A stretch of 59,571 nucleotides of DNA, the filler included, from Catajapyx aquilonaris (lineage: Eukaryota), in NCBI GenBank assembly GCA_000934665.2. It is 2 parts of 2 records of this genome, joined end to end, with 100 filler letters (N's around TTAATTAATTAA, not from the genome) between each part and the next. Parts side by side here need not be neighbours in the genome. Positions count along the whole stretch, not along the records: positions 29,763 to 59,571 come from JYFJ02004757.1; 1 more part is not named here. The stretch is one strand, 5' to 3'. The first letter of the stretch is position 1, and each line of letters begins with the position of its first letter. Shown piece by piece: positions 1-59,571 of the stretch. A program made the translations under genes and the position numbers. Under the pieces are notes generated by a model that was not told where the DNA came from, searched no databases, and saw only the letters and a program-made list of their open reading frames with translations.

Positions 1-1783
1 AGTATTCTACAATTTTTGTAGGAAAAGAATGCGTCTCGTACCACCCCGCCATGAAGTACAAAAATAATGGTCACTGTTGCTCCTCACCCAAAATCTTGCC
101 TCAACCAGCCCCCTGAGTTAATTATAGCTTATTCGGTACAATAGATGCTGGTCAGCCCTTGCTATTTGGTCCAATAGTCAGCTCATTTACTGCAGAAGTT
201 GGGTGACAATAATGGCTAGTGATGGGTCTGAACTTGAGATCGAAAGTGGCCAAGTCCACTGCAGAAATTATGCACTTTAATGTCATTGGGTATTAATATT
301 GCACATTTGCGTATTATGTAGCAGACGAGCTATTATGCGGCAACGTAAAAATTATTGTCGTACAAGAGGTTAACGTAAACGCACCCGATTAAATCCTTAG
401 CTTTAGCTATTTAGCAAAGGCGAATTTTTTAGTTAGCTTATTAGCTGTTAGAGAAGTTAATTTTTCAGATAGCTGTGCCCACCTCTGTTTTGTTAGTAAG
501 TTAGGGTGGAATTTTTGTCGTACTACTAGTTACTTCTAACTTATAGCAGTACCAGTGTAGTGCAATACTGCAAATGTACTGCTAAGTTAGCAGTAACTCG
601 TAGTACGACGAAAATTCCACCGTTCGAAATTAAATAGTAAGTTAGTCACCGGTTATTTTCACTCATTTGCCAAGCACAGGGCCGTTTCGCGACCCGTCCG
701 CGTGAGAGTGCTAGCGCCGCGTCCGATACGGTACCGTATTGGGTAGTGTGACGTCACGAAATGGACGCCTGTTTCCAAGCCTGGTAAGCCCTGGGGTTGG
801 AACGCGGAGTCGACTCAACCCCGCGGATGTTCGACATTATGCATACGGATCGGGCTCAACCCCGGGGTTAACCCCAACCCGCTCTCAACCCGGGGTTACT
901 CAACCCCGGGTTGAGAATGTCCATTATGAATACGGGCCATAGAGTACATTGCTAAACTCAGCGGCTGCCACAGCAAAATAAAGAAGTAACAATAAAATAA
1001 CAATAAGTAACCAATAGGAGACCTCAGCAGTGCTGACAGCATTTAGCCTCATACTCATAGAATACACTTCTGGAATCTCCCAATTTTCAAGCTTTCTTGG
1101 GAAACATCAACAATAAGAGCAAACAGTGTCAATGAAAGGACACTGTTTACACTCGTATTGTTGTGTGAGGGGGCCAATCAAAAGTGTCACGGTAACAATA
1201 TGGGGTGAACCAATCAGGTTCATTTAGGTTTATTCGGAAGAAGCCAAAGCAACTGTGGCTATCTGGCTGTAAGAAGAGGCAAAGGTGGGACAGATGGAGA
1301 GAGAAACGAAGGGGAAAAAGAAGAGAGGAAAGACTGGCGTCTCTCTTAGTCTGTCTCCTACCCCAAAGACCTGTCCGGCTTGGGTGGTTATTATAGAAAG
1401 GGAACTGACACTCTGACAGGACAGTACCCATGTAACTTGCACAATTCACTATTCTGGCTTTACGAAATGTTGAATTCCCCATCCCATGAAACTTTCCTAT
1501 ATATACCAAAATTCTTGCCAAAAGCACTTATAATAGCTTCATGAGGGCCAAAACACAGAATTTTAACATTAACTTTGACTGGTTCCACACAACGAGGTTC
1601 TCTTTGCGTGTATGTGGTACAAAAATTAAACATGATACCGGTAAGTCTTCTTCATCTGACATTACTTTTGTAGGGGGTGCGAGCATTAATCAAACATTTC
1701 CTAGGGGTGCGGGGCATAATAAAAACTTAAGAACCACTGCAGCTGAACATGCACATGAGCATAATTTTCTGTAAGGCTTTTAA

Positions 1784-2758
1784 CCCTTTGATGGCGACGG
1801 ACATCATATGATGTCCGAGCTTACATATGATGTCCTGAGATTTGCCCTGCCAACTTGGGTCATTTTTCAACTCAAAAAATTTCAACCTCACCGATTTTCT
1901 TGAAATTCGGTGCATTGGTAGCCCACCCCAAGGGATGAAAAACGCACCTATAGTCACCTGATCAAAATGACCCTGTGACCCATATTGGAGGGGGGCAGAG
2001 GTCAAATTTCGACCTCGCCGATTTTCTTGAAATTCGGTCCATTGGTAGCCCACACCAAGGGATGGAAAACGCACCTACAGTTACCTGATCAAAATGAACC
2101 TGTGACCCTATTTTGAGGGGGGCAGAGGTCAAATCATAAAATTCCGACCTCACCGATTTTCTTCAAATTCGGTCCATTGGTAGCCCACACCAAGGGATGA
2201 CAAACCCACCTATAGTTCCCTGCTCTACATGACCCTGGGACCCATATTGGAGGGGGACATATGTCAATGCACCGAATTTCAAGAAAATCGGTGAGTAGGG
2301 CTGTGCGATATCCGAAATTGCATATCGACTTTCGATACTCAAAAATATCGAATCGAAGTCGATATATCGAAAATCGAAAAACCGACATCGAAAATATCGA
2401 AAAATATCGCAAACCTACGTCGCAAAATATCGCGATGTCGGTTTTTTGATTTTCGATATATCGACTTCGATGCGATATTTTTTGAGTATCGAAAGTCGAT
2501 ATGCAATTTCGGATATCGCACAGCCCTACCTATCGGTGAGGTCGAAATTTTATGATCTGACCTCTGCCCCCCTCAAAATTGGGTCACGAGGTCATTTTGA
2601 TCAGGTAACTATAGGTGCGTTTTTCATCCCTTGGTGCGGGCTACCAATGGACCGAATTTGAAGAAAATCGGTGAGGTCATAAAATTTCCGGAAAAGGGGG
2701 AAAAAAAAACTCAGGCCCTGGGGTAATGCAATCCCTCAAAAACTCCGCCATCAAAGGG
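1784..2758. mobile_element. piggyBac-type non-autonomous element (MITE) with internal ~130-bp direct and inverted repeats
   Basis: TTAA target duplication at 1780-1783 and 2759-2762; TIR CCCTTTGATGGCG / CGCCATCAAAGGG; repeated unit CTCACCGATTTTCTTGAAATTCGG... Confidence 0.9.
2296..2528. mobile_element. hAT-like MITE nested in the piggyBac MITE
   Basis: ~55-bp TIR TAGGGCTGTGCGATATCCGAAATTGC...; ATCGA-rich subterminal repeats; ATCGGTGAG duplicated at 2287-2295 and 2532-2540. Confidence 0.85.
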
Positions 2759-3243
2759 TTAACAGCCTCAGATATAACAGACTCATGGTTATAGTAAACT
2801 CAAAAGACTGGTCCCACCATACTTCCATCAATCCCTGTGTATTTTTACTCCTGATATAACACTCATTTTTCACCTCACCTCAGCTATAGCCAACAATTTC
2901 TTGGCCCCTTGGTGGGAAAATATGCTGCTTTTGATTACCTGGCATCAACTACCCACACATAGGAAGGCATATATACTGAAGCTGGGTGATTTTCTGTCAC
3001 TGACCTAAGCTTCCTACTCGCAAGTTTTGCATCTCAAGGTTGAAGCACAAATGTGATCTGTTCAATGTATCCTGGAGTCTTAATGAACTGCCTGCCTTGT
3101 GCTGGGTAACAAAGCTGACCTTAGTTCCCAGGCATGTATTAGCACTCTATACTCGAGCCTATACCTGAGTCAGGCAGTTGCTAGTGAGACAAAGATGGCC
3201 AAGATGTCATGCAGCAAGTTTAAGAGGCGCACCATTACGTATA

Positions 3244-3696
3244 CAAGGTGAAAGAATTTTCATGCCCAATCACCAGGTAGACTGATAGTACTTGAAAAAC
3301 TAACATAGGGATGTGCAAATAGTTTTTGGCGCTGTTGCATAGTTAATGCGTACTATGCTGTTAAAGTGTAGAGTGTTAGATGGTGGCATATGAGGTAAAC
3401 GACAAACTACACAGGTGTCACACCCAGACTCTAACTCTGACAGGATTTGAATCACATATTGCACATAGACGATGCGTTAGGGGACCAAGGCCGGATTACT
3501 CGGAGGCCCTCGAGCTTACTTTTGCTTATTTGAAACTGGAGGAGCAGATGTGACATCACAAAACTTTAAAGGCACAGTACTGATTAACTATGCAATGGCA
3601 CCCAAAACTAATTGCGCATCCTTATATTAATTAACATTAATTTTGCGAGTACTATCAGTCTAACTGGTGATTGGGCACGAAAATTCCTTCACCCTG
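3244..3696. mobile_element. Tc1/mariner-type MITE with ~125-bp TIRs
   Basis: TA|CA(A/G)GGTGAA...TTCACCCTG|TA ends; long imperfect inverted arms (ATGCCCAATCACCAG / CTGGTGATTGGGCAC). Confidence 0.85.
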
Positions 3697-3900
3697 TATA
3701 GGCAATATATAGGCATTCTGCTCCTGCAATCTTTCAGCTCAATGTTGCCATCCCATAACCTAGTTCGCACCCATCACATTTTGAGGCTACATTTGTGAAT
3801 CAACTTGTATCTCCTGTGTCATCACTGACTTGTACTGATTCTCACTCGGAATGGTTGTGATGAAATGTAAATTATGCAGAAATAAACCTGCATGTCATAC

Positions 3901-4131
3901 CTTTGTACCAGGATGAATATTGAGACTTAAGGCTGGAATTTGCTTTTTTTCAACTCCAAATAATGTCTGTTTGCCATCAGTAAGAGTCAACATGAGTGTT
4001 CTAGCTGACTTCTGTTCCCAGGGTTTATCACCTGGGTCATCAGCTGAGACCTCTGAATTCTCATTAACTTGGTTAGTCAATTTCTGCAGCTGCTTGTAGG
4101 CTGGCTGTGACACATCCTGAATGCAGTTGAC
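3901..4131 (-). CDS. RMI1: RMI1 third coding exon, OB1 fold (VNCIQDVSQPAYKQLQKL...RTLMLTLTDGKQTLFGVEKKQIPALSLNIHPGTK)
   Basis: ccctAG acceptor and GTATG donor; 231 nt; DVSQPAYxQL, RxLxLxLTDG and PGTK are hallmark RMI1 OB-fold motifs. Downstream exons were not found and probably lie left of the window. Confidence 0.9.
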
Positions 4132-4265
4132 CTAGGGATACAACCAATGTTTCATTACATATACATATTATTGATTACATAATTATTATACATAATGGTC
4201 CAACAGAAAGGAACACTGCTTTAAAAATTCTTTTCATACAGAGCTAGTGTGTTCTTCGCACTTAC

Positions 4266-4391
4266 CTGTAAAATGTAAGAACTCCGTAGATATACAAAAG
4301 GTCTGATGTTGAGATTTTTTGGCAAGCACTGAGAGCCTACTTCTGTCAGATTTGTTTGGAGCCAATGATTTACAATGCTGTTACCAATATG
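4266..4391 (-). CDS. RMI1: RMI1 second coding exon (HIGNSIVNHWLQTNLTEVGSQCLPKN...SSYILQ)
   Basis: tttcatttcAG acceptor and GTAAG donor; 126 nt, phase 0; WLxTxL...CLP...YxLQ pattern of the RMI1 N-terminus; 68-nt upstream intron. Confidence 0.85.
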
Positions 4392-4459
4392 CTGAAATGA
4401 AACCAAGTGAAAGAAAATAGGATCTATATAGATTATTTTGCAAGAAGTAGCCTGCTTAC

Positions 4460-4585
4460 CTGGGTGGGATATGATTCCACACATACATCCACAGCATGAG
4501 TAATCCATTCATCAGATGCATACATATTATGCTCTTGCAGAGCATTTTTGGCTGACAGCAGTCCAGCTGATGGAACTGCATACAT
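4460..4585 (-). CDS. RMI1: RecQ-mediated genome instability protein 1, first coding exon (MYAVPSAG...DEWITHAVDVCVESYPTQ)
   Basis: ATG at 4585; upstream acceptor tttcacAG at 4613-4612; phase-0 donor GTAAG after 4460; 126 nt; splices in frame to the next two exons. Confidence 0.8.
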
Positions 4586-4828
4586 GATGGGTCCTTCACA
4601 CTTCAATTCACCTGTGAAATTCTAAGAGAAATATATTGATTATTGAAATTTTTGTCAAAAACATTTTAGTTAACATTATCAGCAGTTCCATCCATAGGAA
4701 CATGAAAGCACAAATTAGGTTCTGATATTCATTATCATGTTTCAATAAGTACCGCCCACATATTAAATATTTAAGAAATTTAACAAATTACAGGAATGGT
4801 CCTCAGGTTATGTAGCTTTCAAAGGTAT

Positions 4829-5095
4829 AAATAAATAATGGATACCCCGTGATAGGCCTCCTTGGACCTCTTAGGGGATCATCTTTTAAATACCAGACTT
4901 TAATCATTGCCTGCGCTATGATGGATTTTGATAGTGGGAGGAAACGGGAGAACCCTGAGAAAACCCACCCAAACACGGAGAGAACCAATCGAAGCTCTAT
5001 CCACATAAGTATCCTCCGTCCGACCCAGGGATCGAACTCGGACCTTAGAGGTGGAAGGCTGCGGCGCTAACCACTCGGTCACTGTGTCGCCCACC
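4829..5095 (-). mobile_element. tRNA-derived SINE with V-domain-like core
   Basis: A box TGACCGAGTGG, B box GTTCGATCC, core GGGTTTTCTCAGGGTTCTCCCGTTTCCTCCCAC, (ATTT)n tail; 16-bp TSD TAGCTTTCAAAGGTAT at 4813-4828 and 5096-5111. Confidence 0.92.
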
Positions 5096-5210
5096 TAGCT
5101 TTCAAAGGTATGTGTATACGAGGGGCGTTCATAAAGTTCTTAACTTCGGGGTGAAGGAAAAGAGAGAAACAGTTCAAATTGCACACATGTATTAGTCCTT
5201 CTCTCTATAT

Positions 5211-6760
5211 CAGTGGCTTTCAAACTGGGGGTACGCGAACACAATTTTGGGGGTACGCGAAAGTTATCATGCAATGGCGTCCAGTCTCTACATTTGTGGG
5301 AACCACAATATTCCGATTCAACAAGAATGAACCAAACTTCTGAGAAAAACACAAAAAATGGTCATACTCATTCCTATCTTTCCTTTTGCCATTATTTTAG
5401 TGAATACTTATTATATGCAGAAGCATTTTCTGGCAGATGCCATTTTCATTATTTTGCCATGTGCGTTGAAACTCAAGAAGCAACATGGCAACGTTAACTT
5501 GAAAATGCCAAAAAGTAGAGTTAAGTCCTTTTCGCAATACCTGGTTCAATTTTACCCAGCCCCCCGCAACTAGCTCTCTTTTCTCGTGCGCTTAGCTGGT
5601 CCGCTAACCCTGGATGTAGAGTCTGAATTCCCGGATGTGGAGCCCTGTATCAAAACGCATTCGGGCCAAAGACTTATGAACCGTTCTGAGCCTACCTATA
5701 TTGTCAACTCCCAATCAGCCCCTGTTTGCAGATCCAACCATCAGCCACCAATTGGAACTGTCCAAATCGCATTCGGGTGGCTGATGGTTGGATCTGCAAA
5801 CACGAGCTGATTGGGAGTTGACAATATAGGTAAGTTCGCAACGGTTCAGAGACGTCCCCCCCGAATGTGATTGGATACAGGGCTCCACATCCAGGTATTC
5901 AGACTCTACATCCGGGGATAGTGGACCAGCTAAGTGCACGGCCTTCCCCGTATGACTAGATAGCAAGTTGCGGGGGGCTGATTTTACCCATGCGCTTCGT
6001 GACGTGATGGATTTGAAAATAATTAAACTTTGGCTGCAGAGGCTGATCTACCTGGCCTAAAAAAATTCGAGTCTCAAAGGATGAAACAGAGGACTTCAAG
6101 ACATCGCAGCCAATTACATCTCATGTGCAAAACAAAATCGAAGGAATGATCTAAATTTTTCCAGTTTTAAGAATGTTGTGTACAAGGTAGCAATTTTGCT
6201 TGCTCTCCAACACTCCAAGAATTTCAAAGCAACAACAGAGGCCCAGTGGAGGTCAGAGTCCATATTGGAGCACATGAATCAATTGGCACAACAGTTTAGA
6301 AATCATCAGGGGTTTGAAATTGCTTTACCCATCCTGTACATGCCAGTGTAGAATCAGGAAACAATCATTAAAATTTCTATGAATGGAAGTGGAAGATGAA
6401 AAAAAACCTTTTGAACTTTGGGCTAAAAAATGGGTGCCTATCGGGGCCTGGCAACCAGTGCTCTGAAGTACTTTATACCATTTACTAACTACCTTATTAT
6501 ATGAAGCTGGTTTTTTCTATTAACTTCCATGAAAACAAAGTACCGTCGTCAACTCTGTGGCGAGAAAGCCCTCAGGCTTAAATTGACACCACTCTTGTCC
6601 CCAATATTATCCAAAAATAACTTATGAGACACACCCATCACATTAGCTTATAAGTGCCCACAATAATTACTATTTTCAAGTAACATGTCGGAGTGGGGGT
6701 ACAAACTGTCTTGACATATTTGAAAAGGGGTACGTGACCAAAAAAGTTTGGGAACCACTG
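5211..6760 (+). mobile_element. hAT (Charlie/Buster-type) element nested in the mariner arm
   Basis: CAGTGGCTTTCAAACT...AGTTTGGGAACCACTG ends; 8-bp TSD CTCTATAT (right copy interrupted by GGCCTA); degenerate dimerization domain near 6440-6590 (LATSALKYFIPF...YEAGF...MKTKYR...LRLKL). Confidence 0.85.
5557..5980. mobile_element. Foldback MITE with 8-bp TSD nested in the hAT element
   Basis: TIR CAGCCCCCCGCAACT; TSD ATTTTACC at 5549-5556 and 5981-5988; palindromic over nearly its whole length. Confidence 0.92.
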
Positions 6761-6854
6761 CTCTAGGCCTATATGAACCGTGCAAAGCCACACATTTTGT
6801 TTCAGCGATGCACGACCTGTGGGACACCATTATTGCTGAAGTCGACACTTTGCA

Positions 6855-7400
6855 CTTGAAAAAACCTGTTTTCAACCTCTATGATCACCCTCTCGTCGCT
6901 TTCGAAATGCTTCCTACACAGCGGCTGCTTCGAGTGGCGAAAGAGGAAGAAGTGTCTATGGGATAGCTCCAGGGAATATAGAGGATGGGGCAGAATATTG
7001 TACCCCAACTGGCCAGCAAGTGCCACAGTTGCATGGGCAGAATGAGCGGGTGCATTGTCGTGCACACCTTGCGTCACCATTCCTCGTCTCTTCAGCTTGA
7101 TCTGGCGATGGAGCTTTTACAGAGATCTTGATAATACTGCCTGGTGATGGTCTGACCTTTTCGTGCCTAATGAGTTGTGATAAATCCACAAGAATCCCAA
7201 AAAAACACTGAGTATAACCTCCCCAGATGATGGCTGCATCCTGGCCTTCTTCGGTGGTGGAGAGTTCTGAGTGTTTCCACTGCTTGCTCAGTAGTTTGGT
7301 CTCTGGGTCGTAGTGGTATACCCAACATTCGTCCATGATGATGAGTCGGTTGAAAAAATTGCCCTCATTGGCGAGGAACATTGCCAGCATTTCCTTAGCC
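6855..7400 (-). pseudogene. Mariner DDD transposase remnant (frameshifted)
   Basis: Motifs MDECWVYHYDPETK..SKQW, HDNAPAH and LPHPLYSLELS (YSPDL-like), FFLF. Confidence 0.9.
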
Positions 7401-7599
7401 ATACCGAGATTGAAAACTTTTTTCAACGGCAAATTGTCGACTTCGGCAAGAATTGTGTCCCACAGGTCGTGCATCACTGGGAAAAATGAGTAGCTCTGCA
7501 GGGTTCATATAGAGAGAAGGAATAATACAGGTGTGCAATTTGAACTGTTTCTCTCTTTCCCTTCAACCTGAAGTTATGAACTTATGAACGCCCCTCGTA

Positions 7600-8128
7600 C
7601 AAGGGGTGATCGAAAAGTAGTGGGCCTACCCTGAGCAGGAGTTGTCCCCGGGTCAATGGCACTTGAGCACTTCTCTCCGTAGTCCCCCAGGAGTGTAATG
7701 CACTTCTACCAGCAGTGGTCCAGCTTTGTGTCCATTCGTGAAAAAAATATTTGTCTTGGTCATCACACAATTCACAAACATTGTTCAGGGCAGCAGTGTC
7801 ACTGTTGAAATGGTATTCTTGCAGGTGTCGTTTGAGTGTTGGGAACAGGTGATAGTCAGATGCCACCATCTGATTATGGTCTGTTCCCAACACTCAAACA
7901 AAACCTGAAAGAACAGCGTTTCAACAGTGACACTGCTGTCATGAACGCTGTCTGTGAATGGTGTGATGACCATGACAAAAAAATTTTTCACGAAGGGACA
8001 CAAAGCTGGACCACTGCTGGTAGAAGTGCACCACACTCCAGGGGGACTACGTAGATAAGTGCTCAAGTGCCATTCACCTCGGGATAACTCCTTCTCAGGT
8101 AGGCTCACTACTTTTCGAACACCCCTTG
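7600..8128. mobile_element. Palindromic mariner-derived MITE made of two transposon 3' ends
   Basis: TA|CAAGGGGTG...CACCCCTTG|TA; both arms encode the mariner C-terminus (SDYxLFPTLKxxL..xFNSD); centre of symmetry near 7860. Confidence 0.9.
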
Positions 8129-8177
8129 TATTTCAGTTCAATTTAAAAAAGACATTTTTTGACAATGGAGCCCCTAT

Positions 8178-8513
8178 GGCTATTTTCACACAAGGCCACC
8201 ATGGCAGTGCTTCTCTGGCAGATTTGTTCGCCATCCCGGACGCTCTGCCAGCTAAGCATGGTCTCAAAATGCACGTCTGGTGGCAGGAAGAGTTGCGCGT
8301 CTCGTGGAAAGGCTTCATATGATTCAATGCAAACACATGGCAGCGCAGCCAGTTGACGGCACCAAAAATCGCGCTGCCTGCCACCAGCATTTCTGGCAGC
8401 GCTGCCAAGCACGCGGCCACCACCACGTGTGAAAGGCTCCATTTGCAGCAATGCAAAGACGTGGTGGCGCTGCCTTGACAGGGCGTCCATGGTGGCCTCG
8501 TGTGAAAGAGGCC
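8178..8513. mobile_element. PIF/Harbinger-like MITE
   Basis: GGCTATTTTCACACAAGGCCACCATGG vs CCATGGTGGCCTCGTGTGAAAGAGGCC; TAT/TAA flanks. Confidence 0.7.
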
Positions 8514-9028
8514 TAAGTCAGTTCTTCCCCAAACATATGTTCTACAATAAACATAAAGACAAAAAATTCCACACATCTGCATAGATGAAACTCACATTTC
8601 ACGTGCTCAAAAATGGTTTGCACAGGTAGCCTATAACAGCTGCAAACACTTGGTAAGGCTCACTCCAAGTCTAGACTAGCAGGCTTCAGCTGGTCCGAGC
8701 TGGTCAGTGGTCTGCACTCTGCAGGCTCCAGAGATCATTCTGTGGGCTTGCCCAAAACAGGATCTGTGAAAATATTTCAAGTCAAATTTGGCAAAGTGAC
8801 CATTGTCGCAGGCCGACCAAATTATCAATAATTTTTTATTGGGTGGCCGTTAATTATTACACCAAAAAGTACTGTTTTTCTGTTCGTTATTCTCACCTGC
8901 TCGACTGCCGGCAATCTGACGAAGTGAGCTGCTCACCTATTCGGTATTTCACAATTCACACCTGTTGGATATTCAGAACTCAAAAGTGGCCGGCGCGGGG
9001 CATTCAAATGGTCTGCTTTGATGAGTTA

Positions 9029-9222
9029 TCGGATGCGCGGGAAAAAGAGCACAAGTATATATAAAAAAATTAAACAATCTTACGCACTTTACCCCCCGAA
9101 TCCGATCATTCACCTCGATTAATCCACCTCATGGATAATACTCGGATTCGGGGGGAAAAGCGCACAAGTCGTTTTTTAATTTATTTTTTTTTTGGACTTG
9201 TGCTCTTTTTCCCGCGCATCCG
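9029..9222. repeat. Foldback (inverted repeat), probably a MITE core
   Basis: TCGGATGCGCGGGAAAAAGAGCACAAGT vs ACTTGTGCTCTTTTTCCCGCGCATCCGA, with inner arms CCCCCCGAATCCGA / TCGGATTCGGGGGG. Confidence 0.75.
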
Positions 9223-12200
9223 AGAGTTCAGCTTTTCTCTGCCAGGAGAATAACATGCTGTATTAGAGTGTATTAGATAATTTCACAATAAGTAAAGTAG
9301 AAAAATTAATATAAATAATACATTAATTTTCTATCATTGTCACAGTTATGATGATTTTCTATGATAACATTTTCTACACATTCACATAGGCGGGAAAAAG
9401 CAGATATGGATAATTTGCACAATGTTCATTAAGGGTTCTAGCCATATTATAAATAAGAATTTAAAACGCCAATGAAATCGTGCAAGAGCTTTCATAAAAC
9501 TTTTATATCTTTATATTTATGAAAAGCAAGCTGAGATCCAATGCAGACAATTTTCACTTAAATAAGTAGAATAAATGTTGAACATTTTCTTCTGCTTCTT
9601 TTAAGTGTAAGCTGCTGACTCATTTTCAACCTATTTCCATTTAAATAGCCTTTCCCGCGTGACACGTAGGCCTACAATTGGAGATTCTTCAATCAATTTT
9701 CCTTTATATATAAATGAAGCCTTTCAAACCTTTAAGAACAGAATAATCCATATCCTGTGAAGCAAGAGAACTAATTGCATAAACAATGCCATGCCTTAAT
9801 TAATTTACAGTGTTTTCAAATGAACTCAAAAACTAGTTACTTTTGAGCACCTTTTGAGAAGTGACTCTAACTTTAAGAAGCAACTTTTGTATGCAATAAC
9901 TTGACTGGTAACTAGCTATCTTTGGCACTGAATAACTGGAAATACAGTAGTTACTTTTTAAAAGTGATTTACCCACGTTTACCCAGCATTGTAATGAGGC
10001 TCCTATCGCCCAGGGCAACAGTTCACAATACATTTCAGAGATGGCGCATGTATCTGAGTGGTTGCAACAAACCAAACTGTTTCTTTGTCCATCTGGTGCA
10101 TTCCACCTGAAGCTGTCCCTAACCGTATAACATACTGTACGGTACAAGATTACAAGCATTGGATTTCCTGTACTGGCCATGTCATTGCATAATAAACGCT
10201 GGCATTGACATCCGGCCAGCAGACAAGAAAAGCATATGTAATTGATTAGTGTCTAATTATGCTATGCAAATTTGACGTTTTCAATGTATTAGATGTAAGA
10301 GAAAAGACGCCGAACCGCCATCAAGCAGCTCATGAAAATTTCATGACCACGTGAAAGACGTGTACGGAACGCTATACAAAGTTACTGCTATTTCTTCCCG
10401 GCAGACAATTAAGGATCAAATATGAAAGCATAAGATGGCTGCCCAATTAGCTAGGTAAGGGGGGAAAAGTCAGCTTTTTTCTATCTTTCCTGTCTTGAGA
10501 AGAAATGGGGGCAGGTGCTGAAAGTTGTTGGATAAGGCTTAGACCGGTTTTCCCTATCATAACTAGGTTCTTGTCAAATATTTGATTTATTCATTCGGTC
10601 ATTTCCAAGAAGAATATTTCTCTGGACTGTTTGGAAATTCTTGAGTCTGCGGTAGTCCTTTAGATAATGAAGACATGGGGTTGACTTCGGAACAGAATCT
10701 CAAATCGCAATCTTGTCAAGTTTTTTTAAAAAAAACCAAGCAGACACTTGACACATAGCAAGCATTCGTTTGGTATGCTCATTACGTTCTATACTTTCAT
10801 GAAATTACAAAATCAGATTTCCTGATAGAGATCGAATATCTTTTATTGCGCTATGGAATTTTAACGAACAATATATCCACGCAACGGTCCTTCCCAGCAG
10901 TAATTAGGCGCATAAATTAAATTAAGAAACCCTGTCGGATGATATTCACAGGTGATAACCAAACACTGCAAGTTGATATTAATCCTAGCTTCGCACCCCT
11001 CGAAGGTCTTCTGGAAAAACGGGTGTAAAATCTCCAAGTGAAGTTTAGTAAGGGGAGGAAGCAGAGAAGAGAAGTGGTGGATAGAAAAATAAAATAAAAA
11101 ATAAAAAAATACATGGGAGCGCCTGAAGGTCAGCCACATACTGGAATGTTCTTCATTAGCTGTGGCCAAAGATGTGAAAGGAGGACTAAAGCCCGCACAG
11201 GTGTCCGCATTGCCATCATTTTTTATATATTTTTTTTACTATTCATATTATGTGTCCGGCACATTCATTTCATCGAACCAAACTCTGGCAAAAGTAGGGG
11301 AGGCATATAATTTCCTGATTGAAGCATTGGGTGAAAATGATTTGGGCGCCTGAAGCTGGAGGAAGAGGGGGTGGAAGGAAGGCGCAACTAGAAAAACAGG
11401 TTCCATTTGGAGATCTAAATCCAATTGTAAAGTGCAGAAGGGCCTTCTGGTGGCATGGCCACCAGTAGCTTCTGGATTTCAGCACCGCCCTGACCTAGGG
11501 TCATTTACAATCTGTGAGGGTCTTCCCCGGTGTTATTATTGCACGTGGATTACAAATATAACTAGCTGTTTAAATCATCCTGCTGGTGGGAGTTACAAGA
11601 GCCTACAGCCACCAGTGCAGCTAGAGGTTATTGGTGTAGGATAGTAGCAGTGTCCGCCATTTTAGTGCAGCAGGAAGAGTGTGAAAAATAGATAATTAGA
11701 TTACATTTCGTGATTCTATATCAAATATTAATTTGCCACACATGTTCTCATTCCACAGTAATTTTTTTGTTCATTATCTGTACAGTTCAGTTTAGTTTAA
11801 ATGACACGGCCGTAAGGAAGTTAGGCCATGACGAACAAAGAGTAACTATTTGACTGCAGTTGGGCGTTGGCTGACAAAAGAGTAAAACAGTTCTTTAAAA
11901 ATGAATTGTCTGGAAGTCCGCTACTCGCTGCAGGGTGCATTTTTGCTTATTATCTTTGAAACGCAACATATCATGCTTGTAAAGATCTGAAATAATGACC
12001 CCTTGGCGCATGAGCCATCTGTCGTTTTGAGAAAAGGGAGAAGCAAAAAAAAAAAGATTAGCCTGCTGGATGAATATTTCTGAAGGTTCCACCTTTTTAT
12101 GCCTTATGTTTATTGTCTACAAGAGGGTTCAAATTTTGGAGGCTGAAGGATGCTTGCATCATTTATTGTAAAAATCATTAAAATTAATATACTCCGAATA

Positions 12201-15183
12201 TTTCTTACCTCACACATACATTGAAGGACTAGTGTACGGTATGTATAATGATACTGCAGGTCTGTGTGTATGATACCTCATCGACCAGTTTAAGAAGAAG
12301 AAACAATTATTACAATATGCTGTTAGTAGCCTACTGTTCTGATTGTTGCTATCAACAGGTTGCTTCGCTCTAAAGTGGTTACTGCAATAAACTGAGGACT
12401 TGAACAGTGCATAATTATCCTGTGTCATGATCAGTAGGTCTAAACACCTGCAGCCACAAATAAATTGTCGTTGACATATTGCTAAATATCTGAATATTCT
12501 GCATTGGGAATAGTGCTGGTCTTTTACAATGCGTGAAATAAAGTATGATGTATTTGGTGCCATTATAATAAGGTATGAAATGACTTCGCACTTTTTTCTT
12601 CACCCTGTACAGTACATGACCCAATAGTGGCGAATTCATCTTTGTCTGGGCGATAATTTCGGGCTATTGTTCCGCTTTGCACTTTGATTCACATTATGTT
12701 TCCATTGGTCACTACATGATAATAAACTGGTCACTGCACTGGTTGGTCGTCTTGTCCTGTCTTGAAGGAAGCGCTCTTATGTTAATTTAATATTTCCTGC
12801 TGTTTTCTCGTTTACTAGGCCTATACTGCCTTATTGATGTTAAATGCTTCCCCCTAGGCCTTTATATGCAATAAAATTGTGTCATAATTACACACCTAGA
12901 TATCATCAATTTCGATGGTCAGTTGTGTAGCCACCGGAAGAACAGGTATGAACAAGATGAATTCTGCCTACAGCAAAATACCCAAGTTGCAATGCCCCTC
13001 CTCCCATCCCCCCCTCCTTTTCAGCAAGGAGCTGAATGAACGCCAATGTCCTGAGCTCCACACGGAAACACAATCATATACTCAATGACCGCGAAAAACC
13101 GGAAAATCCTCAACGTTGCCAACCTTCAAGTGCCAACTTCAATTTTCATTTCAATAATTGCAATGTTACCGCATATCATATATTATGCTGCCTGATTTAT
13201 AACGTCACAGATTTTTTTTTAAAAAAAACTCTTTGGATTCCACAGTGTCTTGCAAGAAACTAAAAATTGGACATGCTGTCGAAAAACTCCGCATCTAGCG
13301 TCACGGTAAAATGCCCTGAAAGTATCACCTTCCTTATCACAGCCCCCTCTTCATTACCGTACTGTGTTTAACAACGAAGTCCATTATGGCGGTCGACCTA
13401 TAAACCCGCGGCACTTAAGAACCCGAACCGGTCACATGCGAACGGCCATATAACGCGATAAAACAGTGACAATCTGAGAACACCTTGGCGCATCGGAAGT
13501 TTCTGGCCTCCACCGCCAGAGGCAATATGAATCTTGTCCTGGGGCCCACTTGGGTTGGCGCCTCTTTCGCTGGGCCTTCGCAGCCCGCGGATTCCTTCCT
13601 TCCAGGCCCGACTGGAATGTCCCTTTTTATTAGTCCAATTACAGGCGGGATAGCTGGTGAACGCGACTGATTTATGGGGGCTAGGTCTGGAACTGCCTGC
13701 CTGACTGCATGGCTGGATGGTTCAGGTGATGTTGCTGCAGCTTGGTGGCAGAGCTTTCAAAATGGGGGACAGGCAAGGGGTTACCTACATGTATGTAAGT
13801 GCCGTGGTTACTCTCAGGTTAAAAGAGTCTGTGGGAGTTAGATGATTGCGATATGCCAATGGGGGTTACCAAGTAGCCATGTCCTTTACAATAAAATATT
13901 CTTGATATAAAGGTCTGTCTGGCAAGATAGGCAGAAAAGTATATGGAGTGATCCCTCGATTGCATTCTACTCAAAGCATTTCATGTGAATGGATAGAGCT
14001 GTCTGTATAGTACAGTGCCTGGTTATTCGAGGTAAAACATATGCTGTAGCACTTGCAGGAAACTTCTGATAAATATAGAGGTAAGAACTTCATGCATTAT
14101 GCTCTTGAGTTCAGTAAAATGCATCAGGTACTGGTGCTCTGTAGGACTAAGCTTACGCACTTGTTAAAAATTATTTATGTGTGAATCAAATTATAGAAAG
14201 AGATAGTTATGATAATTACGTGGGCTATACTTAAAATATTGGTTACCTGGACATACTTAAAGTTAAAAATTGGGACATGTTTTACTTACAGTCGGCCGCC
14301 TATACACCATGGTGCATATCATAATATTATAGTGCACTGATATGGTTTATGAAGTGTTTGTGAAAGTCGGTCGCTTAAAAAAAACACCCAAACGCTGTTA
14401 ACTTTTTGTCAGCTATTTTTCTTGAATATAAGGAGCCCTTCGTACAAGTTGAGTGCATCTACGAGTAGGCCTACACTCTTGACCTCTTTTGGCGTTATGA
14501 TTGATCATTTTATATTCACCAGTATTGTGATTTTGCATAAACCACAAAGCATATCTTTAAACATATATTCACTAGCGACAAGTCCTATTGGCCGATACAC
14601 CCCAATTTTGTACCAGTCTTGTAACAGGAATAAATATAAGCAATAAATAAAATATAAAGAAAAATTACTATTGTCCCAGCTTTGTTGGTAGCCTAATAAT
14701 GCTCAATTGCCTACATTTTAAAACTGTTATAGGACAATGGAAATTACTACTACTACTACTTCAGAAAAATGTAGGCTATCGATAATGCATGATATAGGCT
14801 TGTAAGGTCTTTTCGGGAATCTTTCATGTGACGACTTGATCCATGACCTAAAATAATGACGATTGGTTGTGAAAGTGAGAGGAAATAGGTGCTCCCTGCG
14901 TAAACGCAGGCGAATAAGGAGAGAACTAAATTCAAATATTTTCTACGTGATAAGCTACGTTCCATCCGGGTATCGAGTTCAGGACATTACAGGAGGTATA
15001 TGATATTATTATGGCAGAGACCTAAACCACTTACACCAGTGCAGTGCCAGGGTAAAGTACAACAAATAAGTTAGTTAAAAATGTGTACTTCCTGCATTTC
15101 TCGCACAGACAGAGAGTCAGTTTGAAAATACTGTACTAATTCATGCTCATTTTCTCGTGGTAAAATATTAACTAGTAGTCCAC

Positions 15184-15186
<3 letters not shown>

Positions 15187-15270
<84 letters not shown>
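15187..15270 (+). repeat. (AAT)n microsatellite
   Basis: Perfect trinucleotide run read directly. Confidence 0.98.
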
Positions 15271-15415
15271 CCTGGGGGTAGTGCTTTCACCCTATATAGG
15301 GTTTATCGCACGGACATTTATTTTAGACGGCTCGTACATGGTAGGCCTACCTATAATTTTAATGTAAGCCCCCCCCCCCTATGATGTAATATACCTCGCT
15401 GGGTGGTGGTTAATA

Positions 15416-15487
<72 letters not shown>

Positions 15488-15736
15488 ATGCAAGCCCGGG
15501 CCCACGGGCAGGGTGACAGGAGGGGATGTGGAAAGTGCAGTGGAATGTCGGTGCTGTGGTCATTTTGTGAACTCCCCCGGGTGGTTTGTCTAACAGAGAT
15601 ACCACCCGAGACGAAGCCAGAGACGACCTCTAACAAACTATGCACGAGATGAAGGGGGGAACCCCGGGAGGGATTTGATCCCGGTACCTTAACATCCATG
15701 GGCGCATAGGTTACCGCAGCGCCACTTCGCTTCCCT
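15188..15736 (-). mobile_element. tRNA-derived SINE with an internal (AAT)n tract and terminal (ATT)n tail
   Basis: A box TGGCGCTGCGG and B-box-like GGATCAAATCC at the right end; 15-bp TSD TAGTAGTCCACTATA at 15173-15187 and 15737-15751. Confidence 0.85.
15418..15486 (+). repeat. (TTA)n microsatellite
   Basis: Perfect trinucleotide run, inverted relative to the preceding one. Confidence 0.98.
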
Positions 15737-16918
15737 TAGTAGTCCACTATAGTGTATAATTATAGTATCTGATAGTATCTACTTTATCACCGGTATCATT
15801 GTGAGAAAGGTAATACAATAATCTTACAGGCTCATTAATAAATGTGTATAATATTGTACTGCAAATTATAATTATTCAATTATTCTAATCAATATGTTAG
15901 TAATGCTATTGATGATTTTGGCTTGTCAAAATACATTTGAAACTGCAAGACACTCTCCTTGTAAAATCATAATTATAAATAGTCGCTCTCAACAGTCATC
16001 AAACAAGCGGCAATTGAAGGGATAATCATACCGGCTTTCCGCTGATTCACGAGTGTCCGAACCCCAGAATATTACCACCAGCCGGACTTGAAGAGAACTT
16101 GTTCCAATGTGCTCTCACAATGCAGACTTGGGGACCCGCACCGAAGCTCGAGACGTCCAGTCATAATTGCATTATGTGCATTCAAAAATGGCCTCATCTC
16201 GTGACTCAGCATTCCGGTGGACAGCCGCTCATTTCATTGATTTGTGAGTCGTGACGGAGCTAGAGGGAGGGAAGAGAGAGAGAGAGAAGAAGAAGAAGGA
16301 GAAGGAGAAGAAGAGACGTGAAGAGAGAAAGAAGTCCCCGATTTTCCTTCTAATAAGAGAGGGAAATGCGGTGGCAAGTTTGGAGGCGACCTTGACCTTC
16401 CCATTCTTAGGAATCAATCTCGAGTGGCAGTCTTCCTTGGCCAAATACCACCTCATTAGTCGAGCGGTCGGTCGGTCGGGCAAATTCCACCGACGGGCAA
16501 TTATAAGGCGGCCTAGGGGCATATGCATGTCACTTTATCAACCCAAACCACTACATCCTGATGCTCCGACATGATAAGGTGCACTCGCTCCATCCGCCAT
16601 GCCATTTGTCTCTCTATTTGCTGGGCCTCCAGCTAGCTAGCTGCCCCTCTTCTTTTCATTGCTGTCCTCTTCCCCTCTGCTCTTAACCCGTCTGGGGATT
16701 AGGTGACTATGGTGATTTTCTATTTTATCATTTAAATTAATTAGCAGGTAGGTCTAAGGATCCGACAACACTAATATTTAAATTATTTTTAATAATTTTT
16801 CACATTTTCTGCACTTACATGTCACTCAGCGCTTTCAACTGACATACTGCAATGTTTAATATTTTTGTAGATTTGATAAATAATTTACACTGTATACTGG
16901 CTAAAAATTCACTAGGAC

Positions 16919-16964
16919 TGAGCAACCTGTTTCCATATTTATAAATATGGAAACAGGTTGCTCA
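16919..16964. repeat. Perfect 46-bp palindrome
   Basis: TGAGCAACCTGTTTCCATATTTATAAATATGGAAACAGGTTGCTCA equals its own reverse complement. Confidence 0.95.
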
Positions 16965-19900
16965 AAAGAAGAGGGTCCTGTTGCAAATAAGTTATAAGAA
17001 GAACGTGAAAATCATTCCATGCAGGGAACTCTAAAGTATAAACCTATTATTTTAACATGCAATTTTAATGCAGAATGGAACCTTCCATTAGTGAAAATGA
17101 ATTCGGGTCAGAACTGAGGACTAGCAAGTGGAGGTCATACAAAGCATGAGAGAAAACATGGAAGCGAAGCCACAGGAGGCGCCACGATACACGTGATCGT
17201 TCCCAGGGAACAGAAGCGTCGCCGATTCTGTATTCCACAACTGGACTTGACCAAATTAGCCATCCATCATGGGGTTCCGCCAGACCTTTGCTCACAGGTG
17301 GTACCTTCACTAATCTTGCTCTCATACGCCCTTCTTGCCACGACTTCTTGGAAGTATTCTCCCATTGCCCAACTGATACAAAAATTATTACTGAGACTTG
17401 AAAACGATTAAGAAAACAGTTGCTATCTGCTGGGGAAATCTAAAAAAGGAAAGGAACCAAAATCCTATCGGGGCAGGGACACCCGTGTGCAAACCCCTTT
17501 ACTCTAGGTTATTAGCGTGCCGAAAGTGAGCAGGAATGCAGGATGTTCTCTGGCTGTGTAGAGGCACAGGACAAGTTCAGTGAAGCCATGAGTCAGGGTG
17601 CAACGATCAGGAGAAACAAGTCAGAGCTTGTTCTGCGATGACGTGATGTAGAGCCTGGGAAAACTTAAGCTATACATCTAAGCTCCTAATCGACGTTTTA
17701 AAAAGAATTCGACAAGTTTAAGTCGAACAAGACATATTTGTCCTGCCGTCATCTAAAAGAAAACGAATAAATTCAGCCCCTTTCTTGGTGTTATAAAGCG
17801 ATACATAGATGAAGGGGTCCATATTTCGACCATGCGCCTAATTCCGACCACCATGCTATCTCCGTGGTAACGTGTTGCAAATTGCCGGTGATAGTGGTAA
17901 AATGTCACAATGACGGAATTGGTGAGCTGACGGCACTTATATGCGAACATCCGTGTATTGTGCAACCTTTGACACCAGTTTGTTTCTAAGCGCATGATGG
18001 ACTGCAGCCATCATTTCCCACCAATTAAGCTATGCTATTCAATAATTTATTTTAGCCTATGATGTTGCTTACACTGTTTATTTTCATGTTTTAAAGTAGC
18101 GACATCGTGCTGCAACTTGTCGATGTGAACCAGCAGCCACAGTAGAAAGTTGTCTTGTTACTAATTTCGGCTTCTTAGGCGTTCCTAATTTCGACCTACA
18201 GTACTATCATGCTCATTGTGACAGTTCCATTTATTTCGCGGAAACTCAAGAAAGAAGTCACAGAAAACGTTTGTGCATATGTACTACCTGCTGTTAAAAC
18301 GTTCTCGTATGATTGTATTGATCAAGTCATTATTCAACGGCATAGTTTTTTTTTTCAAATAGGGAACACTTTTCATTTTCATCATGCAGATAAACCAGTT
18401 TTCATTGTATTGTTATTAATCAAGCATTTTAAAGCAGTCACAAATTTAGAAATGTTTTTTACGCCTTTCCTCCCATTAAAACGCAGGTGCCGAAATTAGG
18501 AACCCTTTTTTGAAACTAAAAAATGGGTGCTTTCACTTTTTCAATTTTGTGCTTTTTCCTAAATTAAAAAAAAATCATTGCGGGACCTAGTAACTTATAG
18601 GTAAATGTTCAATGTATTAACATTCACTTTCCTTACATTGCTGCTTTCAGCCATTTTATAACAAGAAGAAAACAACGTAAGGGTGTCGAAATTTGAGCCC
18701 CTTACCCTAATGGGTAAAATTCACGTGCTGGCCCCGCGATATGCGGTCATATTTGGGAAGTAGTGTCCATGACCTTAAGCTAAAGTCAGGTTGACCGGTT
18801 ATTGGTAAGCCAGTCTGGTGAACCGACGGCCAAACCGTCGTTGCTGGCCCAGACGGGGGCAAAACAGCTTCTCCACCAGCCGAAACAAGCCGGGGTCTAA
18901 TTATTGCTTTCCGAAAATGAAAGATAAAAAAGGGTTCCGACCCCCCTTTATTACCCCAGCGGGCCATCAATCACACACTTGGGGAACACTTCTTAACTGA
19001 CCCAATTTTTAAAAAACCCAACACCATGCAAGTCTGCATGTGAACCTCACATTGTTGAGAGGTCGAAGGGAAGGGGGGGGGGGGNGGGAAGGCCATCAGG
19101 TTAACCTCCCCTGTATATTACGCCCCCACTCGTTCCACCTCCAACTCAATTTCCATCTAACTAACCTGACCTTTAATTGGTTCGAGATCCACGAACGATC
19201 GTGTTGTGGCTTCTCTGCCGGGACACGGTTTTTGGGGTGGTGGAAGGAGGGGTGGGGTAAGGTAGTTGGTGGGGTAAGGTAGATGGTGAGGTAAGGTAGG
19301 TGGTGGGGTAAGGAGGGGAGAGTTTCTATTTGTGCCCCCAACAGCCTCCTACCCTTCACTCCCACACCCTGTTGGAAGTTGCGGAGACTGGAGCCTTGGT
19401 TTCCATCACGATTGTTGTTATATGCCCCAGTTTTGGGGCATGACCAGAAGTCGGATAAAGTTGATCTCCCTCGGAGGCTGCGTGATCGGATAGAATTATT
19501 TGGAGAAATCGACGTTCTGGTTGACAGGGTAGGGAAAATGGGCCATTTTGCTTTGTGTTGCGGGGGGAGTTGGAACCAGGAAAAAGTGTGGTGAGTTCCT
19601 CTAATAGGCGGTTGCGAGTTAATAGTGGGCACAGAGGGCATCGGTGAAACAATGGAGCACAGGATCAAACCCAATCGAGAATGAGAAACGCTCACCCGGG
19701 AAGAACGATCAAAATTCTGATCCTCCCTTTCCATCTATTCTCCATTCAGATTTAATGCTCAAAATAATATCCTGGTACATGTTATTCTCCAGTGTCTTCA
19801 GTGTGAGCTTAAACATCTATGACAGCTGGAATAACTACCTTGCATCGGAGTACCGGTACCGAGCAGTCTGCACAAGTGTGAACATCACGATTCTCCCCGA

Positions 19901-22900
19901 AATATCGGACCAGCTAGCTAGCATAACTGCACTCTGATCCATCATCCCGAAGTACCACGTGGTCTGAAATTTTTGGGGGAAAAGGGCTGCCACATTCCTC
20001 GCCAAGGTAATCAGGAGTCAGGAGCAGCGAATGAATATTCGTGTCTTCGTGTCTTCGAAGGAAGAAGTGGTATGCGCCCAACTTTAGGATCCTCCTCCTC
20101 CTCCTCCTCCTCCTACCAACCTCCCAGCTCCTTCTCCCCCCTTCAAAAAATTAAGAAATACGAGCCCCACCACATTCTCCAGAAAGAAACCTGTATATAC
20201 AGCCCTTCTTTTATGTGGGGTTGTGCGGTATTTCCTGGAAATACCCAGCATGCTCTGCTACTTCATGGGAGCGGTGTCGTGAGCTTTTTCGTCATTTATA
20301 CGCAGCGCAGGAGAATTTGGAGTGCTCTAATGAGTCATGTTTATTAGAGTGAACTTTTCACGTAGTAAAAAAAGTTCTGCTGAAGTTAATGCGTAAATTT
20401 CTGCCGAAATATTTTTTTCTGTATTCCATTGACCTTTCCCCTAATGAACTTTGCTACCTGCTCTCACGCCCCTTACCACAGCCTTTCTCTTAGCCGCTCC
20501 ACCCATTCTCCTGTGATCTTGCCTAGCCCAATAGAGTAGCAAGAGCCGCTCCATTTCTTAATATTTTTTCATTGTGGTTCACACGCCACCTTCGAATATA
20601 TCTAGACCGGCAAGCGGATGCAACCACATACTGGTAATACAAATGATAAAAAAGTCATAAATAAATAAAACATCCAACGGTACATGTATAACCTACTCGT
20701 GACCATTGAATGAAGGAACCCACACGTAACTAGTGGAGGTTTCTACTCACGTACCATTGAAGCAAGAGACCTTGCAGTCACCTCTGAAGCTGACTGCAAG
20801 TCACTATGCAGAACCTGATCCCTTCTTTTCCCCTTCCCCCCTTCCGTGGACTAATCTCTGTCCGTTTCTCATGGGGGCACGTCATAGCATAACATTGTCG
20901 TCGTTTATTCTTGTGGCTAAACAAAAAAATAACGTAGGAGATTGGTTCAAAATGGAAATTTGGAAATATTCAATTAGAAGTCACGTCTTTTTTCCCTTTA
21001 TATTTTGGTGAGGAATGAGGGAGGAGTGAAATTGAGCGCTGCAGGATGTCACGTGCTTTATGGTATAGAACAAGACGGAGGAACTTAACCTCCTTTTATC
21101 GGGAGAATAAATATGATATGAAATGGTTATTGCTCTTAAGTTGGGGTAGAATTACAGGGTATGATTAATTGATCCGTGATGTATGAAGCTGCTTGAGTTG
21201 TCATATCATTACCAGCTCAGCTCCCGCTAAGAATAAAACAGGTTTCGGAAGGACTGACGGCTCCATGAGTAAGTGAGTCGGTTATCAATCATTGTTTTCA
21301 TCTATGGAACTAATGCACTCGTACATTTAATTTGGAAACTCTGATTTGTAGTACAAACCATTCTTCAGCCTCTTGGATAATGATTCATTAATCTCTATTG
21401 GTACGTAATTATTCACGTTTTTTTTCTTGGATTGTTGGGTGGTCTGATACAGATTAGGCCAATCATTGCTCGACAAACAGCGTGACACCTGGTCTGGTCA
21501 CTATAAGAATGACAAATGCGAAGAGATAATTCTTTCCTAGCCTCTAATACGGTATCATAAAGTAATCAGACGGAGAAATAATCGCCTAGCCGAGCTATTT
21601 TTTGCACTGTGCGCAATTGTTCAAATTAAAATTTAAATATATCAGCAATAACTAATACATTTCTACATAGCTACTATGGATCATCAGCATTTTTTTGGAA
21701 AAATTAGACCTACATAATAATATTTCAACAATAATATAATATTAATTGGCATAAGTGTGGATGTACTGTACTAGTAGTGTACACTGTTGTCTACTTGGTA
21801 GTAGTGAAGTAAATATGTATAATACACTGTAACAAGTTTCACTACTAGTTAGTGTCTGTAGTATTATTAATTTTGTTACTGTGGCTACATATTTAAAACG
21901 ACTGAATTTTAATTAAGGTGCAGTAAATTGCCAATAATATAAAAAGTTATGCACTATAATTTCAAATCCTATCAATTGCAGCTGAACATTGATAAAGACA
22001 ACTCTTCATATGTATATTACTCATGATAATTATTATGAAGTAATTTATATTTATAAAATGACAGATTCAAGGCGCAAAATCCAGCACTTTAGAGACAATC
22101 AACTTAATTCTTATTCTGCCGAAAGCATCATGGCTAGGTGCAAAATTCCTGTCGAAATGCATGTTACTAGTTACACAACTGCCTACTAACAAACTGGTTT
22201 TACTTGTAATAGATAGGGTATAGCCACATTTTCATTTCTGTTGCGATACTATTGCATCTCGACTCATCTTCATTTAGCTTTCACAGTTTCACTCGTCAAT
22301 GACCTAATCAAAACACCATTTCTCCTAGTAGAAAGAGTAGTTGTAATCGAGGTTTGGAAAAGCCAGAGGGAAGCAATGATGGGCCGGTTTGGCAAACTTC
22401 TTTTGCACGCCGTGTAGTGGAGCTGCTTCAGTGAGAAATGGGGGGTTTAATGGCTTGCATATCGCGGAGGTCTGGCTGAGGTTTTACCGCGGAATGCTTG
22501 AAAAAAGGTCTATGAAATTTTAAGATACATTGTCATTATTCCCCGTCTCACAAAAAAAAGTGTCTGGCTGGAGTAGAATATATTAGAAGGTGGGAACAGT
22601 ATTGTGAAAACCTTTCGCTTCTGTGTGGAATTGTATACTAATGTGTTAAAAAGGACCACAACATGAAAATTGCGTTACAGACCTGCTTCAAGGCCAATTA
22701 CAACTTTACAAGTGACTAATCACCAAGTCTACTTTATAGCCAGGTCTGAAGAGAAAAGCTGCGGATTTCTCAATCCTTGTCATCAAATTTAAAATAACCG
22801 AACAATATAAATAGACTTCCTCCATGTGGATATGAAGTCAGGTAATCAGTTTGTCTCCCATTTGTCAGTACACTATATACTACTTTGCAATAAAACAGTG

Positions 22901-23142
22901 GACCACGGCCACTAGAAGGAAAAGGGATTTATAGTAGACTCTTTTCCTCAACAGGCCGTACACTGGACCTTCTATAATATAATTATCTAGACCAAGATCT
23001 AGACCTACTGCTGGTCGAGTTTCCCTGTGGTGAGTAAATGGCCCTGTATTGTTTTGAGGTCAGTCGAAATAAATGCACTGTACGAATACTGCGTAAAGGA
23101 TTATCCTTAAAAATAATTGCTACAAATATATACCGCGGTATT

Positions 23143-23355
23143 ACCGAAGCAGTTTGGAGTAGGGGATATGGTGTCCGACTGCTAATCGGGAGGTCCTGGG
23201 ATCAAATCCCGGGGCCGGCAACTCTGACCGTGGTTTTCTGTGGTTTCCCACGGTCCTTCCAGGAAAATTCCGGAGTTGCTTCCGTAATTAATAGGCCACA
23301 GCCGCTTCCTTCCGTCCCTATCATATCCCATTATTATTATTTTTATTTTTATTAT
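23143..23355 (+). mobile_element. tRNA-derived SINE of an insect type
   Basis: Degenerate tRNA head (B-box-like GGATCAAATCC); body GGTTTTCTGTGGTTTCCC...CAGGAAAATTCCGG...AGGCCACAGCCGCTTCCTTCC; (ATT)n tail; CGGTATTAC on both flanks as a probable TSD. Confidence 0.8.
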
Positions 23356-23976
23356 ACGGTATTACTTCGAAACCATTTACTTTTGGTTGTATTTCATACA
23401 AAGCAAGGCCCGTACTGTTAATACGGTACTAATAGTCTACATAACAATAATATTACAGTATATTTAGCCAATTGTAACAAATAAAGGCTTATTACGACTC
23501 TGTAGCGTTTTTTGGCGAAATATTATGTAAAATTTAGCAAATTAGAAAAGAACTTATTAAATCACCTCTAAATTAAGTACAGTACAGTGCTAAATTTTCT
23601 GTTTTTATCTCATTGGTAGTTAAACTATATCAATAAGTCTATCAAGAACATTTTCTGCTGACAAAAGGCTATAACCCATTTTCACCATCTGAGGGAATGT
23701 ATGATTTGAAAATATTTATATTATTGCGAAGATTAATAAACAAACTACGAGGTTTGATGACGTCAGGAGCTTTCTGAGCTTTGACAGAGGCTATTGTAAT
23801 ATGGATTGATTCCTAAGTTCCGCAATATATACATTACATCATTAATAGGGAATATTTAGTATTACCATGTTTTTGGATAATATTTTCGACGTAAAATACC
23901 CAGCATGAACAGCTTTCCTGTCAAATCGCTACCATTTCGCTTCCAGACCTGGATTATACCCATCCTTAGCTATATA

Positions 23977-24582
23977 CAGTAAAACTTCTATAAGTCGAAT
24001 ATCCATGGGACCGGAAAAAAACTTCGAGTTATAGAAGATTCGAGTTAGAGAAGTTTGGCTTTTTTTAAGCACAGAACTCTACAAGGAAGCCTACCTTTAT
24101 ATCCAGCGACGAAAGGTGTTCAAAACTTAAAAATAACTGTCACTATCACACTTACAATGTTCCTCATTGTTTAGTTTTAAAAAAATCTCCATTATGGACA
24201 TTTGGCCTTTACTCTTAGATTCAAGGATTCAATTGTCACAATAGGGTCAAACACTTCTTTCGGTACGTCTGGTAGACGGAGATCAGGAAATTGAGTCTTT
24301 CTATGCATGTGGCCTACTCTCCACCCTTCGCTTCGATGGGAAATGAGAAAATTTTCCGTACTCGCCAACATGAATTTCGACTTAGAGAGACTGAAAATTC
24401 ATTGATATCCCATCGTTAGGCCCTGCCAGCACCTCGAGTTATGGAGAACTTCGAGTTATAGAAATTCGAGTAAGGGAAGTTTATTTCCTCTCATTTGACA
24501 TTGTGACCAACCAAGCTCATCATTTTATTCGACTTAAAGAGAATTTCGACTTAGGGAAGTTCGACTTATAGAAGTTTTACTT
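23977..24582. mobile_element. pogo/Tigger-like MITE
   Basis: TA|CAGTAAAACTTCTATAAGTCGAA...TTCGACTTATAGAAGTTTTACT; repeated TTCGAGTTATAGAA subterminal motifs. Confidence 0.85.
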
Positions 24583-27500
24583 TACTATAGTAATTACTTC
24601 TGAAACATACTTTTGGTCAGTAGAGAGACTGGAGAACTCTACGAATGACGGCGACGAAGTGTGAATCCATCTAGGAAAAGATGAAATAAAAAAGGGTGTC
24701 AACGGGGAGTCCGTCAAGGTAGTACAATGCGGATTTTGCGTGTCTGATTCAAGACTTCTTCTTTGTGGTGGCGTAACGGTCTGCCTAACTTCAGGAAAAC
24801 ACTGGCCACTTGTCATGGATTGTTTCGACTGGTTCCTTCCCTCACAAGACGTGCGGAGGGTACGCAAAAAAAAGAGGCTATCCACTCAAAAATTGTGACT
24901 TCCACGTGAAAAGTGTGTAGGGAGGGAACGTGCAACGCTCTTGGAATTAATCCTAGGATTGCTGACGTTCTAATCCGGTTATTGGATGGTGCGATGTAAA
25001 TCATTACAGAAAGTGTGCCTGGACACAAAAAAAACGACAAATAAACGTCATGACAGGCAAAACAACAATTCAAATATGAACAAACAAGTCATGAACTTGC
25101 TTTAAAAGGAACGAGTAATAATGGCTTTTTTGTGCCCCTTTATTACAGTAGAGTACATTGCATTGCGGTGTTACGATCGCCTTTTTTGAACGGCATATGT
25201 CCAATGGATGTGCAGTAATTAGGCAAGAAGTTAAACAGCGTTTAAAAAGATAGAAGCGTCTATGTTTACAATAATTGGCTAAATCTTTGCAAAAACTCTG
25301 ACACAATGACGGTCTGATTCCTAACACAAAATGATCTGACAATATGAAAGAGGGCTGCGGCGGTTGAGCGCAAAGTCTGTATGGAATTTGGGAAGGTTTT
25401 TCTTTGTGTAGAAGGAGACTATAGCGTTTTTCCCCCTTGGCAAGCAAGCACCTGCCAGAGAGTGTGTTATTCTGAAGTCGGCGTCTGAATCGTGACTTGG
25501 GCTCAACACGACGCCTTGGGGAACCGGCCCCGGGACTTCCAACTGATATTACCCTCACGGTTACCATACTGCTGGATTCCTACCTTATAGGCTATCCTTT
25601 TTTCATTGCTTTTTTTATTTCACGATACATTTCATATTTTACCGTCAGTGACTTTGTGACAGTTTATGAGGTTTTTCGTACCAGAAGAAACGGTTTAATG
25701 TACTTCCATTAAATGTTTTGTTCATTTTTGTACCCTCATCCTTCCTCTACATATCCGGTGCCGATCATCTCGATAACGTTATCCGTTACAAAAATATTTA
25801 CATTTACATTTGTGATAGTGTTTATTTTCTTAAGGTTAAACATGATAAACAGAAAACATAACAAAGTAACCCCACAAACCCGATGTTTCCCTGGTAATAA
25901 AGCACTCAGTATGTTAGTGAACACTTGGCTGTGACCTCACATGACCTCGAAGGCCAAAGCTAATGTGACAATGACATTCAGCCCAGTTAATCCAACACTT
26001 GGTTTAGTTGCCCTTATTTTTCAAAGCAGCAGCATCTGGGCCAACAAACACTATTAACTCCTTGAATCTAGGCCCTGAGAACTCGACAGCCAGGTATGAT
26101 ACCAGCTATACACCCGCCACCGCCTAGTTTTCCGCTTACTCGTGCGCTGAAGATACGAACAAGATATTTTACAAATAATAACAGATCTACTTACCCGTTC
26201 AGGGAAAACGTTATGAATGTGTTTAAAACAATTTCTCTCCCATAGAAGTCCCGAAATTAATTTCCAAAAAGACCGCTGTAAAAACCCGAAATTCGAGTAC
26301 TGCTGGTTGCAGTCAAAAAGGTCAAATAATAGTCGCGCGAGATTCGAAAAACTTATTTGTCACAAAGTCATCCCGCATGTCACAAAGTCACTCCCACTTA
26401 CGGTACCGTATGTCAGTGTATTCGTAAACAGTACTATTAAATTTTTCTGGCAGTCTCGAGGCTGTGTTTGTTGATTTTCCCCAAGCCAAATGCAAATAAA
26501 ATCTCTTACATTCCAAGTGATTGGAGCATTTCTAATGGAAAAACCATTCTTGTATCACCCTGTGCTTTAGTTGTTAAGAAAAGATTCCTGATGCTCGTAC
26601 TTTTTAATAAGAGGGAAAATTAAATTAGCGTTGATTTGATTACTAGTTAAAATTTTCGCACATTGGTAATTTTCGCACATTGGTAAACAAAGTTGGCTAA
26701 TATACCGGTATACTCTTATTGCGTATATGTAGGGTAACGAGTAATAACAATTTGACAAATATTATGTACCGTATGTGATAACATAACAAAAAAGATGTCG
26801 TTATACAAGTATTTGGTCGTATTTTGTCAAAATAATGCCATTTTCAAGGAGAATAAAGTAGCCTATAATAAGGTATAACCTATGATTTCGCAAAAGTACG
26901 GTAATGTATGCAACGCAGCATATACGTCATTTTAAAATCAAGACCTGACATGCAGAACAAGTAGTCACATTTAAGTCTGAATTGATTTAGGCATTGTTTA
27001 ATATAGTCCTGGAATGGCTCCTTCTGCCCGTCAAATTCTTAATAATAAATTACAGCCTCTTAAAGATGGGTTTGAAAACATTCCATGAGGGTTAATATAT
27101 TCTTTATTCAAACTCAAAATACTCATATCTCGAAATAATTGGTTGAATGTGACTTATAAATCGTTCTGCATTTCAGATCTTTAGCATATTCCAATCATTA
27201 AGACGTTCAAGAAAATCAATACAATGCATTGACTGTGCATCAATTAAGGAACAGTAAAGTATGGCATACGTCCCATCAACGTGCTTATGAAAACTAGTTG
27301 GGAACATCTCCACGGTAATTAAGGGAAAGGTTCTGGAAAAGAGGCGCTGGCGCTAAATAGTTTTGCACATTTTTGGGACAAGGCCTTCCAGGTTCATATT
27401 TTTATTCATCAGTGTGTAGGCCTATAATTTATAGCATCTGATTTTCTGAACATCTATAAATGTTACGCTTAGTTCCCGATGTAGGTTACACTATGTGGGC

Positions 27501-29662
27501 ACTATTTTCTCCATATAGTTTAGAGAGCGTATACATGAGCTATTCGTTAAGATATCAAAATCACTCGTTTCCACTAGAGACTAGACTAGCGGATGAACCT
27601 CATAATATGTTTGACCTTGTTTTATGAATTCGAAAATTGTGACATATCAACTCCAAATTGGCAAAAACATAATGCATAATCCACGTTGGCATGAACCAAC
27701 AAGCCACGTACACAAACTGTACCGTACCTACATGCCTACATATGCATATGTGACTTGGTGCACATCACGCTCCTTCGTCTCCCGCTTGTTTCTTTTTCGT
27801 CTCGGGAGCGTTTACGTATTCATGAGTTGGTCTGTAACGGGGATGAGGCAACCAGGAACAAGCACATGTCACCTTTTTTCACCTCTTTTTTGTACACCTC
27901 CACAGCAATATAAAAGCGATACTGCCAAGATAAAAGACGCAATTCAGTTGTTACTTCCCACTACAACTAATTAGGAGCCCTGGTTGTAGAATCAAAATAT
28001 GTCTACTGCATTTCAATGCTGAGCATAATTTAAACGTGGCAACTTAAAAGGCATCAGGATGCACTATCAGTAATGACCCCCCTACTACCTTCTGCATCAG
28101 ATATCTCACTTCTATACCCATTGGCCATTCCAGCCTTAATGCATGCTTTCCTTAGTGAATACTGTTGTTAAACGTTATGGGGGCTGTAAAAATACACATG
28201 ATATCGTGATGGCATTAAGAGTCAATTTTTTCTACCATAATAATGAAAGTAATGCGTGAATACCAAATGGTTTAAAATGGTATTTTATTAGTGTTATACG
28301 GTAATACAGTACAAGAGCTGTGAGGACAATTATTGTAATATGTTACTATAAATTCCTAAAAATTAAGCCATTTAATAGCCATTTCATACTCATTTAGAAC
28401 GTGTACTGGTACATTACGAAATGAGTGTGAAATGGGTCCATGGCAACGGGATTTCCATTGTATCAACAATCATTGTTGTTGATTACATTGTCATGGAAAC
28501 AGGTGCTGGTGTTTTGTTGTTGCGATAGTAACGTCAACACAATGCCATTCATTCTATATTGCCATGGTAACGTCGACACAATACCATGGCAACAATGACA
28601 TTCAAAAATATCAGTGGTTCTTGATTCACTGCTTATTGGTTCACTGCTAGTGTGTGATAATGTAGCTTTATTTACGTTGGCATCTGTGACTCACATTGTG
28701 TAGTACGATGCACCGTTAGCTACGCAGTGCACACACTGCTTGGATGTTTGTTTGTTTGTAGAGTGAATGTGCAGACTGAGACCAATATACAGTAATAAGT
28801 GACCTAAGTCTAGACAGCACATCCCCCATGTTATCGTAGATTGTCAGGTTGGATGGCAATCATCCTAGGCCAATCAGGAGCGGCGAGCAGTTGTGATTGT
28901 TGCATAGCCCTTTTGAAAATCCATCACGTTGCATTAGAACTAATTTTTCATGTGGCTACGTAATGTAAATTGCGGCCAGCGGCGAAAATCCTTCCCAACC
29001 ACAATGAGCATCAAAACTGGCCCCCAGGCCGGCCCAAGCCCCAGGTCGGGCCCGGTCACTCTCCACCAACCTGAAGTAAACCCTGTCTAACTCTGACACA
29101 ACCCCACCCAAACCCCGGGCTTATGCCGTCACTAAGACTACTTCCGCTCTCATATGACGTCATCCCCGACAGACAAAAAATATTCTCAATTCTGAATATG
29201 AGGTAATGAGGTAATATTTCCGCAATGTGGAGGGACTGGAGGCTTTCTCGTCAGCACCATTGTCAATGGCCAATATATTATGTCTGGGAATAAAACTAAT
29301 ATAACTTAGGTTTCACTTGTGCTTCACACAATATACTATTATACTGTATTATCTCACGAGAAAAGGGTTGCAAGATATTTTTGCGAATGTGCATCCCAAA
29401 ATTATTCATGTTAAATCGTCAGCCAGAGATTTTACTTATTTGGAGTGATTGAGGAGGAGCAAAAAAAATCAATGTAGGCCTATACTCCTGCGGTTTTTAC
29501 TTCTTATTGTATCCTCCTGAGACCCGAGAAGAATTGAGTAACGCAATATCAGTTCCTATTGCATTTTCTGAACATTTTCCCAATAAGAAACTTAAAAAAA
29601 AATTAGTTTTAAAATATCGACAAAAATGGCGACAAACAACCAATGAGAACATTAGGACCCAA

Positions 29663-29762
29663 NNNNNNNNNNNNNNNNNNNNNNNNNNNNNNNNNNNNNN
29701 NNNNNNTTAATTAATTAANNNNNNNNNNNNNNNNNNNNNNNNNNNNNNNNNNNNNNNNNNNN
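29663..29762. other. Artificial assembly gap/linker N44-TTAATTAATTAA-N44
   Basis: Six-frame stop linker at 29707-29718 centred in exactly 100 positions. Confidence 0.97.
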
Positions 29763-30449
29763 GTCTACGGGCGGACGCAGTGCTGTCGGACATAAATGCC
29801 TAGCTTCGGGGCGGGACACTGGGCTAGGGCCTGGGGGATGCGTATGGGAGTGCTGCAGTGGAGTTGGGTCCTTGAGCATTCAGGGCATTGCTTCCCCCTC
29901 CCCCCATTTTCCCTTCCATACTTGTTTTTTGCTTTTAGAAAATCTTAAAATTTGCATAAATTTACCGAAAACTTGCATTAAATGTACATCAAAATTAAAC
30001 TGTTGTGAACTATCACCTTTTCAGATCTTATTTGGCTCAGCTTCATTTTAAAATATAAATGTAATTTCTCTAACGTAAATTCTATTAATCGTTTGATGGA
30101 GTTCCTTTTGTGAGGACAGTAAATGTAAATTCTTGTTCTTGATTAGCCTTTGAATAATTGTGGATGATGAGATACATTGGCGCGGGGCCTTTATGGTCGG
30201 GTCGCCGTAACTCTGACACAGTCTGTGACCAGTACTTCACGGCAACTTGCAGCTCTTTTGGACTGGCGCTGGCGGTGATTTCATCGAAACGCACAGTCGC
30301 ACACCATACAGAAGACTTTTTCTTCATTGTGTTTCCTGGTCAAGTCTTTGATCAAAAACCCATTTTGGTCCTGATGGTTCAACCACTCGATGAGTTCACC
30401 ACATAACCATCAAGCACAGTCCCATTCACCATTCATCCACGACCCAGAT

Positions 30450-31000
30450 CCGTTCCTACTTACAAACTCCTGGAAGGCCCCTGACGTGAAAGCCGTTTCA
30501 TTGTCTGTCGTGAGCCTTTCAGGGAGGCCATGGGTGGCAAAGACCTTCCTGAGGGCCACGACAGCCGCTTCAGTCGATATGGATGGAACTTGGAGCACCT
30601 CCAGCCACTTGGAGTGGGCATCCACCACCACGAATAAATAACGTCCCTGGTGGGCGCCTGCGAAGTCGGCGTGCAACCTGGACCATGGCCGGGTGGGCCA
30701 GGGCCAGGGTAGGACTGGCGCCTTCTGAGGGTTGGGCCGTGTCATCTGGCAGCTGGTGCAAGCCCGGACCATCTCCTCGATGTCCCCATCAATCTTCGGC
30801 CACCACACATAGCTTCGGGCTTGAGCCTTCGTCCTGCTCATTCCTTTATGATGCATTCCTTTATTATGATGCATTCCTTTATGCATGGAGGGTCTTCAGC
30901 ACCCGGTCTCTGGCCTTCTTTGGTATGATGGTCCTCGCTCCCCATAGCACACATCCGTCCACCACTGACAACTCGTGTCGTCTCTGGTAGTACGGCTGGA
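30450..31000 (-). pseudogene. Gypsy-type integrase fragment (HHCC zinc domain plus start of DDE core)
   Basis: ELSVVDGCVLWG, ARSYVWWP, CTSCQ, PWSRLHADFAG, VVVDAHSKW, FATHGLPERLTTDN. Confidence 0.92.
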
Positions 31001-32544
31001 TCTCGGGTTCCACCGGTTCGGACGGCCATATTATTTTCTTTATATTATGGAAGTCAAACAATTGGTGGGAAAAAACACATTAGCCTGATTCCAGTTGTGC
31101 CAACCGCAAATGCTAACTGTGCCAATAAGTCAGCCCATGAAACTGCTAGTTGAATGAGTGCCCTCTAAAGACCCCTTTGGGTCATAATGGGGTATGTAAA
31201 ATGAAATAAAAACCACACTAGTTGGCACTACTAGAAACCAATAATGATATCAAATTACCTATGGTTCCGGTTACGCGTCCGAAAACTCCTTTGCACACAG
31301 AAACCCTTCCATCAGCCGCCTCGCAAACTCCTCATATATTCCATGGTATGGCAGAGTGAGAGTGTTGGTGCAGGTGCTGGCTGTCGGGAAGGGGTTCACG
31401 TCGACTACATCAGCAAATGATACCGACAGTTTTGGGGTAAACCCCAGCACTGGGACTACACTGGCCCCAGGGTGATTCAACAACTGAATACATGCGTCTG
31501 CTTATTGGCAGGTATCTCTGCGCCTGTAACCCGCACCGATGTGAATGATGTGCCATTGGATTCGTAATATTACAGGGAATTCATATTTTGCAATAACGAA
31601 CGGTTTCCGGCAATAGTCAAAGGTCAATCACTTTGACCCCTGACTTTTCACTAGAAGCCATTTTTATTTTCTTGAAATTTAAAACACATCACCACCTGGC
31701 CTAGTCCTAGCATGCCCTAAAATATAAAAGTTGTGTATATCCTTGTTTACAAGAAAAAAAAATTGAAAGGTGTTACGGTACCCAGACAGCCGCGCGCGCT
31801 GCGCTCTTATCGCGGAACATTTTGAGCGCCCCACTTCTGATGTTAGTCATTCTCATATTCGCACACAGTTTGAAAGTCACTAGGAAATGTTTATTTCGTC
31901 ACATAGACTTCTGATATTTACCTGTAGGGTGTTCATAAGTACAGCTAGAAGAAAAATGCTAAGTGACATTCGCGATTCATACCCTCTTCATTTACACACA
32001 TTTTCTTTCACTTTGCTTTAGTATCTGTATCTTTCTTATAATGTGATTTCCTTCCAGACACTAGCACAATCGTCAATGTTTCGGCAACCTTACCGTTCCA
32101 AAATTTCAATCATGTTAGTGATGTAAGTGGTTTTTTTTCTTTTTTTTTTCGTATCCTGCTAATATCACTTTAGTGCAGGTTGTACAATCCTGCTGATGCA
32201 TTGAAGCTGCAGTTGACTGTACATAGAAGAACATAGAGAAAAATTTACGAGTCAAATGACGAGTCTTCTTAGTCACGTGACGATACAAATTCGACTAGCC
32301 TTGGCTAGTCAGCCCACTAATCACTTGACTAGTCGTTCCTAGTCAGCCAACTAGCCTGGAAGAATCACTTGACTAGCCCATCCTCTTCCGATATGTAAGA
32401 CATGGCTGTGAGAAATTTGAGCGCTCTCCGTACCCGGGAAGTGGCTTAATTAATCGTGATAAATAAATAAATGTGCAAACTTTGTCCTTTATTAATAGGG
32501 ATAAAAAGAAAACGCACTCAAATCTTAACATCTAAGGGCTTTGA

Positions 32545-33450
32545 GAAGGTTCGCGAGGGAGCGTCTCTTGGACTTGATGCTGCAGCCCAATCCAAATAGC
32601 TCCTCCAGAGCACCAATAGTGGCACTGCCCTTGACATACTTGATGTCTAACACTGCATGGAGGGCCAGATATCCCGCGACAGCTTCAATTATTCCCTCTG
32701 CAGAAAACTCGGTGACACCTTGTCCTACAACCTGAAATGTGCAGTCGGGGTCCTGTGGCCGGGCCTTGTCAGCTGCAGGCTCTTTGAATCCTTCATGGAG
32801 TCTTTCAAACTCTCTTAAAATCTGGAGAAGATATGGTCAAAAATATTATGCACAATAAAGCAAGAAGGAATGGTCTTCAAGAGCGAGCATTCAAGTATGA
32901 AACAGTATGCTCAAAAGTTCTGAGCAAGCTGTTACTCAGCATTCGTAACTGTTCATTCCCATAAATAAATATTCACTTAATAATTGTGCTTTTTGAATGC
33001 AAACCGACATTTTGGTACAGTTCATCAGCAAAGGTGAACTTACCTCCGAAGCTTGGAACAGAGCTGGATGCTCCCTCCTTAATCAGTCTTTGCCTGTCAG
33101 CTGCAGTGGCTGCCATTCTCAGTCATATCAGGCGATTTCTATTGCCAAAAAATACATTTCTTACTATTAATGTGATCCACTCTCACAGGAATATGTAGTC
33201 TAGACTGTGTCAGTAACTTACATGCTTTAGTCCTTTTTGCATGAACTGTTTATGTTGCGAAATGGAAGTGGCATATTCATCTGCATTCGTCATTTCAGCC
33301 AACTTCAGTTCAATGTGCATCTTTTTCACCCCGCCTATTTGACCCTCAACGGCTTTCCTCTTTACACTCTGTGGGGGTGGAAGGTCGCCCTTTTTGCGCA
33401 GCCTCTTACGGTCGTTCCTAAATTTGGCACTTGGTGGCAGCTTCCAAACT
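32545..33450 (-). pseudogene. Fragments of a CACTA/EnSpm-associated accessory (SAMD3-like) gene
   Basis: EAVAGYLALHAVLDIKY...ALE and AKFRNDRKRL...SISQHKQFMQK resemble this family; splice-like borders present. Confidence 0.5.
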
Positions 33451-33529
33451 TTCTGCAACATCAAGAAAATAAATACGAAAGTCACATTCATGTTTTACAT
33501 GCATCTTTTTCCGGCCTTTTCTCTCTCTC

Positions 33530-33675
33530 CAAGCTTCCTTGATTTTCATCACCCGCTTGGGTGTTCGTTGTGTCGTTTCCTTCAGCACACTGGCCTCTGC
33601 CTTAAGCCCGGTTCCACGCATGATTAGTTGGGCAGCATATGCTAATCCCTCTGGTGAATGTTCTGCCCTCAACCC
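33530..33675 (-). pseudogene. Transib transposase N-terminal fragment
   Basis: LRAEHSPEGLAYAAQLIMRGTGLKAEASVLKETTQRTPKRVMKIKEAW matches the Transib N-terminal pattern by eye. Confidence 0.65.
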
Positions 33676-34288
33676 TTCTGACGTAAAAACTGACACCCCA
33701 TATAACCCCATGCTTTTGAATCTCCACGACTTGTTGGTAATTATCAGTTAATTAACTGAGAATGCCTCCTTGCTTCTGCAGAGGTCAGGAATGCCTGCAG
33801 TGCGGTTTTTTCGTACCAGTATGACTGAACAATGTCTTTGCTAACTCTTACAGGAAGTAATTTTTACCCTTTATTAATGTTTTTTAACTATCAGGGGATG
33901 CCTTTGTAACAATGTCGCAATGATTGGGATTAGGGTAAAAACTCTAAAACCTAAGGCTCCATACTCCGGCCTCCACCCATGCCGGCCGAGCCACAGCTAC
34001 GGGTCGTGGCCGCCCGGCGTAGAGACACCATCCCCGCACCTCGCCGGGCGCACACACCACGCCCCCGCCAACGCCAAGCCGGGATGGGCAGGCCCCCCCT
34101 TAAACAACGAGTGGCGGAAATCACCCCCACCAATAAAACAAAAGAAATAGTCTAAAACTGGAGGAACTAACGTGACAGGGCAGACAGCAAGTTATCAATA
34201 ATGACAAGAAATATTCGGCTTTTGAATCTCTTGAGAAGGTGTTTGTGATTCAACTAGTGGATCAAGAGTGCTGGAACCACTGAAATCA

Positions 34289-34620
34289 TCATAATTGCGA
34301 TTTCGCTTGTGATTCTCTTCGAGTTTGTTGTTCATAGTCTTCACATTTGGTCAGTTCCTTGGCTTTTTCTTCAATGGATGAGAAGGTAGATCGCATAGCT
34401 TGAATGTACCCATGCAAGGATTCATAGAGTGCACTAGCTGTGTTCAAGTCTTGATCAGAAGATTGCAAAGAAGAACTGGTCATTTGGAAACGCTGCATTA
34501 CTCGATCCCACAATATGATCATTAATCCCGTTTCCAGCTTCATCATTGTTGAAAGGAGCCCACGAGCTTGCTGACGACACTCTGCCTTCTGATCATTGTT
34601 TTTTGAAATCTCGTGCAACA
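34289..34620 (-). pseudogene. hAT (ZMYM1/Tip100-like) transposase fragment
   Basis: QARGLLSTMMKLETGLMIILWDRVMQRFQMTSSSLQSSDQDL; abuts a hAT-like terminus ending CCGCCACTG near 34697. Confidence 0.8.
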
Positions 34621-36114
34621 CTTCTCCCCCGCGAGGCCCCCCAAAGCGCGGGGCCCTTAGCATTTGCTAGATTTGCTATATGGGTAATCCGCCACTGCAT
34701 CTTGTTCTCCACCAGCGTCTGTTGATCCGTCTAGTGCGTCCTCCTCATCACTCTTATCTCCATCTTCAAAGTCACTCAGATCATAATCATCTAGGACCTC
34801 CAAAATGTTCACAACATCCAACACCACCTCCATGTCGGGCCATCTACAAGTTACCAGTACAGATTAGTCACTGTCCCTGTATTATGTTTAATTCATTTTA
34901 CTTGTGTTGTAATGAGCAACAGGTAACCTCCTCAAAAAAAGTCACTGGGACTAAATATTAAAATGGACTTTAATGCCCAGTGTTGCGCATGTGCAACATG
35001 CTTTTTCCAACTGTAGTTAATGCCACAGTTTTAAATATTTGACAGTGAAATGGATGTAACGATAGAGCAAGTCTTTATCAACGCATACATAGCCATAAGT
35101 AGGCCGATGATGCATAATTACTTAGTGAAATTTTCGGATTCCGTACCTGTGTTTCTAGTCCTGCAGAAGTGCCTCCACAGCAGATCACAACATGCTCCCA
35201 ACTGGCTTTGTGAAGGCTGTTCGAGTTCGGCTTTTTTTCATGTAGATGACGCTGACAGCACGACTGACACACCAATAACTGCCTTACACTAGTGATATCT
35301 ACAGAATTTAGAAGCAATTATCGAGAAGGCGTGTAGCATATATGCTACAGTGGGCATCACAGGGTTACCACAAAAGGCAAGGGGCTCACCAGCAGGGTCG
35401 ACCACGGCCCCCTCTTGGAAACTGTGCATTAGGCGCTTGGACAGTAGGCGGGATCCGCTGCATCACAAGTGCATGATAGGTCCGGCGCAGAATGCCTTTG
35501 TCAAACTCATCCAGACTGGTTTTGGGGCCTGACTTATTGCGCTTCTTCCCTGCAGAACGTGAAAGTGAATAGGAATTACAGACAGCACGAAATGTGGGTG
35601 TGACTGGTAATCCCCAATTTGAGGCAACGTTAATGGTGTGCCATAGGTAGACTTACCATGATTGGGGGGGCTGAGGGCAAGAATGGCGCATGCCACTCAA
35701 CAGGCTAGACTGAGTTATTCCCACAGATTGAATCCATACACCATATTCTACCAGTGTAATGAACTAAATGTGTATGAAGGCATGCGTCATTTGAGTTCTC
35801 TCAACCCCTCTTTTCGGCTCAACTCTTTTAGGCTCAAACTGGGATGTATTTGCGGTGGGTGTTACTTGACTTTTCCCCCAAGCGTATTTTTATTTCTTTT
35901 CATTTATTAACAGAGTTAAAACAGAAATACGGTGGTCAGCATCACTGACAAGCTATTCATACTTTCATTTTATTAAAACTATGAGCCTTTCACAATTGTC
36001 TGCATGCATTTTTGCCATTGAACTCACAGCTACTTAGTGTATTTTTTCTTCTTCATTTGTACACTATACGTGTCACTGAAAATACTTAGTGATGATGGTT
36101 TGGCTGGTACTGCA

Positions 36115-36330
36115 ATACCTGGAGTCGGCATGTCTGGGGCCTCTTTGGAAATGCGTATGATTGTGCCCTCCTTCATGCCGGTAGCAGCAGCTGTCCGTTC
36201 CACTGCCTTGGCAACGTCGCAAACCGGCCCTCCGACTCTCTTCTCCTCCTTGAAGTAATCGTAGACTCGGCGGATGACGTTCCGTGTCTGGCGCCTGAGT
36301 ACCTCGCGCTTGTGACTCGGTCCCCCGTCC
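36115..36330 (-). pseudogene. Tc1/IS630-like transposase N-terminal HTH fragment
   Basis: QTRNVIRRVYDYFKEEK...AVERTAAATGMKEGTIIRISKE. Confidence 0.7.
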
Positions 36331-36654
36331 ATCGCACCGGCAAGAGGAGACGGTTTGGACAAGGACATGCCCACAATTTCCGTTACAGTCGGCCCAGATC
36401 ATGCAAACTTACTTCTTGGGGGCTGCCATTTGTATTGTTTTATCATTCCCGCAGCCAGCGTTGGATATAAGGATCACGAGAGAGGGTGTTTCATTCAAAA
36501 CCCCTTCGATTTCCCGGACTGTATCCAGCGCACTCCGGGTTGCGCAGTCGTCTGCGTTCTTATTTGCATTCGACTTTAGGGCCACTCACAATCCGCTCAA
36601 AATGTTCCACCACTATGGGTAGATTGTTTCCTAGCGCCTTCACAGCACGGTTCT

Positions 36655-36780
36655 TTGACTGCAACCACCTGATTCTCAGCGCACAGATCCACGGTGACTT
36701 GGAAAAGTGGTTTGAGGAGGTCCCTCACTTCACGCAGAGTGGAGATCTGGCGGGGGCTTGGCCTTGCTACATTTCTCCCG
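36655..36780 (-). pseudogene. hAT (ZBED/Ac-like) transposase fragment
   Basis: LREVRDLLKPLFQVTVDLCAE motif. Confidence 0.6.
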
Positions 36781-37651
36781 GCTAACTCTGAGCAGCACAT
36801 GCCCGACGAACTCGTTCAGGTATCTCTCAATCATGTCGTATAGTGAATTCCACCTCATTGTGACTTCCTGAATGAGTTTTCTTGTACAACTCCTTCATTT
36901 GCATTGATTTCAGCTCAGTCGATGTAACCTCACTCTGTCGAAAGAACGAGACCAGCTTCTTCATGGAGGGTGTCGTCCACTCGATCCAGATGGATGGGGG
37001 TGGTGTTGGAGCGGACCATAACCGGTCCGTGGAGGATCAGGCTGCGGCGGGGAGGAGGGGGTAGGGAGAGGGCCAATGCATGGGCGAGGAAAGGTGGGGG
37101 AGTGGGGGGGGGGNTGACGGTATCGGCGTGCGCCCGGAGTTGAAGGCCCCTCAGTCGGACATCAGCTTCCCGTTTGACGGTAAGGCGTAGGTGGAACTGG
37201 CGGCTGTACTCCTCCTGACGGGCTTCTTGGGCGAAGTGCTCCTGCTCCCTCCTGGCTTGGTTTCCATCCTTGTCTGCCTGGTTCCACTTGTGTATCTTGC
37301 CAGCCCGGCTGCCCCTCTTCCTTGGCTGCTTCCCAGGAGTGGAAGTGGCTTTAGTTGGAACCATCCGGGAGGTGCTGCTCCACAGTCCTCTGGTGGTCTG
37401 GAAAATGCTGGAGCCTGGAGATCCGCTTCTCTGCTCTGCGGTGGAATGGGAGACCCTCAACAGCTAGCGTACAATGCTGTGGGGAGCAGGCAGCCTATGT
37501 CAGGCGCCACACTTTGAGTTATTTTACCTTCAAGCCAATAGACAAGAAGTAGTAGATTCGTACACATTGCAATATTCCCTGACATTTATTTTGCATTTAT
37601 ATTTAAGTTCGTCGCGTTGCAGTGTAATTTGTAATGGCAAGTGTATAGGAT

Positions 37652-38050
37652 TTACATAGCAACGCGACGAACTTTCTTTTCTGCAAAGGAACGGATGATC
37701 TCAGTGTAGTCCACAGACTTCAAAATTTTGGACTCGATGTACAGCGTGCTTAGCGAATTCAACCTGTTTTCTTCTGTAGTCGAGCGCAAGTAGTTCTTAA
37801 CTCTTTTTAGAGCCGAAAACGACCGTTCTGCCGAGCAGTTTGACGCCGCGCCGGTGTGCACAGCAGTATCCGGAGGGCTATTCCCACGTTAGGATAAATG
37901 TCCAAAAAGCCTTTCTCCTGGATGAACCTATAGAGTTGCTGTGTTGAAAAGTCTGTTCCCACCGTAGCCTCAGTCAACGACAAAATATGAGCTCTCAGGT
38001 GAAGGCACTCGTTCTCCAAAGTTACACCCAAATCCTCAGGATAGAAAGCT
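37652..38050 (-). pseudogene. hAT C-terminal dimerization domain with native stop (one frameshift)
   Basis: YPNVGIALRILLC / SNCSAERSFSALKRVKNYLRSTTEENRLNSL...SFAEKKVR*. Confidence 0.92.
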
Positions 38051-38459
38051 TAGATAGAAGTGTATACTTTATAATATAGATTGTGTATTTGGTTATGACA
38101 GGCCTTGGTTATAACCAGACTGATTTCCGAGGTCCATTGAAGTCGGTTATATCCTGATGCAATGATTGGGATTAGGCCATTGTCCTTACCATCCCATGCT
38201 GGGCAACAAAGTTGCCGTGGATGGCCACCCATGCCTCCGCCCAGGTCAAGAAACAGGCTGGCGACGTCTCCTAAAACGTCGTACTGTTTAGTGGAGTCAA
38301 AACCACGTTCCACTTGATCACTTTTCACAGACCCGTAAAGCCACAGTGCAGAACACACACCGCACAATTAGTGGGAGGGGAAAAGGGTCACAATTAAACA
38401 ACGACAGACGCGTACAATTTTACCACGCCGACGTGGACCTTCCAACTCCACGGAATGCT

Positions 38460-38950
38460 ACGATTTTCATATATTGACTGAATACATTTCAAAAACAAGA
38501 TATCCCATATCTTAACAGTTTGTGAATCCTTTAGCAATGAGATGTGCTTGCCCCTCCAGTGCCTGCTGGCGTAGTAGCTGCTCCTCCTGCAGGCGTGCCT
38601 CCTTTGCCTCCTTGAGTTTCAACTCCTTCTCCAGCCGTGCTTCTCTTGCCTCCTCCAGCTTCAACTTCCTCTCCTTGTACTGACGATGCCACTGTGCGTC
38701 ATCTTTTTCCTGCTGCCTCTTCTCCTCCCGGTACTCTTCCAACCACTCCATCAGTGGTTCCTCCCGGGCCCGCTTCCTGCGCGGGTAGGATGGAGCTGCG
38801 GGGAATTGAAATAATGTCTTATTAGTTATTCAATCAATGTGATGGCCTTTCGCACAGTACTGCAGCTTACTGGCGGAATGGTTGGCCGCGGGAGATGGGG
38901 CAGAAGATGTGGACCCCCCCGGGCGAGGCTGCAGATGAGGGTGTCGGTGA
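38460..38950 (-). pseudogene. Harbinger Myb/SANT gene 3' part; duplicate of ~48525-49000
   Basis: Near-identical to the 48.5-49.0 kb copy; charged coiled coil MEWLEEYREEKRQQEK... Confidence 0.75.
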
Positions 38951-39514
38951 AGTGCACATGACCAGGAAGCAGCAACTGGCGTCGTATGCACAGTGTCCTG
39001 AGGAGTAAAGACAGCTGAATACTGGAATGACACTAATGATGCTAAATTTTTCCCCTTTCTACAAATGAGCCAATATTAAATGGGACAACATACTAAGTGT
39101 TTACATGATTTCCCCAAATTCATCAATGACAATATTGTTCTAATAAATGCCGCGTTACCTATAACAGCAATGTGTGGATTTGGGGGTGCAACTATGGAGG
39201 CTTCCACTTCATCCGAATTTGCTGTGCTCTGCAATGTTGTGAAAGTAATTAATTTTCATTTCAGTATTTTCAAAGGGCTTATTTCCCTCCTACTAACTGA
39301 CACTGTGGTGGCGAACAAGGAAAAAGAAATCCTCATTGAAATTTGCACATAGGGCACTGCTCTTGTACTGTACGGTATTTTTCCCATTATTGATACATAC
39401 CATTTGTACGTAAGAGCCATCAATTCACGTACTCTGCTATTGCTTCTCTCTTTCCTGGCATACTCCTCCTTCAGCCATTTCCTATGTTCTTCCTGCGTCT
39501 CCTCAGTTTCCCCC

Positions 39515-39700
39515 ATGGTCGTGAACGACGTCTTTTTTTCCACAAATTCTCACTGTAACACAATCCTTCTTCCCCGGCATACAACGACTGACATCATCGC
39601 TTTCAAAGAATTCTCTTACGCTTTTCACTGTGGTGTCATCCAGTGTTTTTCCTTGGCACTGAGGAATGTCGGCTCGCTCCCTGTGCCGCAGCATCCATGA
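39515..39700 (-). pseudogene. Sola2-like DNA transposase N-terminal fragment
   Basis: VREFFESDDVSRCMPGKKDCVTV motif. Confidence 0.65.
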
Positions 39701-39994
39701 TGACCTGAACTTTCATTCTTCTTACATGATGCAGATCATGCAACAATTGAACGTACAGGACAAAGTGGGGGGACGTCTCACGTGACTCAGGTATGCGTCC
39801 TGATTGGTCACTCGCAGTACGAAATCGTGCAGACGAGTTCGCACACGTGTGTTTTTTCAACCCTGGTTAGACAAGTTCGCGACACGATTTCACGTACGAA
39901 AATATCAAATTTTCACGCACTACTATACTCGCACATGCGTTAAAAGACAAAATCGCAACGATAATTCGACTACTCGCAGATATGAGAATAGACC

Positions 39995-40363
39995 GTGACT
40001 TTTGTGGTCAAGTGCTCCGGATCCTTCTCGATAATCGGCTACAAACGGGTGTACAGTAGCCTGGGAATGCTCCCACCTGTAGCCCTGTGCCTCGTCTTGA
40101 ATGACGAAACTGTAATTTTCCGCAAAGTCTCCTTGAATAATTACTTCCGAGGCAGGTTTGGTTTCTTTAAGGGATCTCAGGTACTGCGATTTTGCCGTAA
40201 AGTGGTGGCGTGTCCATTCCACCATCTTGTCAGCCAGGTGCTCCAAAAATTCCCCGCTGCTCTCTGTGACTGTCATCAGTGTGGTTTTGTCAGTGGACAC
40301 CCATTGTTTAAATGTAACCTCTTCAACGGATAAAATGTCATCCACCAGTTCACTATCCTCCAT
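39995..40363 (-). pseudogene. Sola2-like transposase catalytic fragment
   Basis: FKQWVSTD, HHFTAKSQ, GDFAENYSFVIQDEAQGYRW..QATVHP. Confidence 0.75.
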
Positions 40364-40569
40364 GTCCAGGGCATTCTTTGCATTTTCGCATCATGCAGGC
40401 TTCCACTTCAAAGTCACAAACCGTTTTTGCCATAACATTCCACGAGAGATATGGTGTCAATTGCAGGGTGATGTGCAAACATTGACTATGGCACTCATTG
40501 GGTGCTGCGTTTGTGGCTCAACTTATGCTTTCAGAACTCGTGCTATGAGAGGTCCTTGCATTTGCACCT

Positions 40570-41625
40570 CTCTGTGAAATAGTATCGAACCCCATCATCT
40601 TTTTGAAGTGCTGATTAATATACTTGGGTTGGAAAATTCCGTCTGGAGTTGGGGTATGGTCAGGCCTTATATGACATCCTTTCTCTTGATGTCGAAGGTC
40701 TTCTCCATCACATCCGTGACATTGGCATCTCCCATTCCCATTTGAACATAATGTTTTCAAATCCTCCTTCATTTCCTTCTTGCAGTTGAGTGTGTTCTCA
40801 GAGGACAATGTCCGTGGGTGCCACTGCAGGTAGCCGTACACATCCCGCTTATTTTTCTTGGCCACGGCCTGACATTGAAATGTTCATTTAAGTATTCAAT
40901 TTATAAATCGTTTTACCTAATAGGGACAAAGAAATTTCAGTGGAATCCTATCTCACCTGTGTCTTGTTCAGTTGACTGTGGACTAGCTGAGAAGCTTCCT
41001 AGCCAAGTTCTCGATTCTGTGTTGCAGCTGCATAAGGATCAGATGGCTACCATCACCCAGGGTAGCCCCTTGGAAGCTGTCCCTGAATTTATGTGGGTAG
41101 TGTTCCACAATTTGCTGTGCAGCCTCTCGCGAAACTTTTCTGCTTGGCCTATCTCGTCTGTCCCCATACAGAGTGTCAGCAATCACTCTTAACAACCTGG
41201 AACCTTTCCTTCCTTGATAGCTTTACACCAGATTTTAGCTTGCCCATGGAAGCAGTGGACACTACATCCCACGAAATCTGACAAGCTCTTCCTGCTGACT
41301 GGATCAGATTGGGCGCATGGGTCATTTGTGTTTTTTTTGACATCACGTCTGTAATCACAAGCATAATATTACCATTTGTACTACTAATCATGCAATTGAA
41401 AATATATGTCTAAAAATTACTTTGATTATTTTCTTTCCTGACGTGATTTACTTTCCGGGTCTGAATGGGTTTCAAAAACCTAATCAAATCTTTCTCTTCC
41501 AGGAGCTTAATCGAGTCCTCATCCTCAGCTCCAAGCTCCTCGATCTTGGCAATTAGATTGGTACTCTCTTCTGCACTGATGTTTGAAAATACTTCCTGGA
41601 GTACTTTTCTCACTGCTTCCATATT
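40570..41625 (-). pseudogene. CACTA/EnSpm-associated SAM-like accessory gene fragments
   Basis: ELGAEDEDSIKLLEEKDLIRFLKPIQTRK; QQIVEHYPHKFRD..LGDG..LQHRIENLAR; DVYGYLQWHP. Confidence 0.65.
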
Positions 41626-41804
41626 TCTGCTGATGACAGGTGTCTTCCTTGGTTTGGCTGCTATGGCTGGAAGGTCAAAGTCTTAAATTTTTTTATGGTA
41701 AAGCTCGTTGTTGTTGATTATGATTATGTGGATGATATCTTACTATTGCTCTTTGTCGAGGCTTTAACATTGTCACGACACTTACATGTCATCGGGCATT
41801 AACA

Positions 41805-42250
41805 TAATGAACTTTTATCACAAATCCGTTGATATAGTGGAGCATACATCTTGCCGGATACTGAATATGCATGGAGAGGAGGATGATCTGCCATGTCACA
41901 CAGATTCACGCATCGATAAGGAGTGTTTTCCAGAGGTTGTGTCAGCTGGTGAATTCCTAAGTCTGTCACTTCACTATGAAAAGCCTCAATCACTGCAACC
42001 ACCCTTTCCTCTCCGACAATCAAGAATAGACAGATATTTCCAAAAATGTAGTCCGTATTATGCCTCTTCAATGGCAAGTACGGGTTGTTTTTTTTTGTAC
42101 TCTGTCCCCCTGTATGTAAGGTGTTCACATCCTACCACCGCCGATTGCACTCCGACATTCTCTCGAACGGCAGTTTGGACATCTTGAGGTAACAGAGTGA
42201 AGTTGTTGAAAGTTGCGGATGTAATATTGAGGTCTTTCTCTGGCAAGGCA
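41805..42250 (-). pseudogene. CACTA/EnSpm-like transposase C-terminal fragment
   Basis: LTYRGTEYKK, FGNI.., DMADHPPLHAY pattern. Confidence 0.65.
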
Positions 42251-42615
42251 TGACAAACAAAGTGCCTGTCACATCTGGTGCTTCATTGCACAAGTACTCA
42301 CAACATTGATGTAATTTCTTGCTGATCTCGCACATGATTTTAGATATGAATGTTTGCTTTCCATCCTCATGGTCCACAAGTGTCATGGGCGGATTCAGGG
42401 CGGCTTCCACCGTCTTCCGCAAAAAAGAGTCACAAAATACCCTCGTGGTTTAACACGTGTAGATATTTTCAACTGAGAAAATAAATTGTTTACAACATGT
42501 ATGCAGTTTCCACGAATTTCCATTTATTACTTTTTGGATCATTAATGGTGCAGGGATATTTTACTCTAATATTTTTACAGGGCCTACATGTAATGTATAC
42601 TATACCGTAGTACTG

Positions 42616-43348
42616 TGTCGAGTGTGGGACGGGATTATTCAGGGGCGGATCCACTGGGGATGAGACCAAGGGAGGGGACCCCGCGCAGGGAGAATGTCCT
42701 TTGATTGTCCTGGGAAAAACTCACTCCTTCAGGAGGTCTCAACGGCGCGGGCAATGTGACCCCGACAGATTGAAGTACAAAAATAGCAACATATTCACTT
42801 TATTCCCTCCTTAATCGGTTCCGCTGCTCTGTTTGGAAGAGCCCTGCTTTCGAGAAAACTCTCTCACATTAGTACGGATGTAGCTTGATCACACAGGTAC
42901 TTCCTTGCAATCTGCGCCATTAGGGGCTATGTGGCCTTCTCTCACCACCACTTGAGAGCATCTTCATAGCTTGCCAAAGGATGCTTTTCCATATACCTGA
43001 AGCTTAGGTTAAAAGAAATTGTAAGAATAACGATGGCCAATAACATGCAAACTTATATTAACTCCCCTATTAAATTCTATGATTGCACGTGACTGGCTTG
43101 TTCCAGCCTGTCTGACTCTCCAAGAAGGAAAGCACCAAATTTTTTTTCCTGGTGGTCCTTTCCTGCTGCTGTTCCCGGAGTCTGGTTCCATGGCGTCTCG
43201 TGCCTTGCTTCGGGTTTCCCTCTCCTCTGCTGTCATCAGAGTTTGAAAGTGGGTCTTCATGTTCTGGGTTTGAATCATTAAATCCCAAAGTTTTCACCCT
43301 AGGGTCCAGGGTACTTGGCAGTCCCCAGAAGGCGATTAGCTTTCGACA
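42616..43348 (-). mobile_element. Putative LTR preceded by a polypurine tract
   Basis: Minus strand reads GGAGGAGTTTAAGGA|TGTCGA...AATAAA...TCGACA. Confidence 0.5.
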
Positions 43349-43429
43349 TCCTTAAACTCCTCCATCATTTTTTTCTCCCATGTTCAATCGAGATTGTGTA
43401 ACCAGCTCGGAGTAGTGTTTTGGGTACTT

Positions 43430-43790
43430 GGGTGAATTCCAGGTGTCGTTTGAGTGAGTTTTTCCCAGCCGTCCACGGTTCACACCTGAAGGACGCATCA
43501 CAGTTAGACTCAGTACACGTGATCACTTCAGGAGGAGGGAAGAAGATCTTTATGGTGTTGCCGAAACGTTCCGGTTGCCTAGCATAGGCCATTCTTGTAG
43601 GTGCCCCTCCCCCGTCAGAAGGTGGTCCAGAATCAGGGACGGGTCCATGACATACCCCCTCCTGCATGACCACAGTAGGGTCCACCTCGGTAATAGCACC
43701 ATGTTGATCCTGCAAGCCATCATCACCCCAATTAGTCAGGGAAGGTGCCATCCGGGCCGAGCGGGAGGAGCATTGGAATGGTAGGTGTTG
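43430..43790 (-). pseudogene. Utopia/NeSL-like non-LTR retrotransposon N-terminal zinc-finger fragment
   Basis: FFPPPEVITCTESNC..F....W.....SLKRHL. Confidence 0.6.
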
Positions 43791-43794
43791 GAAG

Positions 43795-43945
43795 CTCCAT
43801 GGGGGACAGATGTGAACGCAGCATTGAGGTCAAGCCATCCTATGCACACCTCCTCACGCTGGTCAAGGGTGCGGCCAATGAGCTCATTCACTACGAAATT
43901 ATGCTCAAGGACCCCGTCATATGGCCAGCATCCTGCTGCACGCTG
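43795..43945 (-). pseudogene. Utopia/NeSL-like reverse transcriptase fragment
   Basis: PYDGVLEHNF...CIGWLDLNAAFTSVPH (cf. WLDLxNAFGSVPH). Confidence 0.85.
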
Positions 43946-43959
43946 CTGGAGTGTGATAG

Positions 43960-44475
43960 CCAGTAGTGCGTACTTTACCTCTTTTCTTTCTCGAGCCTCC
44001 CGGAGAGCCTCCGGGCGGTTGTCGAAGGGGACAGGAACATCAATGATGATGGCCGTGTCATGCCCCTGGGTGAGCAGCAGGTCCGGTGGAAGAGGGCAAC
44101 CCGGCGTCACCTGCTGATTAGCCCTTTCCACGGTGTACTTGGAACCTGCTGCTCTGGAGATCCGGTCCACGATGGTGTTGTGGCGCTTCTGGTAGCTGAC
44201 TCCATGCCTCCTCATGCAGTGCCCCAAGACGTGTGGAAGAGTCTCGAGTGTCATGCCCCTGGGTGAGCAGCAGGTCCGGGCGAAGAGGGCAACCCGGCGT
44301 CACCTGCTGATTAGCCCTCTCCATGGTGTACTTGGAACCTGCTGCTCTGGAGATCCGGTCCACGATGGTGTTGTGGCGCTTCTGGTAGCTGACTCCATGT
44401 CTCCTCATGCAGTGCCTCAAGACGTGTGGAAGAGTCTCGAGTCGTTCAGGGCACCTTCTGCAGGCCTTCGATGGA
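43960..44475 (-). pseudogene. Utopia/NeSL-like CCHC plus restriction-like endonuclease fragment with a ~190-bp tandem duplication
   Basis: CRRC...ETLPHVLxHC, RHNTIVDRI, RPDLL...IIIDV..PFDN, KEVKY. Confidence 0.9.
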
Positions 44476-44609
44476 ACATAACAATAATCACACCGGTGTG
44501 CGTCCGGATGTGAACCTGGAGGACTTACTATCTGGCAATGGGGGAATTTACAACTCGGGTCTCGGATGGCGTCATTGCAGCCTGAGTCGTCAGCGACGTT
44601 TTGCATTCA

Positions 44610-44810
44610 GTAGTGCCATAGTACTGCGAATTGCTTCTTCTTGCTCGACAAAAGTTCTCAGCATATTAAAGGTAGATTTACACCTTTCAACGTCTCTGGA
44701 GAACCCCTTTGGGCCAATGGCAGACAAATCCTGTTGTGCTGCTTTGAGCTTCTCCGAAGCTTGTGGGCTCCTTCGGAAGTGGGTGACAATATCTCTGATA
44801 GGCCTCCCTG
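44610..44810 (-). pseudogene. hAT (ZBED/Ac-like) transposase fragment
   Basis: IRDIVTHFRRSPQASEKLKAAQ...DVERCKSTFNML..FVEQEEAI (degenerate DVxTRWNST). Confidence 0.75.
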
Positions 44811-45244
44811 TTCATCCCCATCGACCAACACCAACAACTTGAACATAATAATTGGCTTAGGTTTCACTGGACCTGAGTTTTCTGAAATTATAAACGAATC
44901 AGTGGGAAGTAGCCTTATATTTTAAAGGTTAACGTTTAGCTAATGAAAATAGTACATATCTTTGGGGAGCTGTAGTCCGAAACCTATGAATGGTCTAGGC
45001 TCTAGGGTACTTGGAGGGGGGGGGGGGGNGGACAAGTCTTAAACTTATGGATGGTCTCATATGCCCATCCTGCCTTATGTCCATCCAATTAATAGACCAC
45101 AACCAGCAGCCTCCCACAGCCATATTGCTGGCTTAATCTTTCTCTGCCTCCTACAACTATAGCTCTCCTATGCAGGCTATGACTATTAGCTCTGGTATCT
45201 GACCTGTTTACCACAATAAAGGAATTACACTACAACACACTTAG

Positions 45245-45420
45245 AGAGAAAAAAAAAAAACTTTCGGTAGGAACTGATGGTGGCTGGCACACAAATATTC
45301 AAATGCCACCTTTGTTAGCTGTGGATGGATTCCTGCAACCTCCATCGCACGCCAAAATTCGATCGGATTTTGATCGATGGGAATCATGGGAGAAGATATG
45401 TACTGCTTCAGTGAGAGTGT
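45245..45420 (-). pseudogene. hAT dimerization-domain fragment
   Basis: NPIEFWR...PQLTKVAFEYLC followed by a frameshifted SVPxE-like motif. Confidence 0.8.
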
Positions 45421-46959
45421 TTCCGACTGGTTATCATCGTCAGCATGTATTGTTGCAAGATTTCGGTGGTAATGCCAAATACTCATTGTGCTGTCGGTAT
45501 CTGAGCTGTCTTCTGCAGTTTTTTGTTGTTGCTCTGTTGAGCACAGACAGAGAGTAACGGTATATTGGCGAGGAAATGTGTCTGTGTATTGTAGAAATTA
45601 ACTGCACTCTTCCTGTTATTCCAGTAGCGTCCTCAGAGATGGCTACCATCGTACGGTGATGTCTTTCCTTTAAAAATAGCGCTGCCAGCTCTTTGAAATG
45701 TCCCCTACGAAATGAATGCATCACGATCTAGGACATATTGTAGGAGGATGACCTGCTTATTTATATGAGCGGACATGTTTGGTCCTTGCGAGTCTATTTG
45801 ACTCGATTTATTTAATTGCACAATGAACATAATTATTTAGAATGAAGAAGTACAGTTGGCCACCCTGCCTTTGGAAGACTTGATTAGGCGTTACTTTTCA
45901 TTTGTGTATTTCACTGTTATATATTCTGGACGTAGGCAGCAGATGAATTGTCAACACAAACGCATCATCTTTGGAGCAACTTATGTTGTTAAGGTGTTCA
46001 GTTGCATTGCCCACTGGTGTGTTTTCTGTGATTTGAATCAACATTGTTGCATTTTGCTGTACCAATTTGTCATTGGGGATTATGCGATCTTCACTAGTGA
46101 CTCGTACTTGGATCATGCAGTTATTCAGTCATTAATCTTGCAGGGGTCCTTAGTGTTTCAATTCGGCATCTTACGTGATAAGGGAATGTCACCTAGGTAG
46201 TAGTTTCTGTGCGGCCTTCTGACACCATCAGAGTTATGTTTATCAATAAGCAAGGGATTCTTGGCTGCTGGTGTAGTCTGGGTTTAATCCATGCGCTCCC
46301 AAAAATGTGAATATTTTCAACCAATCAGGTTGGCCTTGTACAGTGAGCGAGGAATTGTTCAAAAAATCAATTTCGCTGAAATGTTATGTTCATTTTTGAT
46401 ATGTTTGTGTGTTGTTTAGCATAAGAAGTTGAAAATTTCAGTGTCCACTCAGTCGTTCCAGCCTGGACTCCACATTTGTAGGGCGAGCTCCTCGGTTGTC
46501 GCCTCGATCCTAAAAGATTTCAACATAGCGTCAATGAGACTATCCCGATGGGCATTCACGACCAGCGTATTTGCCATGTAAGTTACAGGGTATGGCATGT
46601 TGAGATCTACTTGATGCAAAATAATGTGTCATTAGTAAACGAAATATTGTTTAAATTGTACCTTCCAGAAGGTCCATAACACTGGTGTGTGACATCATTT
46701 CCTCGTGCTATGCCTTCCTTTGCGATGCGCGCTGCCAAGTGCAAGAGGACATGGCAGCATATGATATAAGATCCAATGAATGAATCTGAATCCCTTTCCA
46801 GTCAGAAACAGCTGACAAGCAGGTCGTGATTTCAGGATCATTAGTTTATTGTTATTGATTAGTAACATGTGTAAGACATCAGTTAAGGTCATTCATTAAA
46901 GTACCGCTCTTACATTGGCACAATGTACATATCCAATACATAAAGCCCTCCGTCGTCAC

Positions 46960-47170
46960 TCTATATCAGCTCTCTTGCAGTTGAAAATGTTTCAGCACTA
47001 CGCAAACGGAGGTTATGTCTTTCACAAAAGGCTGTGTTCCAATCATAGGAAAGAATTTCACCTTTGTTTTCAACAAAAGGGCTCTTCCGACCACTCTATG
47101 CACCGAGTGCAACCCCTCTCTCTTCCATATCAAGAATATACTGATACAATCGGCCTTCTTGTGTTAATAA
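46960..47170 (-). pseudogene. pogo/CENP-B-type HTH fragment
   Basis: LYQYILDMEERG...PF...DWNTAFCERHNLRLRSAE. Confidence 0.65.
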
Positions 47171-47617
47171 GTTAATTTGAAATGTTACACATGAGCTTGA
47201 CAATAATCGATCTGAACAGTTTACCAGCCGGAAATCTGCCCACCAGGTTTCCACTTGGGAAGCACTTGACTTTGTAGTTAGTAGTCCTTCTGAAGGCCTC
47301 TCTCCCAATACAGGATACATTAGGTATCTGTAGCTTTTCATTTTGTCTGAAAAAACTCGTTCAAAGTGACATATAAAATGGAAGAATGCAAGAATCCAAT
47401 CTGTTCTTGTATTGCGACGCACATCCGTCCCTGAAGTAGTGGACCTTGGCTAATTGTGGTATTTAATCTTTGAGTCTCTACAAAAGTGCCTTTTGAAAAG
47501 TGTACACACTTGCCGTTGAATGCTCTCTCCTATCGACAATCACCTATCCAATACATAAATCCCTCCGTCACTCTAGATCAACTCTATACTTAAGAACTAC
47601 TTGTCGTTTGTTTCTGA

Positions 47618-48056
47618 CAGTGATGGGGAAGATACTTTAAAAAAGTATCTAGATAAGATAATAGATACTTGGAAATATTTCCATCTAGATACTGTACCAG
47701 ATACTCGTTCAACATTGTATCTAGATAATAGATAAGATACTATTTCAGATACCGTCCATACAACTCCATATACGATATACTGACTCGCAGGCACATGCGA
47801 ATATATTTCTTTTGACTTATTTGTCATCCTCAATAACATATTATACTCTGGTTCACTGTGTTCTATGTAGGGGAATCACGTTTTCATCAGAAAAATCGCC
47901 TAAAATGTATCTGGAAAAGTATCTGGAAATGTATCTGGTGATGCCATCAGATACTCTGTGTAAAGTAGCTAGATACAAGTATAGATACACAAACTTCAAA
48001 TTATCTAGATAAGATAAAAGATACTCCTTTTGGTATCTAGATACTCCCCATCACTG
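47618..48056. mobile_element. hAT-like MITE
   Basis: TIR CAGTGATGGGGA / TCCCCATCACTG; perfect 8-bp TSD GTTTCTGA; AGATAC subterminal repeats. Confidence 0.92.
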
Positions 48057-48524
48057 GTTTCTGATGCAATAAATACTATGAGTAAAAGGTGAATGGCAAG
48101 TGACACCTGCACAGCATTCATCCAACACACATGAGTGCGAGAGATTGTTCCAAAAGCCTTCATAATTACGTGTAATGAAACAAGATTCACAATCTGCCAA
48201 TGATGACTACTTGATTAATGATTCCAGAATTATTCACACCATTTTCGGCTTTGTTATAATTGAAGCCCTAGAGAAGAACACCCTAATTCCAGTTGGAGCG
48301 ATTTCGAGAAAAACACGAAAAACTGTTTAACCACCATTCTAAGAGATGTATTCCTATGAATTTTGGTAGGTATATTCATTTTCATTCTTTGAAGTCACCT
48401 GCGAAAAGTGATCCATGCCACTGAAATAGGGACGGTGGGGAAAAATCACAAAGTCATTGTAGTTAGGGTGTTCTTGAACTCAGCCTAGTCACAGATCTCA
48501 AAAAGGGAACCAAATATGTTGATT

Positions 48525-49410
48525 TTCATCTATTAACTGAATACATTTCAAAAACAAGATATCCCATATCTTAGTGAATCCTTTAGCAATGAGACGTGCT
48601 TGCACCTCCAGTGCCTGCTGGCGTAGTCGCTGCTCCTCCTGCAGGCGTGCCTCCTTTGCCTCCTTGAGTTTCAACTCCTTCTCCAGCCGTGCTTCTCTTG
48701 CCTCCTCCAGCTTCAACTTCCTCTCCTTGTACTGACGATGCCACTGTGCGTCATCTTTTTCCTGCTGCCTCTTCTCCTCCCGGTACTCTTCCAACCACTC
48801 CATCAGTGGTTCCTCCCGGGCCCGCTTCCTGCTCGGGTAGGATGGAGTGTGGGGAATTGAAATAATGTCTTATTAGTTATTCAATCAATGTGATGGCCTT
48901 TCGCACAGTACTGCAGCTTACTGGCGGAATGGTTGGCCGCGGGAGATGGGGCAGCAGATGTGGACCCCCCGGGCGAGGCTGCAGATGAGGGTGTCGGTGA
49001 GGGTGCAGATGACCCCACTGACATATCCATGCCACCTTCATCTTCCATCCCCTCCCCCTCCCCCGATGGAACTTCCTCAATCGTCTGTAACACAATGATA
49101 TGTTTAGAGGTTTGGTCTGCAAACATGGCGTGCGAACCAATAACCTGGCATTATGCAGCTAAGCATTGAGCACTACTTTACATCAGTCATCCAACTTACA
49201 GCAGTGTCAGGGAGACCCGTCTCTTCCACCAAAGGATACCCCACAGCACTGGTGTTCCCTCCAATGATCATCACCACCCTCTCCTCCATAGGCGAGAGGG
49301 TGGGGAGATCATCAGGAGGTTCTCCAGCCCCGGTGGCATTCCTTGATGCGTTGATCACTGCCACCTTCCTCCTCACCCTCCCTTTCAGATCTGTCCATAC
49401 ATAATAACCT
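48525..49410 (-). pseudogene. PIF/Harbinger Myb/SANT accessory gene fragment with two retained introns
   Basis: WTDLKGRVRRKV...NATGAG...LSPMEERV; GT-AG intron at 49199-49085; second donor GTAAG at 48921. Confidence 0.8.
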
Positions 49411-49784
49411 GATAATATGGGTACCTAACGACATGTCAATATTTGGTTAACGATACCGGTCACCAAATTCACTTTTGGTTTGGTTTCCGAGGTCGCCTTT
49501 GGTTTCCGTCACCGTGGTCGGTGTTGCATTGGGGATTTTGTTACTGTCATTGTTGCATTTCAGTCAGGATTTCGGTATCAGAAGGGATGTGTACAATGGG
49601 TTGCCTACATTTCCAAGCACATCTCTTCCATTCATCTTTGAGTAGTGCGGGTGCAAGGGCGGGAATTGAGTATAACGAGGACGGCCCAGAGCCCCAGAGG
49701 AGGCCAAGCATTGCCACGAGCCCGGACAGGACACGGCGACACGACAAGGGTGAGGGACGTGAGGAGGGGCGGGGAGAGTGTGGA

Positions 49785-50073
49785 TACTGGAGGCCAGTGG
49801 GCTGCCTATCTTCTTTGTTTTCAGCTTGCATCTCATCCATGCTGCGATGAAGTCACCCGCAGTCAGCTGCGCGCCCTGGAGACACTTTGTGCAGATTTTT
49901 GATGGCAACAAGCTGGCCGCGATGTCTGACAAGTAATTCCACTCCGCCTCGGCCAAGAGAATTTTCTGACCACGCTTCTCTAGCTGAGCCTCCTTGACGA
50001 CGTTGGGGACGACGTCTTGCACGGCCAACAAACTCTCCACCATATCCATGCTGGAATGCCAGCGCGTCTCCAT
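49785..50073 (-). pseudogene. hAT transposase fragment
   Basis: ETRWHSSMDMVESLL...EWNYLSDIAASLLP...TKCLQ. Confidence 0.85.
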
Positions 50074-50079
50074 TTCGCA

Positions 50080-50235
50080 AAGGGAAGCATTTCTGCCAAT
50101 ACTTCATCCTCATATACTCCAGCTAGCTTGCACAAGGGTCCCAAAGAGCCTTTAGGAATGCCACCTGCAGATATCTCCTTGAACTTCTCCGGGTTCAGGT
50201 AACTTATGGACTGGAAGAGATGGACCCCCAAAGCG
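50080..50235 (-). pseudogene. Fragment of a different hAT-like transposase
   Basis: ISYLNPEKFKEI...LCKLAG....VLAEMLPFA. Confidence 0.5.
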
Positions 50236-50539
50236 CGACCTCAACTCCATGGTGCACCGGTCATAGATGGGAATCAGAACCTCGGTCTTCATGAGCCATT
50301 CAGCCTCATGAGAATTTTTATCAGCTGAAGTTCATCAGTTGAGTATTCATAAAAGGTATTGAGTAATATGTCAATAATCCAGCAGTGGTGCAGTATGCAG
50401 CATTATTGAAGTCATAAAGTGGACATGTGGCAAAGGGGTTTCTGGGAACCTTATGTTTGGCTCTGTAGGCTAGCATATCCTTCGGTGTTACAATTTGGGA
50501 GTTGGTAGGACTGCAGACTTGCTCTGGCGGTCACTGTCA

Positions 50540-50630
50540 GGAGAACGGTAATAAACCAAGAGGGGTGAACGGTTGCTTGGGTATGGTCCCAGCGGTACCC
50601 TTGCACCTCATCTTGCACTACAAATTGAGT
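50540..50630 (-). pseudogene. Second Sola2-like fragment
   Basis: FVVQDEVQGYRWDHTQATVHP, paralogous to ~40040-40120. Confidence 0.7.
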
Positions 50631-50960
50631 AATGAAAAACATATTTATGAGTGAAAAATGGAGCTAAATACAATCTAGGAAAAATGGCAGTGCAAATTAC
50701 CATCACGTCTTCTGCTTCCCAATCATGGGGGAAGTCCCGCACCTCAATTGCATTATGCACAATACATTGATGAATTGGACTAGGAGTTCTTCGCTCCTGA
50801 ACTGAAATGGAAACAACAGTTACAAATAACTGCCACCACACTTTCCCTAGGCACTGATGCAAAGGATCAGCTGACAGAATGGACATAGTGTAACAGTGGT
50901 GGAAATTAATGGATTTCCACAAGTTTCGCCACCTGGCAGAGCTTTTCCTTTATAGTCCAG

Positions 50961-51362
50961 TCAATAGGTGTTCACATAGTTGTCAGTCCTCATAAGGCAC
51001 AAGCCTCCTCCCTTGTCACTCTGCTTGATAATCACTTGGGTGGGTAATTTGTCACTCGCCCACGTCACGGCCTTTTTGGTGATTCTGTCCATTTCTGGGG
51101 GGAGCCTATCACATGTCACTTTTTTGTGGAGCTCATCTCTAAGCGCCTTGATCGCAGCCTCTTCTCTGTTACACCCGGTGGGAAACTTTGTCGCGTATCC
51201 CTTTTTTGGCCATTGCATTTTTAAAATTTTTTTTTTTTTTGAGGGTCTAGCTGCACCTGTGGGGGGTTCACTGACAATGTCTTTGATCCAATAGTGCGTC
51301 AGGTATTCCACCGCTTTATCCACTTCCTGTACCGTAGCTTGGTGTGCTGTATTTCGGTGCAT
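50961..51362 (-). pseudogene. Penelope-like retroelement fragment upstream of the RT core
   Basis: VIIKQSDKGGGLCLMRTDNY (ADKG motif). Confidence 0.7.
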
Positions 51363-51496
51363 AGAAATGGAGCACTATACACGATGAGCCTAATTTTTGT
51401 CGTTTGGGTTGTGGCGCTACTCAGGGTAACCTTGAACAGGTCCTTTCGTGTCAAATATTTAAATGCACATTGCTTGTCAAGACTGCCGGCACCCTT

Positions 51497-51985
51497 TTAG
51501 TGCTTATTAGATACCCAGTCTTGGCATAGACCCAGTTGCATTTGATGCCTCTTTGCCAGTGTCAAACAAACATTTCTTATATTTCTGAAGGGGGCCATAA
51601 CATTCTTAAAATACCCATACTTATTAGACTCAAAGCGCATAGTCCAACATTGACACAATGGCCCAAAACGCCAAATCAATTCCTGGTAGTGGGTCAAGTA
51701 ATGAAACTTTGGTGAACGAATCACACGCATGGACGTGGCTATACTACTACAAAACAAATTTAAATGATATATTTCATATTTGCAATGGACTCGTATCAAT
51801 ATCAACCACTTCCTAAAACAATATAATGAAGCTGCAGTACTACTTTGAGTGAAGTGTGTTTTCATAATGAGAGGTACAAAACGGAGGAGACACCACATTG
51901 GACTGAATGATTGTTTTACTTTTACAACTGCACTATTGTATTCTGCTCCAGACGGCTTGTTGGCAGCATCAGTCGGGTCATACAT
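51497..51985 (-). pseudogene. CACTA/EnSpm-like transposase fragment
   Basis: PKFHYLTHY..LI.RFGPL...WTMRFES...YFK.....RN...TLAKRHQ. Confidence 0.85.
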
Positions 51986-52232
51986 TGAATTTAGTGGTGC
52001 TTAAGGCCTTAGTACGTTACTTTCATGATGAATTTACGTTACAAATTTGAAATGTTACACGTGAACTTGACAATAATCTATCTGAACAGTTTACCAGCCT
52101 GAAATGTGCCCACCAGTTTCCATTGGGGAACCACGTGATTTTATTTTATCGAAGCCGGCCGCTGCTCCAACAGGCGAAGGGGCTGCAGGTTCCAGTGTAA
52201 GCCACCTTCAGTTTGTGTGCTTGATGAAAGAG

Positions 52233-52461
52233 TGTGAAGGTGAAACGACGTTGGCTCGTCGTCGGTACTGGCTACTCAAATAGATACACCGTAGGTTCTG
52301 TTAAAGCACACCAGGTTTATTGAACTCCGTCCCAGAGGACTGGAATACAACTGTTGGAATCCGTGTAAAGGGCAGGAGCAGAAGGCTCCTTCTTGGGGGC
52401 CCACCCCCCAGGGGGGAGAAGAACTGGGTCAGCCCAAACCCCTGGTGAGTGGGACGTCACA
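52233..52461 (-). mobile_element. Gypsy-like LTR preceded by a polypurine tract
   Basis: Minus strand: G-run+ATA|TGTGACG...AATAAA...TTCACA; TGTGA/TCACA inverted termini. Confidence 0.7.
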
Positions 52462-52899
52462 TATCCCCCCCCCCCATTTTAAAAAACAAGTAGCATATGG
52501 TTTGCATATATGTATAGAAAAAAAAGTAACAATTCACTTCGACATTCAACCCTTGTGGCGGGGGTTAGGTGGTTGGGGGGGGGGGGGAGGAGAACGATTT
52601 CGTTTGTCCAACTGGTCCAAGTGACGGTAACCTGTCGTGTCGGTCCCGAAGGCACAGCTGGTCAGCCAACATCACTCCTGATGTCCACGTTGCTGTGGAT
52701 TAAGTGAGATCCGTACAATTTGCTCCTCGAGTACGTCCAGCAGGGCAAGTTGTATGACCTTTTTGGCCTTAAAGTGTAGATCTGCATACTTTATTGCTTT
52801 ATTGCTGGGACCGTAAATGTCATCGCTCGCAGCTCCGGACCTGCTGGAGGACTCCACCCAGCCCTTCTCCCGCATGTACACAGTCCGCAGAGACGTCCA

Positions 52900-53345
52900 C
52901 TTCAGCCGTACTTCATTGGCGGAAGTGCCTGGCCTGGCCGGATAAACTCCATCAAGGGAGACGAGAGGTACGTGAGGAAACAGTTGATACCCGCCTTGGG
53001 GCTGGCGTATCCCGTGACGATGGGCCTGATTGCAAAGACCCTGGGGGAAGGGCGGACCTTATGGGTTTTGGGAAGGCCATACAATTTGGTTCAGCCCAAG
53101 TTGAGCATATCATAAAGGATTTGCTATACCTTCCCGTCGATATGGCCCCCCGCAAACAGCTTGAAAGCCACCTTGGAGACCCGTTCCCGGATCCGCGAAG
53201 TCATTTCCCCCCAAACTCTGCCCCCCTCTTGGTCCTCATAACCCACAAACTGGTAGCTCGGGCCGGACACATGTCGCATCATGGCGGCCATGTAATCAGA
53301 GGTATGAAGCAGAGTGAGGCCACCTCCCTTATCAGAGGCCTTGAC
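52900..53345 (-). pseudogene. Penelope-like RT fragment
   Basis: KASDKGG; LYGLPKTHK...IRPIVTG..SP. Confidence 0.85.
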
Positions 53346-53439
53346 TTTGTTTAATTTCCAAGCTGTTATTATTGAATATTTTGCTGGATATTAACATTAA
53401 TAAAGATATAAAAATCACAATTGACCGTGACGAGATCCG

Positions 53440-54150
53440 GAATCCTGGCTTGGAGCCACTTGGTGGCAACCCACGTTCTCTCATCCACCAAGGGCCTGCT
53501 TGGTCCCCGCAGGTTCACCCGGTGAAGGTCCTCACGAACCGCAGCCAGAATGGTCTGTTCCAGCTGGCGGCCGGGAAAAGGGAGTGGGCCCGTCGGGCGG
53601 GAGTCAGTCTTGGCCTACCCAGGCTCCTTCTGAGGCGCAGCCGGGGCAGGAGATCTCCCAGAGGCCAGAGTAAGTTTGACCATGGATATCCTCCACCGCG
53701 CGGTCTACATCCGCCTCCCATGCACAACCGACCGGGATATGCTTTGGGCCGAGGCTAAGATACCACAAGACCTCCTCAGGAATGTCCAGACAGGTCAAGT
53801 TTTCCGCAGCCTCATACCTCTGCGTCCATAAAGTCCTCCTACAACGCAAGGGCGGAACCGCTGCTCCTGAGGTGACCAAACGGACCAGGTCGGGCAGCGA
53901 CGGCAGCCGAAGAAGCTTGTGACTGGGAGCGGCAAGACCCGCCAGGAGGATGGGTAAGTCCTCGACGAGAGGCATACCCCCTAGCAGGCCCGCCCACACT
54001 AGCAATATCTGCCAGTGCCTGGGCGCGCGCCTGCAAATTATTGCAAGTGTCATAAGTAGGACGAACTGTCAAGAAATGCACAAGGAACACTTACCGCTGC
54101 ACGAACTCCAAGGTTGTTGTAGCTCGTGCTGGGTACTCATAGCCAAAAAC
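53440..54150 (-). pseudogene. Penelope-like N-terminal fragment
   Basis: NLTCLDIPEEVLWYLSLGPKHIP (NLS...LSLGPKF-type motif). Confidence 0.65.
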
Positions 54151-54399
54151 ATAATATGAACACATCAGCACAAGAATGGCATCTGTGTAGTGGAGCAGTC
54201 CTGTCGTCACTTTTCGGTCCATGACCAGGAAGCATCAACTGCCATCATATGCACAGTGTCCTGAGGAGTAAAGACAGCTGAATACTGGAATGACACTAAT
54301 GATACTAAATTTCTCCCCTTTCTACAAATGAGCCAATATTAAATGGGACAACATACTAAGTGTTTACATGATTTTCCCAAATTCATCAATGACAATCCT

Positions 54400-55201
54400 C
54401 GCTTCGTCTCCAGCACTGCCTCCTTCCTCTCCTCGTCCCACCGGTACCACCTCCCGTCCGCCATCAGCCTGTCAACCTTCACCGTGCAGAGGGTGCCAGA
54501 TGCCCGCCACTCCTTCAATGGCCAACCCGGAACAGCTCCCTCCGCACAGCCCTGGTTGCCACACTAAAGTCCTCGTCCACGTAGACCTGGCTGCCCCTCA
54601 GCTTCCCATTCTCCCGCAGCATCGCCTCCCTCTCCTTCCCACTGTCGAACCTGACGACTATTTTTCTCTCCTTCCCCGGTTGCTTAGGCCCAACCCTCTG
54701 CGCCCTGGAGATGGCTCTGAGCTTCAGGCCCATCTTCGACTGGGCCATCTCCTTCAGCTTCTCCTCCGTGCGGGCCCAATCTTCCCCCTCCTCCTCCGGG
54801 ATCCCCGTCACCACCAAGTTGTTCCTCCTGCTGCGGTCCTCCAACTCATTCACTTTCTTGGCGGTGGCCTCCCTCTCCCTACGCATCTCCTCCGCCTCCT
54901 TCCTCAGCTGCCTCGCCTCCTTTTCCAGCTCGGTCGTCTTCCCAGTCCACTTCTGCTCCATCTCGTTCACCTTCTCCTTCACCTCTCGCACCTTTCTCGC
55001 CAGCCGCTTTTCTATCTTCCCCAGCTCTCCCGTCACATCCCGCAGCATCCTCATCACCTTTGCCATGTTGGCATGTTGGCTTCCCCCTTCTTTCCTGGGT
55101 AAAACTCGGCTATCCGGGGCTGCCCCCACCCCCGGACTTCCTCCAGCTACCTGGTGCCCTTGCCCCTCCTCCTGCCCTCCCTCAGCGCTCTTCCTTCCCA
55201 T
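54400..55201 (-). pseudogene. LINE ORF1-like protein (coiled coil plus RRM; L1/CR1/L2 type)
   Basis: LEDRSRRNNLVVTGIPE, AQRVG, RKIVVRF, KLRGSQVYVDEDFS. Confidence 0.85.
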
Positions 55202-55489
55202 CCTTCTTCCCCTTCAACCTTCTCTCCCTCCGGAGCTGACGCACCACTCAACTCGCTTTTCTGGCCCTCTAGCGGCCACCCCGAAGGTGTTGACACTTTT
55301 GGATGATTTTTACGCTGCTTCTTCACCTTGTGTGAAGTGGCACCACCGCACCAGCAGGCCCCCCAGTCCCCGCAGCTGAATCATCAGGGGAACTCTTCCC
55401 TGGCTGGATGGATGATGGATCTAGAGCGTGATCTTAGAGCGTGGTAGAACTTGAACTACATAGCCGCAACCTTCTGCTTTGTTTAATAA

Positions 55490-55840
55490 GGGGTGGAGTT
55501 TCTGGCCAGCCCTTTTCGGCAAACATCACACGTGTAATTTTTTTTTTCATTAGTGTGTGTTTTCATATGTTGTGCCAGGTGACTGCTGCTTGGCTGAACC
55601 ATTCCTTACATACAGCGGTACATTGAAACCACTTCTCGCCGTTGTGAGTTATTTTCATGTGCGCATTCACATCCGACGAGTGCCGGAACTTCTTGTCGCA
55701 CGTGGGGCAATCGAATGGCTTCTCCCCATGTGCCTTTTGAGGGTGGAGTTTCTGGCCAACCTTTTTTGGTAAACGTCACACGTGTAATTTTTTTCATTCG
55801 TCTGTGTTTTCATGTGTTGTGCCAGGTGACTGCTGCTTAT
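55490..55840 (-). pseudogene. Two degenerate C2H2 zinc-finger fragments
   Basis: HLAQHMKTHTNEKKNYTCDVC and HLAQHMKTQTNEKNYTCDVYQKRLARNSTLKRHM. Confidence 0.75.
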
Positions 55841-56833
55841 GAGCTGCCTTTCGAGGAGGAGTCTAGGAGCTCTTTCATGGACTTGCACGCCCTGGCTTAT
55901 GGATTGACCAATGCGATGTGTCCGCTGGCCTTCGATTCATCGAAGTTTTACTGTATGTTGAAACTAACCTTCTGCAACTCCTTTTCTCCTTTTTCCAGAG
56001 GGGGGCAGAGTAGCGGTGTCTTTTTTTGCACTTTCCTGAATAAAAACAATACATATTTCGGTAGAACGCAATTAGGAAAACACTGTATTTACATTTATAG
56101 TAGCTCCTTCAAAGTGCAAAAATGAAGCTTAAAAGAGTGAAACATATTGTGATATAGCTCGAAAATACTAATTTAGGCTCGAAAATAGAGAGAGGAAAGT
56201 GGCCACCATGACACGAAAATGAGTTGTTTTCCGCTCCAAAAAAAAAGAGCGAAATGTGGCCACTCTTTTGAAAGAGCTAAAACCGCAAGGCAAAAATTAA
56301 TGTTCAAAAGAGCGAAATTTCGACTCGATTCGAGCGAAAAGCGGGCTTTTCAATTTAGATACAGCATCATCACGCATATGTGCCAAAAGTATTTGGAATT
56401 CTTCCTGTGCAGGAGAGAACACATCAGCAGTCTACTCTGAGCTCTAATATGCCGCATATTGTTTTCACTTCAGTAAATATCATGTTTTTGGGGGTAACAT
56501 GCAGACTAGAGAGAGGAAGAACCGCACGATAGCCAGACATCCACGGACAGGTGTATAATCCCCCTGGCGCCTTAGAGATTAGCTGATAAGCCCCTAATTA
56601 GCGACAGGTGGATAATCCTTTGACATGCCGCCCAATTAGTATGTCGCGTGTCAGACACGTATGAACCTACTCGTAGACGTGGTGCACCGGCGGTATGTCG
56701 TGTGCCGTGCACTTGTTATGTCGCACACCTAACCTATACGTTCCCCCGCCAGACAGGTGTCGTACGCGTGTCACACCTGTTTCGCTGCTGCACCGCCCGG
56801 CCGCGTTGCCGAGTTGCAGGTGTCGTACGCGTG

Positions 56834-59446
56834 TCATGTCGATCGAGCTCCGCCATCTAGAGACCATGCAGAGACCTCCCTCTGCATGGTTTGCTGATAC
56901 CGAACATCCATGGTTGAAGTCGGATCCTCTTTCAACGCCACCCTCCTATTAGAGAAGCATGTTGGACATCCATGCCAGTAACAACCGTAAAATTCGTATA
57001 CATGTACGACGTCACCATCCTGATAAAATCCGTCTACCTTGTATCTCCCCATCCTTCCCTCGGTCCCATTCCCCTGGAATCTTAATTCACTTTTCTCACC
57101 GGGTTGGCTTGTATTGGTTGTCAACGAGTGCCTTTTAGATTGAATGAGAAGATGGTCCTGCCAGTGTAACCATTTCAAAGCTATACCCGACTGTTTATCT
57201 CGTCTATACCCACCTGCCGGAATTACCCCGATAGTGTCTTTTGTCATCATGTTGCGCCTGTATGTCAGGTGACACGCTTGCGGAAGAGTAATAGCCTCGA
57301 CCAAGGGATCGATTCCGTTCTCTGTCAGAAATATTTCCCTGAATCGAAGACAAGCAGTTTTCAAAATGGTTACATCTGAAATGCAATAGGCAATCAATTG
57401 ATCCTTCAGTTTAAAACCGGAATCGCCCAGTTTTTCCTTTTCAGTAGCATGCCATGACATAAACCTCTCCCTCTCTTCAGCACCCATACCATCAGGGTCA
57501 TAATAAGACACTTCGGGCAGACTGCCTTCATACTCCTGATTATCAGACCTGTTTGTTAGATATGGAAAGTAACCCTTTTTCATCTCAGTAAAGCCAAAAA
57601 CTTTAGGGAGTTCCGCTAGTGGCATGGGGAGGAAATTGGCACTGTCCTTGTAAGTAATGTTGCCATCTGTCATGTAAGTCACTTTGAGTCCATTAGCTAT
57701 AATTGATGGTTCCCGGCCATGCACTTCAACTAGTTGCTTTAAAATAAACTGCCCGTCAAACCCTTTGAGATTATGTGCAATCACCACGACTTCCTTAACA
57801 TGACGCATCCCTCTCACGTACTCAACAAAGGATTGTAGTGCTGAAGAGCCGTAGAATATATTCTCCCGCACTCCGCACATGTGACACCAGCGCATATCTA
57901 TCGCCTCTATACAGTTAGAGCAAACCTGTTGTGAAACTATTAAGTTTACCTCGTGAACCCATGTGTTTTCGAGGTCAGGGTGATTTCGGTCCTGCGTGGT
58001 CTCGATATCAAAAAATATATATACGAAATCAGCCGCTTTTTTCTCTACTTTTCGCTTCTTAGACTGAGGCGCCTCTACTCTCTGCAGATGCTTCGGCAAG
58101 TATTTCTCTAGGTAGTCGGGCGTAGTGTATGGCTGTATGTAACATTGATGACCACGTATTACCATCTTTTTACATGCCTTGCAGTACCTCTCACCACACA
58201 CATGTTTAGCTTTGGAACCTCTCTTTCGCAAGTTTACTAGTGAAGAACATTTTTTGCAGTAGAATAGCGACTCACACACAGATGGAGATGTAGCGCTAGC
58301 CCTAATGTGACGATCAAAGCACTCTTTCCCGTGAAAATCCCTCGCACAAGTTTTACAGTAGATTTTGACAGAGGTACTACCAGAACAACTAGGAGAATTT
58401 TGACAGGCCATGCAAAAACCTTCACAAAAATGCTTTTTCTCTGACGCCTTCATGCATGATTCACAAAAGTACTTGCACAGGAGCAAAGATGCACCGGAGA
58501 AACATGGGCAGTAATGGTGTTCATCTCTAGACCAGTATAGATATAGGTTAATTCTCGGATGCTCCACACTCGACTCTGGGCCCATATAAACAAACTCATC
58601 GGTTTCGTCACAGAATACACATATCCTGTAACCCTGGAGGTGATTTTGATACAACCGTACCTCTTCGAGACTACACCCACCCGCAGGAATCTCCACATGT
58701 GCTTCCAAAGTTAATTTCTCCGCCGCCCTCGTCTGCTCACCATTGCTGCTACGAAACTTTTTGAACTCTCCCAGGGACATAAGATTTGCCTTGCGCTGTG
58801 CATTGGCTATGTCCAGGGCAAGTGCCCGGGGTAAGCAGAGATTATCATCGTTTTCAATGTAGATAAAAGACTTTTGGACCCGACACCTCTCCTCAAACTC
58901 CATATTCCTAAATACTAGGTACTTATCACGTCCAGACCCAGACATTGCTGAAATATGTATGACATTAATGTGCAAAACCCCGCCACTTGGAGCAATTACA
59001 TCAGAACCTCTCTGTGACTGTGCTGCAGATTCAACCTGCAGGAGTATCGCATTGGTGTCAAGCTGAGAGGCCCTTCTCGGATGAATGAATACAGTGTCGT
59101 CCCCTGATCCCCCTCCGCGTGTCAACTCTAACTGTATCATGTCCCTATCGCCAATATTACCCCGTGACCTTATATAAACAAGTATGTCATCAAGCACAGA
59201 CCTCAACCATTCAAGAAAGGGGGTGTTCTCGGGGGCGGGGTCAATCCTGAGTGATATTTCCATTGCACTGGTGTTGAGCCTCCTTAAATAGATGGTCTTT
59301 TCACCTACTAACCTGAACACTCTACTACTATCAAGTGATCGGGAGGGTGACAACCTGGAAGAAACTTGAGAATCAGTGATGGGGGTGCTGTCTGGAGTGG
59401 GCGGGATAGGAATCAGTTTCCTCTTTTTTGATGGGTGTGTTTTCAA
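56834..59446 (-). CDS. Polinton/Maverick protein-primed family B DNA polymerase, C-terminally truncated (OTU-like, Cys-rich, 3'-5' exonuclease and VSR-like domains)
   Basis: NDDNLCLPRAL..HY; CxxC arrays; Exo I FFDIET, Exo II AHNLKGFDG, KKGYFPY, Exo III YCISDV; YKVDGF..YEFYGCYWHGC. No DxxSLYP, KxxxNSxYG or YxDTDS palm motifs. Confidence 0.92.
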   Translation of the reverse strand: MKTHPSKKRKLIPIPPTPDSTPITDSQVSSRLSPSRSLDSSRVFRLVGEKTIYLRRLNTSAMEISLRIDPAPENTPFLEWLRSVLDDILVYIRSRGNIGDRDMIQLELTRGGGSGDDTVFIHPRRASQLDTNAILLQVESAAQSQRGSDVIAPSGGVLHINVIHISAMSGSGRDKYLVFRNMEFEERCRVQKSFIYIENDDNLCLPRALALDIANAQRKANLMSLGEFKKFRSSNGEQTRAAEKLTLEAHVEIPAGGCSLEEVRLYQNHLQGYRICVFCDETDEFVYMGPESSVEHPRINLYLYWSRDEHHYCPCFSGASLLLCKYFCESCMKASEKKHFCEGFCMACQNSPSCSGSTSVKIYCKTCARDFHGKECFDRHIRASATSPSVCESLFYCKKCSSLVNLRKRGSKAKHVCGERYCKACKKMVIRGHQCYIQPYTTPDYLEKYLPKHLQRVEAPQSKKRKVEKKAADFVYIFFDIETTQDRNHPDLENTWVHEVNLIVSQQVCSNCIEAIDMRWCHMCGVRENIFYGSSALQSFVEYVRGMRHVKEVVVIAHNLKGFDGQFILKQLVEVHGREPSIIANGLKVTYMTDGNITYKDSANFLPMPLAELPKVFGFTEMKKGYFPYLTNRSDNQEYEGSLPEVSYYDPDGMGAEERERFMSWHATEKEKLGDSGFKLKDQLIAYCISDVTILKTACLRFREIFLTENGIDPLVEAITLPQACHLTYRRNMMTKDTIGVIPAGGYRRDKQSGIALKWLHWQDHLLIQSKRHSLTTNTSQPGEKSELRFQGNGTEGRMGRYKVDGFYQDGDVVHVYEFYGCYWHGCPTCFSNRRVALKEDPTSTMDVRYQQTMQREVSAWSLDGGARST

Positions 59447-59571
59447 CAGGGGACTTGACGGGTTGAATCGGAGAATCAGGGCGGTTTTCCACAGTCGGCC
59501 TGTATTTGCGCTTTTTCAAAGGTAAAGAACTATTAGTAGTGATGGAGGTGGTGGGGGCGGGAGTCGCAGGT

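Follow-up and report, generated by a model that had tools for sequence, protein, structure and literature searches.

Transposon-derived coding pieces on a single strand of a Catajapyx aquilonaris contig

The right-hand contig (29763–59571) of a 59,571-nucleotide window of Catajapyx aquilonaris DNA, the window being the whole stretch analysed, is a strand-coherent mosaic of coding pieces derived from transposable elements (TEs), with the minus strand as the sense strand. Every coding fragment found there by homology reads along the minus strand, and the plus strand has none; this uniformity, claimed in the original prediction, is borne out by Pfam, by tblastn and by two database-free tests. We observe further that the pieces are not independent of one another, and we suggest, with about even confidence, that the contig is a TE graveyard of the ordinary kind, formed through insertions and through duplications and deletions in which orientation is preserved. 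Ordinary insertions and local duplications account for the mosaic about as well as a small-RNA locus does.

Layout of the window

The window joins a left contig (29,662 nt, GC 0.409) to the right contig (29,809 nt, GC 0.467) through an artificial-looking spacer at 29663–29762, composed of N44, TTAATTAATTAA and N44, in which TTAATTAATTAA carries a stop in all six frames. Repeat searches and self-blastn found no repeats common to the two contigs. The region described in the original prediction begins at the first base of this second contig. Because that contig is separate, setting it against the left half, as was done originally, is a comparison of unlinked DNA. The right contig is open at both ends and contains single Ns at 37114 and 45029.

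Strand uniformity

Pfam was run on all 502 stop-to-stop ORFs of at least 50 aa in the whole window and, for the right half, on six read-through frames per strand. Five minus-strand loci in 29763–59571 scored above the gathering score and no plus-strand match did so in either the ORFs or the read-through frames. The single plus-strand match at E ≤ 0.01 was to Nuc_sug_transp (47725–48009), at 15.9 bits against a cut-off of 27; this sub-threshold match sits within the MITE described below. With tblastn, using two families of database relatives that both derive from minus-strand ORFs, every piece fell on the minus strand.

The database-free tests point the same way. On the right, 25 of 29 1-kb bins have a pyrimidine-rich plus strand, compared with 13 of 29 on the left, and minus-strand ORFs are the more protein-like in composition in all six 5-kb bins on the right (Mann–Whitney p = 1.8e-4; left, p = 0.11). 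Counts of long ORFs (at least 100 aa) show no strand difference, with 29 on the minus and 28 on the plus strand. Six TE families are supported at E < 1e-3 (Ty3-type integrase, hAT, a Pfam-less transposase-like family, an R2/NeSL-like LINE, an RT N-terminal region and Polinton pPolB) and share a single strand with the HECT and zinc-finger domains (two-sided binomial p = 0.0078, assuming that the eight are independent). The right contig thus has the flamenco-type property that TE remains lie mostly in one orientation.

Coding pieces along the contig

All of the coding pieces that follow are on the minus strand. The leftmost is a Ty3/retroviral-type integrase fragment at 30413–30895, comprising the HHCC zinc domain and part of the core (Integrase_H2C2, 9e-13; rve, 4e-12; 9e-10 against the PFV integrase and 2e-8 against that of Ty3). 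Beyond it lies the C-terminal end, up to the stop codon, of a HECT ubiquitin-ligase domain (31274–31501; Pfam HECT, 6e-8, profile positions 240–294 of 306); no further HECT pieces were found, and a homologue search with this piece came back empty. Both pieces are enclosed by a possible 3,001-bp unit at 30213–33213, a lead defined by a 12-bp TIR and a 5-bp TSD, TAACT; such a TIR/TSD pair arose in 7 of 300 shuffles in a post hoc test.

An ORF at 34292–34666 looks hAT-related by eye, from a motif in its translation, with no match by any tool. A second ORF (36033–36398) has a helix-turn-helix-like N-terminal region for which a Tc1/pogo/IS630-type DNA-binding domain is a lead: its first Atlas matches, at 0.95, are unnamed arthropod clusters, helix-turn-helix families appear only at 0.78–0.88, and there is no Pfam match. 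Membership of the hAT superfamily is supported by a C-terminal dimerization domain at 37655–37888 that scores just above the cut-off (Dimer_Tnp_hAT, 2e-4, 21.5 bits against 21.4) and by a 439-bp hAT-like MITE at 47618–48056, with a 12-bp TIR and an 8-bp TSD, GTTTCTGA. Besides these two, five hAT-like pieces were recognized by eye only.

A Pfam-less, DDE/D-like transposase family contributes, by tblastn, three pieces within 39518–40508 (aa 228–277 at 39518–39706, aa 393–509 at 39932–40363 and aa 288–375 at 40368–40508, the last of which breaks protein order), a piece covering aa 508–675 at 47211–47543 and a short one covering aa 468–488 at 50559–50624. It has 16 database relatives (best match 1e-39 at 61% identity), with conserved motifs in the alignment and no Pfam family in the seven relatives examined. 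Upstream of the transposase core in both blocks is an 'X' domain, at 42257–42535 and 51524–51814, the two copies being paralogous by within-window tblastn (33% over 99 aa, 1.5e-4); the Atlas lead for this domain is DUF4218, in 11% of one cluster.

The R2/NeSL-like LINE is represented by three pieces within 43371–44462 (tblastn; 14 relatives, 12 with RVT_1): aa 1053–1159 (44462–43940), aa 567–613 (43933–43793) and aa 7–95 (43643–43371), which between them correspond to N-terminal, RT and C-terminal portions of RVT_1 proteins. Elements of R2/NeSL (RLE) type combine an RT with zinc fingers at the N terminus and CCHC plus a restriction-like endonuclease at the C terminus. One relative, P0031, combines zf-C2H2, RVT_1 and a weak zf-RVT match; the endonuclease motif is a tentative assignment. 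The N-terminal region of a further RT protein, at 52932–53345, has two matches (1.7e-5 and 2.8e-4) among 1.84 billion representatives; in both relatives RVT_1 directly follows the matched part and no GIY-YIG was seen. Its motifs make the piece tentatively Penelope-like; a Penelope-like RT is usually accompanied by a GIY-YIG endonuclease.

Towards the right end are a coiled-coil ORF (54518–55213), assigned by eye apart from matches to coiled-coil families and a weak match to the L1-type ORF1 RNA-binding domain (Transposase_22, E = 0.035, below the cut-off), and C2H2 zinc fingers (55566–55936; Pfam zf-C2H2, 6e-7; zf-H2C2_2, 7e-10). The last piece, at 56837–59515, is the N-terminal and exonuclease part of a protein-primed type B DNA polymerase (pPolB) of Polinton/Maverick type (DNA_pol_B_2, 3e-18), which covers profile positions 8–195 of 468 with the polymerase half missing and is single-copy at a word depth of about 30–46. 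Its frame is open over 893 codons, which argues that the piece is not old. It is a fragment of a Polinton-type element and not a whole one; a whole Polinton/Maverick was rejected, as pPolB is partial and there is no other Polinton gene family by Pfam and no inverted repeat. Named relatives and Atlas taxa give a weak indication of an arthropod.

In all, about 15 pieces from the six TE families and two host-like domains can be supported, where about 30 abutting fragments had been counted. CACTA, Tc1, pogo and Harbinger fragments, named among these, have no Pfam matches to their models at E ≤ 0.05; CACTA-like and Tc1/pogo survive as weak Atlas leads, and Transib has no lead. The reported lack of termini and TSDs is not general: the MITE has TIRs and a TSD.

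Repeats and shuffled order

The eight repeat families of the right contig are all direct, with no inverted pairs, and self-blastn agrees; they include tandem copies of 193 bp and 250 bp, two of each, and copies 4.9, 10.05 and 15.3 kb apart. The 193-bp tandem duplication (44055–44442; 96–97% identical) lies inside the LINE C-terminal piece, and the zinc fingers sit in the 250-bp direct duplication (55491–55838). Among the direct repeats is one of 672 bp, A, which carries a 42-bp tandem motif (38462–39133) and whose second copy is divided into a left part at 48521–49014 (96% identical to 38462–38963) and a right part at 54220–54396 (96% identical to 38957–39133). Its depth, about twice the base level, indicates that these are its only copies. 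The roughly 5.2-kb minus-strand segment between the two parts (49015–54219) holds the RT N-terminal, X-domain and transposase-like pieces and is flanked by a 6–7-bp ATGACC duplication, either a TSD or microhomology, with a read joint at 49000→54220.

The copies of repeat A had been put forward as two LTR candidates; they are instead a two-copy local duplication with no gag-pol between. Pfam gave no gag, RT or protease match between them, transposase-like, hAT and LINE pieces lying there instead, and an LTR retrotransposon was rejected for a repeat with two copies only, one of them split by 5.2 kb, and ends that are not TG..CA.

The order of pieces is itself repeated. A direct copy (52044–52142, 89%; repeat search and self-blastn) of 47174–47273, the end of the aa 508–675 piece, repeats with the neighbouring X domain and core the order of the first block, so that B-end, X and core follow one another in two blocks. 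Such an order would be predicted for a head-to-tail junction of one and the same element; the junction occurs twice, and at one site it includes about 4.7 kb of additional pieces. The five transposase-like pieces are on one strand but out of protein order, and the three LINE pieces are on one strand in reversed protein order. The pieces at 47211–47543 and 39932–40363 stem from different copies, since about 33 aa of the protein is present in both.

Copy number and allelic state

Unitigs from four DNA runs of one sample were compared with 39572–59571. Word depth is single-copy across most of 39.6–59.6 kb, the exceptions being four bins at 138, 168, 308 and 734 against about 30, and unbranched unitigs of 0.9–3.6 kb (39815–43407, 45030–47519 and others) lie at base depth. 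Most pieces therefore have no near-identical copy elsewhere in the sample, and the remains are old or low in copy number. The MITE has many copies (word depth 734 compared with about 30), and its empty-site allele appears as a joint at 47609→48057 in three of the four runs. It is an ordinary TIR/TSD transposition and a polymorphic insertion.

Origin of the mosaic

In a TE graveyard, the founding step would have been the ordinary insertion of transposons whose remains are now decayed and mostly single-copy. Local direct duplications and deletions, tandem and segmental, would then have copied and shuffled pieces without inverting them; because such events keep the strand, many of the 'abutting, end-less' fragments would descend from few insertions. 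Coherence between families would reflect chance among few founding events, and orientation-dependent retention may have contributed, for example if the contig lay inside a long plus-strand transcription unit, although Pfam on the read-through frames found no plus-strand exon to support retention inside a host gene. A dedicated fragment-capture process would not be needed. The order of these events and the lack of a dedicated function are what we infer.

This account is supported by the direct-only repeats, the shuffled same-strand pieces and the repeated head-to-tail junction; by the TSD-flanked MITE, whose empty-site allele documents ordinary transposition; by the two copies of repeat A, one split at a 6–7-bp duplication or microhomology; and by the base-depth unitigs of remains that are old or low in copy number. 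Against it, duplication covers coherence within families but not between them (the binomial p = 0.0078 if the eight are independent), the contig-wide compositional asymmetry (25 of 29 bins) is above expectation from a few chance events, and the open 893-codon pPolB frame is not that of an old piece. Heterochromatic TE graveyards contain nested insertions and local tandem or segmental duplications, normally in mixed orientations. The right contig shares with them truncated pieces without ends, direct repeats, tandem duplications, junction microhomology or TSDs and mostly unique, decayed sequence; its full cross-family coherence is unusual for them.

The main rival is a flamenco-type uni-strand piRNA locus, a tentative reading of the sequence that we consider possible but less probable than the graveyard. 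Such a locus is defined by a long single-stranded precursor (here it would be a plus-strand one) from a defined promoter and by dense, 1U-biased small RNAs of 24–32 nt from one strand, and it extends over tens to hundreds of kilobases; the contig measures 29,809 nt with both ends open. On the trap model, a plus-strand transcript would run through trapped TE pieces antisense to it, and its processing would yield antisense piRNAs; selection keeping insertions in that orientation, with local duplication merely enlarging the locus, is a similarly tentative proposal. The piRNA-cluster reading rests on strand uniformity, that is, on the observation itself. In its favour, coherence extends over six unrelated TE families and two host-like domains, the asymmetry runs across the whole contig, the TE remains are dense, nested and truncated, and segments at word depths of 734, 308, 168 and 138 against about 30 indicate that related copies exist as possible targets. 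There is precedent in flamenco of Drosophila melanogaster, where 79% of TEs are antisense (PMC10495008), and in mosquito core clusters, reported to be enriched in antisense nrEVEs (10.1101/2022.08.22.504762); an ancestral piRNA defence is also reported for arthropods (10.1101/185694), the phylum to which named relatives and Atlas taxa weakly point. Against it, 31-mers are unique over most of 39572–59571, which leaves the majority of pieces without close targets; HECT, the zinc fingers and pieces of about 20–50 aa are co-oriented with the rest, which antisense selection leaves unexplained and duplication explains; known flamenco loci are themselves not fully coherent, at 79%, 50% and 67% (PMC10495008); and the contig is only 29.8 kb.

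With flamenco and the flamenco-like unistrand clusters of Drosophila (PMC10495008), the contig shares dense, truncated, nested TE remains and a strong one-strand bias, and local duplication of cluster DNA is reported there as well. Clusters of this kind are also the subject of PMC10643416. The promoter, a precursor of hundreds of kilobases and the piRNAs define flamenco, which is dominated by Ty3/mdg4 elements and is 50–79% antisense, whereas about 15 of about 15 supported pieces here, drawn from many classes that include DNA transposons and host-like sequences, are on one strand within only 29.8 kb. Mosquito core piRNA clusters (10.1101/2022.08.22.504762) likewise hold virus-like and TE pieces in one orientation at one locus, but the only virus-like piece here is the pPolB fragment of Polinton type, with no EVE from an RNA virus.

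The remaining explanations are far less probable. Misassembly, in which a chimera of collapsed repeats would make strand coherence and shuffled order artefacts, is improbable. The assembly is in fragments (its contigs measure about 30 kb, with the two single Ns noted above), the unitigs are short and none spans the stretch, and the four runs, being one sample and probably the assembly source, lend no independent support. Yet unitigs from each of the four runs cover 30 of 30 bins of 39572–59571, unitig pieces of up to 3.6 kb differ at 0–3 positions, the sequence is mostly unique and reliably assembled, and a chimera would show no strand preference.

Directional acquisition, in which pieces of TE transcripts or DNA would be joined serially in one orientation into an archive without normal transposition, is very unlikely. 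Template jumping by the R2 enzyme is known, and one route would be for an R2-like reverse transcriptase to jump end to end from one sense RNA to the next: the resident LINE is of R2/NeSL type, many pieces are internal, coding-only and closely spaced, and only about 6 nt, with the frame kept, separate the C-terminal LINE piece from an RT piece of that family. Against this, tandem- and direct-repeat searches found no regular repeats between pieces, 30 kb far exceeds a single cDNA, the piece borders inspected show no poly(A) tract, a normal TSD-flanked insertion is present, and tandem duplication and deletion, seen directly, give the same patterns. Equally unlikely is an archive that would grow by joining transcript pieces of TEs, and some of the host, in sense orientation, for instance through end-to-end template jumping by the resident R2-like enzyme, and that would be read from the opposite strand to yield antisense small RNAs. 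The CRISPR-like fragment capture proposed originally finds no support, given one ordinary TIR/TSD insertion with an empty-site allele, and the end-less pieces taken as its sign can be accounted for by local direct duplication and deletion, which are directly evidenced here. A CRISPR-like spacer archive was rejected, tandem- and direct-repeat searches showing no repeat–spacer periodicity and no uniform piece length; any likeness to CRISPR arrays, conceptual at most, is confined to the notion that fragments of invaders are stored. DNA transposons such as Pack-MULEs and Helitrons, and CACTA transduplication, are familiar cases of gene-fragment capture. Unrelated internal pieces between transposon ends would fit the candidate unit at 30213–33213, which has its 12-bp TIR and 5-bp TSD; borders of this sort are lacking in the remainder of the contig.

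Least probable of all is a single large mobile element (a Polinton/Maverick or a fragment-carrying transposon) inserted as a unit: pPolB at one end and integrase at the other are both on the minus strand and the possible TIR/TSD-bounded 3-kb unit joins integrase and HECT, but the integrase, with its HHCC domain, is of Ty3/retroviral type, the polymerase half of the profile is missing from pPolB, no capsid, ATPase or protease family was found by Pfam at E ≤ 0.05, the repeat search found no terminal inverted repeats, and word depth is single-copy.

Implications

If no small RNAs arise from its plus strand, the contig would serve as a warning that strand-keeping duplication and deletion can give a TE graveyard the look of a designed one-strand archive; a further warning is that one window can contain two unlinked contigs. 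If small RNAs do arise from that strand, it would add a compact unistrand cluster from beyond the species usually studied as models. Were the piRNA reading true, DNA transposons, LINEs and a Polinton piece would be archived together in a cluster growing by local duplication; were the archive reading true, there would be a piRNA-type acquisition step independent of transposons landing in the cluster.

Two contigs and their spacer

In the base reading of the window, positions 29663–29762 consist of N44, TTAATTAATTAA and N44, and the twelve letters of TTAATTAATTAA interrupt every one of the six frames with a stop codon; such linkers serve to string contigs together. Because the mosaic begins at the first base past this spacer, it is one whole contig (the right contig, 29763–59571), and its contrast with the left contig (1–29662) is a contrast with unlinked DNA. 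The two are so similar in size (29,662 nt left versus 29,809 nt right) that they could sit side by side in a file sorted by length, and they differ in GC content (0.409 versus 0.467) and have no repeat in common, all 28 rows of a self-blastn falling within one side. As a caution, one window may contain two unlinked contigs of near-equal length.

The sole clear host-gene signal of the left contig is an exon for the RMI1 N-terminal OB-fold at 3898–4131, minus strand (Pfam, 4.6e-16). Palindromic repeats of the foldback type abound in this contig (505–621, 2146–2678, 5557–5980, 7598–8130 and 9029–9223), and one of them, 5557–5980, is a MITE with a 15-bp TIR and an 8-bp TSD. The contig also carries two perfect runs, (ATA)n at 15185–15270 and (TAT)n at 15416–15486, which number about 24–29 units, face each other and form a long AT-only inverted repeat. 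The right contig, unlike the left, has no inverted repeat of at least 40 nt.

Coding pieces on a single strand

The strand uniformity of the right contig is real, as the original prediction had it. Pfam was run on all 502 stop-to-stop ORFs of at least 50 amino acids in the window, on both strands, and on read-through translations of the right contig, six for each strand. Five loci of this contig exceeded the gathering score, all on the minus strand: Integrase_H2C2 with rve (30413–30895), HECT (31274–31501), Dimer_Tnp_hAT (37655–37888, barely above the score), zf-C2H2 (55566–55936) and DNA_pol_B_2 (56837–59515). The six plus-strand read-through frames gave no Pfam family at E ≤ 0.05, and among plus-strand ORFs E ≤ 0.01 was reached only by a Nuc_sug_transp match within a MITE, which scored 15.9 bits where the cut-off is 27. 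Read-through translations with stops written as X added no Pfam family to the ORF scan. Relaxing the threshold to E ≤ 5 for ORFs of at least 100 amino acids (28 of 28 on the plus strand and 26 of 29 on the minus strand, without those of the integrase, repeat A′ and pPolB) added only a weak Transposase_22 match on the minus strand; the few plus-strand matches that stayed below cut-off, among them FANCL_d1 and Herpes_UL31, we take as chance.

Composition points the same way. By database-free measures, pyrimidines predominate on the plus strand in 25 of the 29 1-kb bins of the right contig, compared with 13 of 29 on the left, and ORFs of the minus strand are the more protein-like in composition in six of six 5-kb bins (p = 1.8e-4, compared with p = 0.11 for the left contig). 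These tests are supportive rather than exact, because the bins are non-independent and relatives of a single minus-strand ORF supplied the reference composition. Counts of ORFs of at least 100 amino acids (29 minus, 28 plus) have no discriminating power. Only the Pfam scans and composition tests are even-handed between strands, since the three homology searches described below were seeded by minus-strand ORFs and are thus no test of the plus strand. A two-sided binomial strand test gives p = 0.0078 for eight fragment kinds all on one strand, a value that holds if the kinds are independent; duplication and possible joint insertion make the true events fewer than eight.

Identity of the fragments

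As Pfam is blind to most of the pieces, homology searches were made with three minus-strand stretches. Approximately 15 pieces have tool support. Six transposable-element families are represented among them, together with HECT and zinc fingers, and every piece is on the minus strand. About 30 fragments had been claimed; the Transib, Tc1, pogo, Harbinger, CACTA, Sola2 and Utopia assignments were neither confirmed nor excluded.

The ORF at 39926–40390 (minus) has 16 relatives, including a rotifer protein, the best at 1e-39 with 61% identity and the longest of 888 amino acids. Pfam found no family in any of the seven relatives scanned; an alignment of ten has conserved D/E-containing motifs in common, and the family is putatively transposase-like, of a superfamily we leave unnamed. 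By tblastn with the relatives, five pieces of it were located, all on the minus strand: 39518–39706 (residues 228–277), 40368–40508 (288–375), 39932–40363 (393–509), 47211–47543 (508–675; piece B) and 50559–50624 (468–488). The ORF at 43739–44299 (minus) has 14 relatives, from sources including ticks, a pseudoscorpion and a barnacle, and 12 of them contain RVT_1; one combines zf-C2H2 at its N-terminus with RVT_1 and a weak match to zf-RVT at its C-terminus, a layout that is R2/NeSL-like as judged from predicted domains. Three LINE pieces were found by tblastn, again all on the minus strand: 44462–43940 (aa 1053–1159), 43933–43793 (aa 567–613) and 43643–43371 (aa 7–95).

Read-through of 50541–53453 (minus) returned two relatives (1.7e-5 and 2.8e-4) among 1.84 billion representatives. 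Both align to 52932–53345 and have RVT_1 directly after the aligned part, which marks this stretch as the N-terminal region of a reverse-transcriptase protein, one that, from its motifs, may be Penelope-like. The Transposase_22 match, at 54518–55213 (minus; E = 0.035), would be compatible with an L1-type ORF1. Atlas searches connected 36033–36398 with an IS630/pogo-type HTH and 51500–52000 with a domain associated with CACTA (in 11% of one cluster); both assignments are leads only. By eye alone, we recognized another five hAT-like pieces and a second reverse-transcriptase N-terminal piece near 51.0 kb. In a PDB sequence search with three minus-strand frames the integrase alone matched, and Rfam and tRNA scans found nothing. 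The HECT C-terminus at 31274–31501 (minus) runs to a stop codon; no second HECT piece was found in the right contig, and a word-indexed search of a protein collection with the HECT ORF gave no relatives.

Duplication and dependence among pieces

The pieces of the right contig are not independent. A repeat search, with which self-blastn agrees, found eight repeat families in it, all direct, with no inverted pair; tandem duplications lie at 44055–44442 (193 bp × 2) and 55491–55838 (250 bp × 2). The two supposed LTRs proved to be a local duplication (repeat A) of a 672-bp unit: copy 1 occupies 38462–39133, and copy 2 is cut by 5.2 kb into 48521–49014 and 54220–54396, with a 6–7-bp ATGACC duplication at the break. 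There is no gag-pol between the copies, and a word depth about twice the base depth indicates that these two are its only copies in the sample.

The LINE pieces lie in reversed protein order and the transposase-like pieces out of protein order, each set on a single strand. Two transposase-like pieces overlap by about 33 amino acids (in the relatives P0017 and P0021) and so derive from different copies, which rules out the idea that 39983–47543 is a single element, circularly permuted exactly, with its cut at aa 508/509. The order piece-B end, domain X (two paralogous minus-strand pieces) and core occurs in two blocks, at 47174–47273, 42257–42535 and 40046–40108, and at 52044–52142, 51524–51814 and 50562–50624; this recurrence looks like a head-to-tail junction between two copies of one element, and in the first block hAT-like and LINE pieces amounting to about 4.7 kb lie within the junction.

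Insertions with termini and copy number

Many pieces are end-less, as had been claimed, but termini and TSDs are not absent. A 439-bp hAT-like MITE at 47618–48056 has a 12-bp TIR and an 8-bp TSD and a word depth of 734 against a base of about 30 (about 20-fold). Unitigs in three of the four DNA runs link 47609 to 48057 across it with eight letters in common; this joint is the empty-site allele and, being in the same sample, makes the insertion recent, and polymorphic or heterozygous. A possible unit of exactly 3,001 bp at 30213–33213, with a 12-bp TIR and a 5-bp TSD (TAACT), takes in both the integrase and the HECT piece and could represent a transposon with captured fragments; it is a lead only, since such a TIR/TSD pair occurred in 7 of 300 shuffles and the test, which was post hoc, allowed for several TSD lengths.

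Long unbranched unitigs at base depth (39815–43407, 45030–47519, 51418–52384, 52408–53375, 53383–54277 and 56831–57997) indicate that near-identical copies elsewhere are lacking for most pieces. The Polinton-type pPolB at 56837–59515 (minus) keeps a frame open for 893 codons and matches only positions 8–195 of 468 of DNA_pol_B_2, the polymerase half of the profile being missing. It has single-copy depth, with no second copy visible in the sample, and is probably a young, truncated piece.

Origin of the locus

We give about an even chance to the right contig being an ordinary graveyard of transposable elements, in which ordinary insertion would have been followed by strand-preserving duplication and deletion, the orientation owing to chance or to a retention bias. 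When deletion follows a tandem duplication, pieces change their order but never their strand, which yields end-less, abutting, same-strand pieces with no capture process. An ordinary source of bias would be retention inside a long plus-strand transcription unit; scans of the right contig found no plus-strand exon, although small exons would escape them. Even so, some of the coherence between families is still unexplained.

A unistrand piRNA cluster would account for that remainder, and we regard it as a tentative possibility. It does not explain why host-like pieces and very small ones have the shared orientation. Clusters already described are also less than fully coherent: the antisense share of transposable elements in flamenco is 79% in D. 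melanogaster, 50% in D. simulans and 67% in the D. simulans duplicate (PMC10495008), whereas the supported pieces here are all on one strand. Further reports concern unistrand clusters throughout the genus Drosophila (PMC10643416), mosquito clusters with antisense nrEVEs (10.1101/2022.08.22.504762), the trap model (PMC6573471) and ancestral piRNAs in arthropods (10.1101/185694).

Misassembly is very unlikely. Unitigs of the four DNA runs cover all 30 bins of 39572–59571; the sample is probably the source of the assembly, so this cover is not independent support, and the unitigs are too short for long-range order, DNA contigs being silent on expression and strand. Directional capture of fragments, put forward in the original prediction, is highly improbable, as tandem duplication and deletion yield the same pattern and ordinary TIR/TSD transposition is present. 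A single composite element is scarcely credible.

The graveyard and cluster readings are compatible on origin; what separates them is whether small RNAs are made from the locus. The right contig is a good candidate for small-RNA testing rather than a new kind of system.
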